Assembly: GCA_903847405.1 (NCBI GenBank)
Contig: CAINDP010000153.1
Coordinates: forward strand, 4,121-68,120
DNA: 64,000 nt
From: an uncultured Myxococcales bacterium
GTDB taxonomy: Bacteria; Myxococcota_A; UBA9042; DTJE01
Reading direction: 5' to 3'
Part shown: positions 1-64,000 of the stretch, in pieces
Layout: each line of letters begins with the position of its first letter
How positions within the stretch are numbered: the first letter of the stretch is position 1
Notes under the pieces: model-generated
Databases searched by the model: none
What the model saw: the letters and a program-made list of their open reading frames with translations, nothing else
Told to the model about the DNA's origin: nothing
Made by a program: the position numbers and the translations under genes

Positions 1-745
1 GCACTGGGCCGCGATCAAGGGAACCATCGCGGACCTGCTGATGGGGCTGCGGGCGGGGAACGGGATGATCCGGCCGGACAGCAGCATCTGGGAGGTCCAC
101 TGGAACGGGCGGCAGAAGCAGTACACGTACACGTCGCTGGCGGCGGCGGCGGGCCTGTGCCAGGCGTCGCAGTTCGCCGCAACGCACGGGGCGGCCGCGG
201 ACGCGACAGCCTGGCGCGCGGCGGCCACCGAACTCGTCGGCAGCATCCGGGCGCACGCGGTGGACGGCGGCAACTTCCTGGCGCAGAGCGTCGAGGAACT
301 GGTCGGGGCCTCCGGCTACGTCGACGCGGCCGTCGTCGAGGCCTTCAACTGGGGCCTGCTGGACCCCGCCGGGGCGATCGCGGACGCGACGCTGGCCCGG
401 CTGTCCAGCGACCTCGCCGTGCCGAACGGGATGGGCCTGGCGCGCAACGACGACGGCGGCTGGTACGACCGGTCCGAGTGGGTGCTGATCGACCTGCGGA
501 CCGCGGACGCGTTGCGGCGATCGGGCCGAGCCGCGTCGATCGCCACCGCGGATCGGCGGCTGGACTGGATCACGGCGCAGGGCCTGGCGAACCTGGGCCT
601 GATCGCGGAGCTGCACGACCGCGACACGGCCGACTACGCCGGCGCGGTGCCGATGGTCGGGTTCGGGGCCGGGGCCTACGTGCTGGACCAGTGGCTCCGG
701 GCCGACCCGCCCGCGCCGCAGGCCGCATGCGGCATCAACTGGTAG
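1..745 (+). CDS. glycoside hydrolase family 15-like (glucoamylase/glucodextranase) protein, C-terminal portion; N-terminus outside window
   Basis: Open frame from window edge to stop at 745; GH15-like residues (SIWEVHWNGRQ, NWGLLDPAG, DGGWYDRSEW); heads an alpha-glucan locus. Confidence 0.5.
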   Translation, partial: HWAAIKGTIADLLMGLRAGNGMIRPDSSIWEVHWNGRQKQYTYTSLAAAAGLCQASQFAATHGAAADATAWRAAATELVGSIRAHAVDGGNFLAQSVEELVGASGYVDAAVVEAFNWGLLDPAGAIADATLARLSSDLAVPNGMGLARNDDGGWYDRSEWVLIDLRTADALRRSGRAASIATADRRLDWITAQGLANLGLIAELHDRDTADYAGAVPMVGFGAGAYVLDQWLRADPPAPQAACGINW

Positions 746-832
746 TGCCGGGGGGCGAACCGCTTGCGAAGCCCGGGGACACACACGGATCGGACGCGAC
801 GCCCCGGCCCGACCGCGGGGTGGGCGGGCCGC

Positions 833-2959
833 ATGGCGTGCCGTGTCGCCGTCCCGCTGCTGCTGGTGGCGTGCGGCGGCCAGGCGGCGCCCGGCCTGCC
901 CGTGCGCACCTGCAAGGTGGACTTCGCGGTGCATCCGGCGGCGACGGTCCGGGAGGTCGCGGTCGTAGGGGACTTCAACGACTGGGTCCCGGACGGGCAC
1001 CGGCTGGCCCGGGGGGACGACGGGACGTTCCGGGGCAGTTTCGTCGTGGGCCCGGGACGGCAGCCCTACCGCTTCCGGATCGACGGCGACGAGGTCCTGG
1101 ACGACGCCAATCCCCTGACGCTGTACGGGCGCGACGGGCGCGAGCACAGCGCGCTGGTCCAGCCCGACTGCACGCTGCCGGGCTGGGAGGTCGGGCGGTA
1201 CGAGGTTCGGGAAGGCCGGCTCCAGGCGCACCTGGACTGCCTGGCGGGCGCGGGCGGAAGTCCCTGCGACCCGGCATCCCTGGCGGTGCTGCTGGACGGG
1301 GCGCCGATCGCCGGCGGGGCGCTGCGGGACGGCGCGCTGGACCTGGACCTGGCCCCGCAGCCGTCCGGCAAGCACCGCGTCGAGGTCCGCATCGCCGACA
1401 CGACGGGCATCGCCGCCGAGCCACTGCTGCTCCCCTACTGGGTCCAGGCCGTTCCGTTCGCCTGGGAGGACGCCGTCATCTACCAGGTGATGGTGGACCG
1501 CTTCCGCCGGGGCGACGGCGCGCCGGACGCCGACGCGGGCATCACGATGCGCATGGGCGGCGACTGGGCGGGCGTGGCCGGGGCGATCGACGACGGCACC
1601 TTCGCCCGCCTGGGCGTGAACGTGCTGTGGATTTCGCCGGCGGTCCGCAACGCCGAGGGCACCTGGCCCGGCTTCGACGGGCGGCTGTACCAGTCCTACC
1701 ACGGCTACTGGCCGGTCGCGGCCCGGGAAGCCGAGCCCCGCTTCGGCGGCGCCGACGGCCTGGACGCGCTGGTCCGCACCGCCCACGACCACGGGATGCG
1801 CGTGATCCTGGACATCGTCCCGAACCACGTGCACCAGGACCACCCGTACTTCACGGACCACCGGCAGGAGTGGTTCAACCACCCCGACGGCGACTGCGTG
1901 TGCGGCCGGCAGTGCTCGTGGGCCACGGACATCGACGAGTGCTGGTTCATCGACTACCTGCCCGACCTGGACTGGCGCCGGCCCGAGGTCGTGGACACGA
2001 TGCTGGCGGACGTGTCCTGGTGGCTGACGCGGTTCGACGTGGACGGGCTGCGCGTCGACGCGGTCCCGATGATGCCGCGCCTGGTCACCCGCCACCTGCG
2101 CGACACGGTCACCCGCGCCTTCGCCCCGGGCGCGCCCCACGTGTACCTGGTGGGCGAGACCTTCACCGGGTCCCTGGGCCGCGACCAGATCCGCTGGTAC
2201 CTGGGCCCGTACGGGCTGACCGGGCAGTTCGACTTCCCGCTGATGTGGGCCCTGCGCACGGTGCTGGGCCAGGCGGGCGGCCGGATGACCGACCTCCTGG
2301 ACGAAATGGATCGCAGCCTGGACGCCTGGTCGGGTTCCGGCGCGGTGATGGGGCACATGATCGGGAACCACGACGTGCCCCGGTTCGCGTCGGTGGCCGC
2401 GGGCGATTCCCTGGACGTGCTGCTGCCGCCGCCCCAGCCGACCGCGCTGGAGCCGTATCGTCGCGCGGCGCTGGCGCTGGCCTTCGTGATGACCCAGCCC
2501 GGCGCGCCGGTCGTGTACCAGGGCGACGAACTGGGCCTGGCGGGCGCGGGCGATCCGGACAACCGGCGCCCGATGCCGGCCGAGGCCACCTGGACCGAAC
2601 CGCAGCGGTGGCTGTTCGGGCAGGCGGCCACGATGGGTCGCCTGCGCGGCACGGTGGCTGCGATGCGCGCCGGGGAACGGGTGGACCTGGTGCGGGCCCG
2701 GGACCACGTCGTGTACCGCATGCAGGGCGCCGCCGACGCCGCGCTGATCGGGCTGAACCGGGCCGCGGTCCCGGTCCGCGTCGAGGTGCCCGCCGGCGAC
2801 TGGCCGGAAGGGACCGGCCTGGTGGACTGCCTGGGGGCAGCCGTGAACCGCACCGGCGGATCGATCGAACTGGTGCTGCCCGCCCTGGGTGCGATGGTCG
2901 TGGTCCCCGCGGGCGGCTGCCCGCCCGGCGATCCGGCATCAACCGAACGAGGAGAGTGA
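833..2959 (+). CDS. alpha-amylase family lipoprotein (GH13) with N-terminal CBM48/isoamylase-N-like starch-binding module
   Basis: Lipobox MACRVAVPLLLVACGG at internal ATG 833 of ORF 764..2959; CBM48-like VAVVGDFNDWVPDGHRLARGDDGTFRGSF; GH13 catalytic regions (LWISP, GMRVILDIVPNHV, GLRVDAVPMM, YLVGETF, GNHDVPRF). Confidence 0.85.
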   Translation: MACRVAVPLLLVACGGQAAPGLPVRTCKVDFAVHPAATVREVAVVGDFNDWVPDGHRLARGDDGTFRGSFVVGPGRQPYRFRIDGDEVLDDANPLTLYGRDGREHSALVQPDCTLPGWEVGRYEVREGRLQAHLDCLAGAGGSPCDPASLAVLLDGAPIAGGALRDGALDLDLAPQPSGKHRVEVRIADTTGIAAEPLLLPYWVQAVPFAWEDAVIYQVMVDRFRRGDGAPDADAGITMRMGGDWAGVAGAIDDGTFARLGVNVLWISPAVRNAEGTWPGFDGRLYQSYHGYWPVAAREAEPRFGGADGLDALVRTAHDHGMRVILDIVPNHVHQDHPYFTDHRQEWFNHPDGDCVCGRQCSWATDIDECWFIDYLPDLDWRRPEVVDTMLADVSWWLTRFDVDGLRVDAVPMMPRLVTRHLRDTVTRAFAPGAPHVYLVGETFTGSLGRDQIRWYLGPYGLTGQFDFPLMWALRTVLGQAGGRMTDLLDEMDRSLDAWSGSGAVMGHMIGNHDVPRFASVAAGDSLDVLLPPPQPTALEPYRRAALALAFVMTQPGAPVVYQGDELGLAGAGDPDNRRPMPAEATWTEPQRWLFGQAATMGRLRGTVAAMRAGERVDLVRARDHVVYRMQGAADAALIGLNRAAVPVRVEVPAGDWPEGTGLVDCLGAAVNRTGGSIELVLPALGAMVVVPAGGCPPGDPASTERGE

Positions 2960-2963
2960 CCCG

Positions 2964-3479
2964 ATGCGAACCCGAATCGCCTTCCTGGTCGCCGCCTGTC
3001 TGGCGGGGGCCTCCTGCGCGGAGGACGGCACGAACACGGCTCTCCCGGACGACGGGGCGACCGATCCGGGGACCGGGCCGGACACCGCGGCGTGGGACCC
3101 CGGCAACCCGTCGGAAACCTGCGGAGGCTACGGGTACGGAACCGGGCCGGACTGCGTGCCGGACGGGGCGCTGGACTGCACCCAGGACCCGTGCATCTTC
3201 GGGACCTGTGAAACGGTCGACGGCCAGGGCGTCTGCCGCTGCGACGAAGGCTATGCGGGACGGATCTGCGGCGCGTGCGCGGACGGATGGGTCGAACGGG
3301 GCCTGCGGTGCGTGCGCCAGGAGGGCTGCGACACCTATCCGTGCGTGTTCGGGACCTGCCGCATCCTGAACCAGCAGCCCTATTGCGATTGCGACGCCGG
3401 GTACACCGGCGCAAACTGCGACGAATGCGCTGACGGATACCGGGCGCAGAACCTGCGCTGCGTGAAGGAGGGTGCATGA
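2964..3479 (+). CDS. small cysteine-rich lipoprotein with three EGF-like C-x-C-x-x-G-[YW] modules
   Basis: Internal ATG of ORF 2889..3479 gives signal/lipobox MRTRIAFLVAACLAGASC; repeated CRCDEGYAGRICGACADGW / CDCDAGYTGANCDECADGY motifs; stop overlaps maltoporin start (ATGA). Confidence 0.55.
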   Translation: MRTRIAFLVAACLAGASCAEDGTNTALPDDGATDPGTGPDTAAWDPGNPSETCGGYGYGTGPDCVPDGALDCTQDPCIFGTCETVDGQGVCRCDEGYAGRICGACADGWVERGLRCVRQEGCDTYPCVFGTCRILNQQPYCDCDAGYTGANCDECADGYRAQNLRCVKEGA

Positions 3480-4954
3480 CACCGGCCATGAGGGGGATCG
3501 TCTTGCTGTGCGCGCTGATGCTGGCGGGAATGCCGGTCGCCGCCACCGCCGAACCCGCCGCGGAACCCGCCGCCGTGCCCGCCGCCGCGCCCCTCGACGC
3601 GCCCCGGGCCGACGCGTCCTTCCCGACGGGCTTCCGCTTCGGAACGTACGGTCGCGTCGGGTTTTCCACCGATCTGAAGGGCGCACCCGGCCGCAGCACG
3701 AACCTGGTGACCCACGGCGCCCGCCTGATGGAGGGCTCGTACGCCGAAGTGGACCTGGGGTACGGGATCAAGCTGTCGGACGGGTTCAAGGTCCGCGTCC
3801 TGATGACCCTGGCGTTCTTCGACGAGTTCTTCCACTTCAGCGGCGAGGCGACCCAGGCCATCGCCCTGCGGAACCTCTATGCCGAGGCCTCCGGGTTCCT
3901 CAAGACCGACCTGAAGATCTGGGTCGGATCGCGCATGTACCGCGGCGACGACATCTACCTGCTGGACTGGTGGCCGATGGACGCCCTGAACACGCTGGGC
4001 GCGGGCCTGTCGTGGGACAGCAGCGACCAGGGCTGGCGCCTGCAGGCCCACGCGGGCGTCAACCGCCTGAAGGACACCAGTTCGCTGCGCCGCGTCAGCG
4101 TCCCGTCCACGTTCGGCGCCGACACCATCACGCTGATGGAGCGCCAGCGCGTGGTCGCGTCGGCCAAGGTGACGTGGTTCGGCCGGAAGCTGCTGGGCGA
4201 CCTGTCCCTGAAGGTGTCGCTGTACGGCGAATACCACCGGCTGCCCAAGGGGAACCTGCGCTACAGCGGCGAGTTCAAGGAATACTTCGAGGAATTCGCC
4301 ATCGCCCCGGACCCGAACCTGCTGGCCGAACTGCCCGCGGACGACGGCGGCGTGATCGGCGCGCAGGTGGGGCTGTGGGGCTTCGGGCCCGACTCGCACC
4401 TGAACCTGTTCGCCCGCTATGCCTGGGGCCTGGCCGCGTACGGCGAGTGGGGCGTGCCCTGGGGCGTCAGCCTGGGGCGCACGTCGTCGGGCGCGAAGGA
4501 ACTGGTCCTGGCCGCGTCGCTGAACTGGGAAAACCACGACGTCGGCGTGATGGCGGCGACCTATGGCCGGCTGTTCGTCGACGCCGATCGCAACCGCTAT
4601 GACCTGGACGACTACTGGGAAGGCATCACGGTGGTCCGCCCCGCCTGGTTCGCCACGGAACACTTCCACGTGGCGGCCGAGGTCAGCCACCAGTGGAAGG
4701 AGCCGCGCGGCATCGGGCCGAACGACAACCGGCACCATACGCCCCACGTCGTGCAGATGTCGGCGCTGCCGTCCTTGAGCCTGGGGCGCGGCATGTACCG
4801 GCGGCCGGAATTCCGGGTGGTCTACACGGCCAGTTGGCTGAACGCCGACGCCCGCAACCTGTTCCCGCAGTTCGACGAGCGGCGGGACCGGACGTGGCAG
4901 CACTACGTGGGCGTGCAGGTCGAATGGTGGCTGGACAGCTCCAGCTACCCATGA
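3476..4954 (+). CDS. maltoporin-like (LamB family) outer-membrane sugar porin
   Basis: Signal peptide MTPAMRGIVLLCALMLAGMPVAATA; LamB-like greasy-slide region IWVGSRMYRGDDIYLLDWWPMD (cf. E. coli [22 protein letters not shown]); C-terminal aromatic VQVEWW; positioned between amylases and MalK. Confidence 0.65.
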   Translation: MTPAMRGIVLLCALMLAGMPVAATAEPAAEPAAVPAAAPLDAPRADASFPTGFRFGTYGRVGFSTDLKGAPGRSTNLVTHGARLMEGSYAEVDLGYGIKLSDGFKVRVLMTLAFFDEFFHFSGEATQAIALRNLYAEASGFLKTDLKIWVGSRMYRGDDIYLLDWWPMDALNTLGAGLSWDSSDQGWRLQAHAGVNRLKDTSSLRRVSVPSTFGADTITLMERQRVVASAKVTWFGRKLLGDLSLKVSLYGEYHRLPKGNLRYSGEFKEYFEEFAIAPDPNLLAELPADDGGVIGAQVGLWGFGPDSHLNLFARYAWGLAAYGEWGVPWGVSLGRTSSGAKELVLAASLNWENHDVGVMAATYGRLFVDADRNRYDLDDYWEGITVVRPAWFATEHFHVAAEVSHQWKEPRGIGPNDNRHHTPHVVQMSALPSLSLGRGMYRRPEFRVVYTASWLNADARNLFPQFDERRDRTWQHYVGVQVEWWLDSSSYP

Positions 4955-4962
4955 GGTGCGTG

Positions 4963-6885
4963 ATGAACCGACACACGACGATCGCGCTGGCCACCCTGGC
5001 CCTGGGGGCGTGGGCAGGCTGCTTCGATGCGGGCAAGGAAGGACAACCTCCGAAGATCACCACGGTGGTCCAGGACTGGCGGGACGAGGTGGTCTACCAG
5101 GTCCTGATCGACCGCTTCGCGAACGGCGACGCCAACAACGACTTCAACGTGAAGCCCCTGGCGGCGGCGGCGTACCACGGCGGCGACTACCAGGGCCTGA
5201 TCGACCGCCTGGACTACCTGGCCGACCTGGGCGTCACGGCCCTGTGGATTTCGCCCGTCGTCAAGAACGTCGAGGAGGACGCCGGCGTCGGGGGGTACCA
5301 CGGGTACTGGGCGCAGGACTTCACCGAGGTCAACCCGCACTTCGGGGACATGCCCAAGCTGCGGGAACTGGTAGGAAAGGCACACGACCGCAACATGAAG
5401 GTCATCCTGGACATCGTGACCAACCACGTCGGGCAGTTGTTCTACTACGACATCAACCGCAACGGCGAGGCCGACGAGCAGGTGATGGGGTCGGGCACGT
5501 CGTCGCCCATCACGCGCACCACGGAATGGGACCCGGACTTCGACGAGCGCGGCGTCCAGTCGTTCACCTCCCTGGGGCCGTCGGGCCGGGCGCCGATCAA
5601 CTGGGTGTGGCAGCCCGAAATCAACCGCGTGCCGCCGTGGCCTGCGGAATTCGCGAATCCCGACTGGTACAACCGGATGGGTCGCGTCACGGTCTGGGGG
5701 CGCGAAAAGCAGGCGTGCTATGACGCAGGGCGGATCACGGCGGCGGAACGCGACTCCGGGACCGGGTGGGCCGGGCTGCCGGCGTGCCACGAATACGTGC
5801 GCATGCAGGAGGTCCTGGGCGACTTCCCCGGGGGGCTGAAGGACATCCGGACCGAACTGCCCGAGGTTCGGCAGGCGTTGATCAGCGCCTATGCGTACTG
5901 GGTTCAGCAGGCCGGGTTCGACGGGTTCCGCATCGACACGATCAAGCACGTCGAGGACGACTTCTGGCGCACCTTCTGCCCGGCAATCCGCCAGCAGGCC
6001 GCCGCGATGGGCAAGCACAACTTCCTGATGTTCGGCGAGGCGTTCGACGGCGACGACAAGCTGATCGGCGGCTATACCCGGGACGACATGCTGGATTCGG
6101 TGTTCTATTTTTCCCAGAAGTTCGTCATCGACGACGTGTTCAAGAACGGCGCGCCGACGCGACGCCTGGAGGACCTGTGGAAGGCCCGCATCCCGGGCCA
6201 GGGCGAGGGGCAGACCCTGAACTACGGCACGAACCCCCAGTCGGGAGGGGTCACGGACGCCGCCGGCACGCCGCTGCCGCCCTGGCGCCTGACGGTGAAC
6301 TTCCTGGACAACCACGATCTGCCCCGCTACCTGTACCAGAACCTGGACCGGCCCGGGCTGCACTCGGCGCTGGCGCTGCTGCTGACGATGGACGGGATCC
6401 CGTGCCTGTACTACGGGACCGAGCAGGACTTCGCGGGCGGCAACGATCCGGCGAACCGCGAGGATCTGTGGGCGTCGGGGTTCGCGACCGACGGCGACAC
6501 GTTCGCCTGGATCCGCCAACTGAGCGGGCTGCGGCGGCAACTGGCGCCGTTGCGCCGGGGGGACATGAAGGTCGTCTGGTCCAGCACGAACACCGGGACT
6601 GCCCAGGACGCAGGGATCCTGGCGTTCGAGCGGACGATCCCGGCGTCGGGCGGGTCGGCGGCGGACACCGTGCTGGTCGTCCTGAACACCAGCGCCACGA
6701 ACACGGCCGAAACCAGCGCGGGACTGTCGGGTGGCGGGGACATGATCACCTCGTTCGCGGCGGGAACGAAACTGGTCAACCTGCTGAATGAGCAGGACCC
6801 CACCGACGACGTCACGGTCGGGACGGACGGGGCGGTGCGGTTGAGGCTGCAGCCGCGGACGGCGAAGGTGTTCGTGGTGAGGTAG
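4963..6885 (+). CDS. alpha-amylase family lipoprotein (GH13)
   Basis: Internal ATG 4963 of ORF 4693..6885 gives lipobox MNRHTTIALATLALGAWAGC; GH13 motifs (YQVLIDRFANGD, LWISPV, GYHGYW, KVILDIVTNHVG, GFRIDTIKHV, MFGEAF, LDNHDLPR). Confidence 0.85.
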   Translation: MNRHTTIALATLALGAWAGCFDAGKEGQPPKITTVVQDWRDEVVYQVLIDRFANGDANNDFNVKPLAAAAYHGGDYQGLIDRLDYLADLGVTALWISPVVKNVEEDAGVGGYHGYWAQDFTEVNPHFGDMPKLRELVGKAHDRNMKVILDIVTNHVGQLFYYDINRNGEADEQVMGSGTSSPITRTTEWDPDFDERGVQSFTSLGPSGRAPINWVWQPEINRVPPWPAEFANPDWYNRMGRVTVWGREKQACYDAGRITAAERDSGTGWAGLPACHEYVRMQEVLGDFPGGLKDIRTELPEVRQALISAYAYWVQQAGFDGFRIDTIKHVEDDFWRTFCPAIRQQAAAMGKHNFLMFGEAFDGDDKLIGGYTRDDMLDSVFYFSQKFVIDDVFKNGAPTRRLEDLWKARIPGQGEGQTLNYGTNPQSGGVTDAAGTPLPPWRLTVNFLDNHDLPRYLYQNLDRPGLHSALALLLTMDGIPCLYYGTEQDFAGGNDPANREDLWASGFATDGDTFAWIRQLSGLRRQLAPLRRGDMKVVWSSTNTGTAQDAGILAFERTIPASGGSAADTVLVVLNTSATNTAETSAGLSGGGDMITSFAAGTKLVNLLNEQDPTDDVTVGTDGAVRLRLQPRTAKVFVVR

Positions 6886-6971
6886 GCGGGGGACGGGGCG
6901 GGGACAGGGCGGGGCGGGCACGGGTACGGGCTCGGGTACGGGTACGTGAGGCACTGGGAGCGGGGTGAGGA

Positions 6972-8060
6972 ATGGCGGGACTGAAGCTGCGTGGGATTGG
7001 AAAAGTCTATGACGGGGGCGTGCGGGTCCTGTCGGGGATCGACCTGGAAGTGGCCGACGGCGAATTCCTGGTGCTGGTCGGGCCCTCGGGGTGCGGCAAG
7101 TCCACGCTGCTGCGGATGATTGCGGGGCTGGAGGCGATCACGGAGGGCACGCTGTCGATCGACGGCCGCGTGGTCAACGACGTGCCGCCCAAGGACCGCG
7201 ACCTGGCGATGGTCTTCCAGTCCTACGCGCTGTACCCCCACATGACCGTGCGCGAAAACATGGGCTTTTCCCTGGGGATCCGGCGGGTGGCCCGGGACGT
7301 CATCGCGGCCAAGGTGGACGAGGCGGCGCGGATGCTGGAACTGACGGCCCTGCTGGACCGGCTGCCCAAGGAACTGTCGGGCGGGCAGCGCCAGCGCGTG
7401 GCGATCGGGCGCGCCATCGTGCGGCGGCCCCGCGTGTTCCTGTTCGACGAGCCCCTGTCGAACCTGGACGCGAACCTGCGCGGCCAGATGCGGGTGGAAC
7501 TGAAGACGCTGCACCGGGAACTGGGCACGACGATGGTCTACGTCACCCACGACCAGATCGAGGCGATGACGCTGGCCGACCGGATCTGCGTGCTGGAGGG
7601 CGGGCACGCCCGGCAGATCGACACGCCGACCGGTCTGTACGACGCGCCCGACTCGAAGTTCGTCGCGTCCTTCATCGGCTCGCCGCCCATGAACTTCCTG
7701 TCGCTGCGGCAGCACGAGGGCCGCCTGGCGGGCGACGGTGTGTCCCTGGCGATGCCCGGGACGCCGCAGGCACCGTCCCTGCCCGCGCAGATCGACGTCG
7801 GGCTGCGGCCCCACGAACTGGGCCTGGCGCCGACGGACGGCGGATCGATCGACGCGGTCGTGGACGTTGTGGAAACGGTCGGGTGGGACGTGCACATCCA
7901 CGCGCGTTGCGGCGAAACGCCGGTGCTGGCCCAGGTGGACGGGAAGCAGGCGCGGGGCCTGGACCACGGGGTTCCGGTTCGGTTGTGGGCGGCCACCGGG
8001 GCCGCGAAGCTGTTCGACCCGGCAACGGGAAAATCCCTCCGATTCGTGGGGGGCGTGTGA
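6972..8060 (+). CDS. malK: sugar ABC transporter ATP-binding protein (MalK/UgpC type) with C-terminal regulatory domain
   Basis: Walker A GPSGCGKST, Q-loop, signature LSGGQRQR, Walker B LFDEPLSNLD, H-loop; approx 360 aa with TOBE-like C-terminus. Confidence 0.9.
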   Translation: MAGLKLRGIGKVYDGGVRVLSGIDLEVADGEFLVLVGPSGCGKSTLLRMIAGLEAITEGTLSIDGRVVNDVPPKDRDLAMVFQSYALYPHMTVRENMGFSLGIRRVARDVIAAKVDEAARMLELTALLDRLPKELSGGQRQRVAIGRAIVRRPRVFLFDEPLSNLDANLRGQMRVELKTLHRELGTTMVYVTHDQIEAMTLADRICVLEGGHARQIDTPTGLYDAPDSKFVASFIGSPPMNFLSLRQHEGRLAGDGVSLAMPGTPQAPSLPAQIDVGLRPHELGLAPTDGGSIDAVVDVVETVGWDVHIHARCGETPVLAQVDGKQARGLDHGVPVRLWAATGAAKLFDPATGKSLRFVGGV

Positions 8061-10339
8061 AGGCGCCCGCAACGACATCCGCGTCCCGGACGCGTCCGGG
8101 CATCGCCTCCTGGCCGGGCCGCGCGGTCCTGCTGTGCTGCCTGATGCTGCCGGCGACGGCAATCGGCGAGGAGGGGGGACGCACCACCAGCGCCACCGAC
8201 GCCGCCCCCACCGCGTCCCCGGCCCAGCCCCCCCGCCCCCTGCGCCTGTGGCACGGCTACCGGGGCGCCGAGCGCGAAACGCTGGAGCGCCTGACCGCGG
8301 ACTTCACCCGCGACCACCCCCAGTGGCCCGTGGAACTGCTGGCCGTCCCCTACGAGGCCTATGCCAACAAGCTGACCTCCGCGATCCCGCGCGGCAACGG
8401 CCCGGACGTGTTCATCGCGGCCCACGAACGCCTGGGCGACTGGGCCGAAAGCGGCCTGATCGCGCCGCTGCCCGACGGCCCCGAATGGGACGCGTTCTTC
8501 CCGACGACCGTGGACGCCCTGACCTGGAGGGACCGCCGCTACGGACTTCCGCTGGCGTTCAAGTCGCTGGCCCTGTTCGTCCGCGACGACCTGCTGGCCG
8601 GCAATGTCGTCCCGGCGAACACCGACCAGTTGCTGGCCGCGTGCAAGAACCTGTCCGGCATGCGCAAGGACTCCTTCTGCCTGGCCTGGGAAGCCGGTTC
8701 CTTCTACCACCACGCGCCCTGGCTCTTCGGGTTCGGGGGGGGGATTTTTGATGCAAACCAGACCCCGCGCCTGGACCGCCCGGAAAACGCGGCGTCCATC
8801 GCCTTCGTCCGGGACCTGACCCGCGCCGGCTACCTGCCCGAGGAACCGACCGCGGCACTGGTCACGCAACTGTTCAACGAGGGCCGCGCCGTGATGGCGA
8901 TCAGCGGCCCCTGGTTCCTGGGGGAGATCGCGCCCGGCACCCCGTTTTCGGTTCACCCCCTGCCCCGCGTTTCCTCGACAGGGAAACTGGCGACGCCGTT
9001 CCTGACCGTGGAAGGCGCCCTGGTGTCGTCCCACGCCACGAACCCCGACGGCGCCCTGGCGCTGGCCCGTTTCCTGGCCGGCCCCGGTGCCCGCTCCCGC
9101 CTGGTGGATGGCCGCCAGGCGGTGGCCCTGGCCGCGGCCTACGAGGACCCGGCCCTGGAGGTCGATCCCGTCATCCGCCGCTTCCGTGAACTGGTGGGCT
9201 TCGCCATCCCCATGCCGAACCACCCCGTCATGCGCGCCGTCTGGGAACCCGCGTCCCAGGCCCTGCGCAAGGTGCTGCGCGGCGCCGCCGAACCCGCCGC
9301 CGCCCTGGAATCCGCCCAGCAGAGCATCCGCATCGCGACCCGTCCCCTGCCCCCGGCCTCCAGCCCCGTGTTCCTGCTGCTGGCCGTGGCCGCCGTGCTG
9401 ACCGCCGGCCTGTTCTATGCCCTGCGCCGCTTCCGTCGGGAGGACACGTGGGCACGGATGCGCGCGTCGTCCCACGCCTATGCGTTCCTGGGCCCGGCGG
9501 CCCTGGCCACCGGCATCCTGGTCTTCGTTCCGTTCACCGTCGGCACCGCCGTGTCGTTCTTTTCCCACCGCCAGGGCGACTTCACCTATGTCGGCCTGGC
9601 CAACTACGTCAGCATCCTGACCAGCGCCGACTATGCCGTCACCGACCCACTGTCGTTCTGGTTCACGCTGGTCGTCACCGTGATGTGGACCGCCGCCAAC
9701 ATCGTCCTGCACGTGTCGATCGGCGTGGCCCTGGCGCTGCTGCTGCGCGAGCCCTGGATGCGCCTGCGGGGCGTCTACCGGGTCCTGCTGATCATCCCGT
9801 GGGCGGTCCCGAACTACATCACGGCGCTGATCTGGAAGGGCATGTTCCACAAGCAGTTCGGCGCCATCAACGGCCTGCTGGTCTGGATGGGCCTGGAGCC
9901 CGTGTCCTGGTTCAGCCACTTCTGGACGTCCTTCGCCGCCAACGTCGCGACGAACACCTGGCTGGGCTTCCCGTTCATGATGGTCGTCACGCTGGGCGCG
10001 CTGCAGTCGATCCCCGCCGAGCTGGAGGAAGCCGCCGAGGTGGACGGCGCGACCCGCACGCAGCGCTTCTTCAACATCACCCTGCCCCTGCTGAAACCGG
10101 CCCTGCTGCCCGCCGTGGTCCTGGGCAGCGTCTGGACCTTCAACATGTTCAACATCATCTTCCTGGTCAGCGGCGGCGAGCCCGGCGGCTCCACGGAAAT
10201 CCTGATTTCCGAAGCCTACCGCTGGGCCTTCACCCGCCAGGAGCAGTACGGCTATGCGGCCGCCTATGCGACGCTGATCTTCCTGGTCCTGCTGGTCTGG
10301 GGCATGGGCGTGCGTCGCCTGGAACGGAGGCCCGCATGA
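8057..10339 (+). CDS. maltose/maltodextrin-binding periplasmic protein fused in-frame to MalF-type permease (no stop between the two modules)
   Basis: GTG 8057 overlaps malK stop (GTGA). SBP-like N-terminal half (signal/lipobox LLCCLMLPATAIG, WHGYRG, PYEAYANKLTSAIPRGNGPDVFIAAHERLGDWAESGLI, MalE-like C-terminal end ESAQQSI). This is followed without a stop by two TM helices and an ABC permease with EAA motif (IPAELEEAAEVDGATRTQRFFNITLP). Confidence 0.55.
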   Translation: MKAPATTSASRTRPGIASWPGRAVLLCCLMLPATAIGEEGGRTTSATDAAPTASPAQPPRPLRLWHGYRGAERETLERLTADFTRDHPQWPVELLAVPYEAYANKLTSAIPRGNGPDVFIAAHERLGDWAESGLIAPLPDGPEWDAFFPTTVDALTWRDRRYGLPLAFKSLALFVRDDLLAGNVVPANTDQLLAACKNLSGMRKDSFCLAWEAGSFYHHAPWLFGFGGGIFDANQTPRLDRPENAASIAFVRDLTRAGYLPEEPTAALVTQLFNEGRAVMAISGPWFLGEIAPGTPFSVHPLPRVSSTGKLATPFLTVEGALVSSHATNPDGALALARFLAGPGARSRLVDGRQAVALAAAYEDPALEVDPVIRRFRELVGFAIPMPNHPVMRAVWEPASQALRKVLRGAAEPAAALESAQQSIRIATRPLPPASSPVFLLLAVAAVLTAGLFYALRRFRREDTWARMRASSHAYAFLGPAALATGILVFVPFTVGTAVSFFSHRQGDFTYVGLANYVSILTSADYAVTDPLSFWFTLVVTVMWTAANIVLHVSIGVALALLLREPWMRLRGVYRVLLIIPWAVPNYITALIWKGMFHKQFGAINGLLVWMGLEPVSWFSHFWTSFAANVATNTWLGFPFMMVVTLGALQSIPAELEEAAEVDGATRTQRFFNITLPLLKPALLPAVVLGSVWTFNMFNIIFLVSGGEPGGSTEILISEAYRWAFTRQEQYGYAAAYATLIFLVLLVWGMGVRRLERRPA

Positions 10340-11187
10340 ACCGCCAACCCACGTGGCTGCGCGCGATGCTGCTGAACCTGGCCCTGATCGCCGCCTGCCT
10401 GGTCACGCTGTACCCGGTGCTGTGGGTCGTCAAGATGGCCCTGACCCCGTCCCAGGCGTTCTCGCTGTCCCCCAACCCCTTTCCCGACACCTTCAGCCTG
10501 TCCAACTTCCGGGACCTGGTCGGCGCCACCGACCTGGCCGGGCACTGGCTGTTCGGACGGTGGCTGCTGAACTCGGTCATCGTCGCCACCGCCACCACCG
10601 CCCTGGGCGTGGCCCTGGCGACCACCGCCGCCTATGCGTTCAGCCGTTTCGCCTTCCCCGGCAAGCGCCTGGGCATGACGCTGTTCCTGGTCACCCAGAT
10701 GTTCCCCGGCGTCGTGATGGCCATCCCGCTGTACCTGCTGCTGGACACGCTGGGCCTGCTGGACAGCATGGTGGGCCTGACGCTGGTCTATGCCACCACC
10801 GCGGTGCCCTTCTGCGTGTGGATGATGAAGGGCTACTTCGACACGATCCCGAAGGAGCTGGAGGAGGCCGCCCTGATGGACGGCGCCGGCCGCTGGACCC
10901 TGTTCACCCGCATCGTGCTGCCCCTGGCCCGGCCGGCGCTGGTCGTCACCGCGCTGTTTTCCTTCATGACGGCCTGGAACGAATTCATCCTGGCCGCCAC
11001 CTTCCTGTCCGACGAAACCTCCTTCACGCTGCCGGTCGCGCTGCAGCGCTATGTCGGCGACTACTCGACCGAGTGGGGCCGGTTCGCCGCGGGCGCCATC
11101 CTGGTCAGCACCCCCGTCATGGCCCTGTTCTTCGCGCTGCAGAAGCACCTGGTGGGCGGGTTGACGGCGGGCGGGGTCAAGGGGTAG
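10336..11187 (+). CDS. malG: maltose/maltodextrin ABC transporter permease
   Basis: ATG 10336 overlaps upstream stop (ATGA); 6-TM permease with EAA loop (IPKELEEAALMDGAGRWTLFTRIVLPLARPAL). Confidence 0.85.
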   Translation: MNRQPTWLRAMLLNLALIAACLVTLYPVLWVVKMALTPSQAFSLSPNPFPDTFSLSNFRDLVGATDLAGHWLFGRWLLNSVIVATATTALGVALATTAAYAFSRFAFPGKRLGMTLFLVTQMFPGVVMAIPLYLLLDTLGLLDSMVGLTLVYATTAVPFCVWMMKGYFDTIPKELEEAALMDGAGRWTLFTRIVLPLARPALVVTALFSFMTAWNEFILAATFLSDETSFTLPVALQRYVGDYSTEWGRFAAGAILVSTPVMALFFALQKHLVGGLTAGGVKG

Positions 11188-11201
11188 GTGCTCGGCGCAG
11201 G

Positions 11202-12296
11202 CTACCAGCCGTTCCCGATGTGGAACTTCCCGTGACAGGAACCGTTGCAGGTGTTCAGCACCATCGAGATCCCGGGCAGGGTGCGGTCCACGGCCCCGTT
11301 CACGTGAAGGTCCGGGTTCTGGATGGTCGTGCTGCCGGTCACGACGGCGCCGTGGCAGTCCCCGCACTCGAGGCCCTCGCCCAGGTGCTTCCTGTGGTCC
11401 CCGCTCATGCCTCCCCAACTGGCCTCGACGGCCTTGGACCCGTGGCAGCCGCCGCAGTCGGGCGCGGGATCCCGGTCGCCGATGGCGCCGTTGTCCCCCT
11501 GTCCGTTCCCGTGGCAATAGGCGGTCGCGCACCGGCCGGCCGCAGCATCCCGGACGGCCGCGTCGCTGATGTCGTGGAAGATCACTTCGCTGCGGCCGGG
11601 CGTGTCGTCCAGGATGTGCCCCGGGTCCAGCAGGGCCGCCGGCTTGACGTGGCATTCCTTGCAGTCGTAGGCCGGGTGGCGCGTGCGGGACACGTGGGCC
11701 GTGTGGGCCGGGTAGCGCAGTTCGGCGGCCGCGGTCGCGCCGGAAAGATCGCGTGGAGGCGCGCCGGTCGCGTTGTCCGTGCCGCCGTGACAGAAGGTGC
11801 AGTTCGTCCGCCACCCTTCCGAGTGGCAGTCGTCGCACCCCGGCGCGTTTCCCTTGCCCGACAGGGTGGTCCCGTGGCAGGTGCGACAGTCCTCCTGTCC
11901 GACCTTCAGGGCCGCTCCGTGGACGGCCGGGTCCGACCAGCCCTCCGGGTGATAGGCCGGTCCCGGGTCCGATGCGCCCGGGTCGGGAGTGCCCGGGTCG
12001 GAAGCGCCCGGGTCGTCCGGGGTTCCGGGGTCGGTGGACGCGTCGTCCGGGGCCGTCCCGGGGTCCACGACGGTCCCCGGATCCTCCCCGGGACCCGGGT
12101 CCTCGACGGCCGCATCCGGCGGCGGCGCGAGGTCGGTACGGTCGATGTCCGCGAATCCGGTGTCGCCCGGGTTCCCGGGATCCAGCCTCCCTTCATCCGT
12201 CACAGCGGGAGTGTCCGCCACGGTTCCGTCGCCGCCACCGCAGGCTCCGGCACCCAGCACACCAATCACCAGGATTCCCCATGCCGCCTGTCGCAT
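11202..12296 (-). CDS. multiheme c-type cytochrome lipoprotein (about six CxxCH motifs) with acidic Pro/Asp/Gly-rich linker
   Basis: Lipobox MRQAAWGILVIGVLGAGACGGG; heme-binding motifs CRTCH, CDDCH, CTFCH, CKECH, CGGCH, CGDCH (+ CNGSCH). Confidence 0.6.
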   Translation of the reverse strand: MRQAAWGILVIGVLGAGACGGGDGTVADTPAVTDEGRLDPGNPGDTGFADIDRTDLAPPPDAAVEDPGPGEDPGTVVDPGTAPDDASTDPGTPDDPGASDPGTPDPGASDPGPAYHPEGWSDPAVHGAALKVGQEDCRTCHGTTLSGKGNAPGCDDCHSEGWRTNCTFCHGGTDNATGAPPRDLSGATAAAELRYPAHTAHVSRTRHPAYDCKECHVKPAALLDPGHILDDTPGRSEVIFHDISDAAVRDAAAGRCATAYCHGNGQGDNGAIGDRDPAPDCGGCHGSKAVEASWGGMSGDHRKHLGEGLECGDCHGAVVTGSTTIQNPDLHVNGAVDRTLPGISMVLNTCNGSCHGKFHIGNGW

Positions 12297-12411
12297 CGCG
12301 CCTCCTCCTGCACCGGGCCGTCATGTCGGTCCGCCTGACGGGGATGGATCTTGTCCGATAACAGTCTGCGGCACAAGCCCCAGGCGCAGCAGGAGGAAAG
12401 GGTCCCGGGCG

Positions 12412-13062
12412 TCACGCCTTCGTGGCGTCCAACCCGGCCAGGATCACTTCGACGAAGCGGGCCAGGTCCCGTTCGGCGACGGGCCGGAACGACGCGAATT
12501 CGGGACGCGACAGGACCTCCACCGCGGCCTGCGAGGGGTGCGCGGCGGGCCACAGGCCGGCGACGTACAGCGCGATCGCCTGGACGGCCCAGGCGGCGTC
12601 CCCGGGGTCCAGCCAGGGCAGCACGCGCACCATCGCTGCGGCAGCCTGCCCGGTCAACGCGACGATGCGGATCTTCGATTCGGCGATGGCGTCCACGCTG
12701 AGGTTGTGCTCCAGGATCGACGTGACCATCCCCAGCAGTTGGCACAACAGGGGGCGTCCCAGCCAGGCCGCCACGAACCGCGCCGCCACGGTCGAACGCT
12801 TCAGGGGACGCCGACCCAGGCGCGCCTCCATGTCCTCCAGGAGTTCCTCCATTTCCGTCACCAGCAGGTGCAGCAGGATGTGCTCGCGGCTCTCGAAATA
12901 GCGGTAGATGTTCGGCTTGGACACACCGGAGCGCCGGCCGATCTCGTTCAACCCCAGTTCCATGGGGCCGACCTCGGATGCGATCTGACGGGCGGCCGCC
13001 AGGATGGCCTCACGGCGAACCTCCTTCTCCTCGGGTTTCCGGGCCCGCTGGAACGCCTTCAT
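12412..13062 (-). CDS. TetR/AcrR family transcriptional regulator
   Basis: N-terminal TetR HTH (EVGPMELGLNEIGRRSGVSKPNIYRYFESREHIL). Confidence 0.8.
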   Translation of the reverse strand: MKAFQRARKPEEKEVRREAILAAARQIASEVGPMELGLNEIGRRSGVSKPNIYRYFESREHILLHLLVTEMEELLEDMEARLGRRPLKRSTVAARFVAAWLGRPLLCQLLGMVTSILEHNLSVDAIAESKIRIVALTGQAAAAMVRVLPWLDPGDAAWAVQAIALYVAGLWPAAHPSQAAVEVLSRPEFASFRPVAERDLARFVEVILAGLDATKA

Positions 13063-13075
13063 GGTCCGCCCCCCG

Positions 13076-13909
13076 TCACTTCGCGTTCCGCAGCACGAAC
13101 CGCATCATCCTGTCGAAGCACCGATCCGGCAGCAGCCAGCGCAGGAACAGGCTGGTGGACGATGCCGCCCCGGCGTGGTACCGGGTTTTCGGCCGACGCG
13201 CCGTGATGCCCTTTTCGATGATTTTCGCGATGACCTCGGGAGGGGACGCCTGCTTTTCGCCCATGCCCAGCAGGTTCGCGCCGCGCTGCGCCTGGTCCCG
13301 ATACGCCGTGTTCCCCGAGACCTTCATCAGGTTTTCAGACGCGATCCCGCCCCACTCGGTGGCGATGCCGCCCGGCTCGATGATGACCACGGCGATCCCG
13401 AAACCCTCGACCTCCATGCGCAGACTGTCGCTCAGGCCTTCCAGCGCATGCTTCGTGGCGTGATACCAGCCGCCCAGGGGTTCGTAGATCTTTCCGGCGA
13501 TGGACGACACGTTCACGATTCGCCCGCAGCGCTGCTGCCTCATGGCCGGCAACACCAGTTGCGTCAGGCGCGCCAGTCCGAAGACGTTCACCTCGAACTG
13601 GTACCTGGCCTCGGACAGAGGCGTGTCCTCGAGGGCACCGAAGGACCCGTAGCCCGCGTTGTTCACCAGCGCGTCGATGCGCCCCTGCTCGGCCAGGATC
13701 TGCTGAACGACCGCCACCATCGAGGCCTCGTCCGTCACGTCCATCCTCAGCACGTGGATGCCCTTTTCGGCCAGCCCGGCCATGCGCTCCACCCGGCGCG
13801 CCGCCGCGTACACCACGTGGCCCGCGGCCTTCAACCGCAAGGCCGTCGCCTCGCCCATGCCCGACGAGGCACCCGTGATCAGCACCACACCCGCGTTCTT
13901 CCCGTTCAT
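13076..13909 (-). CDS. short-chain dehydrogenase/reductase (SDR) family oxidoreductase
   Basis: TGASSGMG Rossmann motif, NNAG, catalytic S-Y-K (SSIAGK..YHATKHA); internal ATG (MNGKNAGVVLITG) chosen. Confidence 0.85.
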   Translation of the reverse strand: MNGKNAGVVLITGASSGMGEATALRLKAAGHVVYAAARRVERMAGLAEKGIHVLRMDVTDEASMVAVVQQILAEQGRIDALVNNAGYGSFGALEDTPLSEARYQFEVNVFGLARLTQLVLPAMRQQRCGRIVNVSSIAGKIYEPLGGWYHATKHALEGLSDSLRMEVEGFGIAVVIIEPGGIATEWGGIASENLMKVSGNTAYRDQAQRGANLLGMGEKQASPPEVIAKIIEKGITARRPKTRYHAGAASSTSLFLRWLLPDRCFDRMMRFVLRNAK

Positions 13910-14067
13910 GTTCGTGAACCTCCAACCGCCTTTCCGGCGCAACAAGCAACCATCGGTCCGTTAAATAAGGAACCGATGGACGCTTGTCAAGGGGTGTGGC
14001 GCGTCACCGGTTGGAATCCACGATGTGGGTTGATATCGGCGGAAGGACCCGGCAGACGGGAACCGGC

Positions 14068-15693
14068 CTATCGCGCACCCGCGATTCCCGACAGCACCTC
14101 GATCAACGGCTGAAGGTCGCCGCAGACACCGACGGGAAGCCAGGCCGGGATCACGCCCCCGGGGCAGATCCGGTCGGACCAGTCGGCGATCTGGCACAGT
14201 TGCAGCGTCCCGGCGCAAGCGGCCCCTCCCAGGCACGGATGGGTGGCGTCGCAGGGGCACATCGGCGGAATCGGCGACGGCACCATCAGCGGCCAGCCCG
14301 GCTCGCCCTTCATCGCATCGGCCAGGGTGGCCACCAGGTCGGTGCAGGACTGCCCCGGGCCGCAGCACGCGGTCACGCCGTCGCACCGGCCCCGCGGGTC
14401 CAGGCAGACGCCGCCGGTCGCGTTGCTGCACACCAGGCTGCCGCCATCGGCGCCGGGCGGGCAGTCCGCGTCGGTCGAGCACATCGCGCCACAGTCGGGC
14501 GACCGGCAGGCGGTCCCGTCCGGGAACAGGCAGGTGTAGGTCGGGTCGCCGGTGCAGGTGCAGGTCGGATCGATCGCGGCACACCCCGCGTCGCTGAGGC
14601 AGCCATTGAACACGTCGCTCCAGCAACCGCTCCCGTCGGGCCGCCGGCACTCGAACGTCGGGGCGCCGGTACACGCGCAGGAGGGGTCGATGGAGGCGCA
14701 CTGGAGGTCGGTGTCGCACTGCACGCACTGGGGGACATGGTTGACGACCTTGAGCACAGGCAGCGGGAACACGCACTGGTTGCAGGATTCGCACGGTTCG
14801 TCGTAACTGCACGTGTGCGTATCGGGTCCGCAGGTCGGAGGGATGTCCGACGGCTCGGTGCAGTCCGCGTCCACGCAGCACTGGCCGCACCGGCCGTCCC
14901 CGCACTTCCTCAGGGCTCCGCAACTGCCCGGGAATTCGTTGCACACGTAGGGGACCACCGACAGGTCGCAGATCTTCGGCCAGGTGCAGTGGCTGTTGTT
15001 CAGGCACTCGTAGCAGGTCGTGCCCTCGGGCGACGGGAACGGTGTGGCGGCGTCGCACCCCCCGCACCGTTCGGGATCCAGCGGCTGGCAGAGTCGCGCC
15101 CCCTTGTCGGTGGTGACGCAGGTGAAATTCACGGAATCCGGGCACGGGGCCCAGTCCGAGCACGTGGCCACGCACGCTCCGGTCGCGGAGCCGCTGGTCT
15201 TGTAGCAGCGCGGGGCATCGGCCGTGCAATCGAAGTCGAAGGTGCACAGGTCACAGGCCGTGCGACCGTTCTTGCACGCACCGGTCACGAAGTCGCAGAC
15301 CATTCCGGCCTTGCACGGCGTCTCCGAGGCGCAGGCGACGCAGTTGTACGAAACCGGCAGGCAGGACTTGCTGGCCGACGAGGCGGCATAACAGACGTAC
15401 GACGGCGGGCAGTCCCCGTCATCGACGCAGTCCGCCAGGCAATACTTCGTCGCGCCTACCGGCAGGCACCGGGCGCCCGTCCCGCACTCCCCGTCCGCTT
15501 CGCACGGGGTGCAGTTCGTCACGGTCGTCGGCGGCGCCAGATCGGCAGGGACGTCCGCGATCGCGTCACCCGCGACGTCCTCGACCCCCGGGTCCGGAAC
15601 CTTCGACGCGTCGTCCGCGACCGGGGTTTCGAAGCACCCGGCCAGCAGCAGGATTCCCGCGGCGAGGACCGTCGTTCGATGCGTCATCAACAT
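14068..15693 (-). CDS. cysteine-rich secreted lipoprotein (disulfide-rich repeats, approx 90 Cys)
   Basis: Internal ATG gives lipobox MLMTHRTTVLAAGILLLAGC; dense CxxC/CxDxxC repeats throughout; acidic linker after signal. Confidence 0.5.
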   Translation of the reverse strand: MLMTHRTTVLAAGILLLAGCFETPVADDASKVPDPGVEDVAGDAIADVPADLAPPTTVTNCTPCEADGECGTGARCLPVGATKYCLADCVDDGDCPPSYVCYAASSASKSCLPVSYNCVACASETPCKAGMVCDFVTGACKNGRTACDLCTFDFDCTADAPRCYKTSGSATGACVATCSDWAPCPDSVNFTCVTTDKGARLCQPLDPERCGGCDAATPFPSPEGTTCYECLNNSHCTWPKICDLSVVPYVCNEFPGSCGALRKCGDGRCGQCCVDADCTEPSDIPPTCGPDTHTCSYDEPCESCNQCVFPLPVLKVVNHVPQCVQCDTDLQCASIDPSCACTGAPTFECRRPDGSGCWSDVFNGCLSDAGCAAIDPTCTCTGDPTYTCLFPDGTACRSPDCGAMCSTDADCPPGADGGSLVCSNATGGVCLDPRGRCDGVTACCGPGQSCTDLVATLADAMKGEPGWPLMVPSPIPPMCPCDATHPCLGGAACAGTLQLCQIADWSDRICPGGVIPAWLPVGVCGDLQPLIEVLSGIAGAR

Positions 15694-15742
15694 CCCCTTC
15701 CAGAACGTGTGAAGGCATCGTACGGAATTCGACCGGGGGGGA

Positions 15743-17431
15743 TCAAGGGGCCGGCCAGATCGTGTCCAGTGCCCGGACCTCCAGCGGCTCGAAGGTCGCG
15801 GCGGCTCCGATGGTGAACAGGCCCATCCGATCGGCGGCGGGATCGGGGAAGACCAGCGCGGTGATCGTGACGTCGCCGGAAAACACTTCGACGGACGAGC
15901 GGTCGGCGATGACCCGGAACGTGATGCCGCCATCGACATCGGCGGGTCGGGCCGCCGCGAAGCGCCCCCCGAACAGGGTGTCCACGCCCGTTCCCAGGGC
16001 TCCGCTGCGGTCCAGGAAGACCTCGCCCCGGTCGCGGTCGTATCCCACCAGGACGGCTCCGGCCTCGGGGTCCACCGGGAAGGCGTCGCCCGCAACCGCC
16101 CCCGCCCCACCGCCCACGAACAGGCGCAGGCCCGCCCGCGACCAGGTCCCCGGCGCCAGGCGGAACGTCACGTCCAGCGGGTAGCCGCCCACGGGACCCG
16201 ACAGGTCGGCCGCCCCGTCCACGTCGAAGCGCCCCGCCCGGGCCAGCACGCCCAGGTCCAGGGACGCCAGGTCCACCGGGGCCTGGACCAGCACGGGCAC
16301 GCCCCCCCGATCCACCAGGCGCAGGTCCCGCGGCAGGGTCAGTGCACCACGCCACGCCTCGGTCGGCGTGATCAGCGCATAGGACCAGTGATCCATCCAG
16401 GCGATCCAGGTCCGGCGCCCGGCCGGTGCGTCGGACCAGGACTGGGCGGCGTAGAAATCGGGGCCGTGATCGATGATCCGCGGCTGCGGGGCGGCCGGGG
16501 CGAACACCTTGCCGTCGAAGGTCCCCGTGAACGCCCAGGAATCGGGCCGGGCGGCGGCCAGGCCCCGGTTCGTGTCAATCTTGAACACCCACGCCGTCTT
16601 CAGCGGATCGCCGTCGATCGGCAGTTCGAACAGGTCCGGGCACTCCCAGGTTCCCTCCAGGCCCTCGACGGGCCCGAAGGTCCCCGAGGGCGTCCAGTCC
16701 AGGAGGTCCGGGCTGCTGTAGAAGCGCGCGCGATCCCCGGCCGCCGCGACCAGGACCCAGCCCTCCTCAACGCGGAACACCTTGGGATCCCGGAAATCCG
16801 TCAGGTCGGGCTGGCGCAGCACCGGGCTGCGGGGATGCAGGACCCAGGTCCGCCCCCGGTCGATGCTGACGGCCAGGCTCTGCTTTTCGGTGCCGTCGGA
16901 ACCGCCGTGGTGCGTGAACATGACGGCCAGGCAGGAATCGGGCGCCCCGGGTCCCGTCGCGCACGCCGCCCTGGCGGCCCCATCGACCACGAACCCGGAT
17001 CCCGAGAACGGCTGGCCCAGGTCCGCATCGGGGACCAGGGCCGGCGCCAGGGACGTCCAGCGCAGCAGGTCCGTTCCGACCTGGTGGCCCCACTGCAACT
17101 CGCCCCAGAACGGCACCTCGGGGTTGGCCTGCTGGAACAGGTGGTACTCGCCCTCTGCGTAGACCAGGCCGACCGGGTCGTTGATCCAGCCCGCCTCCGG
17201 GCTGTAATGCACCTGGGGACGCCAGGGCTCCGCGCGGGCGGTGGGCGGCCGGGGCACGTCGAAGGTCACCAGGCCGGGGTTGTCGGCCCCGTCGGCCCCG
17301 TCGGCGGCGTCCAGGGCGTCGCCCTCGGCGGAGTCCTCGACGACATCGACCGCAGGATCCCCCTTGGACCCGCACCCGGCCGCCAGCAGCACGATCACGA
17401 CAGGGACGCAGGAGGCAAATCGCGTTTTCAT
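15743..17431 (-). CDS. glycoside hydrolase family 32 (beta-fructofuranosidase/levanase-like) lipoprotein
   Basis: Lipobox MKTRFASCVPVVIVLLAAGC; GH32 motifs WINDPVGLVYAEGEYHLFQQ (catalytic nucleophile block), FRDPKVF (RDP), WECPDLF (EC). Confidence 0.8.
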   Translation of the reverse strand: MKTRFASCVPVVIVLLAAGCGSKGDPAVDVVEDSAEGDALDAADGADGADNPGLVTFDVPRPPTARAEPWRPQVHYSPEAGWINDPVGLVYAEGEYHLFQQANPEVPFWGELQWGHQVGTDLLRWTSLAPALVPDADLGQPFSGSGFVVDGAARAACATGPGAPDSCLAVMFTHHGGSDGTEKQSLAVSIDRGRTWVLHPRSPVLRQPDLTDFRDPKVFRVEEGWVLVAAAGDRARFYSSPDLLDWTPSGTFGPVEGLEGTWECPDLFELPIDGDPLKTAWVFKIDTNRGLAAARPDSWAFTGTFDGKVFAPAAPQPRIIDHGPDFYAAQSWSDAPAGRRTWIAWMDHWSYALITPTEAWRGALTLPRDLRLVDRGGVPVLVQAPVDLASLDLGVLARAGRFDVDGAADLSGPVGGYPLDVTFRLAPGTWSRAGLRLFVGGGAGAVAGDAFPVDPEAGAVLVGYDRDRGEVFLDRSGALGTGVDTLFGGRFAAARPADVDGGITFRVIADRSSVEVFSGDVTITALVFPDPAADRMGLFTIGAAATFEPLEVRALDTIWPAP

Positions 17432-17518
17432 GGCGCGATGGTAGCGCGCGCGGGCCGAATCAACCACTGTCTCGTTCGACACGGTAGAATCCCCCCGTCT
17501 CCCCAACGGAGCCTCCCC

Positions 17519-18481
17519 ATGGCCGGATTCCGCTTCGCGGTCCTCGCGTGCCTGGTCCCCCTGGCAGCCGCCCAGGCCTGCGACTCCGGATCGCCCGCCG
17601 TGAACGTGCTGTCGTGGGACACGCCCGACGCCGCCACCGGCGCCGACCAGGCAACCGACGGCCACGGGGGCGCCGATGTGAACCGCGACGTCCCGCCGTG
17701 GGATCCGGGCTTCGACGTTCCGCCCTTCGATGTCGCAAACGATCCGGCCGGCGACGAATCGCCGCCCGACGGCGTCGTCGAGGACGTTCCAGCGGATGCC
17801 CCGGCCGACCCGTCCCCGGTGGACGTCGCGCCCGACGTGCAGCCCGACACGCACCCCGACGTCGCGCAGGACACGATGCTGGACATGCCGGCCGACTACG
17901 GCCCCATCGAACTGTCCTGCAGCCAGATCCTGGACTGCGCCGTCACCTGCGACTACGCGATGGGGTGCGTGCAGCAGTGCATCGCCCGGGGCGGACCGTC
18001 GGCGCGGGCCGCGGCCCAGGCCCTCCTGTCATGCACGATGGACGCGTGCTCCCAGTTCCTGCAGGACGGCCAGGCCCTGCAGACCTGCGTCATCCAGTAT
18101 TGCCGTGACGAGGGGTTGAACTGCCTGAACGACGCCTGCCAGCCGTCCTGCGACGGGAAGGAATGCGGTCCCGACGGATGCGGCGCCGACTGCGGCACCT
18201 GCGGCCCCGGCATGACCTGCGACGGCGGCGGCACGTGCGTCGTGGGCCAGGGGCTGTCGTGCCTGGAGGTCGTCGATTGCGCCCTCACCTGCGGCCCCGG
18301 CGACTTCAACTGCATCCAGGCGTGCCAGGCCCAGGGCGCCCCGCCCGCCCGGACCGCCTTCCAGGCCCTCTTCGGGTGCATCGTGCAGAAGTGCGCGCAG
18401 TCCGCCCAGACCCCGGCGCAACTGGAGGCCTGCGCGCTGCAGCAGTGTCCCGTGGAGTACGCGGACTGCCAGGCGAACTGA
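17519..18481 (+). CDS. cysteine-rich secreted protein with acidic Pro/Asp linker
   Basis: Signal peptide MAGFRFAVLACLVPLAAAQA; C-terminal half densely Cys-rich (CGPDGCGADCGTCGPGMTCDGGGTC). Confidence 0.5.
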   Translation: MAGFRFAVLACLVPLAAAQACDSGSPAVNVLSWDTPDAATGADQATDGHGGADVNRDVPPWDPGFDVPPFDVANDPAGDESPPDGVVEDVPADAPADPSPVDVAPDVQPDTHPDVAQDTMLDMPADYGPIELSCSQILDCAVTCDYAMGCVQQCIARGGPSARAAAQALLSCTMDACSQFLQDGQALQTCVIQYCRDEGLNCLNDACQPSCDGKECGPDGCGADCGTCGPGMTCDGGGTCVVGQGLSCLEVVDCALTCGPGDFNCIQACQAQGAPPARTAFQALFGCIVQKCAQSAQTPAQLEACALQQCPVEYADCQAN

Positions 18482-18510
18482 CACACCCGCGCCGTACCGT
18501 CAGTCGGAAA

Positions 18511-19764
18511 TCATTCCCAGAAGGTCTTCAGCTTGCTGGTGTGGGAGGGGTTCCGCAGCTTGTGCAGGGCCTTGCCCTCGATCTGCCGGATGCGTTCGCG
18601 GGTGACCTTGAACTCCTGCCCGACTTCCTCCAGCGTGTGGTCCCGGTCCTCGCCGATGCCGAAACGCATCCGCAGGACCTTTTCCTCACGCGGCGGCAGC
18701 CTGCACAGGACCTTGCGGGTCTGCTCGGACAGGTCGGCGTTCGCCACCCACTCGGGCGGGCTGGGCGCCGTGTGGTCCTCGATGAAGTCCCCGAGGTGGC
18801 TGTCGCCCTCGTCGCCGATGGGAGTTTCCAGCGAAATCGGGGTCCGCGCGATCTTCTGGATCATGCGCACCCGCTCGACGCTGCACTCCATCCGCTTGGC
18901 GATCTCCTCGGGCGTCGGCTCCCGGCCCAGCACCTGCACCAGTTCCCGGCTGGTCCGGACCAGTTTGCTGAGGTGCTCGATCATGTGGACCGGAATGCGG
19001 ATCGTCCGGGCCTGATCCGCCACGGCACGCGTGATCGCCTGCCGGATCCACCAGGTTGCGTACGTGCTGAACTTGTAGCCGCGACGGTACTCGAACTTTT
19101 CCACGGCCCGGATGAGCCCGAGGTTGCCTTCCTGGATCAGGTCCAGGAACTGCAACCCCCGGTTCGCGTATTTCTTGGCGATGGACACGACCAGGCGAAG
19201 GTTCGCCTTGATCATTTCGCCACGGGCCCGTTCGGCTCGGCGCTCGGCGGCCGCGACACGCACCAGTCGTTCCCGCAGCGCGGTGACTTCCTTCGACGGG
19301 GTGTCCCCCGAGGCGTCGGCCTCGATCAGGCGCTTCTTCCACCCGGTGACCACCGTCTGCACCGCGGGACGGTTCAGGCGCATGGTCGAAACGCGGTCAC
19401 GAGGAAGGCCGTCCTCGGCCGGCGGGAGGTCCGGAAAGACCATCCCGGTGCCCAGGACGAGGTCGTAGACCTCCATCTCGCCGTCCTCGATTCGCCGGGC
19501 GATGTCCACCTCGGCGTCACGGGTCAGCAGGGGCACTTCGCTCATCTGCCGCAGGTAGAGATGGACGGGATCGACGGACGTGCTGCGTACTTCACTGGCC
19601 CCGTCCTTGGGGGATCCGGGCCGCGGAGGGCTGGAGTCTTCGCTGTCTTCGGACGCGACAGGAGCCGCATCCCGCATCAGCGCGTCATCAAGGTCCGAAA
19701 GCGAGAGGGATCCCTCACGCTTCCTTCCTGCATCCTCACGGCGCCCGATGTCCGAGGAGTCCAT
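18511..19764 (-). CDS. RNA polymerase sigma-70 family factor (RpoD/RpoS-like, group 1/2)
   Basis: Regions 1.2-4 recognisable: [69 protein letters not shown], region 4 [26 protein letters not shown]. Confidence 0.85.
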
Positions 19765-19945
19765 GCGTTCGCCCCGAGCAGGAGGCTTGGTGCGGGACTG
19801 CCGGGGACGTCGGCGACGCGGCCACTTTCGTGGTCACGCCGCGCGACGCCCCGGCATGCCGCCGATTCGAAAGCCCCGCGGGCCGGCCAACCGCCGATGC
19901 CCGAAGGACCTCACGCTAGAACGGATATCCTGAAGCCGGAGAGGC

Positions 19946-20251
19946 TCAGAAGCGGCGCGGGCCGCGGTCGTAACCGCCGCCACCACCGCCACCGCCACGC
20001 TCTTCGCGCTCACGGGGGTAATCGATCTTCACGGCGCGGCCGTCGATGATCTGACCGTCCATTTCGGTCTTGCACTTCGCGGCGGCCTCGTCGGTCGCAA
20101 ACGTCACGAAGCCGAACCCCTTCGACCGGCCGGTCTCGCGGTCCATGATCACCTTGACGTCCTCGATTTCACCGAAGCGCTCGCACGCCTCGCGAAGAGT
20201 CGATTCCGTCGTTCCCCAGGCCAGACCACCCATGAACAGCTTGTTCTTCAT
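19946..20251 (-). CDS. glycine-rich RNA-binding protein (single RRM domain)
   Basis: RNP2 KLFMGGL and RNP1 KGFGFVTF; Gly-rich RGGGGGGGGYDRG tail; internal ATG MKNK chosen. Confidence 0.8.
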   Translation of the reverse strand: MKNKLFMGGLAWGTTESTLREACERFGEIEDVKVIMDRETGRSKGFGFVTFATDEAAAKCKTEMDGQIIDGRAVKIDYPREREERGGGGGGGGYDRGPRRF

Positions 20252-20675
20252 TCCGAACTCCCGATACGCAGGCTTCACGCCCGCACTGGCACACGCCCGA
20301 TACCCGGGCACGAAGGACCGCCACCCTGCTGCGCGCGACCTTCACCGAATGTCTGGTGCGCGACCTCGCGCACCGTTGATTCATGCCGTGTCAGCGGGCT
20401 CTTGACGAATCCGGTAGACTCGGTGGCGAAACGACTCGCGGCAGGAGGACCCCCTCCGTTCATCGGGAAGGTAGGCCTTCTCAAGTCGAATTGCAAGGAA
20501 TTTTCAGGAACTTGAGTCCCCACGCAGGCCTGACGGCGCTTCGGGCCTGTGCGCGAGGGCGGGAATCCGGATTCGGAACGTGCTATCTTCGTCGACACGC
20601 TTCTCTCGAATCCATGGGTGTCCACAGAATGGCAGGGCCGGTCGTGCGCGATCCCCAGGCCACCCGAGGGCGGAC

Positions 20676-22805
20676 ATGACTGCGACGCAGACGGACCGCG
20701 GAATACCTCCCGAACTGCGCAGGGACTACGAGGCGGAACGGCGCCGGAAGACGTTCCGTGCCGTCTGGGGCGTCACGATCATCGCGTTGCTGATGTACCC
20801 GGCCACGACGCTGCTGGACTGGGTCATCGCGCGCGACCACTACCGGGAACTCTCCATCGCCCGGTTTTCGGAAACGGGCGCGCTGCTCCTGCTGCTGCTG
20901 GTCCTTCGCTGGATGGAGAAAAGCGGCCGCGCCGAGCGCCTGGCCCACGTCATGGCCTGGGTGCTGGCCGGGGTGATCGCCGTCAGCCTGGACGCGTTCG
21001 TCCTGATCCTCGGCGGACCGTCCTCACCTTACTACGGCGGACTGACCCTGCTGCTGACCGCCGTCCTCGTGGCGTACCCCTGGGAGATCGCGCGCACGGC
21101 CTGGCTGGTCCTGGCCATCGTGGCCCAGTTCAACCTGGTGATGGTGCTGGCGGATCCGGGGTGGCCCTGGATCGGGTACTTCATCGCGAACTACTTCTAC
21201 GTCGGGACGATCTTCATCGGCCTCGTCTGGAGGATCACCTCGGAAAAGCTCAACCGGGAGGAGTTCCTGCAGCGAAAGAGCGCGCAGGCCGAGCAGTCCA
21301 ACCTTGCGGCGACCCTCCTGGGCATCGCGGATGGGGTCATCACCACGGATACGATGGGCAATGTCGTCCTGATGAACCGCGTCGCCCAGGAACTGACGGG
21401 GTGGAGCCGGGACGAGGCCCTGGGACGGCCGCTGGAGGACGTCTTCCGGATCTCGGGTCGGGACGACGCGAACCCGGACGACCACCCGGTGGCGAGGGTC
21501 CTCGCAGCCGGCCAGATCTTCGCCAATCCCCGACCGGTGTCGCTGGTTTCGCGGCAGGGACGCGAGCGGTTCATCGAGGAAAGCGCCGGGCCCATCCAGG
21601 ACGGCGACGGGGGCGTCACCGGGGTGGTCCTGGTGTTCCGGGACGTCACTCTCCGGCGGCGCATGGAGGAAGAACTCCAGCGGGCGCACAAACTTGAGTC
21701 GGTGGGCCTCCTGGCCGGGGGCATCGCGCACGACTTCAACAACCTGCTGACCGGGATCTGGGGCAGCGTTTCCCTGGCCCGGTCCGACGTTCCTGCCGAC
21801 GGCGAGGCGAACACCTGGCTGGCGGAAGCCGAAAAGGGCGTCATGCGGGCGCGGGACCTGACCCAGCAACTCCTCACCTTCTCGAAGGGGGGCGCCCCGA
21901 TCCGCAGGACCGCCCGCATCGGCGACCTGATCGCCGACTCGGCCCGGTTCTCGCTGCGCGGTTCGAACGTGCGCTGCGAAGTGTCGATCCCGGACGACCT
22001 CTGGTCGGTCGAGGTCGACGAAAGCCAGATGAGCCAGGTCATCAGCAACCTCGTCATCAACGCGGACGAAGCCATGCCTGCCGGAGGCCGGATCCGGGTT
22101 TCCGCACGCAACCTCCCGAACGGCGCCGCCCTGCCCCCTTCGCTGCCCGCCGGACGGTACATCGAGGTCGCGGTCGAGGACGAGGGGATCGGCATCGCCC
22201 CGGAGCACCTGGCCCGGGTGTTCGACCCCTATTTCACGACGAAGAAGAAGGGAAGCGGGCTGGGCCTGGCGATCTGCTTCGGCATCCTCCAGAAGCACGA
22301 GGGCCTCATCACCGTGGATTCCGAACTCGGCAAGGGCTCCACCTTCCGGATCCATCTGCCCGCGTCCACGAAGGCGCCGACACCCAGGGTGGATGACGAA
22401 CCGCACCCCCTGTCGGGCCGGGGCCGCGCCCTCGTCATGGACGACGACCCCTCGATTCGCGACGTCAGCAGCATGATGCTCAGCCGGTTGGGATACGAAG
22501 TGCAGACCGCCGCCGACGGTGCGGAGGCCGTCGAGGCCTATCTGCGCGCGATGGAATCCGGCCGCCCCTTCACGTTCGCCATCATGGACCTGACGGTGCC
22601 CGGGGGCATGGGCGGCCTGGAGGCGGCACGGGCGGTCCTGGCAATCGACCCGGACGCCAGGCTCATCGTGTCCAGCGGCTATTCGAACGATCCCATCATG
22701 TCCGAGTACCGCGACCACGGGTTCCGCGGCGTGATTCCCAAACCCTACGAACCCGCCCTCCTGGGAAGAACCGTGCAGGACGCCCTCTCGAAGACCGATT
22801 GCTAG
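20676..22805 (+). CDS. hybrid sensor histidine kinase/response regulator with membrane N-terminus and PAS domain
   Basis: Multi-TM N-term, PAS, HisKA H-box (LAGGIAHDFNNLLTGI), HATPase (GSGLGLAI), C-terminal receiver (LVMDDDPSIRD...MDLTVPGGMGG). Confidence 0.8.
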   Translation: MTATQTDRGIPPELRRDYEAERRRKTFRAVWGVTIIALLMYPATTLLDWVIARDHYRELSIARFSETGALLLLLLVLRWMEKSGRAERLAHVMAWVLAGVIAVSLDAFVLILGGPSSPYYGGLTLLLTAVLVAYPWEIARTAWLVLAIVAQFNLVMVLADPGWPWIGYFIANYFYVGTIFIGLVWRITSEKLNREEFLQRKSAQAEQSNLAATLLGIADGVITTDTMGNVVLMNRVAQELTGWSRDEALGRPLEDVFRISGRDDANPDDHPVARVLAAGQIFANPRPVSLVSRQGRERFIEESAGPIQDGDGGVTGVVLVFRDVTLRRRMEEELQRAHKLESVGLLAGGIAHDFNNLLTGIWGSVSLARSDVPADGEANTWLAEAEKGVMRARDLTQQLLTFSKGGAPIRRTARIGDLIADSARFSLRGSNVRCEVSIPDDLWSVEVDESQMSQVISNLVINADEAMPAGGRIRVSARNLPNGAALPPSLPAGRYIEVAVEDEGIGIAPEHLARVFDPYFTTKKKGSGLGLAICFGILQKHEGLITVDSELGKGSTFRIHLPASTKAPTPRVDDEPHPLSGRGRALVMDDDPSIRDVSSMMLSRLGYEVQTAADGAEAVEAYLRAMESGRPFTFAIMDLTVPGGMGGLEAARAVLAIDPDARLIVSSGYSNDPIMSEYRDHGFRGVIPKPYEPALLGRTVQDALSKTDC

Positions 22806-22951
22806 CCTCGGGCCGCGGGGACCTGCATCCGGATACTCCGGGTCCGCTTGACTGGTTCCGGGGGCGGCCGGATACTGCCATAAGAGCGGATGTTTCCGTG
22901 AGGTTCCGACACATCCAGCATCGCAACCGGGGACTGAGGAGCGCCGTGGGA

Positions 22952-25095
<2,144 letters not shown>

Positions 25096-25099
<4 letters not shown>

Positions 25100-26901
25100 T
25101 CGCAGGTCACGTGGATGTCGAACCGGTTCCCGTACCAGATCTCCTCGGACACGATGTAGTACGGTCGTCCGGCCTCCGCCGTGAACGTCACCTCGGCATA
25201 CCAGCCATAGTCCCCGGCGATGCACGTCGCAGGGTTGCAGGCGCCCGACAGGACGTAGACCGACACAGGATCGCCACCGGAGTCCGAATAGTCGATCCGC
25301 GCCGTCACCTGCCGGGTCACCGGGCTGACGAACTTCCAGATCGTTTCGTCCCCGGACAGGTCGTCGTTGCCGCAGGCCGCGCCGGCCGTGCCCGTCAGGT
25401 TGTTGTCGTAGGCCACCAGCCAGTACTTCGTCATGCCGCAGGTCGCGTCCCCATCCACCTTGGTGCACGTGTCGGGCGTGCAGGGCGGAATGCCCTGGCA
25501 ATCCGTGTCCGCGCAGTCCGTGGCGCCGTCCAGGTCGTCGTCCCAGCCGTCGGCGCACAGGGTTTCGCGGGTCGGGCAGGCGCCGCCGCAATCGACCGGG
25601 CAGGTGGCGCAGGTTTCGGCGGGCCGTGCGCAGGTGCCATCGCCGCACCGCGGGCCGGGCACGCACGCCTCCAGCGCGCACCGGTCGCCCAGGGTCGCCG
25701 GGTCGCCGTCCTCGCAGGGCGCCGTGTTGGCCGCATGCGCGCAGGCGTTGGCCGGGCACGTGTCGTCCGTGCAGGGATTGCCGTCGCCGCACTCGGACGC
25801 GTCCACGCACTCGCAGACCCGCAACCCGGGGACGCAGGCCCCCGCGGTGCAGGCGTCCGGCGCGGTGCAGGGGTTCCCGTCGTCGCAGGACGTGCCGTCC
25901 ATCACGTCGCTGTAGTCGTCGGTCGCGATGTCGGGCGCGCAGACCCGGCAGGTGTTCCCGGGCGCGGTCGCGGTCGCCGGGACGCAGGCCCCGGCCACCA
26001 GGCAGGTCCCGGCATCCAGCACGTGGGTGCAGGTCCCGTCGACGCACCGGTCGGCCGTGCAGGCAATCCCGTCGTCGCACCGGGCGTCGCCGTCGCACTG
26101 GCAGACGCGCGGTCCCGGGACGCAGGCCCCGTCGGCGCAGGCGTCACCGGCGGTGCACCCGTCCCCGTCGGCGCAGGGCGCGGTGTTGAACGGGTGCTGG
26201 CAGTGCCCTTCCAGGCAGAAATCGTCGGTGCAGGGATCCGCGTCGGGGCATTCGGCGTCGGTCCGGCACTCGCAGTCCAGCGTGCCGCCGGTGCAATTCC
26301 CCTTGTGGCAGACTTCGCCGCTGGTGCAGAAGTCCCCGTCGTCGCATTCCTGGCCTTCCAGGAAACCCGAGTCCAGCACGCAGTGCCCGGTGGCCGGATT
26401 GCAGCGGTTGGGTCGGCAGGCCAGGCCGTAGATCGGGTCGCACTGCGTTTCGTCCGTGCACCAGCAGGTCAGCGAACCGGGTGCGCAGAGGGATGCGACG
26501 GCGTCCGTGCCGGAATCCGTGGCGCCCGGGTCGGCAGGCGTGTCGCCCGGTGCATCGGTCGGGGGGAGGTCGGTTGCCGTTGCGTCGGCAACATCCGGGG
26601 CCGGATCGGTCCCGTCGCCGGGATCGGCCAGGTCCCGCGGGACCGGCAGGTCGGTGGGTTCCCAGGCGTCGGCGCCGTCGTCCGTCGGGCCGGGATCGGT
26701 CGCGGCGTCCGCCGGCACGTCCCGCGCAGCCACGTCCCGGAGCGTCGCGTCCCCGTCATCCCGGGCGCCCGGGTCCTGGCCGGCGTCCCGCCCGTTGATG
26801 ATCACGATTTCCCCCAGAACGTCCGTGGACGTCCCGGCCCCGCCCGAACACCCTGCTGCCAGCAGCACCAGGACGATCGCTCCCGCCTGTCCCCTGCGCA
26901 T
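25096..26901 (-). CDS. lipoprotein with Myxococcus-type cysteine-rich repeats (TIGR02232-like) and C-terminal pre-peptidase-C-like domain
   Basis: Lipobox MRRGQAGAIVLVLLAAGCSG; roughly 40-aa modules repeated about five times, e.g. CDDGNPCTAPDACTAGACVPGLRVC and CGDGNPCTDDTC; acidic DPG linker. Confidence 0.6.
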
Positions 26902-26977
26902 CGAAACCCCCTCGCGGCGCGGGTAGCATAACCGAACCGCGCGTGTCCTTGTCATCCGGGTTTCGGGGGTCGAAAAC

Positions 26978-28072
26978 TCAGTACTGAAGGCCGACATTCA
27001 GGCCCACCAGGTGCGCCTGCGTGTCGTAGTCCGCGGCGTTGGACCATTGCCGGATGTAGGAGTAGGAGGCCGTCACGGTCAGTTCGATCGCCCCGAAGGC
27101 GTGCGTGTATCCCAGGGAGGCCATCGGGATCAATTTCCGGTCCTGGCGGCTGGACGCCACGACGGTTCCCCCCAGATCGGTCGCAGGCCAACCCGGGAAC
27201 TCCAGGGTCCGGAATTCCAGCCCGGCCGTGAGCGACCACCCCCGGGGCAGCATCTGCTTGTACTTCAGGTAGGCCCGATGGCCCCCGGCCAGGAAGTCCG
27301 ACGTCAGGAACGCGAACTGCGTCTGGGTCAGTTTCCGCGCCAGGGCCTGGCTGGACGACAGGAGGTATCGATACGAGTAGTCCGCCTGCAGCCCGCCCTG
27401 GGCCCACAGGCCCTGGCTGATGTGCAGACCGACGTCCATCTGGTGGTCGTCGCGATCGACCCGTCCCTGCCCCTGCCCCTTCAGACCCAGGTTGTACCGG
27501 AAGCCGTAGCCCACGCGCGGGGTCAGCGTGGTCCGGGACGGCAGCGTGAACCGGACCTCGGTGGTCGCCAGCGCGTCCAGGGCGTCCGACGCACGATCGT
27601 CGTAGAAGCCGCGGTACCGGATCGTCACGCCGGCCTGCCACGCGGCCCAGGTCGTGGGCTCCAGGCTGACCGCGGCGTTCAGCGTCCCTCCGACGAAGTT
27701 CAGGCCGTCGTAGGCCGCCTGGTTCCGCAGGGTCTCGACCGCCAGGGCCACCAGGAACTCGTTCCTCCCGTCGGGACCGAAGGCGGGGTTCACCTGCAGC
27801 CGCAAGGCGTGGTCGTGGGAGGTCAGGTCCGTGTGGGACGTGAAGATTTCGGCGGCCCCGTCATACTGCAGCGTCCAGGCGGTTCCGAAGTCCATGCCCG
27901 CCTTCAGGCTGGGCAGGATCGACACGTCCCATTCGGGGGTGTGCATCAGGAACACGTTGTCGGTCCAGACGCTGCCGACGGCGCCCGCCGCGCTGAATTC
28001 CTGCGCCCGGGCCGGGCCCGCAACCAGGCCGGTTGTCACAGCGCACAGCAGGGCCAGCGTCGCAACCTTCAT
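26978..28072 (-). CDS. putative outer-membrane beta-barrel protein
   Basis: Signal peptide MKVATLALLCAVTTGLVAGPARAQE; alternating amphipathic strands; C-terminal LNVGLQY aromatic end; start overlaps upstream small gene (ATGA). Confidence 0.5.
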   Translation of the reverse strand: MKVATLALLCAVTTGLVAGPARAQEFSAAGAVGSVWTDNVFLMHTPEWDVSILPSLKAGMDFGTAWTLQYDGAAEIFTSHTDLTSHDHALRLQVNPAFGPDGRNEFLVALAVETLRNQAAYDGLNFVGGTLNAAVSLEPTTWAAWQAGVTIRYRGFYDDRASDALDALATTEVRFTLPSRTTLTPRVGYGFRYNLGLKGQGQGRVDRDDHQMDVGLHISQGLWAQGGLQADYSYRYLLSSSQALARKLTQTQFAFLTSDFLAGGHRAYLKYKQMLPRGWSLTAGLEFRTLEFPGWPATDLGGTVVASSRQDRKLIPMASLGYTHAFGAIELTVTASYSYIRQWSNAADYDTQAHLVGLNVGLQY

Positions 28073-28455
28073 TTCCCGCCATCCTGGCACGAACCATTGC
28101 CGTCCGCGCCGCCTCGGAACCGCCGCATCGTGCCGGACCCGGTGCCCGCCCCTGCGGCCCCGTGGCCCATGACTCCCTTCCCGTGCTTCCGGAACCGGTG
28201 CTCCTGCCCGTCCTGGATGCCGTCGCCGTCGCGGTCCACGAACCCTGCACCCGCGTCCGACGCGGCGTTCGAGGCTGGAACCACCGCCGGCACAACCGCG
28301 GCAGGGGGCGTCACGACAGGTTCCGGAGTACCTGCCGCACCCGGTGCCGCCTGGACGGCCGCAGCCCTTGCGGGCTCGACCGCCGCCTGGGCCACCGCCA
28401 TCCGCGGCAGCACCGACGCACCGACCAGCACCAGCAACGTCATCCGGATGTTCAT
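28069..28455 (-). CDS. small secreted protein with DxDGDGxxD (TSP3/EF-hand-like) motif, Ala/Pro-rich
   Basis: Signal peptide MNIRMTLLVLVGASVLPRMAVAQA; GFVDRDGDGIQDGQEH motif; Gly/His-rich tail. Confidence 0.5.
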   Translation of the reverse strand: MNIRMTLLVLVGASVLPRMAVAQAAVEPARAAAVQAAPGAAGTPEPVVTPPAAVVPAVVPASNAASDAGAGFVDRDGDGIQDGQEHRFRKHGKGVMGHGAAGAGTGSGTMRRFRGGADGNGSCQDGGK

Positions 28456-28514
28456 GATGCCTCCGCGGCCCGGGGGGAGCGTGTCCCCCCGGGCCGTCCA
28501 GGTCGCACCCTGCC

Positions 28515-28919
28515 CTACTGGGCCTTTCCCTTGCCGCTCTTGGCGTTGTCGCACACGCCGTCGCCGTTCGCGTCGACGAAGCCGGCGCCGTGCACGCCCT
28601 TGCCCATGCCCTGGCCCTTGCCCTGGCCCTTGCCCTGGCCCTTGCCCTTGGACATGCCCTTGCCCTGGCCGCCGGTTCCCTTCTTGTCACAGATCCCGTC
28701 GCCGTCGGCGTCCACGAAAGCCGCGCCCGTGCCGTCCTTGGCCTGGATCTGGGTCTGGTCCTTGGCCTGGACCTGGGTCTGGTCCTGGGCCTGCGTCGCC
28801 TGGCCCGCCTGGGCTCCCTGGCCCTTCCCCTTCACCGGGTCCGCGTCGTCCGCGAACGCCACCGAGGGCAGGCCCGCCATCACCACCACCAGGAACAGGT
28901 TCTTCATGTTCGTCTTCAT
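28515..28919 (-). CDS. small secreted Lys/Gln/Gly-rich protein with two DxDGDGxCD putative Ca-binding motifs (paralog of 39670..40086)
   Basis: Signal peptide MKTNMKNLFLVVVMAGLPSVAFA; GFVDADGDGICDKKG and GFVDANGDGVCDN; (GKGQ)n repeats; sigma-54 promoter upstream. Confidence 0.6.
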   Translation of the reverse strand: MKTNMKNLFLVVVMAGLPSVAFADDADPVKGKGQGAQAGQATQAQDQTQVQAKDQTQIQAKDGTGAAFVDADGDGICDKKGTGGQGKGMSKGKGQGKGQGKGQGMGKGVHGAGFVDANGDGVCDNAKSGKGKAQ

Positions 28920-28976
28920 CACCGGACCTCCTGGGCTGCAAGTACCAGCCCCCCACGGGCCGGCAAGGATTGTTGA

Positions 28977-28994
28977 TTGCGAGCGCCGTGCCAC
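28977..28994 (-). promoter_or_regulatory. sigma-54 (-24/-12) promoter TGGCAC-N5-TCGCA reading toward 28919
   Basis: Minus-strand sequence TGGCACggcgcTCGCAA; GG and GC spaced as in consensus TGGCAC-N5-TTGCA; about 55 nt upstream of start codon; NtrC-type activator gene immediately upstream. Confidence 0.55.
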
Positions 28995-29078
28995 GGGGAA
29001 AAGTATTTCACAAACACCCGTAGTCCTTGCGGTATCGCGATTTTCAGCCCGGGATGTCTGCCCGGCGCCCCCGGAACC

Positions 29079-29117
29079 TCGACGTTTTCGTCGAAGCCTC
29101 TCGACGTCCCGGTCGAA
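29079..29117. promoter_or_regulatory. two adjacent inverted repeats (TCGACG-TTTT-CGTCGA and TCGAC-N6-GTCGA), candidate enhancer (UAS) for the sigma-54 promoter about 100-130 nt downstream on minus strand
   Basis: Perfect palindromes read directly; same pair conserved upstream of second promoter copy near 40247..40285. Confidence 0.4.
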
Positions 29118-29124
29118 CCGGCCG

Positions 29125-30492
29125 TCAGCCCAGGCCCAGTTTCTGCATCTTGTAGCGGATCGCCCGCTCGCCCAGGCCCAGGTCCCGGGCCGCGGCGCTC
29201 TGGTTCCCCCCGTGGCGCTCCAGCGCCCGGCGGATCAGGTCCCGCTCAAGGTCGGCCACCTGTTCCTCCAGGCCGCCCGTCGCCGGTTCCGAACGCGCGC
29301 CGGCCGGCGCCTGCCCCCCGGCCGGCGGGAAGTCCCCCGCCTCCAGGACCGGCCCGTCCGCCAGCACCAGGGCCCGCTCCACCATGTTTTCCAGTTCCCG
29401 GATGTTCCCCGGAAACGGCTGGCGGGCCAGTGCGTCCAGGGCCTCGTCCGACACGCCGGCGATCCCCGTCGTGGAAAGGTCCGCATGCTTCCCGACGAAG
29501 TGCGCCACCAGGGCGGGGATGTCCCCCGTCCGCTCCCGGAGGGCCGGCATCCGCAACGTCACGACGTTCAGGCGGTAGAACAGGTCCGCCCGGAACTCAC
29601 CCGTCCCGATCCGCGCCTCCAGGTCCCGGTGGGTGGCCGCGATCACCCGGGCGTCGGTTTCCAGCGGCTGGGTTCCCCCGACCCTCTCGAACCGCCCGGT
29701 CTGCAGCACGTTCAACAGTTTCACCTGGACCGACAGGGGGATGTCCCCGACCTCGTCCAGGAACAGGGTCCCGCCCTTGGCCAGTTCCAGACGCCCCTTC
29801 TTCTGCGCCGAGGCGCCCGTGAACGCCCCCTTCTCGTGTCCGAACAGTTCCGACTCGACCAGGGTTTCGCTGAGGACCGCGCAGTTCAGCGTCACGAAGG
29901 GCCCGTCCCGGCGGCTGGACAGGCGGTGCAGCGCCCGGGCCACCACCTCCTTCCCCGTCCCCGACTCGCCCAGGATCAGCACGGACGCACGGCTGGGCGC
30001 GACCTTGACCGCCAGTTCCTTGACCTGGCGCACGGCCGCACTGTCCCCCACCCAGTCCCCGAAGGCATCCGCCACCACGACCGCCTGGCGCAGCGACCGG
30101 TTCTCGCGGGACAGCCCCACCTTTTCCAGGGCCTTGGCCACCAGGGCCTCCAGGCGGGCCAGGTCCACCGGCTTGCCCAGGAAATCGTAGGCCCCGGCCC
30201 GCATGGACCGGACCGCATCCTCGACGGTTCCGTAGGCGGTCACCACGATGGCCTGCAGATCCGGATGGATCCGCCGCAGGTCGCCCAGCAGTTCGATGCC
30301 GTCGGGCCCGCCCAGCCGAAGGTCGGTGATCAGCAGGTCGATCGCCCGGTCCCGGGCCCGCTCCTGCGCCTCCGCTGCCGACCCGGCCTCCTCGACGTCA
30401 TAGCCCGCCTTCCGCAGGAAGCCCGCCAGCATCCGCCGCTGGGCCGCGTCGTCCTCGGCCACCAACAGGGTTCCCTTGTCACGTGCATTCAT
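29125..30492 (-). CDS. sigma-54-dependent response regulator (NtrC family: receiver + AAA+ + Fis-type HTH)
   Basis: Receiver (LLVAEDDAAQRRM...DLLITDLRLGG), Walker A GESGTGKE, GAFTGA motif, ESELFGHEKGAFTGA, C-terminal HTH; internal ATG MNARDKG overlaps HK stop (ATGA). Confidence 0.9.
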   Translation of the reverse strand: MNARDKGTLLVAEDDAAQRRMLAGFLRKAGYDVEEAGSAAEAQERARDRAIDLLITDLRLGGPDGIELLGDLRRIHPDLQAIVVTAYGTVEDAVRSMRAGAYDFLGKPVDLARLEALVAKALEKVGLSRENRSLRQAVVVADAFGDWVGDSAAVRQVKELAVKVAPSRASVLILGESGTGKEVVARALHRLSSRRDGPFVTLNCAVLSETLVESELFGHEKGAFTGASAQKKGRLELAKGGTLFLDEVGDIPLSVQVKLLNVLQTGRFERVGGTQPLETDARVIAATHRDLEARIGTGEFRADLFYRLNVVTLRMPALRERTGDIPALVAHFVGKHADLSTTGIAGVSDEALDALARQPFPGNIRELENMVERALVLADGPVLEAGDFPPAGGQAPAGARSEPATGGLEEQVADLERDLIRRALERHGGNQSAAARDLGLGERAIRYKMQKLGLG

Positions 30493-32297
30493 CGTTGCAT
30501 TCCTTCCGCCTGCCCCTGCGGGCCGCCCTGCGTCCCCGATACGGGCAGCGTCACCGTCGCCCGTGTACCGCTGCCCGGAATCGAGTCCAGGACCAGGGTT
30601 CCCCCGTGCGCCTCGGCCAGACGCCGGGCCAGGGGCAGGCCCAGGCCCGTCCCGTGGGCCTTCGTCGTCACGAAGGGCGCCTGCACGCGCTCCAGCGTCG
30701 CGGCGTCCATCCCCGGGCCGTCGTCGGACACCACCAGCCGGAACGCGCCCCGGTCGCAGTCCGCCGCGACCGTGACACGACCTGCCGGTCCCACCGCATC
30801 CAGGGCGTTCGCGACCAGGTTGGCCACGATCTGCCCGAACCGCTGCCTGTCCACCAGGACCTCGCCCGGGCAGTCGCACCGGACGTCCAGCCCCTTCCCC
30901 TCGGACGCGGCCCTCATCCCCAGCGACGCCAGGGCCTCGTGCACCAGTCCGGCGGCAGGATACGCGCGCCGGTCCAGTTCCAGCGGCTTGCCCAGCTCCA
31001 GGAACTCCGCCACGACCCGCTCGACCCGGTCCGAGGCGTCCGCCGACAGCATCAGCAGTTCGCGGAAGCCCTCCTCGTCAGCAGGGTCCACCCGGACCTC
31101 CCGGGACAGGCGCTGCAGGGCCATGCCGATGGTGTTCAGAGGGTTGCGCACCTCGTGGGCCACGGTGGCCGCCATCAGGCCCAGGGATCGCCAGTGGCGC
31201 CCCTCCTCCTCGCGATGGCGCATCGCGGCCAGGAACTCGGTCCGTCGGCGGGCGCCCCGGCCCAGCACCCAGGCCAGCGCCAGGCTCAACAGCACCGCCG
31301 CTGCCAGCACCCCGAACATGACCGCCTGCCGCAGGGCGATCCGCCGGCCGAAGCTGACCAGTTCCCCGGCATCCAGGGCCGTCCGCACCACCGCGCGGGT
31401 CCCGTCGGCCAGGTCCAGGGGCCCGATCACCTCGTACACCGACTGGCCGTCCCGCTCCAGCATCCGCCCCTGCAACCCGTCCGGCGCCCCGTCCCGGGCC
31501 TGGGCCAGCACCGGATCCTGCAGCCAGGTCGACATCTGCCCCGGCGCGGGCGAGGCCGCCAGGATCCCCCCGGGATCCTGGACCACGACGTATTCCAGGT
31601 CCTGGTCCTTCAGGTCGGCCAGAAGGGGTCCCAGGCCGACCTCCCGGCGCATCCCGTCCAGGTCGTCCCGATCCAGGCACACCACGGTCGCGACGCCGTC
31701 CCCCCGGGCCCAGGCACAGAAGACCCCCAGGTCGCGGGTTCGTTTGTCGTCCACGAAATCGCCCTCGGGCACGGCCAGGACCCCATCCACGAAGGCGACA
31801 CGCCCGGCGACAGGCACCCGATCCAGGCATCCCCGCACCCCGTCCGCATCGCGACGGGCCCAGATCGCCAGGTCCGGAACCCGCGCCTGCAGGGCGACGC
31901 AGTCCTCGCGGTCACCGGGCGGTCCCAGCAACTCCAGCAGCAGGGCCGCGGCTTCCGCCGACATCGAGTACACAAGGCCCGTGGACCACGTGGCTTCCTG
32001 GGCCGCTTCCCGAACCAGGTGGCCTGCGGAACGGGCATGGGATTCGTAGACCTGGCGCAACGCGTCGACCTGCCGGTCCTGCTCCACCCGGGTGGCGATC
32101 ACCAGGACGGCAGACAGGCCCGCCACGACCAGCGGGATCAGTCCGAATCGCAGATGGGGGTGATGCACCGTGTCCGCCCTCAAAATCGAACCATTGTAGC
32201 CTACGCGATATATTTCTTTCTTGCCATACTTGACACCTCCACCTCCGATTTCCACTCTTTGCCCGTCAGGCTCATGGCGGCATGCCGTGCAGCCCAA
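30489..32297 (-). CDS. sensor histidine kinase with large periplasmic sensor domain between two TM helices
   Basis: TM1 LIPLVVAGLSAVLVIAT, approx 270-aa periplasmic region, TM2, H-box HEVRNPLNTIGMALQRL, HATPase (GTGLGLPLARRLAEAHGG); true start probably internal (GTG near aa 44), 5' end uncertain. Confidence 0.75.
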   Translation of the reverse strand: MGCTACRHEPDGQRVEIGGGGVKYGKKEIYRVGYNGSILRADTVHHPHLRFGLIPLVVAGLSAVLVIATRVEQDRQVDALRQVYESHARSAGHLVREAAQEATWSTGLVYSMSAEAAALLLELLGPPGDREDCVALQARVPDLAIWARRDADGVRGCLDRVPVAGRVAFVDGVLAVPEGDFVDDKRTRDLGVFCAWARGDGVATVVCLDRDDLDGMRREVGLGPLLADLKDQDLEYVVVQDPGGILAASPAPGQMSTWLQDPVLAQARDGAPDGLQGRMLERDGQSVYEVIGPLDLADGTRAVVRTALDAGELVSFGRRIALRQAVMFGVLAAAVLLSLALAWVLGRGARRRTEFLAAMRHREEEGRHWRSLGLMAATVAHEVRNPLNTIGMALQRLSREVRVDPADEEGFRELLMLSADASDRVERVVAEFLELGKPLELDRRAYPAAGLVHEALASLGMRAASEGKGLDVRCDCPGEVLVDRQRFGQIVANLVANALDAVGPAGRVTVAADCDRGAFRLVVSDDGPGMDAATLERVQAPFVTTKAHGTGLGLPLARRLAEAHGGTLVLDSIPGSGTRATVTLPVSGTQGGPQGQAEGMQR

Positions 32298-32319
32298 GGG
32301 CTTTCAACAGGAGGTTCCC

Positions 32320-32721
32320 GTGAACAGTTCTTCCCGTGATACCCAGTCCCCGGCTGCAAGCGGCAGTCCCGTCATTGCCCTGACCGACGACACCTTCGAG
32401 GCCGAGGTCCTGCAGTCGACCCTGCCCGTCTTCGTTGACTTCTGGGCCCCCTGGTGCGGCCCCTGCCGCATGGTCGCGCCCATGGTCGAGGAACTGGCCC
32501 GCGAGTACGCGGGGCGCATCAAGTTCACCAAGCTGGACACCGACAAGAACCCGGGCGTGTCGTCCGCCCTGGGCATCCAGTCGATCCCCACGCTGGTCCT
32601 GTTCCAGGGCAACCAGGCGCTGGACTACCGCATCGGCGCGGTCCCGAAGGACGACCTCCGCCGCATGTTCGACGCCGCGCTGGCCAAGGGGGCCGCTGCG
32701 GCGACCGACGACCAGGCGTAG
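32320..32721 (+). CDS. trxA: thioredoxin
   Basis: GTG start preceded by AGGAGG SD; active site WAPWCGPC; thioredoxin fold length. Confidence 0.85.
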   Translation: MNSSSRDTQSPAASGSPVIALTDDTFEAEVLQSTLPVFVDFWAPWCGPCRMVAPMVEELAREYAGRIKFTKLDTDKNPGVSSALGIQSIPTLVLFQGNQALDYRIGAVPKDDLRRMFDAALAKGAAAATDDQA

Positions 32722-32793
32722 GCCGGGAACAGGAACGTGCCCGCCCCTCCGAGATCGCGGATCCGCACCCGTCAAGCCAGACAAGGAATCCCT

Positions 32794-34122
32794 TCAGGGA
32801 AAGCGGATCGCGAACCGCCGCATCTTCCGCATCAAGGTGGCCTTGTGGATTCCCAGGGCCTGGGCCGTCCGCACGCGGTGTCCGCCATTTTCCGCCAGCG
32901 CGGCACGGATGACCACCGCCTGGGCCTGGTCGAAGGCGTCGGAGGTCGCGGGCCCGGGAGGCAGGTCCGGAAGCGGCCCCCGGGCGATTTCCGGCGGAAG
33001 GCAGCACACGTCGATGTTCGGCCCGCGGCACAGCACGAACGCGTGCTCGATCGCGTGTTCCAGTTCGCGGATGTTCCCGGGAAAGTCGTATCGCAGCAGG
33101 GCGTCCAGCGCGTTCGGCGTCACCCCCCGGATCTCCCGGCCGGTCTGGGCAGCGAACAACTGAATGAAGTGGCGGACCAGCAGGGGGATGTCTTCCTTGC
33201 GGTCCCGCAACGCCGGCAGTTCGATCCGCACGACGTTCAGGCGATAGAACAGGTCGTCCCGGAACCGGCCCTCGGCCATCAACTGCCGCAGGTCCCGGTT
33301 CGTCGCGGTGACGACCCGTGCATCCGCCTTCACCGTTCGCGAGGACCCCAGGGGCTGGTATTCCTTCTCCTGCAGCACCCTCAGCAGTTTCACCTGCAGG
33401 GCCGTCGAGATATCCCCGATTTCGTCCAGGAACAGGGTCCCCCCCTGGGCCGCCGCGAACCGCCCGATCCGATCGTGCCGGGCGTCGGTGAAGGCACCGG
33501 CCTTGTGGCCGAACAGTTCGGATTCCAGCAGCGTGTCCGGCAGGGCGGCGCAGTTCAGGGCAACGAAAGGCCGATCCCGACGAGGGCTGCCGTCGTGGAT
33601 CGCCCGGGCGAACAGTTCCTTGCCCGAACCGCTGGGTCCCTGGATCAGCACCGTGCTGCCGGCCGCTGCGATATCCGGCAGGACGCGCAGGATTTCCTGG
33701 ATCCGGTGGCTCTTGCTGACGATGTCGCCCACCCGGAACCGTTCGCGCAACTGGCGCCGCAACAGTTCCAGTTCGGACAGGTCGCGAAAGGTTTCGACCC
33801 CGCCCACGGCCCGTCCCGAGGCGTCCTTCAACACCGCCGTCGAGATGCTGAGGGGCTTTTCCGTACCATCCCGCGCGCGCATCGTCACCCGAACGTCCAC
33901 GGCCTCACGCCCCGAACCCATCGTCGATCGAAGGGCGCAGCGCCGCGCGCAGGCGTCCGTCCGAAAGACCTCGCTGCACTGCCGCCCGAGGGCCTCGTCG
34001 CGCGTGAAGCCGGTGATGGCGTGGGCGGCCCGGTTCCAGGACGTGATCCGCCACTGGTCATCCACGGTGAAGACGCCGTCGGCGATGGAGTCCAGGATGG
34101 GATCGGTGCGGTCAGTCGGCAT
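32794..34122 (-). CDS. sigma-54-dependent transcriptional activator with N-terminal PAS domain
   Basis: PAS (ILDSIADGVFTVDDQWRITSWNRAAHAITGF), AAA+ Walker A GPSGSGKE, ESELFGHKAGAFTDA, GAFTGA-like, C-terminal Fis HTH; divergent from mrp paralog. Confidence 0.85.
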   Translation of the reverse strand: MPTDRTDPILDSIADGVFTVDDQWRITSWNRAAHAITGFTRDEALGRQCSEVFRTDACARRCALRSTMGSGREAVDVRVTMRARDGTEKPLSISTAVLKDASGRAVGGVETFRDLSELELLRRQLRERFRVGDIVSKSHRIQEILRVLPDIAAAGSTVLIQGPSGSGKELFARAIHDGSPRRDRPFVALNCAALPDTLLESELFGHKAGAFTDARHDRIGRFAAAQGGTLFLDEIGDISTALQVKLLRVLQEKEYQPLGSSRTVKADARVVTATNRDLRQLMAEGRFRDDLFYRLNVVRIELPALRDRKEDIPLLVRHFIQLFAAQTGREIRGVTPNALDALLRYDFPGNIRELEHAIEHAFVLCRGPNIDVCCLPPEIARGPLPDLPPGPATSDAFDQAQAVVIRAALAENGGHRVRTAQALGIHKATLMRKMRRFAIRFP

Positions 34123-34229
34123 CGGAACCTCCGGCCACGGGCATGGTCGCAAAATCGCGACCACGCTTCAAGGATTGCTTTGATGCACGGATGCGAATAA
34201 CTTGCAGCCGCGGATAGCGGAGGCCCCCC

Positions 34230-35168
34230 ATGGGATGCGGTTGCGGCGACGGGCAGGACACAGGCGGGTGCGGCGGACACGAGCACGGACAGACCTTCCA
34301 GCCCGATGACATGGCCCGCGCGGCGATGCGGCGGATCCCCCACAAGATCCTGGTGATGAGCGGCAAGGGAGGCGTCGGCAAGACCACCGTGGCCGTCAAC
34401 CTGGCCTACGCACTGGCGGCCGCCGGCCACAAGGTCGGGATCGTGGACGCGGACCTGCACGGGCCCGACGTCCCGCTGATGACCGGGGTCGAGGGACTGC
34501 GGGCCCAGGCCAGCGACGAGGGGCTGATCCCCATCGACGCGCCGGGCGGCGTCCGCATCCTCTCGGTGTCGTCGTTCCTGGCCTCCCCTGACGCCCCGGT
34601 GATCTGGCGCGGCCCGGCCAAGGCCGGCGTCATCGCCCAGTTCCTGGGCCTGGCCGACTGGAAGGGCACCGACGTCCTGATCGTGGACTGCCCCCCCGGA
34701 ACCGGGGACGAACCCCTGTCCGTGGCCCAGATGATCCCGGATGCCGACGGCGTCGTGATCGTCACGTCGCCCCAGGGCGTGTCGCTGCTGGACAGCCGCA
34801 AGTGCGTGGGCTTCGCGCGCCAGATGGACCTGCCGGTGCTGGGGATCGTCGAGAATTTCTCGGGGTTCGAATGCCCCGGTTGCGGGCGCCGCATCGACCT
34901 GTTCAAGCGGGGCGGAGGCCGTCAGGCGGCGACCGACCTGGGCGTCCGTTTCCTGGGCAGCATCCCGATCACCGAGGCGATGGTCGAAGCGGGCGATTCG
35001 GGTCGGCCCCTGGTGGTTTCGACCCCCGACGATCCGGCGTCCCTGGTACTGACCGCGATGGCACAGGAACTGGTCGCGGACTGGGTGTCCGGCAGCGTCG
35101 GCGCGCCGATCGGCGAAGGGTGTTGCGGCAGTTGCGCGTGCCACGAACCGGTTCCCGGTCAGGACTGA
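34230..35168 (+). CDS. Mrp/ApbC/NBP35 family Fe-S cluster carrier ATPase with Cys/His-rich N- and C-termini
   Basis: Deviant Walker A SGKGGVGKTT, CPxC-type motif CPGCGRR; N-term MGCGCGDGQDTGGCGGHEHG and C-term CCGSCACHEP; SD GGAGG upstream. Confidence 0.85.
   Translation: MGCGCGDGQDTGGCGGHEHGQTFQPDDMARAAMRRIPHKILVMSGKGGVGKTTVAVNLAYALAAAGHKVGIVDADLHGPDVPLMTGVEGLRAQASDEGLIPIDAPGGVRILSVSSFLASPDAPVIWRGPAKAGVIAQFLGLADWKGTDVLIVDCPPGTGDEPLSVAQMIPDADGVVIVTSPQGVSLLDSRKCVGFARQMDLPVLGIVENFSGFECPGCGRRIDLFKRGGGRQAATDLGVRFLGSIPITEAMVEAGDSGRPLVVSTPDDPASLVLTAMAQELVADWVSGSVGAPIGEGCCGSCACHEPVPGQD
34305..35040. repeat. approx 740-bp segment about 90% identical to 46655..47395 (mrp paralog core)
   Basis: Direct nucleotide comparison of both mrp genes. 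Confidence 0.8.
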
Positions 35169-35198
35169 TCGCGCATCCGCATGGACCCGGCTCGCGGC

Positions 35199-36362
35199 TC
35201 AGCCGGGCGCCCCCGACTGCAACCCCGGCACTTCCCGGTACGCGGGACATTCCTCGCCGCTCACCACCTCCGCTGCCTGCCGCAAGGCGTCCAGCGTCTG
35301 GTACCCGACCAGCCGCGCGACCTCCTTCCGGTCCCGATCCAGGTACACGAAGACCGGGATGCCGCCGATACCGAACGACCGCGCCAGAGGCTTGCCTTCA
35401 GGGCTGGTCACGTCCACCTGGCGGATTTCCAGGGGATGCCCGTCGCACTGGTTCCGAAGGACGTTCACGGCCGGCATCATCTGCCGGCAGATCGGACAGT
35501 TGGGGGAGTAGAACTCGTACAGCACCGGCAGCGGGTCCTGGGCTGCGCCGCATTGGATGTCGACAGCGTGTTCGTCCCCACCGCCGCACGTGGCGCCTTG
35601 TGCCGGGTTCGGCGTGGCCGCGGCAGACAAATCCGGGGGCTCCGCCGCCGACGCCGATACCGGCGCCTCGGGTGGCTGGGCCAGCGCGTAGTCCAGCAGC
35701 CCCAGGCGATCGGTGGCCAGAAGGAACCCGACCACCACCAGCAGCAACCCGGTGGACTTTTCGAATACCGGAATGAACCGCCGCACCTTGCGCAGCGCCG
35801 CCAGGGCCGGCCCCGCCACCAGGGCCACCAGGACCAGCGGCACCGCGAACCCCAGCGAGTACAGGGACAGGTAGCCCATGCCCACCAGGGGATCCGAGGT
35901 CTTCAGGGAGGTGTAGGTCAGGACCGCGCCCAGGACGGATCCGATGCAGGGGCTCCAGGCGAAGGCGAAGAACAGCCCCAGCACGAAGGAATTCAGGTGG
36001 TGGAACCGCGTCTTGAACCGGCCCGCATCCAGGCCGCCGCCACCGTCCAGGCCGGGCAGTTTCAGGTAGCCCATGAACCGCAGGCCCAGCAGCAGCACCA
36101 CGAATCCGCCCAACTGCTGGAACAGCACCTTGTGGTCGACCAGCGCCCGCCCCAGGACGGTTGCCGACAGGCCCAGCAACGAGAACACCAGCGTGAACCC
36201 GGCGGCGAAGGCCAGGCTGGACACGAAGCCCCTGAAGCGGCCGCCCCCCTCCCCGCCCCCGCCCGAAAGGATCGACAGATAGATTGGGATCAGGGGCAGG
36301 ACGCACGGGGAAACGAACGTCAGCAGCCCCGCCACGAACACCGCTGCAGCGGACATCACCAT
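35199..36362 (-). CDS. CcdA/DsbD-family thiol:disulfide interchange membrane protein fused to C-terminal thioredoxin-like domain
   Basis: DsbD-beta-like TM core with conserved Cys pairs (SPCVLPLIP; AWSPCIG) and C-terminal CPICR thioredoxin-fold domain. Confidence 0.8.
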   Translation of the reverse strand: MVMSAAAVFVAGLLTFVSPCVLPLIPIYLSILSGGGGEGGGRFRGFVSSLAFAAGFTLVFSLLGLSATVLGRALVDHKVLFQQLGGFVVLLLGLRFMGYLKLPGLDGGGGLDAGRFKTRFHHLNSFVLGLFFAFAWSPCIGSVLGAVLTYTSLKTSDPLVGMGYLSLYSLGFAVPLVLVALVAGPALAALRKVRRFIPVFEKSTGLLLVVVGFLLATDRLGLLDYALAQPPEAPVSASAAEPPDLSAAATPNPAQGATCGGGDEHAVDIQCGAAQDPLPVLYEFYSPNCPICRQMMPAVNVLRNQCDGHPLEIRQVDVTSPEGKPLARSFGIGGIPVFVYLDRDRKEVARLVGYQTLDALRQAAEVVSGEECPAYREVPGLQSGAPG

Positions 36363-36399
36363 ACCGTCCTCCCTGGGACAGGGCCGATGCACCCGGGCA

Positions 36400-36612
36400 T
36401 CAGGCTTCGTCCTTCACGGCGCAAGTCCCGGCCCCACAGAGGCGGGACAGGGGACAACTGCCGACCAGGCCCGTGACGATCGGGATGATCCCCAGGGCTC
36501 CCCAGGGCGTCTGGGGACCGACGAACACCAGGCTGATCATGCCCAGGCCAGCCAGGACGCGCACCACGCGCTCGACGTTGTGGACGTTGCGGGGAAGAAG
36601 TTTCCGGAACAT
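36400..36612 (-). CDS. DUF2892 (YgaP-C-terminal-like) small membrane protein
   Basis: 70-aa product MFRKLLPRNVHNVERVVRVLAGLGMISLVFVGPQTPWGALGIIPIVTGLVGSCP matches the small 2-TM proteins usually linked to rhodanese. Confidence 0.5.
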   Translation of the reverse strand: MFRKLLPRNVHNVERVVRVLAGLGMISLVFVGPQTPWGALGIIPIVTGLVGSCPLSRLCGAGTCAVKDEA

Positions 36613-36862
36613 CGGGACCTCCAGGTTGTTGGCCACCTGCGCAGGTTGCAACGGGGCAGGCACGACCCGCGCTTCGGGTCGCACCTCGGCAAGCCTCGCC
36701 GGGACCTGACCTCCAAACATTACCTCATGGATATATTTCGCGCAAGCGATATTTAGAAATTCTTTCCACCTTCCTTCATCGGAAGACCGCCTTGACATCC
36801 GCATCGCTCTCCTTACTTTCCATTCACGACATATGCCGCCCGTGGCATCATGGAGGTGCGGA

Positions 36863-37480
36863 ATGGTTCGGACAGTCGCGAACTTCGACGATCTGACGGC
36901 GGCGACCGGCGGACTGAAGGGCCCCTCGGTGGTGGCGTTCTTCGGCGACTTTTCGGAAAAGTCGCGCCGGGCCTGGCCGGTATTCGAGGCCTTCTGCAAG
37001 GCACACCCGGAACTGGATGTGCACCTCGTCGACCTTGACAGGGTCCGGGACGTGCACCGGCGCCTCGGCGTCACGCTGGCCCCGACGGTCCTGCTGATGC
37101 GCGACGGCGCCGTTCATCAGCAACTCGTGGGTGTGCAGACGGACGCGGACTACCAGGCGGCCCTGCTGCCTCACACCAGACCGGCGCCCGGGCCGCAGGC
37201 GGGCGCAACCGCACACCCGTCCCACCGGGTACTGGTGTACACGGGCCCGGGCTGCTCCTGGTGCACCCGCGTGAAGGCCTACCTGCGCCAGCGCAACGTG
37301 TCCTTCACCGAGATCGACGTGTCCCTGGAACCGGCCCAGGCCCAGGCCCTGGTGCGAAAGACCGGCCAGACCGGGGTTCCCCAGTTGGACATCGACGGCC
37401 GCTACGTCGTCGGCTTCGACAAGGCCCGGATCGACGCCCTGCTGGGACTGGCGCCGCAGGCTTCCGCAGGCACCCACTGA
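36863..37480 (+). CDS. thioredoxin-like domain fused to glutaredoxin-like (YruB-type) domain protein
   Basis: N-terminal Trx-like region then glutaredoxin fold with CSWC active site (VLVYTGPGCSWCTRVKAYL...GVPQLDIDGRYVVGFD). Confidence 0.65.
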   Translation: MVRTVANFDDLTAATGGLKGPSVVAFFGDFSEKSRRAWPVFEAFCKAHPELDVHLVDLDRVRDVHRRLGVTLAPTVLLMRDGAVHQQLVGVQTDADYQAALLPHTRPAPGPQAGATAHPSHRVLVYTGPGCSWCTRVKAYLRQRNVSFTEIDVSLEPAQAQALVRKTGQTGVPQLDIDGRYVVGFDKARIDALLGLAPQASAGTH

Positions 37481-37620
37481 CCTCCGAGGATGGAACGACC
37501 ATCGGGCGCTCGATTGGGAAATGCTGCCAGTTCACGTTTGTGAGCGATACCTGCGCTTGACCGAACCGGATGGATACGGGAATATGCCCACCATTCCACC
37601 CGGACGCAGGAGGTTCGGCC

Positions 37621-39081
37621 ATGCGCATCGCCTTCATCCAGGACTCCGGCATGAACGAGTCCGCGGCGCTGCTGATCCTGTCGGGCCTGCTGAAACTGGG
37701 GGGGCATTCGACCCGGCTGTTCATCGACCACGACGAACGGGATCTGTTCGGCGCGCTGCGCCGGTTCGACCCCTGCCTGATCCTGGTCGCGATCGACATC
37801 GGCGGCCACCACTGGGGCCTGGGCATGGCATCGCGGGTGGCCCATGAAATGCGCGCGCCCCTGGTGGTCGTGGGCACGTACCCGACCCTCGAACTGGAAA
37901 CCGTGCTGGGCCGCCCCGAGTTCCGGTACGTCATCCCGGGGGAATGCGACGTCGCGGTGCCGGCCCTGGTGGACGCCCTGACGTCGAAAACCCCCGATTT
38001 CGGCGCAGTCCCGGGCCTGCACTGGCGCGATATCGGCGGGGAATGGCGTCGGAACGCGCTGCCGCCGTACCTCCAGGACCTCGACACCCTTCCCGCGCCG
38101 GATGTGTCCCTCTTCGAACCCTACCCCTACCTCCTCCAATTCGGGGTTCGCCGGTTCGTTTCGGGACGGGGATGTGCCAATCGCTGCAGTTACTGCTACA
38201 ACAACGACCTCAGCCGGCGGACCCGATCCCAGGGCCGGTACGTCCGACGCAAGAGCGCGGCGCCGTTCGTGGCCGAAATCGCTGCATCCCTGTCGAAGTA
38301 CCCGGCCCACCACGTCCACATGGGCGACGACCTCTTCACGCATGATCCCGCCTGGCTGCGCGCATTCGCCCCCCTTTACCGCCGCACCGTCGGCGTGCCC
38401 TTCACCTGCAACGCCACGCCCATGAGCCTCACGTCCGAAACGGTGTCCCTGCTGGCCGAGGCGGGCTGTCACGGCGTGGCCGTCGGCGTCGAGTCGGGTG
38501 ACCAGGTCCTCCGCGAACGGATCCTGGAACGGCCCGCCCGCGACGAAGACCTCCGGGCCGGGTGCGAACGTGTCCGCAAGTCGGGCATCCTGCTGGCCGC
38601 TTTCAACATGATCGCCATGCCCGGGGAAACCGTGGACCAGGCCCTTGCGACGATCCGGTTGAACCGGGAACTGGGCGTGCAGGTCCCCCGCATCAATTTC
38701 ACGTTCCCACTGCGGGGCACCCGCCTGACGGATCGCGCCATCGAGGAAGGATTCCTGACGAAGGAGGAACAGGCCGAAATCGAGCGCGAGGTCACCGCGG
38801 GACGGTTCAAACTGCGCCCCTGCTTCCGGTCCCCGGACAACGCCCTCCTCGAACGCCTGTTCCGGGTTTTCCAGTTTTCGATCATGACAGGCCTTGGCGA
38901 GTTCCAGATTCGCCAGTTGATCCGCAGCGATCTGGCGACACGGGCAATCCCCTTCCGGATGCTGATGCTGTACATGGAACGTTCCTTCTTCCGGGTACAG
39001 TGGCTGCCGGGCCTGCAGATGTACCTGCACGCGGGCCATCCGCTGGGGCGCACCAAGAACTTCAACAACTTCATCCCGTGA
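37621..39081 (+). CDS. B12-binding domain-containing radical SAM protein
   Basis: AGGAGG SD before ATG 37621; N-terminal cobalamin-binding-like domain; radical SAM CANRCSYC (CxxxCxxC). Confidence 0.8.
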   Translation: MRIAFIQDSGMNESAALLILSGLLKLGGHSTRLFIDHDERDLFGALRRFDPCLILVAIDIGGHHWGLGMASRVAHEMRAPLVVVGTYPTLELETVLGRPEFRYVIPGECDVAVPALVDALTSKTPDFGAVPGLHWRDIGGEWRRNALPPYLQDLDTLPAPDVSLFEPYPYLLQFGVRRFVSGRGCANRCSYCYNNDLSRRTRSQGRYVRRKSAAPFVAEIAASLSKYPAHHVHMGDDLFTHDPAWLRAFAPLYRRTVGVPFTCNATPMSLTSETVSLLAEAGCHGVAVGVESGDQVLRERILERPARDEDLRAGCERVRKSGILLAAFNMIAMPGETVDQALATIRLNRELGVQVPRINFTFPLRGTRLTDRAIEEGFLTKEEQAEIEREVTAGRFKLRPCFRSPDNALLERLFRVFQFSIMTGLGEFQIRQLIRSDLATRAIPFRMLMLYMERSFFRVQWLPGLQMYLHAGHPLGRTKNFNNFIP

Positions 39082-39136
39082 GGAATGGACGTCCGGATGG
39101 CGCGACACCCGCCCGGCCGGTTATGATGCCGCCTGC

Positions 39137-39379
39137 GTGAACGCGAGGAGCCCCATGAGCGAGTGCGCTGCGATCGAGTTCCTGGTGGAGCAGTTGCCCG
39201 GCGGCAGGTACGTCGCCCGATCCGTCGGCGCCTGCGTGACCACCGAAGCCGACACTCTGGACGAACTCCGCGTCGCCGTCCGGGAAGCCGTGTGCTGCCA
39301 CTTCGACGAAGGCTGCCAGCCTGGCGCGATCCGACTCCGGTTCATCACCGTGGTTCGCGAGGAAGTGGTCCCCGTATGA
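39137..39379 (+). CDS. hicB: HicB-family antitoxin-like protein
   Basis: Small protein with HicB_lk-type N-terminus (AIEFLVEQLPGGRYVARSVGACVTTEADTLDELRVAVREAV); immediately upstream of and overlapping hicA. Confidence 0.5.
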   Translation: MNARSPMSECAAIEFLVEQLPGGRYVARSVGACVTTEADTLDELRVAVREAVCCHFDEGCQPGAIRLRFITVVREEVVPV

Positions 39380-39618
39380 AACATCCGCGGGATCTGTCCG
39401 CCGACGAACTGGTGCACCGGCTGAAACCCCTGGGCTATCGCGTGACCCGACAGGTCGGAAGTCATATGCGACTGACCACCGAGCAAGGCGGGCAGCACCA
39501 CATCACGATCCCGGCCCACAAGCAGGTGACTATCGGCAAGATCAACGCGTTGCTGTGGGATCTGGTGCAGCACTTCGGGATGGACCGGAAGGAACTGATG
39601 GTGCTGCTTTTCGGTTGA
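39376..39618 (+). CDS. hicA: HicA-family mRNA interferase toxin
   Basis: 80 aa; YcfA/HicA pattern LKPLGYRVTRQVGSHMRLTTEQGGQHHITIPAHKQVTIGKIN. Confidence 0.65.
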   Translation: MKHPRDLSADELVHRLKPLGYRVTRQVGSHMRLTTEQGGQHHITIPAHKQVTIGKINALLWDLVQHFGMDRKELMVLLFG

Positions 39619-39669
39619 CGGTGGCCCGGGGGAAGCGGGTTCCCCCGGGCCATCCAGGTCGGCCCCCGC

Positions 39670-40086
39670 CTACTGGGCCTTCCCCTTGCGGATCTGGGCG
39701 TTGTCGCACACCCCGTCGCCGTCCGCGTCGACGAAGCCGGCGCCGTGCAGCCCCTTGCCCTTGCCTGCCGCCTGGCCGGCGCCCTTGCCCTGGCCCTTGC
39801 CCTTGGACATGCCCTTGCCCTGGCCGCCGGTACCCTTCTTGTCGCAGATCCCGTCGCCATCGGCGTCCACGAAGCCCGCGCCCGAGCCGTCCTTGAGCTG
39901 GACCTGGGCCTGGTCCTTGGCCTGGACCTGGGTCTGGTCCTTGGCCTGATCCTGGGCCTGGGTCGCCGTGCCCGACTGGACGCCCTGCCCCTTCCCCTTC
40001 ACCGCGTCCGCGTCATCCGCGAGCGCCACCGCGGGCAGGCCCGCCATTGCCACCACCAGGAACAGGCTCTTCAAGTTCGTCTTCAT
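39670..40086 (-). CDS. small secreted Lys/Gln/Gly-rich protein with two DxDGDGxCD motifs (paralog of 28515..28919)
   Basis: Signal MMKTNLKSLFLVVAMAGLPAVALA; GFVDADGDGICDKKG and GFVDADGDGVCDN. Confidence 0.6.
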   Translation of the reverse strand: MKTNLKSLFLVVAMAGLPAVALADDADAVKGKGQGVQSGTATQAQDQAKDQTQVQAKDQAQVQLKDGSGAGFVDADGDGICDKKGTGGQGKGMSKGKGQGKGAGQAAGKGKGLHGAGFVDADGDGVCDNAQIRKGKAQ

Positions 40087-40143
40087 CACCGGACCTCCTG
40101 GGTTTCAAGCACCAGCCCCCCACGGGCCGGCAAGGAATGTCCA

Positions 40144-40161
40144 TTGCGAGCGCCGTGCCAA
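40144..40161 (-). promoter_or_regulatory. sigma-54 promoter TGGCACggcgcTCGCAA (second copy)
   Basis: Identical -24/-12 elements to copy at 28977; UAS palindromes at approx 40247..40285. Confidence 0.55.
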
Positions 40162-40341
40162 CTGGATGCATATTTCGTAAGCGTTGGTTATGTCTGCTGT
40201 ATGCGCCCTTGCGACCACCGGCTGTCGTCCGGTCGCCTCCGGGTTCCCGACGTTTTCGTCGAAGACCCTCGACGTCCCGGTCGACCCGACGATCACCCAA
40301 GGCCCGGCTTCCGGATCTGGTCGGAAACTTCAGGCCGCGCG

Positions 40342-41670
40342 CTATCCGCATCCGCCCTTGGTCACGGTCTTCTTCTGCAACCTGACCCGCTTCGTGTAGG
40401 TCGGGGCGGCGCCGTGGCCTGCCTCGTGTACCGGGTCATAGCCAGTACCCGTGGCGTCCGTCGCAAGCGCGCAGGCCGGCACGTATTCCTTTCGGGCCCG
40501 GTCGGGGTGAGCCGACGGGTTCCTGTCACCGACTGCGGCAACGAAGCGCCAGGCCAGGCGCTCCCCTCCCGTTTCCCCGGACAGTTTCTGCGCCACGCAC
40601 GGACTCGGCTGGTAGCGGTCCAGCCAGCCGTCGATCCCGCCCTCGATGACGTACAGGTTCAGGACCCCCTGGGCCCTCAGGTCCTTCCAGGCCTGCGTCG
40701 CAACCGCCTCGCCGTTGGACACGACGAACACGATGGTGTTTTCGCTGGCGCCCAGCAGCGTCCTGACGAACGCCGGGTCCCGCGCATCGCCCGGTTCGAT
40801 CCGTCGCGCACCGGACAGGTGGAACTGGTTGAAGTCCGCCTCCCCGCGCACGTCCAGCACATCCACCTTCAGCGTGAAGTCCTTCTTCAGGTCGACGACC
40901 TCGGCGGGGTCCACGAAGATTTCGCGCTCGCCCAGTTGCCGGTCCCCCTCCGACGCCACCCAGCCCCACCGGTCCTCGACCGTGGGCTGCCCCAGGACGG
41001 CCGTGGCGACCGCCAGGGCGACCAGGGTCCCTCCCCCCGCGATCCGCGCCCGGCTGCGCGGGACCAGCGGGATGTCCTTCCAGGATGTGCCCGCGCCGAA
41101 GTAGGCTTCCGCGATTTCCGCACCCCAGAACATCACCAGCGCCATCAGGACCAGCAGGACCACGACCACGCCGTAAGGGAGGCCCAGCCAGTCCGGCACG
41201 GTGAACCGACCCAGGAACGTGGACTGGAAGAACGGCTCGAAGGACTGCACGGTTTCGCCGAACGCATAGACGCCGCCGAACACGCCCAGGACGAAGAACA
41301 CCCCGTCCAGCTTCAGCGTCGAGGCCGCCACCAGGGAGGTTCCCGGGCAGAACCCGCCGACGATGAACCCGACGCCCATGATCAGCCCGCCGACGATCCC
41401 CGGCACAAGGTACGTCGGGTTGACCCACACGTGGCTGAAGTCCAGCAGGCCCAGCGCCGAGGACAGGAAAATCAGGACGGCCGCGACCACGATGCCGGTG
41501 AACATGACCTTCAGCACGGTCATTTCGCGCAGGTAGAACTGCGCCGCCAATTTGCGGGAGTCGCCGAAGCCCGACACCTCGAGGGCCGCGCCGAAGCCCA
41601 CGCCGATCAGCAGAAAGACGAGGTCGTATGCAAGGGTGCCGGCCAGCGGCGCCAGGTTGAACGGAGCCAT
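40342..41670 (-). CDS. YeeE/YedE family sulfur-compound transporter half fused to C-terminal rhodanese-like domain
   Basis: Internal ATG MAPFNLAPLAG; multi-TM PF04143-like region with GxxxGxCPG-type motif (GGFCPGTSL); C-terminal rhodanese-like fold (active-site Cys position appears to be Ser). Confidence 0.7.
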   Translation of the reverse strand: MAPFNLAPLAGTLAYDLVFLLIGVGFGAALEVSGFGDSRKLAAQFYLREMTVLKVMFTGIVVAAVLIFLSSALGLLDFSHVWVNPTYLVPGIVGGLIMGVGFIVGGFCPGTSLVAASTLKLDGVFFVLGVFGGVYAFGETVQSFEPFFQSTFLGRFTVPDWLGLPYGVVVVLLVLMALVMFWGAEIAEAYFGAGTSWKDIPLVPRSRARIAGGGTLVALAVATAVLGQPTVEDRWGWVASEGDRQLGEREIFVDPAEVVDLKKDFTLKVDVLDVRGEADFNQFHLSGARRIEPGDARDPAFVRTLLGASENTIVFVVSNGEAVATQAWKDLRAQGVLNLYVIEGGIDGWLDRYQPSPCVAQKLSGETGGERLAWRFVAAVGDRNPSAHPDRARKEYVPACALATDATGTGYDPVHEAGHGAAPTYTKRVRLQKKTVTKGGCG

Positions 41671-41681
41671 GTCGCCACCTC

Positions 41682-42203
41682 CTAGTTCCACAACCGGCGC
41701 ACGAAGTACGCCAGGGCATACCCGCCACCGAAGACCGCGAACATGAACGCGAAACTGCCGACCGACAGCACGGCGCCGCCGCTGAGGGCCTGGCCGGACG
41801 TGCAGCCGCGGGCCAGGCGGGCGCCGTACCCCATGACTGCGCCGCCCAGGAGGGCGTAGGCCCAACGCGCACGATTCGTGATGTGGGGCCCGCGACGGGT
41901 TTCCACCCGGAACCGTCGGTTCGCGATCCCGGAAATCATCCCGCCCAGGAAGGTCCCCAGCAGCATGAACACACCCGCGTTGTCCAGCGCGTTGCGGCTG
42001 CCGCCGCCGACCTCGGCGAAGTAGGCCACGCGGTCGACGTGCTCCGGGACGAACAGGTTCAGGATCGCGACCTGCACGTGGCCGATGGCCCCGGAAGCGC
42101 CCAGCCCGTTGCCGGTGATGTAGAAGGACAGGAACAGCACGACGCCCAGCAGGGCGCCGCCCACGTAGGGGTTGACGTAGGGACGCGGGGGCTTGCTAGT
42201 CAT
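41682..42203 (-). CDS. YeeE/YedE family sulfur-compound transporter half
   Basis: 4-TM protein with conserved ARLARGCTSG motif typical of YedE/YeeE (TsuA-like) repeats. Confidence 0.75.
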   Translation of the reverse strand: MTSKPPRPYVNPYVGGALLGVVLFLSFYITGNGLGASGAIGHVQVAILNLFVPEHVDRVAYFAEVGGGSRNALDNAGVFMLLGTFLGGMISGIANRRFRVETRRGPHITNRARWAYALLGGAVMGYGARLARGCTSGQALSGGAVLSVGSFAFMFAVFGGGYALAYFVRRLWN

Positions 42204-44460
42204 GGGACCCTCCCTCGGCGGACGGGACGTCGATGTCCTCCCACCCGTCGATCATCGCGCTGACATTCGAGAACACGGTCCGTCCGGTCGTCGTCAGGTA
42301 CAGGTGCAGCACGAAGAAGGACAGGAACAGCCAGGAACCCAGGTTGTGCAGGGGCGCGACCACGGTCAGCCCGCCGATGGAAGACGCAAAGTCGGGCCAG
42401 CGCGAGGCCCCCCAGATCAGCACGCCGGTGACCACCTGGAAGGGGAACAGCACGTTCAGCAGCCCCAGGTACGTGATCTGCTGCAGCGGGTTCATCTTGC
42501 GGTCGGCGGTCTTCGCGGGGTGCGGCTGGCCCACGAAGATGCCCTGCAGGTAGTACTGGGCCTGCGCCGCCACCCGCCCGGGCAGGTCGTGACGCCCGGG
42601 GACGAACTGCCGGATCGCATCGCTGGCCAGGTGGTAGAACAGCGACAGGAAGGCGTTGACGATCATCACGACGGCAACGATGTTGTGAAGCTTCACCGCC
42701 AGCGGCAGGCCCACCAGCGTCCAGTTGCCGCCGAAATGGACCTCGACCCCCGTGACCATCAGCACCAGGATGCTGGAGGCCATCAGCCAGTGCCAGACGC
42801 GCTCATAGGCGGTGTACAGGTAGGCCTTGCGCGTCGGACGATGGCCATGGGCAAAGCGGCCGCGCGCCCGGAGCCGCAGCCCGCCGTGCACCGCGACCCC
42901 GGCCAGGACGCCAGCGAACGCCAGGAAGCCGAGGCGGTCGGTCCAGGTGCCTTGCGAGTGGCCGAAGACGTGGAAGGACGCTCCCGAATCCCGCTGCAGG
43001 ACCAGGCCATGGCCGTCCGGCGACGCCACGACGCCTCCGAAGGCCAGGCCGCCTCCCTCGGGAACCGTCGGGACGACGCCGCCGGGATAGGGAGCGGAGG
43101 CCAGGGGAATCGCCGCGTTCAGACGGGAATCCTCGGCGTGACAACCGGTGCAGTCCCTCTGCACCGCGGGACCGGACACGACGTCGTGGTTCACGGGCCG
43201 CGGAACGATCGCGGTCCGGATTTGCGGATCCGCGACGCCTCCAGCCGCCAGGCGTGACCGGAGAACCGCGACCTTTGCCGGTGTGTCCAGGCGCACCTCC
43301 GCGACGTCCAGGCGGCCATCGCCGTTGCCATCCAACGCGCGCACCACCTCGTTCGCGTAGGTGTCACCCTCGAACCATGCCGCCCGGACGGCGGCAAACG
43401 GAATCTCGTCACCGGCAGGACCCGACGCCCAGAACCACCGGGTGACCAGGTTGAAGGGTGCGATGCGCATCCCCTCGGCAGGGTCCGTGCGGGCCAAAAG
43501 GAACGGCGCGTACCCCGTGGCGAAGGCCGTGTTCAGCGACTGGTCGTCGGCGCGGTCCAGGCCGCGGTACTCCACGCGCGGACCGCCACCGGGCAGCATC
43601 ACCGTGGCGTCCACCGAGCGCGCCGCCGGGCCCGCGAGGGTCGGCACGTGGCAGGCACGGCAGTCCAGCGTGTCCATGTGGCGTTTCGTGTAGGGCAGGA
43701 ACGCGTGGACCTTCAGGGGGTCGTGGCAGGACCGGCAGGTCGCGGCGACGAGTTCATGGTCCGGCCGACGCAGGAACTGGGACAGGGCAATCTTGCGCGG
43801 ATCGTTCAGCAGGAAGTCCAGCGCCGTGTGCTTCACGTCGGCCTTCGCCGGGTTGTTCCGGGCGAAGTGGCAGTCCGTGCACGCGACCAGGCGTCGCGAA
43901 TGGACGTCCCAAGGATTGGTCCGCGCCGCCTTGTCCTTCAGATTCAGCCACGAATCGCCGACGGCCTGGGGCGACAGGATTTCGCCGGTGTCGCGGGTCA
44001 GGGCGTAGGTGTGCCCACCGGACGCACCCGGGACCGCCGACTCGAAGTCGTCAGGAATCGTCAGGGGCTCCGTCCCGCCGTGGACGATCCCGTGGCAGAA
44101 GGCGCAGTTTTCGTCCCGCGGGGCCCGGATGCGGATCGCCTCCCGGCGCAGCAGGCCCGTTTCGTCGAAGACCGTCGGGTCGGTCGGCAGGCGACTGCCC
44201 TCGAAGTGGCACTCGGCGCACGTCGCCTGCCGCCCGTCCCGGGAGTGCGGGTTGTGGGCGTCGATGTAGGCGGCGTCATGGCAGGCGCCACAGGTCTTTC
44301 CCGACGACGGGGCGCCGCCGGACACCGCGATTCGCTGCCCCGCCTCGTCCAGGATCGGGAACGCCGGGTGCATCGGGTTCGCGGGCCCCTGGGCACGGGC
44401 CTCCGGCGCGAAGATGGTACCGACCACTGCCGCAAGAATGACCGCAGGAATCCGTCTCAT
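42196..44460 (-). CDS. heptaheme c-type cytochrome fused to C-terminal membrane di-heme cytochrome b-like domain
   Basis: Signal MRRIPAVILAAVVGTIFAPEARAQG; CGACH, CAECH, CAFCH, CTDCH, CRSCH, CRACH, CTGCH; C-terminal approx 230 aa with 5-6 TM helices and conserved His (cytochrome b561/NrfH-partner-like). Confidence 0.7.
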   Translation of the reverse strand: MRRIPAVILAAVVGTIFAPEARAQGPANPMHPAFPILDEAGQRIAVSGGAPSSGKTCGACHDAAYIDAHNPHSRDGRQATCAECHFEGSRLPTDPTVFDETGLLRREAIRIRAPRDENCAFCHGIVHGGTEPLTIPDDFESAVPGASGGHTYALTRDTGEILSPQAVGDSWLNLKDKAARTNPWDVHSRRLVACTDCHFARNNPAKADVKHTALDFLLNDPRKIALSQFLRRPDHELVAATCRSCHDPLKVHAFLPYTKRHMDTLDCRACHVPTLAGPAARSVDATVMLPGGGPRVEYRGLDRADDQSLNTAFATGYAPFLLARTDPAEGMRIAPFNLVTRWFWASGPAGDEIPFAAVRAAWFEGDTYANEVVRALDGNGDGRLDVAEVRLDTPAKVAVLRSRLAAGGVADPQIRTAIVPRPVNHDVVSGPAVQRDCTGCHAEDSRLNAAIPLASAPYPGGVVPTVPEGGGLAFGGVVASPDGHGLVLQRDSGASFHVFGHSQGTWTDRLGFLAFAGVLAGVAVHGGLRLRARGRFAHGHRPTRKAYLYTAYERVWHWLMASSILVLMVTGVEVHFGGNWTLVGLPLAVKLHNIVAVVMIVNAFLSLFYHLASDAIRQFVPGRHDLPGRVAAQAQYYLQGIFVGQPHPAKTADRKMNPLQQITYLGLLNVLFPFQVVTGVLIWGASRWPDFASSIGGLTVVAPLHNLGSWLFLSFFVLHLYLTTTGRTVFSNVSAMIDGWEDIDVPSAEGGSHD

Positions 44461-45929
44461 CGGCGACCTCCCGTCGTCAGCGGGTCGCCGTCGTAGCCCA
44501 GGGCCTTCCAGTCCATTCGTGTCGTCCTTTCATCGAGGTTGCCCGAGGCGGCTGCGCCTGTGCGCTCGGGCAGGCCGTGGCAATCGGTGCACTGCAGCGC
44601 GGCTTCCTTCGGCGCGACCATGTGTGACAGCGGCCAGTGCATCGCCGTCTGCGCGAAGCCATACTCGCCGCTGTACTGGATCCCCGAAGCATCCGCGCCC
44701 AGCCGCAACGCCTTCTCCCAGTCGAAGTCGTGCCAGAAGCCGCCCGCACCGCTGGTCACGGGGGGCAACAGGATGTCCCGTTTCCGGTCGTAGGGTTGCA
44801 GGGCCCGGTGGACCTTGAACGGCCAGATTTTCGCCGTGCGATCGTGGATGTTCCCGCGGGGCCGATTGATGGTTGTCGTCGTCGCCGGATCCATCGGGTC
44901 GCCCAGCAGGTATCGGTCCACGGTGCCGTTGAACCAGTCGTACTCGGGCACGATGTCGTGGTCGTACACGAACTCGCCCTTGATCTTCAGGTAGGTGTGC
45001 GGGTCGTCGGGACGGTTCGGGTCGCCGCCCTTGCTCCAGTCCCAGAACGTCTTGGTGGGCAGGCGGCGGGCGTAGGTCGGGACATGGCAGGTGGTGCAGG
45101 CGACGCTGTCAAGGTGCGTGTTGATCCGCGCATCCTGGTGCGGAGGCGCCTTGTGGCAGTCGACGCAGCCGATGCCGCCCTCGTCCGTGACGCTGACCGA
45201 AAACGCGCGGCCACGAATGAGGTGCTTTTCCGTCCGATGGCAGTCGATGCAAAGGAACCCGCTCTGCCCCATGTGGACGTCGTCGTCCCGGGTCGGGTTT
45301 TCCAGGCTGCTGTCCAGATCGCCGTGCTTCACCCCCTGGCCACCGCCGCCGTAACTGTGGCACACCGAGCAGTTTTCCCGTTTCGGGAAGCCCACCGATT
45401 TCGCCACGGCCAGCAGGTCCACACCCTTGGCCGGGAGGCCCTCGTCACCCTTCACGTAGGAACCCGAACGCTCGTGGCAGACCAGGCAGTCGACCGACTC
45501 GGCGCGGTTGAAGTCGAACTTCTCGTCCTTCCAGCCGTACCCCGCGTGGCACTTCGTGCACGAGGCCCAGTTGCCGGTGATGTTGATGCAGAAGTTGTTC
45601 AGCAGGTTCTTCTTGCCGATTCGCATCGTCCCGTCGTGTCCCGGGACCGTGACAGGATCGCCCAGCCACTGCCAGTGCGCCGTCTGCATCAGGTCCGAGG
45701 CGGCCTGGGGGTGGCAGTTCAGGCAGGCCTTCGTGACTTCCTGCGGCGTCCCGAAGGCCTCCGTGAAGAAGGGCGCGTGGTCCAGATGGGTGCGGACCCG
45801 CTTCCGGAAATCCGCCCGCGCGGCCGCGTCGGCCGGGGGATGGACGGGCGACGCGACGACCCAGGCGACGACTCCCGCAATCACCAGTGCCAGGACCACG
45901 ACCCACATCTGCTTGAACCGGCCAGTCAT
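44457..45929 (-). CDS. octaheme c-type cytochrome, tetrathionate reductase (OTR) family-like
   Basis: Signal anchor MTGRFKQMWVVVLALVIAGVVAWVVA; eight CxxCH (CLNCH, CTKCH, CLVCH, CSVCH, CIDCH, CVDCH, CTTCH, CTDCH); size about 490 aa as in Shewanella Otr. Confidence 0.65.
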   Translation of the reverse strand: MTGRFKQMWVVVLALVIAGVVAWVVASPVHPPADAAARADFRKRVRTHLDHAPFFTEAFGTPQEVTKACLNCHPQAASDLMQTAHWQWLGDPVTVPGHDGTMRIGKKNLLNNFCINITGNWASCTKCHAGYGWKDEKFDFNRAESVDCLVCHERSGSYVKGDEGLPAKGVDLLAVAKSVGFPKRENCSVCHSYGGGGQGVKHGDLDSSLENPTRDDDVHMGQSGFLCIDCHRTEKHLIRGRAFSVSVTDEGGIGCVDCHKAPPHQDARINTHLDSVACTTCHVPTYARRLPTKTFWDWSKGGDPNRPDDPHTYLKIKGEFVYDHDIVPEYDWFNGTVDRYLLGDPMDPATTTTINRPRGNIHDRTAKIWPFKVHRALQPYDRKRDILLPPVTSGAGGFWHDFDWEKALRLGADASGIQYSGEYGFAQTAMHWPLSHMVAPKEAALQCTDCHGLPERTGAAASGNLDERTTRMDWKALGYDGDPLTTGGRR

Positions 45930-46255
45930 CACGACGCCTCCTGTATGCGAATCTCGGCGGTGATCGCATCGCCCGACAGGCATTTCAGGACTTCGCCGAG
46001 TCGTTCGAGGTTCAACCTGTACCAGGCGAAGCCGCTGGCCCGCCGCACCTCGACCAGGCCGTTCATCCGCAGAATGGCCAGTTGGCCGGAAACGACGGCC
46101 TGGGGGGTTTTCAGGACCTCGGTCAACTGGCTGACGTTGGCCTCGCCTTCCCGCAGCACGGCCAGCAGTTCCAGCCGTATCGGGTGCGCCACGGCGCGCA
46201 GCAGGGTCGCCATCCGAACCGCCTTCGTCGGGTCCAGGGCCAGGGATCCCGTCAT
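45929..46255 (-). CDS. ArsR/SmtB family transcriptional regulator
   Basis: Winged HTH (LLRAVAHPIRLELLAVLREGEANVSQLTEVLKTPQAVVSGQLAILRMNGLVEV); stop overlaps cytochrome start. Confidence 0.8.
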   Translation of the reverse strand: MTGSLALDPTKAVRMATLLRAVAHPIRLELLAVLREGEANVSQLTEVLKTPQAVVSGQLAILRMNGLVEVRRASGFAWYRLNLERLGEVLKCLSGDAITAEIRIQEAS

Positions 46256-46393
46256 GGTCCACCTCCTTGCTCACCCAGCCGAGCGCAAAGCCGCCTCGGG
46301 TGCTTCCGACAGCCCCGAGCGCATCGCACGGGGTCCGGGACGGCACGGGGGTGAAGCAGGAGACGTGCCATGGACCGGCGATGTATCGAGATA

Positions 46394-46405
46394 TTGATAT
46401 ATCAG
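46394..46405. promoter_or_regulatory. perfect AT-rich palindrome TGATATATCA in arsR/mrp divergent intergenic region (candidate ArsR operator/-10)
   Basis: 10-bp perfect palindrome inside a 25-nt AT-rich island in 70% GC DNA, about 130-150 nt upstream of arsR start. Confidence 0.35.
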
Positions 46406-46579
46406 CGACTTGCGCAGAGCAGCGTCCGACAGGGGCGCTCGCCAGAGGTCGCACCGATGCCTCCTCAGGTTGCAGTTCTGCGACCTTGATGGGAGTAAAC
46501 GCTGCGTTCCCGGTTGAAGGCTTGCGTTAGTGGGCAGATGCTAATAACTTCCCCTGGGTCAAACGGTGGAGGCTACCCC

Positions 46580-47938
46580 ATGGGCTGCGGTTTTCGAAAC
46601 GATCAAGGCGCGGACGGCATTGACGGAAACGGGCCCGAGGCGTTGGCCAAGCCCGACGACCTGGCCCGCGCTGCGATGCGTCTGATTCCCCATAAGGTGC
46701 TGGTGATGAGCGGGAAAGGGGGCGTCGGCAAGACGACGGTCGCCGTCAACCTCGCGTACGCCCTGGCTGCCGCCGGCCACAAGGTCGGGATCGTGGACGC
46801 GGACATGCACGGTCCCGATGTACCGCTGATGACCGGGATCGAGGGACTGCGGGCCGAGGCCAGCGACGAGGGGTTGATCCCCATCGAGGCTCCCGGCGGG
46901 GTCCGCGTCCTGTCGGTGTCCTCGTTCCTGACCTCCCCCGACGCCCCGGTGATCTGGCGCGGTCCGGCCAAGACCGGCGTCATCGCCCAGTTCCTGGGCC
47001 TGGCCGACTGGGAAGGCACCGAGGTGCTGATCGTGGACTGCCCCCCCGGAACCGGGGACGAACCCCTGTCCGTGGCCCAGATGATCCCGGACGCCGACGG
47101 CGTCGTGATCGTGACCTCCCCGCAAGGCGTGTCGCTGCTGGACAGCCGGAAGTGCGTCGGCTTCGCCCGCCAACTGGACCTGCCTGTGCTGGGCATCGTC
47201 GAAAACTTCTCGGGGTTCGCATGCCCGGGTTGCGGCCGCCGCATCGACCTGTTCAAGCGGGGCGGGGGCCAGCGCGCGGCGGCGGAACTGGGCATCCGCT
47301 TCCTGGGCAGCATTCCCATCACCGAGGCGATGGTCGAGGCAGGCGATTCGGGGCACCCCCTGGTGGCTTCGACCCCTGACGACCCCGCATCCCAGGCCTT
47401 GGCGGCCATCGCCCTGGCGATAACGGCCGACTGGGCGACCTCGGACGCCGTCGCGGCGGACTCCGATGCGGACCGGGCTCTTCCGCCGAAAGCCCTGGGC
47501 ACCCTGCGCCTCGGCGTGACGGCCGAGGACGACGCGGGCCTCGACGCCGTGATTTCCGGCCACTTCGGCCACGCTCCGGTCGTGATGGTGGTCGAGGTCC
47601 AGGACGGGAAGGTCCTGTCGGTGAAGCCGGTGGTCAACCCCGGCGCGACCAACCACCAGCCGGGCCAGATGCCCCGATTCCTGAAGAGCCTGGACGTGGA
47701 CGTGGTGCTGACGGGAACGATGGGCGAGCACGCGAAGTCCATGTTCGACGCCTTCGGGATCAAGGTCGTAGGCGGAGCGGACGGCACGGTGGGCCAGGCC
47801 CTGAACGCCTGGATACGTGGGGATCTGGCTGTGTGGGTCCCCTGCGGAGCCCACGGACACCACGGCGGCGGGTGCGGCGGCCACGGGCATGATCACGCTG
47901 GCGGCGGTTGCGGAGGCCACACCTCCGGACAGGACTGA
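46580..47938 (+). CDS. Mrp/NBP35 family ATPase fused to C-terminal NifX/NifB-type (FeMo-cofactor-binding-like) domain and His/Gly/Cys-rich tail
   Basis: SGKGGVGKTT, CPGCGRR; C-terminal domain GHFGHAPVVMVVEVQDGKV...VDVVLTGTMGEHA; tail CGAHGHHGGGCGGHGHDHAGGGCGGH. Confidence 0.85.
   Translation: MGCGFRNDQGADGIDGNGPEALAKPDDLARAAMRLIPHKVLVMSGKGGVGKTTVAVNLAYALAAAGHKVGIVDADMHGPDVPLMTGIEGLRAEASDEGLIPIEAPGGVRVLSVSSFLTSPDAPVIWRGPAKTGVIAQFLGLADWEGTEVLIVDCPPGTGDEPLSVAQMIPDADGVVIVTSPQGVSLLDSRKCVGFARQLDLPVLGIVENFSGFACPGCGRRIDLFKRGGGQRAAAELGIRFLGSIPITEAMVEAGDSGHPLVASTPDDPASQALAAIALAITADWATSDAVAADSDADRALPPKALGTLRLGVTAEDDAGLDAVISGHFGHAPVVMVVEVQDGKVLSVKPVVNPGATNHQPGQMPRFLKSLDVDVVLTGTMGEHAKSMFDAFGIKVVGGADGTVGQALNAWIRGDLAVWVPCGAHGHHGGGCGGHGHDHAGGGCGGHTSGQD
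46655..47395. repeat. approx 740-bp segment about 90% identical to 34305..35040
   Basis: Direct nucleotide comparison. Confidence 0.8.
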
Positions 47939-47982
47939 AGCGGGCGACTCGCCCGCCGGACCTGCCCGCCAGGCCCCTCCCT

Positions 47983-48012
47983 CTTGACGCGCCATCATGG
48001 ACCATTCATATT
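47983..48012 (+). promoter_or_regulatory. candidate sigma-70-type promoter TTGACG-N17-CATATT upstream of SQR-like gene, embedded in direct repeat CATATTTC(x2)
   Basis: -35/-10-like hexamers with 17-nt spacer about 60 nt before ATG 48077; AT-rich island. Confidence 0.35.
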
Positions 48013-48076
48013 TCGCATGTGGCATATTTCTAGCGCGCCACGTGTCCAACGGTTCCATCGGGCCAAGGGGGGGTTC

Positions 48077-49246
48077 ATGAAAGCGCTGATCCTGGGAGGC
48101 GGCATCGGGGGCATCGAGGCGGCGATCGCGTTCCGCAAGGAGGGTTTCGAGGTCGAACTGGTGTCGGACCGGGAGTACCTTTTCGTCTACCCGATCGCCA
48201 TCTGGATCCCGGTCGGCACGGCGCGATTCGAGGATGTGGCCGTACCGCTGGACGATCTGGCACGCCGGCACGGTTTTTCCTGGACCCTGGACCGCGTCAC
48301 GGCCATCACCCCCGACACGGGAAGCATCACCCTGGAAAAGGCGGGGGAGCGCAGGGACTTCGACATCCTGGTCCTGGCCCTGGGTGCGGGCAAGATGAAG
48401 CACGAGGGGATGCAGAACACGCTGTCGATCTGCGGCGCACCCCAGCAGTCCCTGGCGCTGAAGGCGCGCATCGACGCGTTGATCCTGCAGGGCGGCGGCC
48501 GCATCGCCGTGGGTTTCGGCGGCAACCCGAAGGACCCCAGCGCGGTTCGCGGCGGGCCGGGCTTCGAGTTCGTCTTCAACCTGCACCACGTCCTGAAGAA
48601 GCGTGGTATCCGGGACCGCTTCACCCTGACGTTCTTCGCACCCATGGCCGAACCGGGCGCCCGGATGGGGCCGAAGGCGCTGGGGATGCTGGGGAAGATG
48701 TTCACCCGGTGCGGCATCCAGACACATTTCGGCAGCAAGATCCTAGGGTTCGACCCGGACGGCGTGCGCTTCGAGGATGGCAGCAAGGTCGACAGCGACC
48801 TGACGATGTTCATCGCGGCCGGCGACGGGCACCCCGTGATCAAGGCCTCGACGCTGCCCGTCAACGACGCCGGGTTCGTCCGGACCAACGACTTCCTGGA
48901 GGTGGAGGGCCGGCCGGGCTGGTACGCCGTGGGCGACACGGCTGCCCTGGAGGGCCCCGACTGGAAGGCGAAGCAGGGGCACGTGGCCGAGGTCATGGCA
49001 CGTCAGGCCGCCCACAACGCAGCCGTCACGCACCTGGGCCGAAGCGGCACCCGGCGCGGCTACCAGGCGCACCTCAGCATCCTGTGCGTGATGGACATGG
49101 GCAACGGCGCGGGCTTCGTGCACCGGGACGACCGGAAGGCCCGCCTGTGGTCGCTGCCGTTCGTGGGCCACTGGATGAAGAAGGGCTGGGGCTGGTACTA
49201 CCGGAACAGCAAGATGCGCTATTTCCCCCGACTGCCCGGAATGTGA
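48077..49246 (+). CDS. FAD-dependent pyridine nucleotide-disulfide oxidoreductase, sulfide:quinone oxidoreductase (SQR)/NDH-2-like
   Basis: N-terminal dinucleotide fold MKALILGGGIGGIEAA; second Rossmann; size and architecture of SQR/FCSD flavoproteins. Confidence 0.7.
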   Translation: MKALILGGGIGGIEAAIAFRKEGFEVELVSDREYLFVYPIAIWIPVGTARFEDVAVPLDDLARRHGFSWTLDRVTAITPDTGSITLEKAGERRDFDILVLALGAGKMKHEGMQNTLSICGAPQQSLALKARIDALILQGGGRIAVGFGGNPKDPSAVRGGPGFEFVFNLHHVLKKRGIRDRFTLTFFAPMAEPGARMGPKALGMLGKMFTRCGIQTHFGSKILGFDPDGVRFEDGSKVDSDLTMFIAAGDGHPVIKASTLPVNDAGFVRTNDFLEVEGRPGWYAVGDTAALEGPDWKAKQGHVAEVMARQAAHNAAVTHLGRSGTRRGYQAHLSILCVMDMGNGAGFVHRDDRKARLWSLPFVGHWMKKGWGWYYRNSKMRYFPRLPGM

Positions 49247-49389
49247 TCCCCCCCAGGCCGGCGAACCTGCGATCCACGATCCCGTGCGATTCGATGTTCC
49301 GCTTGGCGGACGTCCGCGCTAGCATGCCGCAGCGGCAACCTGGGAACGGCTGACCGCCAGGCCGTCAGCAGCAGGGACTTCAACGGGGC

Positions 49390-51099
49390 ATGACCGTGGG
49401 TGGAACGGGGGGCGGTACCGCCGCGAAACTGGCGGCCTGCGGCCTGGTGCTGCTGCTGCTGCCGGTGGGTGGATGCATCCGCGAGCGGTGCTACCGGGAC
49501 CTGGATTGCCCGGCGCCGAAGGTATGCGGGGCTCAGGGAACCTGCGCCTGGCGGTGCGTCACGGCGGAGGATTGCGGATCCGGCTTCGACTGCGTCGCCC
49601 ACGCCTGCGAACCGCTGTCGGTGATCCCGGATTCGGGCCGGGAGGTCGGTGACGACGTCCCGGTGTCCGAACCCGAGTGCCCTGATGACATGGTGCTGGT
49701 ATCGAAGTCCTATTGCCTGGACCGCTACGAGGCGTCGCGAACGGACGCAACGGCGACCGGGCCCGGGGCCGATGGTTCCCGGGCCACGTCCCGGATGGGG
49801 GTGCTGCCCTGGCAGGTGGTGGACAACGCGACGGCCGCGGCGGCCTGCGTTGCGGCGGGCAAACGATTGTGCTCGCCGGCCGAGTGGGAGTACGCCTGCC
49901 ACGGTCCCGACGGGACCGAGTACGCCTATGGCAACGCCTACGCATCGACTGCCTGCAACGGGATCGACGCCTTTGGCGAGGGGGGCTTCCACCTGGCGCC
50001 CACCGGCTCGTTCCCGGGGTGCACGAATGGGTACGGCGCCTTCGACCTCAGCGGCAACCTGTGGGAGCACGTGGGGGAAGGCAGCGACATGACGGTCCGG
50101 GGCGGGGCCTTCAACTGCCGGGACTCGGCAGCATTGCACCGTTGCGGCTACGTGCCCGGCACCTGGACCCCTTCGGCGCGCGGATTCCGGTGCTGTGCTG
50201 CGCCCACCTTCCCGGCGGGCCCGCCCGAGGTCCCCGACGAGCCCCTCCTGCAGGACCTGCCGGTCCCGGTTGACGCCGCCGACATCCCGGACGTGCCGTC
50301 GCCGATCGATGCGGGGCCGGACGGTGACGGCGGAGGCTGCCTGGATCCCGACACGCCCCCGGATGCCCCCCGCGACGTGGACGCCGGGCCGTCCGATCCG
50401 GGCGCCGTCGATCCCGGCCCCACGGACTCCGGCGCGACGGACCCCGGTTCCGTGCCCCGTTGCCCCGCAGACATGGTCCCGGTGTCACCCGCCGGTGTCG
50501 CGGCCTGGTGCCTGGATCGATACGAAGCCAGTCGGGACGACGCGACGGGTTCCTCGACCGGAACCTCCTCCCGCCCGGCCAGCCGTCCCGGGGTCCTCCC
50601 CTGGCAATCCGTCACGCTGGACGCCGCGCGGACGGCCTGCGCGTCGGCGGGCAAGCGCCTGTGCACGCCGGCCGAGTGGATCAGTTCCTGCGCCGGGCCG
50701 GCCGCGACCGCCTACAGCTACGGCAACACGTATGTGGCCGACACCTGCAACGGCATCGATGCCTTCTGCGATTGTGCGGGAGCCTGCGCCGCCGTGGCCG
50801 CCTGCCCCTACCCGCACTGCCGTGTCCAGGCGTCGCCTGCCCTGGACGGGGGCCCCTGCGGGGCGTCCTTCCACGTGGTCCCCACCGGCGCCTTCCCGGC
50901 CTGCACCAACGAATGGGGCGCCTTCGACCTGAACGGGAACGTGTGGGAGATCGTGGAGCACGGGGACGGCGTCGAACACTTCCACGGCGGGGCGTACAAC
51001 TGCTCGGACTCCGAGGCTCTGCACCGCTGCGACTACGACGCCACGTGGGGACCATCCGCAAGGGGATTCCGCTGCTGCGCCGACACGGAGCCGCCGTGA
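49390..51099 (+). CDS. lipoprotein with two tandem formylglycine-generating-enzyme (FGE/SUMF1)-family domains
   Basis: Lipobox LVLLLLPVGGC; repeated FGE-like blocks CLDRYEASR...GVLPWQ...GKRLC(S/T)PAEWE...GNLWEHV/GNVWEIV...GGAFNC/GGAYNC...RGFRCC twice. Confidence 0.75.
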   Translation: MTVGGTGGGTAAKLAACGLVLLLLPVGGCIRERCYRDLDCPAPKVCGAQGTCAWRCVTAEDCGSGFDCVAHACEPLSVIPDSGREVGDDVPVSEPECPDDMVLVSKSYCLDRYEASRTDATATGPGADGSRATSRMGVLPWQVVDNATAAAACVAAGKRLCSPAEWEYACHGPDGTEYAYGNAYASTACNGIDAFGEGGFHLAPTGSFPGCTNGYGAFDLSGNLWEHVGEGSDMTVRGGAFNCRDSAALHRCGYVPGTWTPSARGFRCCAAPTFPAGPPEVPDEPLLQDLPVPVDAADIPDVPSPIDAGPDGDGGGCLDPDTPPDAPRDVDAGPSDPGAVDPGPTDSGATDPGSVPRCPADMVPVSPAGVAAWCLDRYEASRDDATGSSTGTSSRPASRPGVLPWQSVTLDAARTACASAGKRLCTPAEWISSCAGPAATAYSYGNTYVADTCNGIDAFCDCAGACAAVAACPYPHCRVQASPALDGGPCGASFHVVPTGAFPACTNEWGAFDLNGNVWEIVEHGDGVEHFHGGAYNCSDSEALHRCDYDATWGPSARGFRCCADTEPP

Positions 51100-51113
51100 A
51101 CGCCATCGGGAAA

Positions 51114-52691
51114 GCGATGGTCGCGGCCCTCCTCGGGGGTCTGCTGCTGGGGCCGACGGGACCCGTGCTGGCCGGGGAGGCGCCCCTCCCCTGTCCGGAT
51201 GCCGCCTGCGCAACCACCCGGGCCGCCGACCTCCTGGACGCCGGGCAGGCCGCGGAGGCCCTGGCGTACCTGAAGGCAACGCGGCAAGCCTGGCACGAAG
51301 ACACGGGTCTGCGACGCCTGCTGGGCATCGCCTACCTGCGCGTCGGCAACGGCATCTGGGCCCTTCGGACCCTGGAGGCCGTGGTGGTCGATCATCCCGA
51401 CGACTGTGAGTCCCGTGCCTGGCTGGCCCGGGCGCACCTGGAGCGCGCCTCCCTTCCGGGCCTGGACGCGGCCCTGGACGCCCCCGCATGCAGCATGCGG
51501 GGCCCCGCCGCCACCCGGATGGACCTGCTGCGAACCCTGGCCGAGGGAACTCGAGGCGGGGACGCCGGGGCCGCCCTGGACGCCGCACGACGGCGCCTGG
51601 TCGCCTGGCCGGAGGACCGGGACGCGTTCGCCCCCGTCGCCCACCGGGCGGCTCCCGATGCCCTCCCGGACCTGGCCTGGCGCGTGGAGGTGTCCGGCGG
51701 CTGGACCTCCAATGCCTGGATGGCGTCGGCAACCGAGGACCCCGCCATCGCGGGCCGGGACGGCCGAAGCCCCTTCGTCGCCACGGACCTGCTGCTGCGG
51801 ACCACGCCCTTCACCGGCGCGATTGTCAGGCCCCTGGTGGAGGCACAGGTCCGGGGAATCCTCTTCACCGATGGCGACGTCCGGAACCAGTCCTGGCTGG
51901 ATTTGTCGGGACGCGCCGGCCTGGTCTTCCGGGACGCCCTCCCGCGCGTGACGGTGGCCTACCGGCCCGACGCGCTGCTGCTGGGCCGCGGTGACCGCTA
52001 CGACCCCGCGCCCGTGTGGTACCTGGTGGCACACCGGGGCGAGGTGGAAGTCGAGGTCCGCCCCTGGATGACCGTTTTCGCAGGTGCCGGGCGCCGGGGC
52101 TTCCGGGAGGAGGCCCGCTCGCGCGTCGAGGCCGACCTGGGCATGGCCGGGCGGGCCGGCACCGGACGGTGGATCACCGTGATGTGGGCCGCCTCGGGAA
52201 GGTCCTTTCACGCAGTGCGCCCGGCCTGGAACCTCTGGGGAGGCAGTGCCCTGCTGGGGATCCATGCCCGCCTGCCGAAGGGCTTTTCGGCCCGGGTGAC
52301 CGCCTCGGGAGGCCTGGATGCCTACCCTGACTCCGGCGGCGACCCGGGGGGCGGTGTCTTCGGGACGTCCAGGGACCGTCGTGATCTCTTCGGACGGGTC
52401 GCGGCCGCGGTCTGGAGCCCCGCCTTGTCCGGAGTCCGTGTGGGTCTTTCGTACGAGTTCGCGGGGCGCGACAGTACGGCTCCGCTTTTCGGCTACACGG
52501 ACCACCGGGTGGCTCTGCGGCTGGCCTGGTCCGGCGAAGCCCTCCTGATCCGCCCCGCGGCCACGACGACGAATCCTCGGCCGGCCTGGGGCTGGGGAGC
52601 GGACGGCGCGACCGGGGCCGCGGACGATCGGGTTCAGGACCTTCTGCGGCAGGACGAGCAGTCCCAGCGCTCGTCGTCGTGCGTGCAGTGA
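51114..52691 (+). CDS. hypothetical secreted protein (TPR-like N-terminal region)
   Basis: Signal MVAALLGGLLLGPTGPVLAG; Ala/Leu-rich helical repeats; no confident family assignment; start could be GTG 51096. Confidence 0.35.
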   Translation, partial: AMVAALLGGLLLGPTGPVLAGEAPLPCPDAACATTRAADLLDAGQAAEALAYLKATRQAWHEDTGLRRLLGIAYLRVGNGIWALRTLEAVVVDHPDDCESRAWLARAHLERASLPGLDAALDAPACSMRGPAATRMDLLRTLAEGTRGGDAGAALDAARRRLVAWPEDRDAFAPVAHRAAPDALPDLAWRVEVSGGWTSNAWMASATEDPAIAGRDGRSPFVATDLLLRTTPFTGAIVRPLVEAQVRGILFTDGDVRNQSWLDLSGRAGLVFRDALPRVTVAYRPDALLLGRGDRYDPAPVWYLVAHRGEVEVEVRPWMTVFAGAGRRGFREEARSRVEADLGMAGRAGTGRWITVMWAASGRSFHAVRPAWNLWGGSALLGIHARLPKGFSARVTASGGLDAYPDSGGDPGGGVFGTSRDRRDLFGRVAAAVWSPALSGVRVGLSYEFAGRDSTAPLFGYTDHRVALRLAWSGEALLIRPAATTTNPRPAWGWGADGATGAADDRVQDLLRQDEQSQRSSSCVQ

Positions 52692-52734
52692 CCGGCGCGG
52701 TGGGAGGCGGACGACAGCCTCCCGGGAGGACGGC

Positions 52735-53241
52735 ATGACCCTGCGGGACCTCCTCGTCGCGACCCGGGACGCCACCCTGGTCGCCGTCCTCGCGGTTGCA
52801 GCCGCGGCTGCGACAAACGCGCTCCGGGACGCCCCCTTCCCCTGGATTGCCGTCGCTGCCTACGACCTTTTCGTGCCCTGCCCTGAACCTCTGGGGGACG
52901 CGAAGGCCGTTTCCCCGATGGAGCCCATCGTACGCGCGGAGCGGACGCTGGTCGTCGATGCCCGGGACAGGGCGGCACACTCCGACTGGCACCTCTCTGG
53001 AGCAATGCACGTCCCCTTCGACTGGATCGACGCGGTCCCCGACGAGGCGGTGCGCCGGGTGGCGGCCTCGGGCGCAGCCGCGGTGGTCGTCTACGGCGAC
53101 GGAGGCGACCCCGACAGCGGCCGCGAACTGGCACGGGAACTGTCGGGACGCGGGGTCCGGAACGTCCACTACGTGGAGGGCGGCGCCCCTGCCCTGCGCG
53201 GCGACGGGCACCCCCCGGGCGCCGGGGAGGTTGCGCCATGA
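52735..53241 (+). CDS. rhodanese-like domain protein (no obvious active-site Cys)
   Basis: Rhodanese fold signatures (LVVDARDRAAHSDWHLSGAMHVP...VVVYGDGGD); signal/TM N-terminus. Confidence 0.55.
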   Translation: MTLRDLLVATRDATLVAVLAVAAAAATNALRDAPFPWIAVAAYDLFVPCPEPLGDAKAVSPMEPIVRAERTLVVDARDRAAHSDWHLSGAMHVPFDWIDAVPDEAVRRVAASGAAAVVVYGDGGDPDSGRELARELSGRGVRNVHYVEGGAPALRGDGHPPGAGEVAP

Positions 53242-53726
53242 CGTCCTTTTCGCGCTGCGCCGCCTGGCGCGGTCACGCGTACCTGGCGCTGGCGGCCCGC
53301 CTGTACCTGGCATGGGTCTTTCTGGCCGCCTGCGCGCACAAGATCGCGGACCCGGCGGCCTTCGCCGTGGACGTGGCCACCTACGGCATCCTGCCCCTCT
53401 GGGGCGTCAACGCCGTTGCCCACGTGCTGCCCTGGATCGAGGCCTTCGCCGCGGCGATGCTGATCCTGGGCCTGCGGGTCCGCGCCGCGGCCCTGCTGGT
53501 GGCTGGCATGATGGCGACGTTCCTGGTGGCGCTGTCCGTCGCGCTGGCCAAGGGGCTGGACATGTCCTGCGGATGCTTCGCGTCCACCGGGGCCGCCGAG
53601 GATCCCATCTCGTCCCTGACCCTGCTCCGGGACGGCGCCTGGATGGCCCTGGCACTGTACGTGTTGATCCTGGACCGGCGGCCCCTGGGACTGGACCGGA
53701 TCCTGGACCGAAGGAGGATTCCATGA
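53238..53726 (+). CDS. MauE/DoxX family membrane protein
   Basis: 4-TM protein YLAWVFLAACAHKIADPAAFAVDVATYGILP... typical of MauE/DoxX clan; ATGA overlap with upstream gene. Confidence 0.65.
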   Translation: MTSFSRCAAWRGHAYLALAARLYLAWVFLAACAHKIADPAAFAVDVATYGILPLWGVNAVAHVLPWIEAFAAAMLILGLRVRAAALLVAGMMATFLVALSVALAKGLDMSCGCFASTGAAEDPISSLTLLRDGAWMALALYVLILDRRPLGLDRILDRRRIP

Positions 53727-54562
53727 ACGCCCGTGCCGCCTTCGCCGCAGCCGTGGCATCCCTGCTGGTGGCCTTGCCGGCCCGCGCCCAGACGCCGGCC
53801 TGCGACGCCCTGTCCGCCCAGGCCGGGGAGGTGGCACGCCAGGTCCTGGAAAGCCAACCCCCCTACGAGGGGTGTGACCAGCCGATCGCGACGTGCCTGA
53901 AGAACAACCCCTCCGACCGACTGGCCCTGCGCCTGGCGGATTTCGTTTGCCGCCGGGCCGCATCCAGGCAGGATCGCGCCACGATCGAACGGTCCCTGGA
54001 ACGCCGGGCCCTTTCGATGATGCGCCCGGGCCGCCGCTACACCATCGAGGACGCCGCCTGGCCCATCGCGGGCTGCACCGCCGCGAAGGTGAAGGTTGTC
54101 GCCTACGTCTGTGCCCGGTGTCCCTTCTGCTCGAAACTGCTGCCCGATCTGCACCGGGAAATCACGGCCGGCCGCCTGGCGGGCCGGGTGGCCCTGACCG
54201 TGCGCCCCTTTCCCATCAAGTCCCACGCCAACTCCACAGAAGCCAACCTGGCCGTTGCAGCCGCCGCCGGCCTCGGCAAGGCCTGGGAGTACCTGCTGCA
54301 CGCCTACCGCCACTTCGACCGGTTCACGCCGGACGCCCCCGCGCGCTGGGCCGCAGACCTGGGCCTGGACGCAGCGGCCTTCGCCGCCGCCGCCGCCGGC
54401 CCCGCCGCCCGGGATTTCGTGGTGGCTGCCAAGAAGGAGGGGCTGAGGAACGGCGTTGAGGCGACCCCGACCCTGTTCATCAACGGGCGACGCTACGTAG
54501 GCGACCTGGACGTCGAAACCCTTGTCGATGTGCTGGAAGAGGAAGCCGAGGCCGCCCGCTGA
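53723..54562 (+). CDS. DsbA-family thiol:disulfide oxidoreductase (periplasmic)
   Basis: Signal MNARAAFAAAVASLLVALPARA; active site CARCPFC; AGGAGG SD; overlaps upstream stop. Confidence 0.75.
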   Translation: MNARAAFAAAVASLLVALPARAQTPACDALSAQAGEVARQVLESQPPYEGCDQPIATCLKNNPSDRLALRLADFVCRRAASRQDRATIERSLERRALSMMRPGRRYTIEDAAWPIAGCTAAKVKVVAYVCARCPFCSKLLPDLHREITAGRLAGRVALTVRPFPIKSHANSTEANLAVAAAAGLGKAWEYLLHAYRHFDRFTPDAPARWAADLGLDAAAFAAAAAGPAARDFVVAAKKEGLRNGVEATPTLFINGRRYVGDLDVETLVDVLEEEAEAAR

Positions 54563-54600
54563 AGTACACCACCGGTCCCATCGACGGATCGGAATGCCCG

Positions 54601-55011
54601 TCAACCGACCGCCGGATCTTCCTCGGATTCGCCTTCGCACTTCGGGCAGGCCTCCGGCGCCTCGCCCGGAGTCGCGTGGATCCAGACGTCCCGACATCGT
54701 GGGCAATGGTAGTTGCGGCCGTCTGCGTTCGGGTCCAATCCCTCGATCCGCAACGCCTTGCCGTGGACCAGCGCGTCGGCCACCTTCCTGCGGGCGATCT
54801 CGACAACACGGGCGAACGTCTGGCGGGACACACCCATGATCTCGGACGCCTGCTGCTGGTACATCCCCTCCAGGTCCGCCAGGCGGATCGCCTCGAACTC
54901 ATCCAGTTCCAGCACCACTTCGTCGAGGGCCGACATCGGGATTCCGCGAGGCTTGTAGTACGTCGCGACGGGGGCGGCTCCCACGCGTCGGGGACACTTG
55001 GGTCTGGCCAT
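54601..55011 (-). CDS. DUF134 (UPF0251) DNA-binding protein with C-terminal CxxC...CxxC zinc ribbon
   Basis: MARPKCPRRV...YYKPRGIP...EAIRLADLEGMYQQQASEIMGVSRQTFARVVEIARRKVADAL matches DUF134; CPRCRD...CPKCEG ribbon. Confidence 0.7.
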   Translation of the reverse strand: MARPKCPRRVGAAPVATYYKPRGIPMSALDEVVLELDEFEAIRLADLEGMYQQQASEIMGVSRQTFARVVEIARRKVADALVHGKALRIEGLDPNADGRNYHCPRCRDVWIHATPGEAPEACPKCEGESEEDPAVG

Positions 55012-55016
55012 CGTAT

Positions 55017-55508
55017 TCACGCTCCTGGCGGACCGGCATCCGCGTCGCCGGCATTCTCGCCAGTCGCCGATGCGGTGTCCAGTTCGCTCCTGCACTGCCC
55101 TTCCCGATCCACGAAAACTCCCCGTCCCGTCGCCATGATCCGCTGGCCCTGCCGGGCCTCGGAACGCAGGCGATACAGCGGCGGGGCAGACTCCACGATC
55201 CACGCCTGCACCTGCGTCGGAACCTCCAGCGCCACCGGATGCCGGAACCGGACCTGCAGATCGCCCGTCACCGCGGCAATCCCGCGCGCCATCAGGCACT
55301 GCGCCATGGCGGAATCCAGGAGGGTCGCAACCACTCCACCCTGGGCCATTCCCGGGTAGCCCTCGAAGCGTGAATCCAGGTTCGCCCGTCCTGCCACCGT
55401 TCCATCCGGCCGAACGCCGCACAGGAATCCCAGGCCGTCCGCCCGGTCCGGCGAGCAGGCAAAGCAGTGGGGATGCAATGTCTCCCGCTTCCGGACGATG
55501 TTCTCCAA
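55017..55508 (-). CDS. PaaI/hotdog-fold thioesterase family protein
   Basis: LHPHCFACSP...GYPGMAQGGVVATLLDSAMAQC hotdog thioesterase pattern; start tentatively TTG 55506-55508. Confidence 0.5.
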   Translation of the reverse strand: MENIVRKRETLHPHCFACSPDRADGLGFLCGVRPDGTVAGRANLDSRFEGYPGMAQGGVVATLLDSAMAQCLMARGIAAVTGDLQVRFRHPVALEVPTQVQAWIVESAPPLYRLRSEARQGQRIMATGRGVFVDREGQCRSELDTASATGENAGDADAGPPGA

Positions 55509-55539
55509 CGGCGCCCTCCTTGAACACGCCCTGAAATTA

Positions 55540-55553
55540 TGGGCAAATGCCCC
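55540..55553. promoter_or_regulatory. palindromic motif GGGCA-AA-TGCCC (instance 1 of 3)
   Basis: Read directly; about 90 nt upstream of DUF1847 ATG 55644 and just upstream of divergent thioesterase start. Confidence 0.4.
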
Positions 55554-55643
55554 GCATTGTGCAACGATCAGGCACCGGGGCGCCCGTCGCCGGAGGAGGT
55601 TTTCTTCCGCCGGATGCCGGCCCCATCGCCGCACGGAGGTTCC

Positions 55644-56255
55644 ATGGCCCCGGATCCCATCGACCCGGTCCCGTTCGGTTGCCGCCACTGCGTGACGCGA
55701 GGCAGTTTCGTCGGCGGGAACGCCCGGACTCCCAGGGATTGCCCCACCACCACGCACCCGGAAACGTCGAAAGACGTGTCGGCATATCTGTCCCCGGAGC
55801 GCCAGGCCTTGATGCGGGTGGCGAACGACGCTCCCTTCGCCCCCGACGGCCGCCTGCGGAACCGGGTGGAGGAACTGGTCTTCTTCGCCCGGTCGCAGGG
55901 GATGCGACGCATCGGCGTGGCCTTCTGCGTTTCCCTTCTGAAGGAGGCCCAGGAACTGGGCCGGATCCTGGTCGCCGAGGGACTGGAGGTGGAACTGGTC
56001 TGCTGCCGCGTCGGGGCGGTGGACCATGACGAAATCGGCCTGCCCAAGGCGAACCCCGAAAAGTTCGCTGCCATCTGCAATCCCGTGGCCCAGGCACGCC
56101 TGCTGGACGAACGCGGGGTGGATCTGATCGTCCAGATGGGGCTGTGCATCGGCCACGACTTGATCCTGCAGCAGGAGGCCCGGGCGCCGGTCACGACCCT
56201 GGTGGTCAAGGACCGGGTGCTGGATCACCACACGATCCGGGCGTTGCGCCCATGA
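55644..56255 (+). CDS. DUF1847 family metal-binding protein
   Basis: Cys-containing N-terminus (FGCRHCV...), conserved DUF1847-like core; internal ATG (MAPDPIDP) preferred because GGGCAAATGCCC palindrome overlaps the longer ORF start at 55539. Confidence 0.5.
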   Translation: MAPDPIDPVPFGCRHCVTRGSFVGGNARTPRDCPTTTHPETSKDVSAYLSPERQALMRVANDAPFAPDGRLRNRVEELVFFARSQGMRRIGVAFCVSLLKEAQELGRILVAEGLEVELVCCRVGAVDHDEIGLPKANPEKFAAICNPVAQARLLDERGVDLIVQMGLCIGHDLILQQEARAPVTTLVVKDRVLDHHTIRALRP

Positions 56256-56284
56256 CGAGGCCCCACCCAACGGAGGATGATTCC

Positions 56285-57274
56285 ATGCGATTCCGAATCC
56301 ATCCCGCCTGGTGGCCGGTCCTGGCCCTGGCCAGCCCGGCATTGGTCCCCTGGCTGGCCATTCAGACAGGCCGCTTCGCCACGGGCAGAACTCGCGCGTT
56401 GCAGGTCAACAAGGACCGGGTGTCATCGGCCCTCCCCCTGGCGCTGCCCGTCCTGGACGACCTTCGGCTGACCGTGCTGGTCGATCACGCGCACGAAACG
56501 GGGTTCCTGGGTGACGCAGGCGTCTCGTACGTGATGGCCACTCCGTCCGGCACGACCTTGATGGACGTGGGTTTCGGTCCCGGAACCCCCAGCCTTGCAC
56601 ACAACGCGTCCAGGCTGGGGTTCCAGGCTGCAGGCATCGACAGTGTCGTCATCACGCACCTGCACCTGGATCACATGGGCGGGCTGCGTGCCGCGCGGGC
56701 GCATCGGGTCGAGTGGCCGGAGGGCTTCGTTCCAAGGCCCGGGACCCCCTGCTTCCTGCCGGCTCCGGCGGACGCGCCTGGGCTGGACGCGACGCTGGTC
56801 GAAGGTCCCCGCCTGCTGCCGGGTGGCCTGGCAACCACGGGTCCCCTGGCGCGCATGCTCTGTCTGACGGGGTGGATCGAGGAGCAGGCGCTGGTCGCGA
56901 AGCGGAGGGATGGCGGTCTGGTCGTGGTCACGGGATGCGGTCACCCCACGCTCGAAACCATCCTGGCCATGGTGCGCCGAATGGATCCGGCGAAAGTCCA
57001 CACGGTGGTGGGCGGGCTGCATTTCCCGATCACCGGGTCCCGGATCAAGCGGCTGGGAATCCAGTTCCAGCAGGTCATCGGGACCGGAAAGTGCTGGTGG
57101 GCGGGTGTCACCGACGCGGACCTGACCGCCACGATCGCGACCCTGAACGCCGCCGGCGTGCAACGGCTGCTCCTGTCGGCGCACGACACGTGCGACCACG
57201 CCATCGAACGCCTGCGACGCGAGACACATGCCGAGGTCGAGGTGGTGCAAGCGGGTGCCAGTTATATCCTCTGA
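56285..57274 (+). CDS. MBL-fold metallo-hydrolase
   Basis: Signal-like N-terminus; metallo-beta-lactamase HxHxDH motif ITHLHLDHMGG. Confidence 0.75.
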   Translation: MRFRIHPAWWPVLALASPALVPWLAIQTGRFATGRTRALQVNKDRVSSALPLALPVLDDLRLTVLVDHAHETGFLGDAGVSYVMATPSGTTLMDVGFGPGTPSLAHNASRLGFQAAGIDSVVITHLHLDHMGGLRAARAHRVEWPEGFVPRPGTPCFLPAPADAPGLDATLVEGPRLLPGGLATTGPLARMLCLTGWIEEQALVAKRRDGGLVVVTGCGHPTLETILAMVRRMDPAKVHTVVGGLHFPITGSRIKRLGIQFQQVIGTGKCWWAGVTDADLTATIATLNAAGVQRLLLSAHDTCDHAIERLRRETHAEVEVVQAGASYIL

Positions 57275-57335
57275 CGTGAGTTCCCCAGGGACCGTGGGCG
57301 ACTTCACGGAACCATCCAGCCGTTGACTTCTTTTT

Positions 57336-57348
57336 GGGCAAATGCCAA
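57336..57348. promoter_or_regulatory. palindromic motif GGGCA-AA-TGCCA (instance 2 of 3)
   Basis: TTTTGGGCAAATGCCAATATCC about 200 nt upstream of nifX-like operon start. Confidence 0.35.
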
Positions 57349-57538
57349 TATCCATCCCCGAGACCGGAGCCTGGGCAACGGCGTTACGAGGGCCCGGTCG
57401 ATCGAGGGTTCCGGATAGAGGGAGGCAGACATGCCAGGTCATGATGGAACAGGTCCCCTGGGGCAGGGACCGGGCGCAGGGCGCGGCAGGTGGCGTCACG
57501 GGCAGGCAAGGCCGGCCGTTGAAGATGGAGAAATCCCG

Positions 57539-57958
57539 ATGAGCAATCGAACGATCATCGCGCTCCCGGTCGAGGACGACGCCGGCCTGGAATCCGACGT
57601 CTGCCAGCATTTCGGCCATGCGGCGGGGTTCGCCCTCGTCGAAGTCGATGGTGCGCAGATTGCCTCCTGCCGCGTGGTCAGGAACCCAATGGCGGAAGAC
57701 CACCAACCGGGGATGCTGCCGGGGTTCGTCCATTCCACCGGCGCGAACGTCCTGCTGGCGGGCGGCATGGGCCCGCGGGCCGTTGACCTGCTGCATGGAT
57801 TCGGGATCGACGTGGCCACCGGCGCCCAGGGGCGCGTGCGCGACGTCGTCACCGCGTACCTGGCCGGGAACCTCACCGGCATCACGCCCTGCGACCACAG
57901 CCACGACCATGGCGGCGGATGCGGCGATCACACGCGCCATCACGGAGGTCCGACATGA
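57539..57958 (+). CDS. NifX/NifB-C-terminal-type dinitrogenase FeMo-cofactor-binding family protein (COG1433-like) with His/Cys-rich tail
   Basis: MSNRTIIALPVEDDAGLESDVCQHFGHAAGFALVEV...VLLAGGMGPRAVDLL; tail CDHSHDHGGGCGDH. Confidence 0.7.
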   Translation: MSNRTIIALPVEDDAGLESDVCQHFGHAAGFALVEVDGAQIASCRVVRNPMAEDHQPGMLPGFVHSTGANVLLAGGMGPRAVDLLHGFGIDVATGAQGRVRDVVTAYLAGNLTGITPCDHSHDHGGGCGDHTRHHGGPT

Positions 57959-58299
57959 AGGTGGCCGTTTCGATCGAGGAAGGAAAGGGCATGACCGCCC
58001 CGGTGTGCCAGACCTTTGGCCGTGCCCCGTGGTTCGTCGTGGTCGATGACACGACCGGCGGAATGACCTTCGTGGCCAATACGGCCGCATCAGGGGCCCA
58101 CGGCGCCGGTACAGGCGCCGCGTCCTTGATGGCCCGGCACGGCGTCGACGCGGTCATCTCCGGCCGCTTCGGACCCAACGCCTTCGAAGCCCTCCACCTT
58201 GCCCAGATCCGGATGTTCGTCTGCCTTACCGACCCGACGGCCCAGGAGGCCCTGGAACAGTTCCGTGCAGGCGCGCTGCAGGAAGTCGCTGCAACCTGA
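57955..58299 (+). CDS. NifX/NifB-C-terminal-type family protein (second copy)
   Basis: MKVAVSIEEGKGMTAPVCQTFGRAPWFVVVD...VDAVISGRFGPNAFEAL; ATGA overlap with upstream gene. Confidence 0.7.
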   Translation: MKVAVSIEEGKGMTAPVCQTFGRAPWFVVVDDTTGGMTFVANTAASGAHGAGTGAASLMARHGVDAVISGRFGPNAFEALHLAQIRMFVCLTDPTAQEALEQFRAGALQEVAAT

Positions 58300-58316
58300 C
58301 GGCGTGAAGGAGTCCC

Positions 58317-59165
58317 ATGCGGATCGTGGTCGCCAGCGGAAAGGGAGGCACCGGGAAGACGCTGGTTTCGACGTCGCTGGCACTGCACTGGGCCAGGCAG
58401 GGCCAGGAATCCTGCTACATCGATGCCGACGTCGAGGAGCCGAACGGCCACCTGTTCCTGCAACCCGCAATTGATGCAACGCGCCGCTTCACCATGCCGG
58501 TGCCCCGCCTGGAGGGGACGTGCGAGGCGTGCGGGCGCTGCCAGGAACTCTGCGCCTTCCACGCGATCCTGGCGATCAAGGGACGCGTACTGGTCTTCCC
58601 CGAACTGTGCCATTCCTGCGGCGCATGCGTCCTGGCCTGCCTTCCGGGGGTGCTGCACCTGGCACCCCGCGAGATCGGCACGATCCGCGAAGGCCGCGTC
58701 GGAAGCCTGCGCTTCATCGACGGCACCCTGGACGTGGGCGAGGCCCGCGCCGCGCGCCTGACGGAAGGCGTGGCCTCCACGCCTTGCGGGGGACGGGTCA
58801 TCGTGGATGCACCGCCGGGGACCTCCTGTCCCGCAGTGGCGACACTCCGCGGCGCGGACATCGCCGTACTGGTCACCGAACCGACGCCGTTCGGCTTGCA
58901 TGACCTGGGCCTTGCGATCCGCATGTGCCGTTCCCTGGGAGTCCCCCCCGTCGTCGTGGTCAACCGGTCCGACCTCGGAGGCGACGTGGAAGCCGCCCTG
59001 GCCGAGTTCGGCGCCCCGGTGGTCGGGCGGATTCCCTTCGACCCCAGGATTGCCGTGGCGACCGCGAAAGGGGAAATCGCGATCGATGTCGTCCCGCGAT
59101 TCGCGGAAACCGTGGCCGGGATTGCCCTGGCCGTGGAGCGCGCCGCCCTGGAGGCCCGCTCATGA
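58317..59165 (+). CDS. MinD/ParA-superfamily P-loop ATPase with inserted double 4Fe-4S ferredoxin domain (COG1149-like)
   Basis: ASGKGGTGKT deviant Walker A; ferredoxin cysteines CEACGRCQELCAFHAI and CHSCGACVLACLPGV. Confidence 0.8.
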   Translation: MRIVVASGKGGTGKTLVSTSLALHWARQGQESCYIDADVEEPNGHLFLQPAIDATRRFTMPVPRLEGTCEACGRCQELCAFHAILAIKGRVLVFPELCHSCGACVLACLPGVLHLAPREIGTIREGRVGSLRFIDGTLDVGEARAARLTEGVASTPCGGRVIVDAPPGTSCPAVATLRGADIAVLVTEPTPFGLHDLGLAIRMCRSLGVPPVVVVNRSDLGGDVEAALAEFGAPVVGRIPFDPRIAVATAKGEIAIDVVPRFAETVAGIALAVERAALEARS

Positions 59166-60073
59166 AACAGGTCGTCGTACTGAGTGGCAAGGGGGGCACG
59201 GGAAAGACGTCGCTGACGGCGGCACTGGTTCGCCTGGCCGGCCGATGCGTGGCGGTGGATGCCGACGTCGATGCGGCGAACCTTGCCCTGCTGATGCCCG
59301 GCCAGGACGACCCGTGGAGGACGTTCACGGCGGGGCGCCGGGCCCGGATCGACCCGGACCTTTGTGTCGGGTGCATGCGCTGCTCCGAGGAATGTCCGTT
59401 CAAGGCCATTCGCATGGGAGCGGCCTGGATTCCGGTTGTCGACCCGTTGGCCTGCGAGGGCTGTGGCATCTGCAAGCAGTGGTGCACACCGGGTGCCATC
59501 CGGTTCGAGGGCCATGAAGCCGGGGTCTGGACCGTGCGCAGGACCGTCTGGGGCCCGTTGGTGCACGCGGCCCTCCATGTCGGCGAGGACAACTCGGGGA
59601 AACTGGTGGCCCAGGTCCGGAAGGAAGGCGCCCGCCTGGGGTCCGCCGAGAACATCGACCTCGTTCTCGTCGACGGCCCCCCCGGAATCGGCTGCCCCGT
59701 CCATGCGGCGATCGGCGGCGCGGACCTGGTCGTGGCGATCACGGAACCCGGCGTTGCGGCGGCCCACGACCTGGAACGCCTGCTGGACCTGGCGCGCTGG
59801 TTCCACGTACCGGCGGCCATCGTGCTGAACAAGGCGGACCTGCATCCAGCGGCCTCTGCGGACCTGCGGTTCATGGCGGCCGCCCGGGGCGTCCCGGTCC
59901 TGGTGGATCTGCCGTTCCTGCCCGCGGTTCCACGCGCCCTGGCCCGGGGACGGTGTCTTCTGGAGGTGGAGGGCCTGCAGGAACCCCTGGACGCCTGCTG
60001 GGCCGGCATCCAGCGAATGCTGGCCGGGGCGCCGGCCCCAGCGGAAGAGTGCAGACCCGCGGAGCCGACATGA
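59162..60073 (+). CDS. MinD/ParA-superfamily P-loop ATPase with inserted 4Fe-4S ferredoxin domain (second copy)
   Basis: LSGKGGTGKT; CVGCMRCSEECPFKAI and CEGCGICKQWCTPGAI; ATGA overlap with upstream gene. Confidence 0.8.
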   Translation: MKQVVVLSGKGGTGKTSLTAALVRLAGRCVAVDADVDAANLALLMPGQDDPWRTFTAGRRARIDPDLCVGCMRCSEECPFKAIRMGAAWIPVVDPLACEGCGICKQWCTPGAIRFEGHEAGVWTVRRTVWGPLVHAALHVGEDNSGKLVAQVRKEGARLGSAENIDLVLVDGPPGIGCPVHAAIGGADLVVAITEPGVAAAHDLERLLDLARWFHVPAAIVLNKADLHPAASADLRFMAAARGVPVLVDLPFLPAVPRALARGRCLLEVEGLQEPLDACWAGIQRMLAGAPAPAEECRPAEPT

Positions 60074-60250
60074 GTCGTCATGTCTTCGGTCCCGTACCCT
60101 CCCGCCGCCGGGGTCGGCCACGACGCCCGTCCTGGACATTGCGGCTCCTTCCCCAAGGGTCGTGTGGCGTAACGAGCATATGCTACCCTGTGTACCGGTC
60201 GGGCCCCAGGGTGCCTGCAGTGGGTCATGGACGGCGCAGGGAGGTACGGG

Positions 60251-60727
60251 ATGAGTGACAAGGCGTTCCAGGATTTCTACCCGGACGATGTGGCCTGGTG
60301 CTACGGCTGCGGGCGCCTGAACCCGCCCGGCCTGCACGTGCGCAGTTTCTGGGACGGGGACGAAGCCGTATGCCGGTACACGCCGGGTCCGCAGCATATC
60401 GCGATCCCCGGGTACGTGTATGGCGGGCTGATCGCATCGCTGATCGACTGCCACGGCACCGGGACTGCCGCCGCCGCCGCGTACCGTGCCCAGGGGCGGC
60501 CCATGGACAGCGAGCCGCCGCTGCGCTTCGTGACGGCTTCGCTGCATGTCGACTACCTGCGCCCGACGCCCATGGGAGTGACGCTGGAAATCCGGGCACG
60601 GGTCAAGGAGATCAAGGGCCGCAAGGTGGTCGTCGAGGAGCGGCTCCTGGCCGATGGCGAGGTCTGCGCCCGGGGCGAGGTCGTCGCCGTCCAGGCTCCG
60701 AAGGAACTCTTCGCAGCGAAAGCGTGA
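60251..60727 (+). CDS. hotdog-fold thioesterase-like protein
   Basis: GYVYGGLIASLIDCHGTGTAAAAAY...ASLHVDYLRPTPMG pattern of PaaI/4HBT-like proteins; start MSDKAF preferred (ORF from 60227). Confidence 0.55.
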   Translation: MSDKAFQDFYPDDVAWCYGCGRLNPPGLHVRSFWDGDEAVCRYTPGPQHIAIPGYVYGGLIASLIDCHGTGTAAAAAYRAQGRPMDSEPPLRFVTASLHVDYLRPTPMGVTLEIRARVKEIKGRKVVVEERLLADGEVCARGEVVAVQAPKELFAAKA

Positions 60728-60748
60728 GGACCTGAACCCGGAGCATCG

Positions 60749-61291
60749 TCAGGGCACCGGATCCTGCAGCAGCGCCAGGGCCTCGTCCGGGATTGCCTTC
60801 TCGAACAGGCGTCCTCCGATCCGGAAGGTTGGAGTGACCCGGATGCCCAGTTCCCGGGCCTCCGTGGTATCCCGTGCCAGGATCTCGTGCACGCCGGGGT
60901 CCTCCATGCAGCAATGGAACGCATCCTCGTCCAGGTCCAGCGCCCGGGCCACTGCAACCGCACACCGGCGTGCCGCGCATACCGCATCGGCGTTCAGCAG
61001 AAGGTAGTCGTGGGCCTCCCAGAAGCGGCCTTGCCTGGCGGCGCAGACGGAGACGCGCGCGAGTTCGCATGCCCGCGCATGGAACGGCTGCATCGCATCG
61101 GGATTGCAGGACGGGTCCATGGGGAGGTTCCTGTACACGACCTTGATCCGCCCCGGGAACAGGGACAGCAGGCGGCGCACCTTGAGGTGTGCGCGGCGAC
61201 AGTCGGGGCACCGATAGTCCGTGAACTCCTGGACTTCGAGGACGGTGGTCGGGGAGCCCATCCAGGGCTGGCCGTCGGTGGTCATTCCCAC
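60749..61291 (-). CDS. DsbA-like thioredoxin-fold protein lacking a recognisable signal peptide
   Basis: CPDC active site in EFTDYRCPDCRRAH; DsbA-like C-terminal helices; N-terminus abrupt (MGMTTDGQPW). Confidence 0.55.
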   Translation of the reverse strand: MGMTTDGQPWMGSPTTVLEVQEFTDYRCPDCRRAHLKVRRLLSLFPGRIKVVYRNLPMDPSCNPDAMQPFHARACELARVSVCAARQGRFWEAHDYLLLNADAVCAARRCAVAVARALDLDEDAFHCCMEDPGVHEILARDTTEARELGIRVTPTFRIGGRLFEKAIPDEALALLQDPVP

Positions 61292-61496
61292 GGGATGGTT
61301 CTTCCTGTCTGCGGCCCGCGATGCCGGTCCCTACCTTCTGTCCGTGGCTGCGGCCGGTTTCCTATACGTGGCGCTGGCCGACCTGGTGCCGTCGCTGCGG
61401 GGCCGGATGACATGGAAGGGCGCGCTTCTCGACCTGTTGTTGATGGCACTCGGCCTTGCCACCGCGTGGCTGGCCACCCACAGCCACGGGGAGTAG
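61221..61496 (+). pseudogene. possible remnant of a ZIP (ZupT-like) metal transporter C-terminus
   Basis: 91-aa ORF with two TM helices resembling ZIP C-terminal TMs (LLSVAAAGFLYVALADLVPSL); too short for intact gene; overlaps dsbA-like 5' end on opposite strand. Confidence 0.25.
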
Positions 61497-61516
61497 CCTT
61501 CCGACCCCGGCAACGG

Positions 61517-62305
61517 TCAGGCACGCGCCGCAGCACGAACGCGCGACCGTGACGCCAGCAGCGCTGCCAACAGCAGCAGCAACCCCAGCGCGACCTGCGC
61601 TGCGGCGACCAGGTGCGCATCCCGGAGGCCGAACAGACGATCCGGCCGCTCATCGGGGCGACGGATGTACTCAATCAGGAAGCGAAGCACCCCCGAACCC
61701 ACCAGGTACAGGGCGAACAGGACCCCTGGCGCGACGCGTGCACGGAGCCGCCACAGTACGCCGAACAGCAGGAAGTTCACCGCCGCCTCGTACAGCGGCG
61801 TAGGGTGAACCGCCAGTTCCGTCGGGACGATCCCCTGGGGGAACGGCATGCACAGGGCCTCGTCCAGGTCGCCCGGTTTGCAGGGCAACCCATAGCAACC
61901 GTCGCCCGACAGGAAGCACCCCAGCCGGCCGAATGCGTACCCCGACGCCAGCATGGGAGCAACGGCGTCGGTCATGGCGCGCAGCGGAAGTCGTTTCCAC
62001 AGGAAGAACCCGATGTTCAGGGCCGCCGCCAGAATCAGGCCCCCGTGCCACGTCAACCCGGAACCGGAAAAAAAGTCCGACCAGGAAAATGACGGCGTCT
62101 CGGTGAGAACGTAGGCCAGTTTCGCACCCAGAAAGCCACCCAGCACGCTCAACAGGACGATCGTATCGGCGTGGCGACGATCGAAGCCGCGCCGGCCCAG
62201 TTCCCTGGCAAGCAGCCATTGTGCTGTGAAGAACCCGAGGGCCGCCATGAGGCCGTAGGTCCCGATCGGGAAGGGTTCACGCATCAAGTAAGGCCACATC
62301 GCCAT
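61517..62305 (-). CDS. lgt: prolipoprotein diacylglyceryl transferase
   Basis: Lgt signature regions (GxxxYGLMxxLGF, HGGL, GRLGCF, RxxxYEA); start uncertain (alternative ATG 62299 or TTG 62335). Confidence 0.8.
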   Translation of the reverse strand: MAMWPYLMREPFPIGTYGLMAALGFFTAQWLLARELGRRGFDRRHADTIVLLSVLGGFLGAKLAYVLTETPSFSWSDFFSGSGLTWHGGLILAAALNIGFFLWKRLPLRAMTDAVAPMLASGYAFGRLGCFLSGDGCYGLPCKPGDLDEALCMPFPQGIVPTELAVHPTPLYEAAVNFLLFGVLWRLRARVAPGVLFALYLVGSGVLRFLIEYIRRPDERPDRLFGLRDAHLVAAAQVALGLLLLLAALLASRSRVRAAARA

Positions 62306-62369
62306 CTCCCAACCGGTGAAGAAACGGTCAACCAACCGGCAACAGACCGCGGCGACGATAGCAGTTTAC

Positions 62370-62383
62370 AGGGCATATGCCCA
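62370..62383. promoter_or_regulatory. perfect palindrome GGGCATATGCCC (instance 3 of 3 of GGGCA-N2-TGCCC motif)
   Basis: Read directly; 40-70 nt upstream of lgt start. Confidence 0.4.
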
Positions 62384-62450
62384 TTACAAATTGATCATGC
62401 CGATTTGCCGCGGCCGACACGAAAGCCCGTGCCGGCGGGCACGCCCCCCG

Positions 62451-63476
62451 TCATCCCATCCACACGCCGTTGCGGATCCTCCACAACAGCGCGGGACCGG
62501 CCCCGAGGACAAGGAAGACCAGGACGGCCAATGCCACGCGCAAGGCCGCGCCGCGCACCCGGTCTGCCACGGGCCGGGCCAGTTGCGGGAACCGTCGGCC
62601 GATCGTCCCCGCCAGCGCGGCCCCACCGGCGTCCAGGGCCACCACGGCCAGGGCGCCGAACAGCGGGTAGCCGACGGCGCCGTGCCTGCCCGCAAACAGG
62701 CACCAGGGGCAGTGATGGGCCAGGACGCCGTAGTGGTAGGACGATAGATCGCGAACCAGGACAACGGCCGCTGCGGGGATCCATCCGGCCGCCAGGATCG
62801 CCAGCGCCTGCGCCGTGAAGGGCCGGCGTGCGACGCGTGGGACCGCCGCCATCGCCCCTCCCAGAGCGACCAGGATCGCCGCACCGACCAGTACCGCAGG
62901 CAGCAGCCAGGTCCCGTCCGGCTCGGCGCTCGTCCCGGCGTTCCGGACACCGTCGTACACGACGGAGCAGCAGTCCACCGGGCCCTGCCCTTCCAGGCCC
63001 CTCAGCGCATCCAGGGTGCGCCAGACCGCCATGGTCACCAGGGGAATCGCCAGCAGAATCGCCCGGCCGGACACCGTGATCAGCGGCGCCTCCGGCCGGG
63101 TCCGATCCAGCCGATCCAGGAGGTGCCACGCGCCCAGCACGCCGACCGAAGCCATCCGCAACGCGAATGCCTGCGGGCCGTCCCCCCCCATGGCCTGGAG
63201 GACCCCCGTTCCGCACATGGCGCCCGGCACGATTCCCGGAAGAACCGAGGCCACGGCCAGGACAAAGGCCAGGGTCGACGCCAGGAACAGGAACGTCGCG
63301 ACCCGGGCCCGCAGGGCCGCGGATTCGGCCCGGCGCTCCAGGCGGACCTGCCGGGCGGTGGGGGAGGCGGGCGCCCACGACAGGACGACGGCCAGCGCAT
63401 CCAGGCCCGCCGCCAGGATCAGCAGGACCGACAGGCTGTCCAGGACCACCACGGCCAGCACGATCGGATGCGGCAT
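62451..63476 (-). CDS. hypothetical polytopic membrane protein, possibly permease partner of downstream ABC ATPase
   Basis: Approx 8 predicted TM helices; no confident family; start ATG (MPHPIVLAVV) overlaps ABC ATPase stop. Confidence 0.35.
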   Translation of the reverse strand: MPHPIVLAVVVLDSLSVLLILAAGLDALAVVLSWAPASPTARQVRLERRAESAALRARVATFLFLASTLAFVLAVASVLPGIVPGAMCGTGVLQAMGGDGPQAFALRMASVGVLGAWHLLDRLDRTRPEAPLITVSGRAILLAIPLVTMAVWRTLDALRGLEGQGPVDCCSVVYDGVRNAGTSAEPDGTWLLPAVLVGAAILVALGGAMAAVPRVARRPFTAQALAILAAGWIPAAAVVLVRDLSSYHYGVLAHHCPWCLFAGRHGAVGYPLFGALAVVALDAGGAALAGTIGRRFPQLARPVADRVRGAALRVALAVLVFLVLGAGPALLWRIRNGVWMG

Positions 63477-64000
63477 CAGCGCGCCTCCGCCAACCGGCCG
63501 TCGTCCAGGCGCCACCCCAGGTCCGTCGCGCCGGAAAGGCGAGCGTCATGCGTGGCCACAACGACGACGGCCCCCCTGCGCGCCGCAGCCTGGACCGCGT
63601 CCACGACGCGCATCACCCCCGCGTCGTCCTGGTGCGCAGTCGGCTCGTCCAGCAGCAGGTACCTCGGCGCCCCGACCAGCGCCCGGGCAAGGCCGACACG
63701 CTGGCGCTCGCCGCCGGAAATCGACGACGGGTGCCGGTCGGCGACATGCGCCGCCCCGGCGGCCTCCAGGGCCGCGTGCGCCTGTTCCACCGCCGCACGG
63801 ATGTCGCGTTCCAGGGGGATGCGCGGGGCCATGACGTTTTCCAGAACCGTCAGGCCCTCCAGGAACACCGGCACCTGGAGCCCCAGGCCGACCTGCCGGC
63901 GCCAGCGATCGCGATGCGCCGCGATCCACGACGACACCGGCTGGCCCTCCGCGAGGACCCGTCCCTCGTCCGGCCGCAGCAGCGACGCCAGCACGTGGAG
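63476..64000 (-). CDS. ABC transporter ATP-binding protein, C-terminal part (N-terminus beyond window end)
   Basis: ABC signature ISGGERQRVGLARAL, Walker B LLLDEPTAHQD, H-loop VVVATHD. Confidence 0.75.
   Translation of the reverse strand, partial: LHVLASLLRPDEGRVLAEGQPVSSWIAAHRDRWRRQVGLGLQVPVFLEGLTVLENVMAPRIPLERDIRAAVEQAHAALEAAGAAHVADRHPSSISGGERQRVGLARALVGAPRYLLLDEPTAHQDDAGVMRVVDAVQAAARRGAVVVVATHDARLSGATDLGWRLDDGRLAEAR

What the first reader, a model, noticed from the sequence alone, without database searches (positions are those of the whole stretch)
28515..29125. Sigma-54 promoter with conserved enhancer palindromes driving a small secreted DxDGDGxCD-motif protein, directly downstream of its likely NtrC-type two-component system
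Seen: minus-strand TGGCACggcgcTCGCAA has exact -24 GG / -12 GC spacing about 55 nt upstream of the ATG at 28919. Two perfect inverted repeats (TCGACG-TTTT-CGTCGA and TCGAC-N6-GTCGA) lie about 95-130 nt upstream of the promoter, the classic bEBP enhancer distance. The sigma-54 RR gene ends only about 130 nt further upstream. An AT-rich tract (AAAGTATTTCACAAACA) between UAS and promoter could be an IHF bend site. The product is a 134-aa secreted K/Q/G-rich protein with two thrombospondin-type-3/EF-hand-like loops (GFVDADGDGICD, GFVDANGDGVCDN) and (GKGQ)n repeats, so it is possibly a calcium/metal-binding extracellular protein of unknown function.
Basis: partly seen in the sequence, partly recalled or inferred. 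Interest (0 to 1): 0.7.

Follow-up and report, generated by a model that had tools for sequence, protein, structure and literature searches.

The report
Sigma-54 switch for secreted calcium-motif protein
A two-component sensor next door most likely switches on, through a sigma-54 promoter and two conserved binding palindromes, a small secreted, disordered protein with calcium-type Asp/Cys motifs; the wiring is ordinary, but the protein family is large, unnamed and almost always sits next to envelope signalling genes.

Summary
On the minus strand, TGGCACggcgcTCGCA (28978-28993) sits about 100 nt downstream of two perfect TCGAC-N6-GTCGA palindromes (29079-29094, 29101-29116). These start 8 nt after the stop of a REC-AAA+(GAFTGA)-Fis-HTH response regulator.

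A second copy of the gene, promoter and palindromes lies at 39670-40284. Between the two copies the palindromes are 92% identical and the promoter 100%, but the spacer only 56%.

The same architecture precedes homologous genes in more than 15 loci. The genome-derived ones are labelled Myxococcales, Acidobacteria, Bacteroidetes, Calditrichaceae and Ignavibacteriales. All lie beside an orthologous kinase and regulator.

The cassette is kinase, regulator, small protein 1, small protein 2 and a 16-strand outer-membrane barrel. Its flanks differ in every genome examined.

The 134-aa product has a Sec signal and is predicted disordered. It carries two FVDxxGDGxCD motifs, a Cys variant of bacterial TSP3 calcium loops. 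It matches no Pfam or NCBIfam family.

Its family has about 3,900 clusters at 50% identity. In 47 of 80 genomes it lies within 2.5 kb of a sigma-54 regulator, an ECF sigma or an OmpR-type regulator.

The regulatory reading is supported. The IHF site is not. Cation binding is inferred only.

The parts
30489..32168 (-). Sensor histidine kinase. It has two transmembrane segments around a periplasmic domain of about 250 aa that matches no family, followed by HisKA and HATPase_c. The longest ORF runs to 32297.
   Evidence: Pfam HisKA and HATPase_c. Best NCBIfam match is ZraS, kinase core only, 168 bits against a cut-off of 479. Hydrophobic segments lie at about residues 50-70 and 322-346. It is called as 559 aa on identical contigs. 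The periplasmic part is homologous to the L007, L066 and L081 kinases.
29125..30492 (-). NtrC-family response regulator and sigma-54 enhancer-binding protein (REC, AAA+ with GAFTGA, Fis-type HTH). It is the proposed activator.
   Evidence: Pfam. NCBIfam AtoC, NtrC and ZraR matches all fall below the equivalog cut-offs. The HTH signature is shared with regulators of loci that carry the same palindromes.
29101..29116 (-). Distal enhancer palindrome TCGACCGGGACGTCGA (UAS1).
   Evidence: Identical in copy B (40269-40284). The motif is conserved in more than 15 loci.
29079..29094 (-). Proximal enhancer palindrome TCGACGAAAACGTCGA (UAS2), 22 bp from UAS1 and 101 nt upstream of TGGCAC.
   Evidence: The identical 16-mer occurs in L012, L003 and L095. 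L007 has it with 1 mismatch.
28999..29016 (-). AT-rich tract TGTTTGTGAAATACTTTT in the spacer. It may contribute an intrinsic bend. It is not an IHF consensus site.
   Evidence: There is no WATCAANNNNTTR match with up to 2 mismatches. The spacer as a whole is only 56% identical between the paralogues.
28978..28993 (-). Sigma-54 (-24/-12) promoter TGGCACggcgcTCGCA. The predicted start of transcription is near 28967.
   Evidence: It is 100% identical in copy B. Sigma-54 promoters occur at the same place in L012, L003, L092, L095, L096, L097, L007, L014, L066, L081, L030, L073, L099 and L100. No sigma-70-like promoter was found in 26500-32500.
28945..28963 (-). Conserved 5'-UTR inverted repeat CCGGCCC..GGGCUGG, just after the predicted start of transcription.
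   Evidence: Present in 7 of 7 clade members. It is conserved mainly in sequence, with only 1 compensatory pair. Role unknown.
28515..28919 (-). Small secreted protein 1 (134 aa). It has a Sec signal, a Q/D/K/T-rich stretch, FVDADGDGICD, a (GKGQ)n linker and FVDANGDGVCD.
   Evidence: 247 homologues in the word-indexed search. 3,940 cluster representatives in the exhaustive search. AlphaFold2 mean pLDDT 43, so predicted disordered. No significant Pfam or NCBIfam match.
28466..28496 (-). Intercistronic G+C stem-loop of 13 bp, directly before the GGAGG ribosome-binding site of gene 2. No U-tract follows.
   Evidence: The 65-nt segment folds at -40.1 kcal/mol, z = -3.07. It is conserved in position in L003 (z = -3.09) and after copy B, where there is a compensatory G:C to A:U change.
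28069..28455 (-). Small secreted protein 2 (128 aa). It has an A/P/V-rich stretch, one Cys-less motif FVDRDGDGIQDG followed by EHRFRK, and a G-rich tail.
   Evidence: The orthologue in L004 keeps FVDRDGDGIQDGKEHRFRK. TSP3_bac scores only E = 0.05, 13.9 bits against a cut-off of 25.
26978..28072 (-). Outer-membrane 16-strand beta-barrel (364 aa). It has a Sec signal and a C-terminal ...GLQY. Its start overlaps the stop of gene 2 by 4 nt.
39670..40284 (-). Copy B, a dispersed duplicate. It comprises palindromes at 40269-40284 and 40247-40262 (the latter with 1 mismatch), promoter at 40145-40160, CDS at 39670-40086 (138 aa, 82% identical), and a 3' stem-loop. No regulator gene lies upstream, only weak similarity to the 3' end of the regulator gene.

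Best explanation
This is the output promoter of a self-contained envelope-sensing cassette: kinase, regulator, two small secreted proteins and an outer-membrane barrel.

Proposed mechanism:
1. The kinase senses something in the periplasm through a 250-aa domain of unknown family and phosphorylates the NtrC-type regulator.
2. Regulator dimers bind the two TCGAC-N6-GTCGA palindromes, which lie two helical turns apart.
3. The bound regulator assembles into an oligomer, loops over the spacer of about 85 nt, and uses ATP to open the sigma-54 closed complex at TGGCAC-N5-TCGCA.
4. The transcript encodes small protein 1. Past a strong intercistronic stem-loop it also encodes small protein 2 and the barrel.
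5. The same regulator acts in trans on copy B, 11 kb away.

Small protein 1 is exported by Sec and is disordered on its own. Its FVDxxGDGxCD motifs are a Cys-bearing variant of bacterial TSP3 calcium loops. It most likely binds Ca2+ or another divalent cation in the periplasm. It would serve as the abundant effector of the response, and perhaps also feed back on the sensor.

Shown by sequence comparison: the promoter, the palindromes, their spacing, and their linkage to the regulator. Inferred: regulator binding, the signal, the cation binding, and the role of the barrel.
For: Motifs and their rarity.

Paralogue footprint: palindrome block 92%, spacer 56%, promoter 100%, 5' UTR 90% and CDS 89% identical.

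Orthologous and distant loci: two palindromes 20-22 bp apart (77-79 bp in L007 and L014) lie about 92-125 nt upstream of a sigma-54 promoter that precedes a homologous small gene. These loci are L012, L003, L092, L095, L096, L097, L007, L014, L066, L081, L058, L089, L086, L099 and L100.

Background: across 340 kb (both strands) of those loci there are only 12 sigma-54 matches with up to 1 mismatch, and on one strand of them 23 exact palindromes. Most of both are the sites themselves. Among 70 homologous loci without a sigma-54 regulator, 1 has such a promoter and 1 has a palindrome.

Linkage: the kinase and regulator co-occur in both gene orders. The kinase periplasmic domain is homologous across these loci.

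Recognition helix: it is shared where the palindrome is present and differs in L030 and L073, where it is absent.

No alternative promoter: no sigma-70-like promoter lies in the region.

Product: signal peptide and motifs, predicted disorder. The family profile also retrieves proteins that score 2e-81 on Pfam TSP3_bac. The only PDB sequence hit is an OmpA TSP3 protein, 5wtl, E = 0.11.

Support for an abundant effector: a second promoter-bearing copy, tandem or extra small genes in L086 and L083, and the stem-loop after gene 1.

Analogy: a periplasmic calcium-binding protein coupled to an ECF sigma has been described in Caulobacter (PMC13171946).
Against: There is no transcription start, expression or binding data. 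rpoN was not looked for in the window.

The -12 element is TCGC rather than TTGC.

Some distant loci have weak -12 elements without GC (L083, L086, L089, L058).

The small proteins do not reach the threshold of any calcium-binding family: FG-GAP_3 E = 0.017, TSP3_bac E = 0.05, EF-hand E above 0.1.

The conserved Cys is not a calcium ligand, and its role is unexplained.

The two paralogues differ by more non-synonymous (24) than synonymous (10) codons, so only the motifs look constrained.

No metal transporter or other informative gene is conserved next to the cassette.
Confidence: 0.6

Rival explanations
1. The small protein is mainly a signalling accessory rather than an effector. It would bind the extracytoplasmic domain of the kinase, perhaps depending on a cation or on thiol state, and set or shut off the response. 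CpxP does this for CpxA and ZraP for ZraS. In other lineages it would do the same for anti-sigma factors and OmpR-type kinases.
For: In 47 of 80 genomes a family member lies within 2.5 kb of a sigma-54 regulator, an ECF sigma or an OmpR-type regulator, co-directional in all but one (L066). ECF sigma genes number 34 within 2.5 kb and none further out, although the loci hold more sequence further out. In Firmicutes it is the first gene of a small-gene, ECF sigma, RsgI-like anti-sigma unit. Caulobacter CaBP and sigV form such a loop (PMC13171946).
Against: Extra copies without a sensor (copy B) and tandem copies fit an abundant effector better than a stoichiometric partner. Resistance and stress effectors also sit next to their regulators, so linkage alone does not discriminate. 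There is no similarity to CpxP or ZraP. No interaction test was possible.
Confidence: 0.25
2. The small proteins are cargo of the 16-strand barrel. They would be exported to the cell surface, where calcium-bridged, Lys/Gln/Gly-rich chains form a matrix, coat or adhesive layer.
Confidence: 0.12
3. The palindromes are transcription terminator hairpins of the regulator gene, the TGGCAC match is chance, and the small gene is read through from the kinase-regulator operon.
For: The palindromes start 8 nt after the regulator stop codon and could form short hairpins. One-mismatch matches to the sigma-54 consensus are expected 1.5 times per window.
Against: Copy B keeps both elements with no regulator gene upstream. 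In L007, L081, L066 and L083 the elements precede the first gene of the unit, and the regulator lies downstream. What is conserved is the sequence TCGAC/GTCGA, not merely pairing, and no T-run follows. The terminator scan found nothing. The promoter is 100% conserved next to a 56% spacer.
Confidence: 0.03

Closest known systems
ZraPSR of Escherichia coli and Salmonella, a sigma-54 envelope/zinc stress system (established knowledge; reviewed in PMC4987338)
   Same: It has a membrane kinase with a periplasmic sensor domain and an NtrC-family regulator. The regulator activates, from a sigma-54 promoter with upstream binding sites, a small Sec-exported periplasmic protein encoded next to the system. 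The kinase core here scores best against ZraS, and the regulator scores well against AtoC, NtrC and ZraR.
   Different: All NCBIfam scores are far below the equivalog cut-offs. The periplasmic sensor domain is unrelated by sequence. The product has no LTXXQ/CpxP-like domain and is predicted disordered. This cassette adds a second small protein and an outer-membrane barrel. The gene order is co-directional, not divergent.
Bacterial TSP3 repeats (Pfam PF18884), for example in OmpA-family proteins (PDB 5wtl)
   Same: They share the core D-x-D-G-D-G-[VI]-x-D. A profile of the small-protein family retrieves proteins with canonical DTDGDGVPD repeats, one of which scores 2e-81 on TSP3_bac. 5wtl is the only PDB sequence hit.
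   Different: Here Cys replaces Pro before the last Asp, and an aromatic-Val pair precedes the motif. There are only 1-5 motifs, separated by G/K/Q/R linkers, in a free-standing protein of about 130 aa. The Pfam threshold is not reached.
Caulobacter vibrioides CaBP-sigV circuit (PMC13171946)
   Same: It is a Sec-exported periplasmic calcium-binding protein of about 133 aa, encoded directly beside an envelope signalling regulator (an ECF sigma), with mutual regulation. That parallels the ECF-linked members of this family.
   Different: CaBP has canonical helix-loop-helix EF-hands with Glu at loop position 12 and a confident fold. This family has neither. There is no detectable sequence relationship, and the regulator type differs.
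SilE and PcoE periplasmic metal sponges beside the silRS and pcoRS two-component systems (own knowledge, not checked here)
   Same: They are small, signal-peptide-bearing, intrinsically disordered periplasmic proteins that fold on metal binding. They are encoded next to, and induced by, a two-component system.
   Different: Their ligand chemistry is His/Met for Ag+ and Cu+, against Asp/Cys here. Their regulators are OmpR-type with sigma-70 promoters. There is no sequence similarity.

Membership tests
Sigma-54 (-24/-12) promoter | GG and GC dinucleotides separated by 10 nt, within TGGCAC-N5-TTGCW | tested here: met
   TGGCACggcgcTCGCA matches 15 of 16 positions with GG-N10-GC spacing. It is identical in copy B and present in orthologues.
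Sigma-54 (-24/-12) promoter | An enhancer-binding AAA+ activator with a GAFTGA loop is available | tested here: met
   The adjacent regulator has Sigma54_activat at 8e-70 and the sequence ..HEKGAFTGA...
Sigma-54 (-24/-12) promoter | Transcription starts about 12 nt after the GC and depends on rpoN | not testable with these tools
   This needs 5' RACE and an rpoN mutant. rpoN itself was not searched for in the window.
Bacterial enhancer (UAS) for an NtrC-type activator | Paired inverted repeats on the same helix face, about 80-150 bp upstream of the promoter | tested here: met
   Two 16-bp palindromes lie 22 bp apart, 101 and 123 nt upstream of TGGCAC.
Bacterial enhancer (UAS) for an NtrC-type activator | The site is conserved together with the cognate regulator across species | tested here: met
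   More than 15 loci keep TCGAC-N6-GTCGA. The HTH signature tracks the motif. Only 1 of 70 loci without a sigma-54 regulator has the palindrome.
Bacterial enhancer (UAS) for an NtrC-type activator | The regulator physically binds the site | not testable with these tools
   This needs an EMSA or footprint.
IHF-assisted sigma-54 promoter | A WATCAANNNNTTR site lies between the UAS and the promoter | tested here: not met
   The window spacer has no match with up to 2 mismatches. Orthologues show only scattered 2-mismatch hits.
ZraS/ZraR/ZraP system | Kinase and regulator reach the NCBIfam equivalog scores, and the product is a CpxP/LTXXQ-family protein | tested here: not met
   ZraS scores 168 against a cut-off of 479, and ZraR 393 against 760. 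The product has no LTXXQ/CpxP-like hit.
Bacterial TSP3 repeat (PF18884) | Pfam gathering score of 25 bits | tested here: not met
   Gene 2 scores 13.9 bits, E = 0.05. Gene 1 has no hit at E up to 0.1. The motif core DxDGDGxxD is present by eye, and the family profile cross-hits TSP3_bac proteins.
EF-hand | A 12-residue loop ending in Glu, flanked by two helices, at Pfam threshold | tested here: not met
   Homologues score E = 0.12-0.76, below the cut-off. No helices are predicted. There is no Glu at loop position 12.
Pfam PF27309 (MJ0753_N) | A significant match to the model | not testable with these tools
   Only 'faint' precomputed hits exist on some homologues. The model did not appear in any local Pfam scan, including scans of homologues carrying the precomputed PF27309 hit.
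Two-partner-secretion TpsB transporter (for the barrel) | A 16-strand barrel plus N-terminal POTRA domains | tested here: not met

The most novel reading that the evidence does not exclude
The FVDxxGDGxCD repeat proteins may be a universal extracytoplasmic co-sensor. In this reading a small disordered protein's cation- or thiol-dependent state is read by three unrelated transmembrane signalling architectures: NtrC-type kinases, OmpR-type kinases and ECF anti-sigma factors. This would hold across more than ten bacterial phyla and some archaea. The cassette in this window would be its diderm form, with a dedicated outer-membrane channel.
Probability: 0.2. Interest if true: 0.75.

Novelty: new variant of a known kind. 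Interest (0 to 1): 0.55.

Why it matters
The transcriptional logic is textbook: a two-component system, an enhancer and a sigma-54 promoter. That part alone is ordinary.

What is not described, as far as the libraries and papers searched here show, is the cassette it controls. It comprises a sensor kinase with an unassigned periplasmic domain, two secreted TSP3-like repeat proteins and an unassigned 16-strand outer-membrane barrel. The cassette travels as a unit with variable flanks. It keeps the same 16-bp operator in loci labelled Myxococcales, Acidobacteria, Bacteroidetes, Calditrichaceae and Ignavibacteriales.

The small-protein family is large, about 3,900 clusters at 50% identity. Every source name seen for it is 'hypothetical protein', and it is persistently wired to envelope signalling systems of three different types. 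Working out its ligand would assign a function to thousands of genes in mostly anaerobic bacteria, including gut Oscillospiraceae and Lachnospiraceae. It would also define a new envelope response.

The conserved operator and promoter make the regulon directly predictable in any genome that carries the regulator.

Tried and rejected
- Pfam and NCBIfam on small protein 1, small protein 2, the barrel and the Cys-rich neighbour gave no family at threshold.
- AlphaFold2 on small protein 1 with an 18-sequence alignment gave pLDDT 43. That is unusable for fold search, so none was run on it.
- A profile search of the PDB with the small-protein family gave only an OmpA TSP3 protein at E = 0.11.
- The kinase periplasmic domain against the PDB gave nothing below E = 0.18.
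- Rfam at gathering thresholds on 26500-41500 gave no RNA family.
- The sigma-70 promoter and intrinsic terminator scans on 26500-32500 found nothing.
- The IHF consensus in the spacer was rejected.
- The 5'-UTR hairpin is conserved in sequence but has only one compensatory pair, so structure is not demonstrated.
- The afdb50 fold library was unavailable.
- The metagenome scan with the barrel alignment returned only 7 loci.
- Literature searches for the motif strings, for MJ0753 and for ECF/RsgI context returned nothing. The Desulfovibrio sigma-54 regulome paper does not mention this motif.
- A codon-level comparison of the two paralogues showed no clear purifying selection outside the motifs.
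- Conserved neighbours such as metal transporters were looked for and not found.
- The Cys-rich 601-aa gene downstream was considered as part of the operon. It was rejected because it is absent beside the cassette in L012, L099 and L100.
Full report
**1. What is in the sequence**

Read on the minus strand, the region contains, in order:
- the last codons and the stop (29125) of a response-regulator gene
- TCGACCGGGACGTCGA at 29116-29101
- TCGACGAAAACGTCGA at 29094-29079
- an 85-nt spacer ending in an AT-rich patch (29016-28999)
- TGGCACggcgcTCGCA at 28993-28978
- a UTR of about 48 nt with an AGGAGG ribosome-binding site (28932-28927)
- an ATG at 28919, opening a 134-codon ORF that ends at 28515

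The promoter match has the diagnostic GG-N10-GC spacing and matches 15 of 16 consensus positions. One-mismatch matches to TGGCAC-N5-TTGCW are expected 1.5 times per window, and 4 were found, so the match alone is weak evidence. The palindrome pattern TCGAC-N6-GTCGA is expected 0.12 times per window. It occurs 3 times, always upstream of this gene or its copy. No sigma-70-like promoter or intrinsic terminator was found in 26500-32500, and no Rfam family in 26500-41500.

**2. The genes**

The upstream gene (29125-30492) encodes REC, a sigma-54 AAA+ domain, an AAA lid and a Fis-type HTH. It has an intact GAFTGA loop. It belongs to the AtoC/NtrC/ZraR group but lies below every equivalog cut-off.

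Before it lies a histidine kinase (30489-32168). It has two transmembrane segments around a periplasmic domain of about 250 aa that matches no Pfam family and no solved structure. Its kinase core is most like ZraS.

Downstream of the 134-aa gene, after a 13-bp G+C stem-loop (28466-28496; the 65-nt segment folds at -40 kcal/mol, z = -3.1), come two more genes:
- A second secreted small protein (28069-28455) with one Cys-less motif, FVDRDGDGIQDG.

None of these three products matches Pfam or NCBIfam.

**3. An internal control: the paralogue**

An 11-kb-distant duplicate (39670-40284, minus strand) carries the same promoter (40145-40160), the same distal palindrome (40269-40284), the proximal one with one mismatch (40247-40262), a 138-aa gene and the 3' stem-loop. 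No regulator gene precedes it. The 36 nt aligned with the regulator's 3' end are 67% identical, little above the 56% of the spacer.

Region by region, the two copies compare as follows:

| Region | Identity |
|---|---|
| Palindrome block | 92% |
| Spacer | 56% |
| Promoter | 100% |
| 5' UTR | 90% |
| CDS | 89% |

The palindromes and promoter have therefore been kept while the DNA between them drifted. That is the expected footprint of functional sites. It also excludes the idea that the palindromes are merely terminators of the regulator gene.

**4. Orthologues and distant relatives**

Contigs encoding the identical protein show the same five-gene order. A 'Deltaproteobacteria' MAG (small protein 43% identical, regulator 76% identical) has the kinase, the regulator, TCGACggtcgcGTCGA-4 nt-TCGACgaaaacGTCGA, TGGCACaccggCTGCA, and then small protein 1, a stem-loop, small protein 2 and the barrel.

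A genome scan with the family alignment and a metagenome scan with the barrel alignment, plus targeted look-ups, gave more than 15 loci with three shared features. Each has one or two TCGAC-N6-GTCGA palindromes, usually 20-22 bp apart. These lie about 92-125 nt upstream of a sigma-54 promoter. The promoter in turn lies about 35-95 nt upstream of a homologous small gene.

The labelled genomes are Myxococcales (L012), Acidobacteria (L058), Bacteroidetes (L081), Calditrichaceae (L089) and Ignavibacteriales (L086). The other loci are unlabelled MAGs or metagenome contigs (L003, L007, L014, L066, L092, L095-L097, L099, L100).

The derived operator consensus is TCGAC-S-N4-S-GTCGA. The promoter-proximal site often has an A/T-rich centre; the exact 16-mer TCGACGAAAACGTCGA recurs in four loci.

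In several of these loci (L007, L081, L066, L083) the order is small gene, barrel, kinase, regulator (on the opposite strand in L066). There the sites precede the first gene and the regulator lies downstream. This argues that the sites belong to the small gene's promoter and not to the end of the regulator gene.

Controls:
- Across 340 kb (both strands) of these loci there are only 12 sigma-54 matches with up to 1 mismatch, and on one strand of them 23 exact palindromes. Most of both are the sites themselves.
- Of 70 family loci without a sigma-54 regulator, one has such a promoter and one has a palindrome.
- The regulators of palindrome-bearing loci share GNQSAAARxLGxSERxxRYK in the HTH. Two Hydrogenedentes loci have a sigma-54 promoter but no palindrome, and they read GNKTxAAALLxISRRNLIYK.
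- The kinase periplasmic domains of L007, L066 and L081 align with the window's.

The flanks of the cassette differ in every genome. The Cys-rich gene downstream in the window is not conserved.

**5. The IHF suggestion**

The AT-rich tract is real. However, there is no WATCAANNNNTTR match in the window's spacer even with two mismatches, and orthologues show only scattered two-mismatch hits. The spacers are less G+C-rich than their surroundings and often A/T-rich just upstream of the -24 element. Intrinsic curvature or another architectural protein therefore remains possible. An IHF site is not supported.

**6. The product**

Small protein 1 has a Sec signal (AFA|DD) and a Q/D/K/T-rich stretch. 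It carries two FVDxxGDGxCD motifs separated by GKGQGKGQGKGQG, and it contains two Cys in total. AlphaFold2 gives pLDDT 43 with no secondary structure.

Homologues are small secreted proteins with 1-5 copies of [FY][VI]D-x-[DN]-x-[DN]-G-[VI]-C-D between G/K/Q/R linkers. An exhaustive profile search found 3,940 cluster representatives at E up to 1e-3 and 1,143 at E up to 1e-10. Most are 110-260 aa. Every source name seen is 'hypothetical protein'.

The profile also retrieves large surface proteins with canonical DTDGDGVPD repeats that score up to 2e-81 on Pfam TSP3_bac. The only PDB sequence hit is an OmpA TSP3 protein (E = 0.11). The motif is therefore best described as a Cys-for-Pro variant of the bacterial TSP3 calcium loop. 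The window proteins themselves do not reach any Pfam threshold.

Members with three motifs, and therefore three motif Cys, are common, and most hosts are anaerobes. Both points argue against obligatory disulfide pairs and leave a thiolate ligand or a redox role open. This is inference.

**7. Genomic company of the family**

Of 80 genome loci, 47 have a signalling regulator within 2.5 kb of the small gene, co-directional in all but one (L066):

| Regulator within 2.5 kb | Loci | Lineages |
|---|---|---|
| ECF sigma | 34 | 26 followed by an RsgI-like anti-sigma, in Firmicutes and Coriobacteriia; 8 in Bacteroidota, Desulfobacterota and others |
| OmpR-type regulator, in most cases with a kinase-like gene detected downstream | 7 | mostly Chloroflexota and Zixibacteria |
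| Sigma-54 regulator | 7 | three further loci have it 3.4 kb or more downstream, behind the barrel and kinase |

One locus (L026) has both an ECF sigma and an OmpR-type regulator, which is why the rows sum to 48.

ECF hits number 34 in the near 361 kb and 0 in the far 505 kb. The family is thus tied to envelope-spanning signalling in general, not to sigma-54 in particular.

A published analogue exists. Caulobacter CaBP is a 133-aa periplasmic EF-hand protein beside the ECF sigma gene sigV, and the two regulate each other (PMC13171946). It belongs to a different, folded family.

**8. Most likely mechanism and rivals**

Best-supported reading: the kinase senses a periplasmic cue and phosphorylates the regulator. 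Regulator dimers bind the two palindromes on one face of the helix, oligomerise, loop to the sigma-54 holoenzyme and open the promoter. The transcript yields much small protein 1 and, past the stem-loop, small protein 2 and the barrel. Copy B is activated in trans.

The product is most likely a periplasmic, disordered binder of divalent cations of the calcium type. It would be the main output of the response and possibly its feedback element.

The cis-regulatory part I hold at about 0.85, the biochemical role at about 0.35, and the statement as a whole at 0.6.

Rivals:
- a pure co-sensor role like CpxP or ZraP (0.25)
- export through the barrel to build a surface layer (0.12)
- terminator plus chance promoter (0.03, contradicted by sections 3 and 4)

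**9. Comparison with known systems and novelty**

It works like ZraPSR: a kinase and an NtrC-type regulator drive a sigma-54 promoter for a small periplasmic protein. It fails the membership tests for that system.

It is not an EF-hand protein or a TSP3_bac member by threshold. The barrel is not a TpsB transporter, since it has no POTRA domain.

The regulatory design is of a known kind. The cassette, its operator and the small-protein family are, as far as these libraries and papers show, undescribed. Verdict: a new variant of a known kind, interest 0.55.

Noticed in passing
window 39670-40284 (-): A dispersed duplicate of the small gene with its own palindromes, sigma-54 promoter and 3' stem-loop lies 11 kb from the two-component system. 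The 36 nt aligned with the regulator's 3' end are only 67% identical.
   Followed up: yes
window 46355-46370 (-), ATG at 46255: A third sigma-54-like promoter, TGGCACgtctcCTGCT, lies about 95 nt upstream of a multihaem cytochrome gene (Cytochrome_cB). It is divergent from a second copy of an Mrp/NBP35-type ParA gene: 46650-46949 is 88% identical to 34300-34599. The first copy of that gene sits beside a PAS sigma-54 activator (32794-34164). This may be a second sigma-54 regulon.
   Followed up: partly
window 39376-39618 (+): A HicA-like toxin gene converges on copy B of the small gene. A HicA-like gene also lies near the cassette on a related contig.
   Followed up: no
window 25096-26901 (-): A 601-aa secreted Cys-rich protein with internal 137-nt repeats and no Pfam match follows the barrel gene. 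It is not conserved next to the cassette in other genomes.
   Followed up: partly
window 28466-28496 (-); L003 about 10117-10153; window about 39621-39651 (-): A very stable G+C stem-loop with no U-tract sits right after small gene 1 and before the ribosome-binding site of gene 2. It is conserved in position in an orthologue and in copy B, where there is a compensatory change. It may act as a partial terminator or an mRNA stabiliser that sets the ratio of gene 1 to the downstream genes.
   Followed up: partly
window 28945-28963 (-) and orthologues (alignment A4): A conserved inverted repeat CGGCCCG..CGGGCCG lies at about +5 to +25 of the predicted transcript in all seven clade members. It is conserved mainly in sequence, so it could be an RNA 5' hairpin or a DNA site for another factor.
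   Followed up: partly
L013, L018, L020, L025, L028, L031, L033 and others (genome-contig loci): In Firmicutes and Coriobacteriia the homologous small gene is the first gene of a unit made of the small gene, an ECF sigma and an RsgI-like anti-sigma (26 loci). In Chloroflexota and Zixibacteria it precedes an OmpR-type regulator, with a kinase-like gene detected downstream in most cases.
   Followed up: partly
L004 2195: The orthologous barrel gene in this MAG contig carries an in-frame TAG. This could be a pseudogene or an assembly error.
   Followed up: no
window 28561-28576 and 39716-39731: The DNA that encodes the VDANGD/VDADGD part of the motif matches the palindrome pattern with one mismatch (TCGCCGTTCGCGTCGA on the + strand). 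It lies inside the CDS and is taken as coincidence.
   Followed up: no

Follow-up and report, generated by a model that had tools for sequence, protein, structure and literature searches.

We analysed a window of 64,000 nucleotides from an uncultured Myxococcales bacterium and conclude, with somewhat better than even confidence, that its second half is a native redox–sulfur gene neighbourhood, rejecting the reading as an island put forward in a preliminary description. With genes called by a codon-likelihood model and annotated by Pfam, NCBIfam and PDB searches, redox, sulfur or Fe-S domains were found in 19 of 35 genes in the second half versus 1 of 20 in the first (Fisher p=3e-4), bearing out the concentration reported earlier; counted per transcription unit the figures are 11/18 and 1/11 (p=0.008), and the clustering of these genes exceeds chance. 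The theme starts at about 28.5 kb and continues beyond 62.3 kb, and its boundaries are not those first given (30.0 and 61.3 kb); a linked sigma-54 unit begins at about 28.07 kb, and in relatives lgt and g58/g59 (61.5-64 kb) form part of the same recurring set of genes. Other Myxococcota MAGs have the component operons side by side, at 43-95% identity, and the neighbourhood would represent the lineage's co-travelling operons, shuffled in place around two cores that are known anaerobe systems, a dispersed Orp (orange protein) system and a sigma-54 operon encoding ArsR, OTR, a haem c/cytochrome b quinol dehydrogenase and a split YeeE::rhodanese. An anaerobe-like theme had been proposed and holds for the redox, sulfur and Fe-S genes, which serve at low redox potential, the core genes being homologous to those of the 'anaerobe-specific' Orp system, with its redox-sensing regulator of OrpR type, and to an operon for OTR respiration; the source is probably a facultatively anaerobic Myxococcota bacterium.

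By sequence, the Orp system comprises OrpR-like g25, the MrpORP-like Fe-S carrier g39 with its paralogue g26, and g50, g51, g52 and g53, accompanied by DUF134, DUF1847 and metallo-beta-lactamase (MBL) genes:

32794..34122, minus strand: g25, OrpR-like activator (PAS, sigma-54 AAA+ domain, HTH_8)
34145..34162: OrpR-type palindrome GGTCGCAAAATCGCGACC, 23 nt before the start of g25 in the control region that it shares with the divergent g26
34230..35168, plus strand: g26, Mrp/NBP35 ATPase
46580..47938, plus strand: g39, MrpORP-like two-domain protein (Mrp/NBP35 ATPase and NifX/ORP domain)
54601-55011, minus strand: g46, DUF134 DNA-binding protein (revised, 136 aa)
55017-55508, minus strand: g47, 4HBT thioesterase-like
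55542-55551, minus strand: palindrome GGGCAAATGCCC in the spacer of the g47/g46 promoter TGCACA-16-CATAAT
55644-56255, plus strand: g48, DUF1847 (revised)
56285-57274, plus strand: g49, MBL-fold protein (revised)
57337..60073, plus strand: Orp structural operon g50-g53 (palindrome, promoter, four genes)
57337-57346, plus strand: palindrome GGGCAAATGCC inside its promoter TTGACT-17-CAATAT
57431-57958, plus strand: g50, DUF5320-like/NifX
57955-58299, plus strand: g51, NifX
58317-59165, plus strand: g52, MinD-ferredoxin ATPase
59162-60073, plus strand: g53, MinD-ferredoxin ATPase

The PAS domain of g25 carries the Fe-S motif C49-x-E51-x6-C58-x3-C62 and its AAA+ domain the sequence GAFTDA. The palindrome next to it has counterparts at the matching position before the orpR-like genes of L036 and of L005, the closest genome, and both OrpR-type boxes of the window lie in control regions (4 strand matches versus 0.84 expected). 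g26, preceded by a shared promoter motif (GATGCNAATAACTT at 34190), is paralogous to the ATPase domain of g39 (~90% at nucleotide level) and has no ORP domain; g39 scores 388 bits against NF041136 in a full-length match, under the equivalog cutoff of 450, and its homologues stand first in canonical orp operons with MrpORP in four relatives (L029, L030, L032, L033). The two Mrp proteins (g26, g39), three NifX-like domains (g39 C-terminus, g50, g51) and two MinD-ferredoxin proteins (g52, g53) of the preliminary description were all recovered. Sigma-70-like promoters with a GGGCAWATGCCC palindrome stand before lgt and before the DUF134 and Orp structural operons, and in L036 the Orp structural operon diverges from DUF134 with a GCATATGC palindrome; these three window sites and the one in L036 point to DUF134 as the likely repressor acting there. 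The AT-rich sigma-70-like motifs proved to be plain -10 elements. Contigs with a 90%-identical DUF134 protein carry 4HBT-DUF134, MrpORP, DUF1847-MBL and g58/ABC in a different order; L033 and the closest relative also have the DUF1847-MBL pair, and g58/ABC-type genes occur in the recurring neighbourhood of relatives (L020 among them).

The second core is a five-gene operon with its control region:

40342..46255, minus strand: OTR operon, with a four-gene core conserved in relatives
40342-41670, minus strand: g34, PmpB-like YeeE N-half fused to rhodanese
41682-42203, minus strand: g35, PmpA-like YeeE C-half
42196-44460, minus strand: g36, heptahaem c and PhsC/HydC-type cytochrome b fusion (7 CXXCH)
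44457-45932, minus strand: g37, OTR octahaem cytochrome (TIGR04315, 1SP3, 8 CXXCH motifs)
45929-46255, minus strand: g38, arsR
46355..46485, minus strand: control region (sigma-54 promoter, inverted repeat, OrpR-type palindrome)
46355-46370, minus strand: sigma-54 promoter TGGCACGTCTCCTGCT, predicted to drive the arsR-OTR operon
46387-46403, minus strand: inverted repeat GATAT-N4-ATATC / IHF-like site
46468-46485: OrpR-type palindrome GGTCGCAGAACTGCAACC, 107 bp upstream of the -24 element of the promoter

The assignment of g37 to OTR (TIGR04315 540 bits, cutoff 375; PDB 1SP3, E=1e-134), in which the GKKNxxNNFC motif (Lys56/Cys64) is kept, upholds an earlier claim, as do the multihaem cytochromes g37 and g36, a sulfur transporter present as split YeeE/YedE (g35 and g34), rhodaneses (one fused in g34, the other g43) and three regulator types (ArsR g38, DUF134 g46, bEBPs g22 and g25). 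The first half of the window also encodes an octahaem cytochrome, g09. The four-gene core is kept in L005, L007-L011 and L036, whereas L012 has g36-g34 homologues with OTR absent within the locus. In L005 the control elements are identical in kind and spacing, including the 107 bp from palindrome to sigma-54 promoter; L036 keeps the layout with a degenerate OrpR-type box. Elsewhere in Myxococcota the operon is partnered with a different bEBP or Rrf2, and the putative OrpR control would therefore be lineage-specific.

From these gene identities, motifs and conserved arrangements we infer a module for respiration and sulfur import that is switched by redox state, with predicted regulator sites, electron path and substrates, in which one redox sensor probably governs both the Orp and the OTR systems. 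When the redox potential is low, the OrpR-like protein would retain a [4Fe-4S] cluster and bind the palindrome GGTYGCA-N4-YGCRACC, which lies 107 bp before the TGGCAC-N5-CTGC promoter. It would activate sigma-54 RNA polymerase at the OTR operon, and the GATAT-N4-ATATC repeat in between may serve IHF bending or ArsR feedback. Electrons from menaquinol would pass through cytochrome b/heptahaem g36 to periplasmic OTR g37, which may reduce tetrathionate (or nitrite/hydroxylamine), and the sulfur product, most simply thiosulfate, would enter via a PmpAB-like channel (g35 and g34) to reach the fused rhodanese. At the sigma-70-like promoters with a GGGCAWATGCCC palindrome, DUF134 would be the likely repressor. 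The thiol-disulfide proteins nearby (CcdA-Trx, Trx, Trx-Grx and the rhodanese/MauE-DoxX/DsbA products of the g41-g45 operon) plausibly provide the periplasm with reductant and oxidant, for maturing cytochrome c and for disulfide chemistry. They are listed here with other genes of the region:

32287..32721, plus strand: g24, thioredoxin (PF00085, 6e-30)
35199-36341, minus strand: g27, CcdA/DsbD_TM-thioredoxin fusion (Pfam)
36400-36636, minus strand: g28, YgaP-like TM protein
36863-37480, plus strand: g29, thioredoxin-glutaredoxin fusion (Pfam)
48077..49246, plus strand: g40, SQR-like FAD flavoprotein without a Cys156 equivalent
49390..54562, plus strand: g41-g45, five-gene operon conserved in L031
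60251-60727, plus strand: g54, 4HBT thioesterase
60749-61291, minus strand: g55, DsbA-like, no signal peptide
61245-61496, plus strand: g56, ZIP C-terminal fragment
61517-62335, minus strand: g57, lgt, with palindrome GGGCATATGCCC at 62372-62381
62451..64000, minus strand: g58, membrane protein rich in Cys, and g59, ABC ATPase that runs past the window end

Pfam gives six thioredoxin-fold domains in five proteins (g24, g27, g29, g45, g55), fewer than the at least seven counted before, and CcdA, YgaP and Trx recur beside DUF1847 homologues in relatives. The g41-g45 operon encodes, in order, an FGE-sulfatase-domain protein, a TPR protein, a membrane-anchored rhodanese, MauE/DoxX and a secreted DsbA-like protein; L031 has homologues of all five, in unchanged order and 43-60% identical, followed by MrpORP and then lgt. 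The 'FGE-sulfatase' g41 was rejected as a sign of sulfur metabolism. g55 and g56 are probably truncated remnants.

Upstream and between the cores lie a two-component system, secreted proteins and a segment probably unrelated to the theme:

26978-28072, minus strand: g19, OMP-like, follows g20
28069-28455, minus strand: g20, small secreted protein with DxDGDGxCD-type repeats (start revised)
28515-28922, minus strand: g21, small secreted protein with DxDGDGxCD-type repeats
28978..28993, minus strand: sigma-54 promoter TGGCACGGCGCTCGCA, 56 nt upstream of g21, conserved in L005
29125-30492, minus strand: g22, NtrC-type response regulator/bEBP (GAFTGA)
30489-32168, minus strand: g23, histidine kinase
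37621..39618, plus strand: g30 B12-binding radical SAM, g31 and g32 HicA
39670-40089, minus strand: g33, 80%-identical paralogue of g21
40145-40160, minus strand: g33 sigma-54 promoter, identical to that of g21

Pfam and PHROG searches gave no match for g20 or g21. The closest relative keeps the order kinase, regulator, g21, g19, which there follows OrpR-like, ArsR and OTR genes. A ~700-bp duplication (39619-40400 versus 28460-29180) includes g33 and its promoter and is, with the g26/g39 ATPase, one of two internal duplications in the window; together with truncated genes and scrambled order, these indicate reshuffling in place. g30-g32 are probably a translocated piece with no link to the redox/sulfur theme: the radical SAM assignment made earlier was confirmed (g30), and of the HicAB module, HicA (g32) stands while the presumed antitoxin g31 (74 aa) has no detectable homology. 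g32 sits in a variable segment, and relatives of g30 lie among transposases.

That the region is a horizontally acquired or assembled island, with foreign modules set into a carbohydrate/housekeeping backbone to respire or detoxify sulfur compounds, appears unlikely. The functional contrast between the halves, the HicA gene, the transposase surroundings of g30 relatives, a patchy OTR module across phyla and a 32.2-40.1 kb segment missing at this site in the closest relative would all suit it, as would a small but significant difference in GC3 (0.909 in the first half, 0.870 in the second, 4 points lower; p=2e-4) and codon usage (Karlin B 0.099 versus a null of 0.069+-0.012, p~0.014). However, the halves are otherwise alike (GC 0.697 versus 0.694; tetranucleotide r 0.992, distance not above the permutation null, p=0.10), no compositional boundary was found around 30 kb, the block that deviates most lies at 0-8 kb, the low-GC3 zone takes in housekeeping lgt, and no tRNA, integrase or transposase domain was found in the window. 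The operons are moreover grouped in Myxococcota relatives, beside lgt in L031, and internal duplications and deletions account for the rearrangements. Of the uniformity and synteny at issue, composition is thus uniform, but gene order differs even in the closest relative; the native status, probable as it is, is judged from within-window composition and fragmentary MAG contigs. The four-gene OTR module on Eisenbacteria-labelled and very AT-rich contigs and g36-g34 homologues on a Chloroflexi-labelled contig make an older horizontal spread of modules likely.

Equally improbable is that unrelated operons are merely adjacent in a redox-rich, anaerobe-leaning genome, sharing neither regulation nor function. 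The presence of a dozen or more transcription units, spread over both strands, genes with no sulfur link (rSAM, HicA, FGE-domain protein, thioesterases) and the ordinary nature of the -10 motifs fit such an origin, yet the same families are neighbours in independent contigs with differing orders, as in L036, where a compact set (OrpR-like, ArsR, OTR, cytochrome b fusion, PmpA, PmpB::rhodanese) continues with DUF134 divergent from NifX-NifX-MinD-Fer4 at 61-79% identity; regulatory palindromes are common to several units, and the enrichment is significant per unit too.

Least probable is a cst/BigR/SqrR-type sulfide/persulfide detoxification locus of SQR, rhodaneses, MBL persulfide dioxygenase, YeeE and ArsR sensor, for although g40 is SQR-like (best PDB match Aquifex SQR, 1.3e-28), two rhodaneses, an MBL-fold protein and the YeeE halves are present and ArsR g38 has a sub-threshold BigR match (54.6 bits, cutoff 155), g40 has Arg at the essential Aquifex Cys156 position and falls below every NCBIfam SQR cutoff, the single Cys of g38 makes a two-Cys persulfide switch impossible, g49 gave no persulfide-dioxygenase match, the genes lie in separate units, and such a dioxygenase requires O2 where the regulator logic is anaerobic. 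The SQR named previously is thus only SQR-like, and detoxification through it is weakly founded.

The favoured reading, a native redox–sulfur neighbourhood, can be set against the Orp system of DvH (Orp, OrpR, IHF and MrpORP: PMC8359166, PMC3897727, PMC6345978). The orp genes have a sigma-54 promoter in DvH and in L029/L030/L032, whereas none was found at those of this window. The Cys3/Glu motif of g25 is that of DvH OrpR (C52/E54/C61/C65; PMC8359166), its GAFTDA is as in DVU2106 (PMC4641369), and the OrpR-type boxes of the window resemble the DvH box GGGCGYRTTTTGCGCCC.

Gene calling with a codon-likelihood model, chosen because the window is 69% GC, gave 59 genes (g01-g59), which were annotated by Pfam, NCBIfam and PDB sequence searches. 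The preliminary description had read the stretch between 30.0 and 61.3 kb as a horizontally assembled sulfur, Fe-S and redox island, and these searches recovered the following of its contents: a split YeeE/YedE sulfur transporter (g35 and g34, the latter with a fused rhodanese), a second rhodanese (g43), an octahaem cytochrome of the octahaem tetrathionate reductase (OTR) family (g37; TIGR04315 540.7 bits versus a cutoff of 375) and, besides it, a heptahaem-c/cytochrome-b fusion (g36), the Mrp ATPases g26 and g39, three NifX-like domains (the C-terminus of g39, g50 and g51), the MinD-ferredoxin ATPases g52 and g53, a B12-radical SAM enzyme (g30), and regulators of the ArsR (g38), DUF134 (g46) and sigma-54 activator (g22 and g25) types. 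The features referred to here are:

2964-3479: g03, protein with EGF-like repeats
11202-12203: g09, multihaem cytochrome c with 8 haem-binding motifs, beside a TetR/SDR pair
19946-20278: g15, bacterial RRM_1 RNA-binding protein
25096-26868: g18, 590-aa secreted protein of Cys-rich C-x-DG-x-C-T-x-D-x-C repeats, with no Pfam match
40342-46255, minus strand: OTR operon, comprising arsR (g38), OTR (g37), the haem c/cytochrome b fusion (g36) and the YeeE halves g35 and g34
48077-49246: g40, SQR-like flavoprotein
60749-61496: region of g55 and g56, back-to-back gene fragments
62451-64000: g58, Cys-rich membrane protein of no family, and the ABC ATPase g59

Other entries had to be corrected. The at least seven thioredoxin-fold proteins come down to five (six domains) in Pfam, and g40, taken for an SQR, fails every SQR model (best NCBIfam match 58 bits versus a cutoff of 525): its C119 and C337 align with C124 and C347 of the Aquifex SQR, and an Arg takes the place of the essential Cys156. 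This SQR-like protein may represent a distinct subfamily with other chemistry. Of the HicAB module, the toxin was recovered, as g32 matches HicA_toxin (3.7e-8) and a PHROG toxin family; the presumed antitoxin g31 overlaps g32 by 4 bp and gave no HicB, PDB or PHROG match. The HicA toxin was also the sole match in a PHROG scan of the unannotated window proteins, and Rfam gave no match in the window or in the six loci scanned with it. Two functional assignments were rejected: g38 is not a BigR/SqrR-type persulfide sensor, having a single Cys (C92) rather than two and scoring 54.6 bits against a BigR cutoff of 155, and NCBIfam searches did not support g49 as a persulfide dioxygenase.

The functional contrast that had been drawn with a carbohydrate and housekeeping first half holds as an enrichment, since redox, sulfur or Fe-S domains occur in 19 of 35 genes of the region versus 1 of 20 in the first half (p=3e-4) and, counted per transcription unit, in 11 of 18 versus 1 of 11 (p=0.008). 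It does not hold as a clean division, because the multihaem cytochrome g09 sits in the first half. The borders set at 30.0 and 61.3 kb are likewise arbitrary: a linked sigma-54 unit starts at about 28.07 kb, and lgt (g57), g58 and g59 belong to the set that recurs in relatives.

The claim of a horizontally assembled island is itself largely explained away, as the halves are compositionally alike and their operons travel together in relatives. Comparing composition within the window only, half against half, we found GC contents of 0.697 and 0.694, and GC3 values of 0.909 and 0.870, a shift of 0.04 that is significant yet small; GC3 is lowest at 54.6-62.3 kb, a stretch that takes in the housekeeping gene lgt. 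The Karlin codon bias B between the halves is 0.099 (random gene splits, 0.069±0.012), and their tetranucleotide profiles correlate at r=0.992, at a distance that does not exceed the permutation null (p=0.10); among 8-kb blocks, the one at 0-8 kb deviates most. No tRNA was found in the window and none of its called genes encodes an integrase or transposase domain, while the right-hand end of the region may lie beyond it; the only direct repeats in the window are two internal gene duplications, and none of the MAG contigs examined showed the flanks of the region joined. A caution for genome scanning follows, namely that a sharp functional contrast within a window is not enough to call an island where composition is even and the operons keep company in relatives.

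The source population is an uncultured Myxococcota, with identical proteins in the same order on several ENA metagenome contigs. Its closest genome is a Myxococcales MAG (L005; about 74-95% protein identity), in which the genes for the OrpR-like activator, ArsR, OTR, the cytochrome b fusion, the PmpA-like protein and the PmpB-like rhodanese fusion are followed by those for a 523-aa unannotated protein, OsmC, a histidine kinase and a response regulator, then g21 and g19; the window segment at 32.2-40.1 kb is thus missing from that site, and the position of g25 differs. A more distant locus (L036; 61-79% identity) is a compact super-cluster in which the OrpR-like gene and arsR-OTR operon directly precede DUF134, itself divergent from DUF5320/NifX, NifX and MinD-Fer4 genes. 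L031 carries the entire g41-g45 operon (43-60% identity), then MrpORP and lgt, and L029, L030, L032 and L033 carry canonical orp operons of (NifX), MrpORP, NifX and two MinD-Fer4 genes, and the contigs of L029, L030 and L033 also bear an OrpR-like gene, none being seen on L032. VKOR-DsbA fusions lie near the orp operons of L029, L032 and L033, the last also with DUF1847, MBL and rhodanese genes, and contigs with a 90%-identical DUF134 protein combine 4HBT-DUF134, MrpORP, DUF1847-MBL and g58/ABC genes in yet another order. A metagenome scan with DUF1847 gave mostly short contigs. Homologues of DUF1847 on other contigs neighbour CcdA, YgaP-like or thioredoxin genes, or ArsR and OTR genes. Since the same operons recur in differing orders, they co-travel in the lineage while their order is fluid. 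Contigs labelled Eisenbacteria and very AT-rich contigs also carry the four-gene OTR core, and one labelled Chloroflexi carries g36-g34, which makes an old horizontal spread of modules likely; in the window the OTR module is fully ameliorated. Homologues of g58 and g59 are linked to FtsX, NosL and a NifX-like gene in the closest relative and to DUF1847 in L020; the theme probably extends beyond the end of the window.

What this neighbourhood offers is a concrete lead on Orp function, consisting of an OrpR box, a sigma-54 promoter, an OTR module and a putative DUF134 operator. The activator g25 has, by its sequence, the defining features of Desulfovibrio OrpR. In D. vulgaris Hildenborough (DvH), OrpR combines a PAS domain with conserved C52, C61 and C65 plus D/E54, a sigma-54 AAA+ domain and an HTH (PMC8359166), and a GAFTDA loop is a feature of this protein, DVU2106 (PMC4641369). 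In g25, PAS, sigma-54 AAA+ and HTH_8 domains are joined by the same unusual GAFTDA loop and by a PAS motif C-x-E-x6-C-x3-C (C49/E51/C58/C62) whose spacing is identical to that of DvH C52/E54/C61/C65. The window has exactly two copies of the palindrome GGTYGCA-N4-YGCRACC, which is similar to the DvH box GGGCGYRTTTTGCGCCC. One copy, at g25/g26, lies 23 nt upstream of g25, where autoregulation as by DvH OrpR would place it; the other, between the OTR operon and the MrpORP-like gene g39, lies upstream of the sigma-54 promoter (one mismatch) of arsR-OTR, at a distance of 107 bp and with a GATAT-N4-ATATC/IHF-like element in between. Scanning for the sigma-54 consensus with up to 2 mismatches allowed showed no overall enrichment (22 sites versus 23 expected), and only three intergenic one-mismatch sites are meaningful. 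Both boxes are kept in L005 with the positions and spacing of the window, and L036 has a box before its orpR-like gene and, upstream of its OTR operon, a degenerate box, an AT-rich element and a perfect TGGCACG-N4-TTGC. From the OrpR features of g25 and this conserved layout we infer that the OrpR-like sensor would switch on the OTR operon, and that it would do so at low redox potential.

Elsewhere among the relatives, sigma-54 promoters precede both the orp operon and a divergent VKOR-DsbA gene in Myxococcales MAGs (L029 8955-9260, L030 9185-9560 and L032 5907-6170), and the GTTCCA/TGGAAC repeats between these promoters form an enhancer that differs from the GGTCGCA box, even though L029 and L030 have OrpR-like proteins that retain the Cys triad. 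The regulator of L018, considered as a further OrpR-like protein, proved on translation to be of the L008 type, which has no Cys triad.

In the OTR operon, the g37 protein has eight CXXCH motifs, full-length homology to 1SP3 (E=1e-134), an N-terminal hydrophobic export signal and a GKKNLLNNFC segment that aligns with GKKNSINNFC (Lys56, Cys64) of 1SP3. Support for OTR homologues acting as tetrathionate reductases in vivo is indirect (PMC8528874), and OTR reduces nitrite and hydroxylamine as well (cited in PMC11237559). The fusion protein g36, for which no PDB relative was found, carries 7 CXXCH motifs towards its N-terminus, ends in a Ni_hydr_CYTB/PhsC-like cytochrome b domain and would pass electrons from the quinol pool to the periplasmic OTR. 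On the Sulf_transp profile, g34 covers positions 11-200 (the N-terminal half) and g35 positions 177-309 (the C-terminal half), each with one conserved Cys (C108 in GGFCPG and C134 in RGCTSG), and the sulfur product of OTR would be taken up and processed by the split YeeE and its rhodanese (PMC11582611, PMC11073785). We found no description of this OTR/cytochrome b fusion/PmpAB::rhodanese module in the literature; a conserved four-gene module of this kind would explain both the link of OTR to the quinone pool and the fate of its product.

The Orp structural genes appear to be under a different type of control in the window. Besides ParA/NUBPL and Nitro_FeMo-Co domains with a CPGC motif, g39 aligns with NF041136 over positions 2-364 of 365 (388 bits versus an equivalog cutoff of 450); within the g50-g53 operon, g50 and g51 have a Nitro_FeMo-Co domain, and g52 and g53 have CbiA/ParA and Fer4 domains with two CxxCxxCxxxC motifs each. 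Sigma-54 promoters do precede the orp operons of L029, L030 and L032, but none was found in the window upstream of g39 or g50-g53. Instead, a GGGCAWATGCC(C) palindrome stands before the g50-g53 operon, the g47-DUF134 operon and lgt (3 exact sites versus about 0.1-0.25 expected), and at the first two it falls inside the spacer of a sigma-70-like promoter. The exact GGGCAWATGCC is absent from all the loci of relatives that were examined; the only version conserved among them is the shorter GCATATGC with CATAAT in L036, where a palindrome-plus-CATAAT arrangement lies between DUF134 and its NifX operon as it does in the window. The palindrome in three control regions, together with the L036 arrangement, points to DUF134 (g46) as a likely candidate repressor, and the orp genes appear to have moved to DUF134/sigma-70 control. 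A second candidate operator, ATATTTC (5 sites versus 0.34 expected), was dropped because its sites are -10-like hexamers of ordinary promoters, e.g. TTGACG-17-CATATT before g40. On many other contigs (L016-L019 and L021-L025), a conserved leader-like element, GAGCG(A)GAACC ... GCTCTCACC, lies about 40-150 nt upstream of DUF1847 homologues; it is absent from the window, longer in L021-L023 and without an Rfam match in the six loci scanned, and could be an unrecognised cis-regulatory RNA or operator.

Taken together, three related Myxococcota genomes have orp genes embedded among those for sulfur import and thiol-disulfide chemistry, and an OrpR-like regulator that appears to be wired to a respiratory octahaem cytochrome operon. 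The most far-reaching reading of this linkage, which we put forward tentatively and consider rather unlikely to hold in full, is that OrpR drives the OTR operon with its quinol dehydrogenase and YeeE::rhodanese importer as part of one conserved super-cluster with DUF134 and the Orp genes, so that the Orp complex would act in periplasmic sulfur-oxyanion reduction and import, and DUF134 would be its dedicated repressor. To our knowledge, the Orp complex has so far been tied only to cell division and studied only in Desulfovibrio. If the linkage is functional, the complex would join a pathway for reducing sulfur oxyanions in the periplasm and taking up the sulfur, which might serve to build or repair a metal-sulfur cofactor.

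Internal duplications and truncated remnants are the marks of reshuffling within the window:

28460-29180 and 39619-40400: direct duplication of about 700 bp (88% nucleotide identity) of the g21 locus with enhancer, promoter and terminator; it takes in an upstream repeat (GTCGACCGGGACGTCGAG..CTTCGACGAAAACGTCG), a sigma-54 promoter identical in both copies, the gene of a small secreted protein (g21 or g33) and a GC-rich hairpin
34170-35100 and 46520-47500: Mrp duplication of about 0.8 kb (about 90% DNA identity) between g26 and the ATPase domain of g39, with the upstream motif GATGCNAATAACTT in common

The secreted proteins g21 and g33 share 80% amino acid identity and two FVDADGDGxCD motifs and match no family; next to their two identical sigma-54 promoters and common upstream repeats lies the NtrC-type pair g23/g22. 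Copies are offset by 12,350 bp for g26/g39 and by 11,155 bp for g21/g33, and as this difference of 1.2 kb is about the size difference of the unrelated genes between the copies, it hints at an old tandem duplication of about 11 kb whose middle was replaced. The g55 protein has a DsbA-like domain with a CPDC motif and no signal peptide, and g56, overlapping it back to back, is an 83-aa ZIP C-terminal fragment; given the VKOR-DsbA fusions of 422-434 aa and intact Zip of 249 aa in relatives, g55 and g56 look like 5'-truncated VKOR-DsbA and ZIP remnants of one deletion at 60.7-61.5 kb. The only piece that looks translocated from elsewhere is the radical SAM gene g30, with HicA beside it. Its relatives at 74-86% identity sit in arrays of paralogues, among them six B12-binding/SPASM radical SAM paralogues (74%) flanked by DDE and rve transposases at L034 5415-14170, on a 287-kb scaffold of the same sample series.

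Among known systems, one of the closest parallels is the DvH Orp system, in which ORP binds a Mo-Cu-S cluster and the Orp proteins form a complex. There, OrpR (DVU2106) is flanked by two divergent sigma-54-dependent operons, orp1 and orp2 (DVU2103-2105 and DVU2107-2109), each with an OrpR palindrome. The window shares with it the PAS/sigma-54 AAA+/HTH regulator, in which GAFTDA accompanies a C-x-D/E-x6-C-x3-C Fe-S motif, palindromic boxes of a nearly identical type, one of them directly upstream of the regulator's own gene, the two-domain MrpORP architecture (g39), two MinD-like ATPases with 2x[4Fe-4S] ferredoxin inserts like Orp3/Orp4 (g52 and g53) and small NifX/ORP-domain proteins like Orp5/Orp8 (g50 and g51). 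Unlike in DvH, however, the host is a Myxococcota, the genes are scattered over 27 kb, an extra Mrp paralogue has no ORP domain (g26), and the structural genes and MrpORP have, in place of sigma-54 promoters, sigma-70-like ones with the GGGCAWATGCCC palindrome and an adjacent DUF134 gene, whereas the OrpR-type box and sigma-54 promoter precede an OTR operon, which lies outside the DvH OrpR regulon as defined by ChIP-seq (PMC8359166).

The g37 protein resembles Shewanella oneidensis OTR (1SP3; TIGR04315) over its full length, in its eight CXXCH motifs, Lys56/Cys64 region and export signal, but belongs to a conserved module with its own haem c/cytochrome b membrane partner, a split YeeE::rhodanese importer and sigma-54 control. 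CbcL-type inner-membrane quinol oxidoreductases of Geobacter fuse a multihaem c domain to a HydC/FdnI-type dihaem cytochrome b, and g36 is likened to them by description rather than by sequence or haem count; unlike CbcL, it is dedicated to an OTR partner and not to extracellular electron transfer. In ZraSR-ZraP-type envelope modules, a sigma-54 two-component system drives a small periplasmic protein, much as the histidine kinase g23 and NtrC-type response regulator g22 (sub-threshold ZraR match of 393 bits) lie beside the sigma-54 promoters of the small secreted g21 and g33, which differ from ZraP in having no detectable homology and DxDGDGxCD repeats with Gly/Lys/Gln-rich spacers. Like PmpA and PmpB, g35 and g34 are the C- and N-terminal halves of a transporter with one conserved Cys each in a G-C-x-x-G-type motif (PMC11582611), but the PmpB-like g34 has extra helices and a fused rhodanese, with no separate TusA-like YeeD/TsuB partner (PMC11073785). 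The parts are thus already known (Orp/OrpR/MrpORP, OTR, PmpAB-type YeeE halves and CcdA/Trx/DsbA proteins), and the differences from known systems are the dispersal of the orp genes, their apparent takeover by DUF134/sigma-70 control, the OrpR box and sigma-54 promoter before OTR, and the conserved OTR module.

Follow-up and report, generated by a model that had tools for sequence, protein, structure and literature searches.

How did two similar genes for Mrp/NBP35 proteins, alike in their core and different at both ends, come to lie in one gene island, and what might they do there? The 64,000-nt stretch of DNA analysed here (the window) probably belongs to an uncultured Myxococcota bacterium. 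The two genes, mrpA and mrpB, and the modules of the longer one are as follows:

34230–35168, + strand: mrpA (copy A), short MrpORP-like paralog, 312 aa (Pfam, NCBIfam, translation, tail homology)
46580–47938, + strand: mrpB (copy B), two-domain MrpORP-like paralog, 452 aa (Pfam, NCBIfam, omega of the Di-Nase domain)
~46688–47422, + strand: P-loop domain of mrpB (PF10609)
~47543–47815, + strand: Di-Nase/NifX domain of mrpB (PF02579)
~47837–47935, + strand: Cys/His tail of mrpB

For mrpB, we chose the ATG that a conserved GGAGG precedes; the longest possible ORF begins at a TTG at 46514. By profile and Walker A motif, both genes encode Mrp/NBP35 (PF10609/IPR019591) P-loop ATPases. PF10609 returned 290.7 bits for mrpA (E value 1.1e-86) and 288.4 bits for mrpB (E value 5.7e-86), against a gathering cut-off of 27.1 bits, and the deviant Walker A GKGGVGKT, which fits the consensus GKGGhGK[ST], and the CPGC motif (C215/C218) are intact in both, the C215 and C218 columns being nearly invariant in an alignment of relatives. 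This homology agrees with the initial annotation, which regarded both copies as putative Mrp/NBP35-type Fe–S carrier ATPases.

The termini differ as that annotation described, and all the terminal strings it quoted were found. mrpA starts with C3-x-C5-x8-C14 plus H17/H19 (translation), ends in a GCCGSCACHEPVPGQD tail and is devoid of a Di-Nase domain. In mrpB, the Cys motif at the N-terminus has degenerated (MGCGFRND...), with C3 the sole Cys left there; C5F, C14I and H17N occur in mrpB alone among the relatives compared. The NifX-type domain (PF02579, Nitro_FeMo-Co) was detected in mrpB only (residues 322–412, E value 9.8e-19). The His/Cys-rich tail reported for mrpB is present but not distinctive to it: by alignment, C422 and C432 recur throughout the Di-Nase family, and a stand-alone Di-Nase protein encoded at 57539–57958 shares its PC-x-H...GGGCG-x-H tail.

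Positions 34305–35045 and 46655–47395 are identical at 659 of 741 nt (88.9 %, ungapped and collinear), close to the ~90 % over ~740 bp first estimated, and the similarity covers the whole Mrp/NBP35 domain rather than being confined to the P-loop. Identical runs reach at most 65 nt, and the differences fall 13/7/62 at codon positions 1/2/3. The proteins share 91 % identity over codons 26–272 and 100 % over codons 149–189. Self-BLASTn gave a longer match (34164–35046 versus 46511–47396, 84.7 % over 891 nt), and because it reaches 34164/46511, the similarity takes in ~66 nt upstream of the ATGs, including the ribosome-binding site. The dN/dS analysis that the annotation had proposed gave a core dS of 0.37, dN of 0.046 and omega of 0.12; omega is ~0.07 for mrpA against its ortholog and 0.18–0.20 for the mrpB Di-Nase domain against relatives. 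Purifying selection acts on both genes.

The MrpORP family and the surrounding island

The best curated family (NCBIfam) for both copies is MrpORP (NF041136), although neither reaches its equivalog cut-off of 450 bits. mrpB matches the profile at full length (388.3 bits, positions 2–364 of 365) and mrpA in the P-loop part only (324.8 bits, positions 1–249 of 365). These scores are well above those of the ApbC model (only ~200 bits, against a cut-off of 348), and NCBI names relatives MrpORP. Among solved structures, the core comes closest to Cfd1 (6G2G) and the archaeal Fe–S carrier 3KB1/2PH1; matches to the Di-Nase part are proteins of the TM/MTH1175 type.

MrpORP is Orp9, represented by DVU2109 of Desulfovibrio vulgaris Hildenborough and Dde_3202 of D. 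alaskensis G20 (Pardoux et al. 2019, PMC6345978); two motifs of its Di-Nase domain, CXHFGHCE at the start and CDH at the end, have been proposed for a [3Fe-4S] cluster (PMC6345978). Traits that characterize Orp9 also include delivery of Fe–S clusters to Orp3/Orp4, a polar position in the cell and transcription that depends on sigma54, OrpR and IHF. As in Orp9, both copies have a deviant-Walker-A P-loop domain with a CxxC; mrpB has the P-loop plus C-terminal Di-Nase (PF02579/IPR003731) architecture, mrpA has N-terminal Cys residues, though in a pattern of its own, and OrpR-like and Orp3/Orp4/Orp8-like genes lie in the same region. Unlike Orp9, mrpA has lost the Di-Nase domain, while mrpB lacks the N-terminal Cys motif and the cysteines of CXHFGHCE, reading SGHFGHAP at that position and PCGAH, with Cys and His kept, at the position of CDH. 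The first Cys of CXHFGHCE is also missing in several relatives, some of them named MrpORP by NCBI. Reference MrpORP proteins carry N-terminal CX3CX20CXC or CXCX5CX4C, compared with a non-canonical three Cys and two His in mrpA and C3 only in mrpB. Further differences from Orp9 are that the genes are duplicated, lie at a distance from the orp3/orp4-like operon and lack an evident sigma54 promoter, and that the host is probably a member of the Myxococcota, not a sulfate reducer. The ApbC/Mrp proteins (Salmonella ApbC, E. coli Mrp, Archaeoglobus 3KB1/2PH1) share the core fold and motifs, and the single-domain form with mrpA; however, no DUF59/FeS-assembly N-domain is found here, the ApbC model scores low, and both ends of mrpA carry Cys-rich extensions that come from a two-domain ancestor.

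The neighbouring genes of interest are:

32794–34122 (longest ORF to 34164), − strand: OrpR-like enhancer-binding protein (Pfam: PAS, sigma54 AAA+, HTH; translation)
~40342–46255, − strand: ArsR operon, encoding multihaem cytochromes, a cytochrome b561 fusion and YeeE/rhodanese
45929–46255, − strand: ArsR/SmtB-family regulator, first gene of this divergent operon (Pfam and NCBIfam)
48077–49246, + strand: pyridine-nucleotide-disulfide oxidoreductase, downstream of mrpB (Pfam)
57539–57958, + strand: stand-alone Di-Nase protein, Orp8/Orp5-like (PF02579, E value 5.8e-19; alignment)
58308–59165, + strand: Orp3-like MinD/CbiA-type ATPase with ferredoxin insert (Pfam CbiA/ParA and Fer4 families)
59162–60073, + strand: Orp4-like MinD/CbiA-type ATPase with ferredoxin insert (Pfam CbiA/ParA and Fer4 families)

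A PAS sigma54 activator beside mrpA and an ArsR-family gene beside mrpB, both divergent, had already been recognized, and both are in place. OrpR (DVU2106) is an Fe–S PAS sigma54 activator of orp operons with C52/C61/C65 and D/E54 (PMC8359166). The neighbour of mrpA has the same PAS-AAA+-HTH domains and identical spacing of the C-x8-C-x3-C triad and the acidic residue at +2 (C49-x8-C58-x3-C62 plus E51, in the 442-aa form called in other assemblies). The ArsR-family regulator has a single Cys and is therefore not of the BigR/SqrR two-Cys type; it is likelier to be part of the divergent cytochrome/YeeE operon, under sigma54 control, than to go with mrpB.

The different client systems that the initial annotation suggested for the two mrp copies are hypothetical; both copies share this island with just one set of partner genes (Orp3/Orp4/Orp8-like). 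All orp-type genes lie within the window, spread over more than one operon, with the mrp genes 10–23 kb from the orp3/orp4-like genes. The canonical mrpORP–DiNase–orp3–orp4 operon with sigma54 promoters is found in more distant Myxococcota (L016/L018), and the Orp3/Orp4-like proteins are 54–57 % identical to the products of the genes directly after mrpORP in those relatives.

Upstream regions of mrpA and mrpB

The elements detected upstream of, or close to, the two genes are:

34145–34162: palindrome GGTCGCAAAATCGCGACC (perfect), in the intergenic region that separates the OrpR-like gene from mrpA
34164–34229, + strand: mrpA upstream block (self-BLASTn), with promoter-like element TTGCTT-N17-TAACTT and GGAGG ribosome-binding site
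46355–46370, − strand: putative promoter of sigma54 type, TGGCACGTCTCCTGCT, ahead of the ArsR operon (one-mismatch match)
46380–46409: AT-rich, IHF-like stretch between the sigma54-type promoter and the degenerate palindrome
46468–46485: degenerate palindrome copy GGTTGCAGTTCTGCGACC, upstream of both mrpB and, by ~100 nt, the divergent sigma54 promoter
46511–46579, + strand: mrpB upstream block, homologous to that of mrpA, with TTGCGT-N17-TAACTT and GGAGG
47984–48012: promoter-like site of the oxidoreductase gene (promoter scan)

TTGC.T, TA.C.T and GGAGG are conserved in a five-locus alignment, and this non-sigma54 block upstream of mrpA and mrpB is a putative promoter. The palindrome GGTCGCAAAATCGCGACC, the only perfect match within the window, is kept upstream of the mrpA ortholog (L011 9915–9932) and resembles the published OrpR site GGGCGYRTTTTGCGCCC (PMC8359166). 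It differs from the OrpR arrangement in having one extra base and in lying just 68 nt from the mrpA ATG with no intervening sigma54 promoter; indeed, no sigma54 −24/−12 element was found between palindrome and ATG for either mrpA or mrpB, unlike orp9 of D. vulgaris and the L016/L018 clusters, which have sigma54 promoters upstream. The nearest good sigma54 promoter with a palindrome, albeit a degenerate one, is that predicted to drive the ArsR–cytochrome–YeeE operon; it is also present in L011 and L001.

History of the duplication

In a neighbour-joining tree, mrpA and its ortholog (A′) fall inside a clade of two-domain proteins starting MGCGCGD, and the last codons of mrpA (CAC GAA CCG GTT CCC GGT CAG GAC TGA) can be aligned with the very end of the two-domain relative L002 and, in part, with that of mrpB. 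mrpA derives from a two-domain ancestor through in-frame loss of the Di-Nase/NifX domain, the final Cys/His tail codons having been kept, while mrpB has lost the N-terminal CxCx8C kept by all close relatives. The NifX “fusion” in mrpB, as it was initially called, is the ancestral form and the short mrpA the derived one.

Quartet sites for AA′|B,outgroup were distributed 32:4:4 and 23:6:5. The duplication is lineage-specific and older than the split from the relative carrying the mrpA ortholog, so that the copies are paralogs as proposed, but not very recent ones (dS 0.37). It probably also copied the promoter/RBS block and neighbouring genes. Homologs of the intergenic region downstream of mrpB and of the oxidoreductase gene follow the mrpA ortholog in L011 (alignment, synteny), and the oxidoreductase dS versus L011 (0.41) matches dS(A′,B) (0.40). 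Flanking genes are arranged differently from one relative to the next, which makes a segmental duplication probable. For mrpB, dS is 0.49 against its positional homolog L002 and 0.37 against mrpA; mrpA and L003 are unusually close over codons 26–89 (94.8 %). The single-copy genes DUF134, DUF1847 and MBL, outside the rearranged block, have dS values of 0.5–0.6 versus L011 and are as diverged as the putative paralogous genes. Given these single-copy values and a reticulate history, simple segmental duplication with reciprocal loss is not proven.

Alternatively, old copies may have been held ~89 % identical by gene conversion. Such concerted evolution is possible, though we lean against it. Core dS drops to 0.16–0.26 in codons 67–189 from 0.46–0.72 at the ends; in the quartet of mrpA, mrpB, L002 and L003, sites pairing copies of the same genome cluster in codons 90–259, and those grouping mrpA with L003 and mrpB with L002 cluster at the ends. 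PHI (p=0.024), max-chi2 (p=0.046) and the database protein P0002, a chimera of the two bin-5834 copies, point the same way, yet PHI on all five sequences gave p=0.28, and P0002 may have arisen in assembly. Moreover, A+B sites are not in excess after the A/A′ split (4–6 versus 4–5 for the alternative grouping), 62 of the 82 differences are at third positions, dispersed over the entire core, and dN of 0.046 with GC3 of ~0.9 already accounts for much of the identity. The gene conversion raised in the initial annotation is therefore marginal for an older mosaic and undetected after the mrpA/A′ split.

We consider it rather unlikely that one copy and its flank came from a related lineage with no in situ duplication. 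Campbell-type integration, with a crossover within mrp leaving direct mrp repeats around the inserted DNA, would be one route, about which we are similarly sceptical. The copies are direct repeats around an 11.4-kb block, and island order differs in every relative examined. Divergence between the window and L011 is of two kinds, with the change from one to the other at rearrangement breakpoints: a low class (dS 0.15–0.29; HK, Trx, OrpR-like, mrpA, DsbD) and a high class (dS 0.34–0.54; YeeE, cytochromes, ArsR, oxidoreductase, Trx-Grx). However, tandem segmental duplication with reciprocal loss fits this pattern too, the relatives are represented by fragmentary metagenome contigs only, neither an integrase nor a tRNA nor a repeat boundary was seen, and GC content is uniform at ~68–69 %.

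Possible roles of the pair

Duplication and complementary module loss might have turned mrpA and mrpB into obligate partners in one hetero-oligomeric scaffold, a bacterial counterpart to the Nbp35/Cfd1 pair of eukaryotes, but we find this doubtful. The analogy draws on a paralog pair with a bridging CxxC in both members and an N-terminal Cys site in Nbp35 and mrpA but not in Cfd1 and mrpB, and Cfd1 (6G2G) also ranks high among the structural matches; however, the origins are independent, the Di-Nase domain of mrpB has no counterpart in Cfd1, and CxCx8C of mrpA differs from the Nbp35 motif. [quoted passage not shown]

Given their His/Cys-rich termini, the two proteins could instead serve as chaperones of a different metal, be it Ni, Co, Zn or a Mo/Cu-S cluster, and not as Fe–S carriers; we judge this improbable. 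The tail CGAHGHHGGGCGGHGHDHAGGGCGGH is His-rich, and His-rich tails are known from metallochaperones. A precedent within the ORP system is Orp8, its stand-alone Di-Nase protein, which binds a Mo-Cu-S cluster (PMC6345978). Nevertheless, the bridging CxxC and the whole Mrp/NBP35 core are conserved, C422/C432 are not peculiar to mrpB, and the characterized MrpORP family member binds and transfers Fe–S clusters (PMC6345978). Finally, a merger of two strain variants of one gene on one contig can be dismissed, despite the metagenome-type source and the chimeric relative P0002, as the architectures differ, the copies are 12 kb apart on the same contig, and exact mrpA and exact mrpB recur with their own flanks in independent assemblies of other samples.

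We therefore favour, with a probability of roughly 0.7, the explanation that mrpA and mrpB are MrpORP-type (Orp9-like) Fe–S carrier paralogs of an ORP island that underwent duplication and then complementary module loss. A lineage-specific duplication of the gene, its promoter/RBS block and probably its neighbours would have produced the pair; mrpA would then have shed the Di-Nase domain by in-frame deletion, retaining its N-terminal CxCx8C and Cys-rich tail, and mrpB would have retained the domain and lost its N-terminal Cys/His ligands through point substitutions. By homology, each protein is expected to dimerize, with the CPGC motif bridging a [4Fe-4S] cluster, and may bind such clusters and use the deviant Walker A ATPase to pass them to apo-proteins. 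The Orp3/Orp4-like ferredoxin-ATPases (58.3–60.1 kb) would be the most plausible clients, and mrpA and mrpB may divide this labour between them. The duplication is an ordinary case within the known MrpORP/orange-protein system.

Two MrpORP-type carriers with different terminal modules

Genes were called by codon-position GC because the window is ~69 % GC, and the calls were then checked against Pfam and NCBIfam. This returned two related genes:

34230-35168 (+), copy A (mrpA), 312 aa
46580-47938 (+), copy B (mrpB), ATG start at 46580, 452 aa

For copy B the ATG at 46580 is preferred, with a GGAGG in front of it that is kept in five homologous loci. Aligned without gaps, 34305-35045 and 46655-47395 share 659/741 identical bases (88.9 %; longest identical stretch 65 nt; 62/82 differences at third codon positions), in good agreement with the initial annotation, which had described paralogs ~90 % identical over ~740 bp. 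The identity is not confined to the P-loop and covers the whole Mrp domain; the cores, the P-loop parts shared by A and B, are 91 % identical. By self-BLASTn the similarity spans 34164-35046 and 46511-47396, including ~66 nt 5′ of both start codons. An assembly artefact is ruled out, as exact A and exact B recur in independent assemblies, each with its own flanks.

Both copies match PF10609 (Pfam, E value ~1e-86), while the NifX-type domain previously assigned to one copy is PF02579 (Nitro_FeMo-Co or Di-Nase), present in B only (residues 322-412). Among curated families both score best with NCBIfam NF041136, ‘iron-sulfur cluster carrier protein MrpORP’ (388 bits for B, along the whole profile, and 325 bits for A, across the P-loop part); the equivalog cut-off of 450 bits is reached by neither. 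These scores far exceed those for ApbC, and NCBI names the database relatives MrpORP. GKGGVGKT and C215-P-G-C218 are intact in A and B. Among solved structures, those closest to the core are Cfd1 (6G2G) and the archaeal Fe-S carriers 2PH1/3KB1; for the Di-Nase part of B they are TM/MTH1175-type proteins. The Cys/His tail of B is a family feature: its C422 and C432 are nearly invariant across the family, and the tail recurs in a stand-alone Di-Nase protein. Both Cys of the CXHFGHCE motif are absent in B. Desulfovibrio MrpORP (Orp9) is a characterised two-domain Mrp/NBP35 protein (PMC6345978), and A and B appear to be paralogs of the MrpORP type, Fe-S carriers that have lost complementary modules within a known kind of system. 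The initial interpretation is right in part; the separate client systems that it suggested for the two copies are hypothetical. We consider it rather unlikely that they form an Nbp35/Cfd1-like heterocomplex.

Module loss and selection

Relatives are nearly all two-domain. In a neighbour-joining tree of the core, A, B, the A ortholog of relative L011 (A′, protein P0005) and the two mrp copies of Myxococcales MAG bin-5834 (L002 and L003) form a tight clade, nested in a group whose members all begin MGCGCGD. The C-terminal codons of A (HEPVPGQD-stop) can be aligned with the very end of L002 (HDPVPEQD-stop) and, in part, with that of B (..SGQD-stop); A therefore derives from a two-domain protein by in-frame loss of ~140 codons with retention of the Cys-rich tail (GCCGSCACHE, kept in A′). 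The fused two-domain form is ancestral. N-terminal ligands are replaced in B alone (C5F, C14I and H17N), with length unchanged. In A′ (L011 10919-10939 vs window 35148-35168) a TAG stands for CCG six codons before the ancestral stop, leaving the Cys tail intact; the VPGQD-stop codons can still be made out downstream, so this C-terminal truncation is recent.

A dN/dS comparison of the pair, as the initial annotation had proposed, indicated purifying selection, as did every part tested.

Divergence and selection in the parts compared
A-B core: dS 0.37, dN 0.046, omega 0.12
A-A′ core: dS 0.19, dN 0.014, omega about 0.07
B Di-Nase domain vs relatives: dS 0.57-0.58, dN 0.100-0.117, omega 0.18-0.20

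Asymmetric evolution of one copy was rejected by Tajima-type relative-rate counts (37 vs 36 nt with L002 as outgroup); a skew appears only with L003 as outgroup, to which A is unusually close.

History of the copies and their surroundings

Quartet site patterns (32:4:4 and 23:6:5) date the duplication to before A and A′ separated and show no A-B gene conversion after that point, a reading that was rejected on these counts. For earlier conversion the signals are marginal (PHI P=0.024; two-breakpoint max-chi2 P=0.046), and PHI loses significance once all five sequences are included. dS between A and B dips mid-core; among A, B, L002 and L003, sites pairing each genome’s two copies concentrate in codons 90-259, and those pairing A with L003 and B with L002 sit at the core ends. 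Pairwise dS is not simply tree-like (A-L003, 0.29; A-B, 0.37; L002-L003, 0.38; B-L002, 0.49), and the history of the mrp copies is reticulate. Most of the A-B identity is explicable without conversion, and the original wording of ‘recent duplication or conversion’ was an overstatement. Database protein P0002 (2.7-kb ENA contig) matches the L002 copy as far as residue ~270 and from there on the L003 copy, and is either a natural recombinant of two bin-5834-like paralogs or an assembly chimera.

The genes on either side of B in the window surround the A ortholog in L011: one side has the ArsR-cytochrome-YeeE operon, the other a pyridine-nucleotide-disulfide oxidoreductase, the latter accompanied by a homologous intergenic region and promoter-like site. 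The oxidoreductase has a dS of 0.41, equal to that between A′ and B (0.40), and divergence between the window and L011 falls into two classes that change over at breakpoints. The gene order would be explained by tandem segmental duplication and subsequent reciprocal loss, a scheme that is attractive because the X repeat begins at 39623, two bases beyond the end (39621) of block U, which adjoins DUF134 in L011. The X repeat is one copy of a second duplication (28467-29153 / 39623-40321; ~700 bp, 83 % identical). In its clean form the scheme is not established, since DUF134, DUF1847 and the MBL-fold gene, outside the block, are as diverged from L011 as the genes within it; a related segment may therefore have been integrated, or gene flow may have occurred. 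Other relatives show hcp-mrp (L003 and L019), mrp-DUF134 (L002) and an OrpR-like gene next to an L002-type mrp (L026); the contigs added by a metagenome scan (L019 and L026) were all short and do not settle the history. In L003 (1635-1650 and 2501-5893), one mrpORP copy of the MAG lies directly 3′ of a hybrid-cluster-protein (hcp) gene, with both a sigma54 promoter and a further enhancer-binding protein upstream, the same carrier being wired differently.

Both halves of the second duplication carry the same sigma54-type promoter, TGGCACGGCGCTCGCA (minus strand; 28978-28993 in one, 40145-40160 in the other), and a gene for a small, Gly/Lys/Gln-rich secreted protein in which the motif FVDA[DN]GDG[IV]CD occurs twice; the two proteins are 81 % identical and match nothing in Pfam or NCBIfam. 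There is also a more divergent third member at 28069-28554. Between a Trx-Grx fusion and unknown gene U lies a B12-binding radical SAM gene (37570-39081, +; top NCBIfam matches HpnJ and ApyD, far under cut-offs), which is missing from the otherwise collinear L011 stretch. Also absent from L011 is an FGE-sulfatase-domain gene downstream of the oxidoreductase (49390-51099, +), with two Pfam-matched stretches and an internal duplication (49836-50198 vs 50627-51080, 72-74 %). A large secreted Cys/Asp-rich protein (25096-26997, −, and 25649-26346; no Pfam match) has C-x-DG-x-x-CT-type internal repeats, with DNA repeats at 25756-25892 and 26044-26180. Short 82 % repeats (21703-22075 vs 23964-24345) link adjacent long ORFs (20475-22805 and 22397-25099, +), suggesting tandem paralogs.

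An ORP-like system outside Desulfovibrio

The window also carries the remainder of a system like the orange-protein (ORP) system of Desulfovibrio:

32794-34164 (−), OrpR-like PAS-sigma54 activator, divergent from A; C49-x8-C58-x3-C62 and E51
34145-34162, palindrome GGTCGCAAAATCGCGACC, in the 107-nt region between the OrpR-like gene and A
46355-46370 (−), sigma54 −24/−12 element, good match, ~100 nt from the degenerate palindrome
46380-46409, AT-rich stretch between palindrome and sigma54 element (genome 69 % GC), containing palindrome GATATATC
46468-46485, degenerate (one-mismatch) copy of GGTCGCAAAATCGCGACC, upstream of B
57539-57958, stand-alone Di-Nase protein, further downstream of B
58308-60073, two CbiA/MinD ATPases with ferredoxin inserts

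Genes for DUF134, DUF1847 and an MBL-fold protein also lie further downstream of B. The two ATPases are 54-57 % identical to genes directly 3′ of mrpORP in more distant Myxococcota clusters. Desulfovibrio OrpR has the [4Fe-4S] Cys triad C52, C61 and C65, and D/E54 (PMC8359166); the Cys triad of the window’s activator has identical spacing, suggesting that OrpR-type Fe-S redox sensing extends beyond Desulfovibrio. GGTCGCAAAATCGCGACC resembles the OrpR site GGGCGYRTTTTGCGCCC (PMC8359166), is the sole perfect copy in the window and is kept upstream of the A ortholog.

The sigma54 element at 46355-46370 faces the operon encoding ArsR, a multihaem cytochrome, cytochrome b / b561 and YeeE/rhodanese, and is conserved in L011 and L001. 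With the OrpR-like palindrome and AT-rich stretch it gives a predicted classic enhancer-dependent layout upstream of the ArsR operon (46355-46485). In the canonical clusters of more distant Myxococcota the mrpORP operon is preceded by sigma54 promoters; none was found directly 5′ of A or B at ≤2 mismatches, and sigma54-like matches are no commoner window-wide than in shuffled sequence. A and B share a conserved upstream block, TTGC.T-N17-TA.C.T, which is only a putative promoter, as no E. coli-type sigma70 consensus was found upstream of the mrp genes.

Three further candidates were rejected: a riboswitch or known RNA in the shared leader (0 Rfam matches in the whole window), ArsR as a BigR/SqrR-type persulfide sensor (single Cys; BigR 54.6 bits vs cut-off 155) and the oxidoreductase downstream of B as a sulfide : quinone reductase or SelD-associated enzyme (scores far under cut-offs).

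The duplication is otherwise an ordinary, lineage-specific one, and the family is already known to have redundant paralogs and to have gained and lost the Di-Nase domain repeatedly. The locus widens the ORP/OrpR system, known so far from work on Desulfovibrio alone, to include an uncultured Myxococcota-like lineage, in which it sits in the midst of thiol and sulfur redox genes. It places in one cell two 91 %-identical cores that differ by their terminal modules and are both kept by selection, a natural experiment for domain swap, interaction and client specificity.
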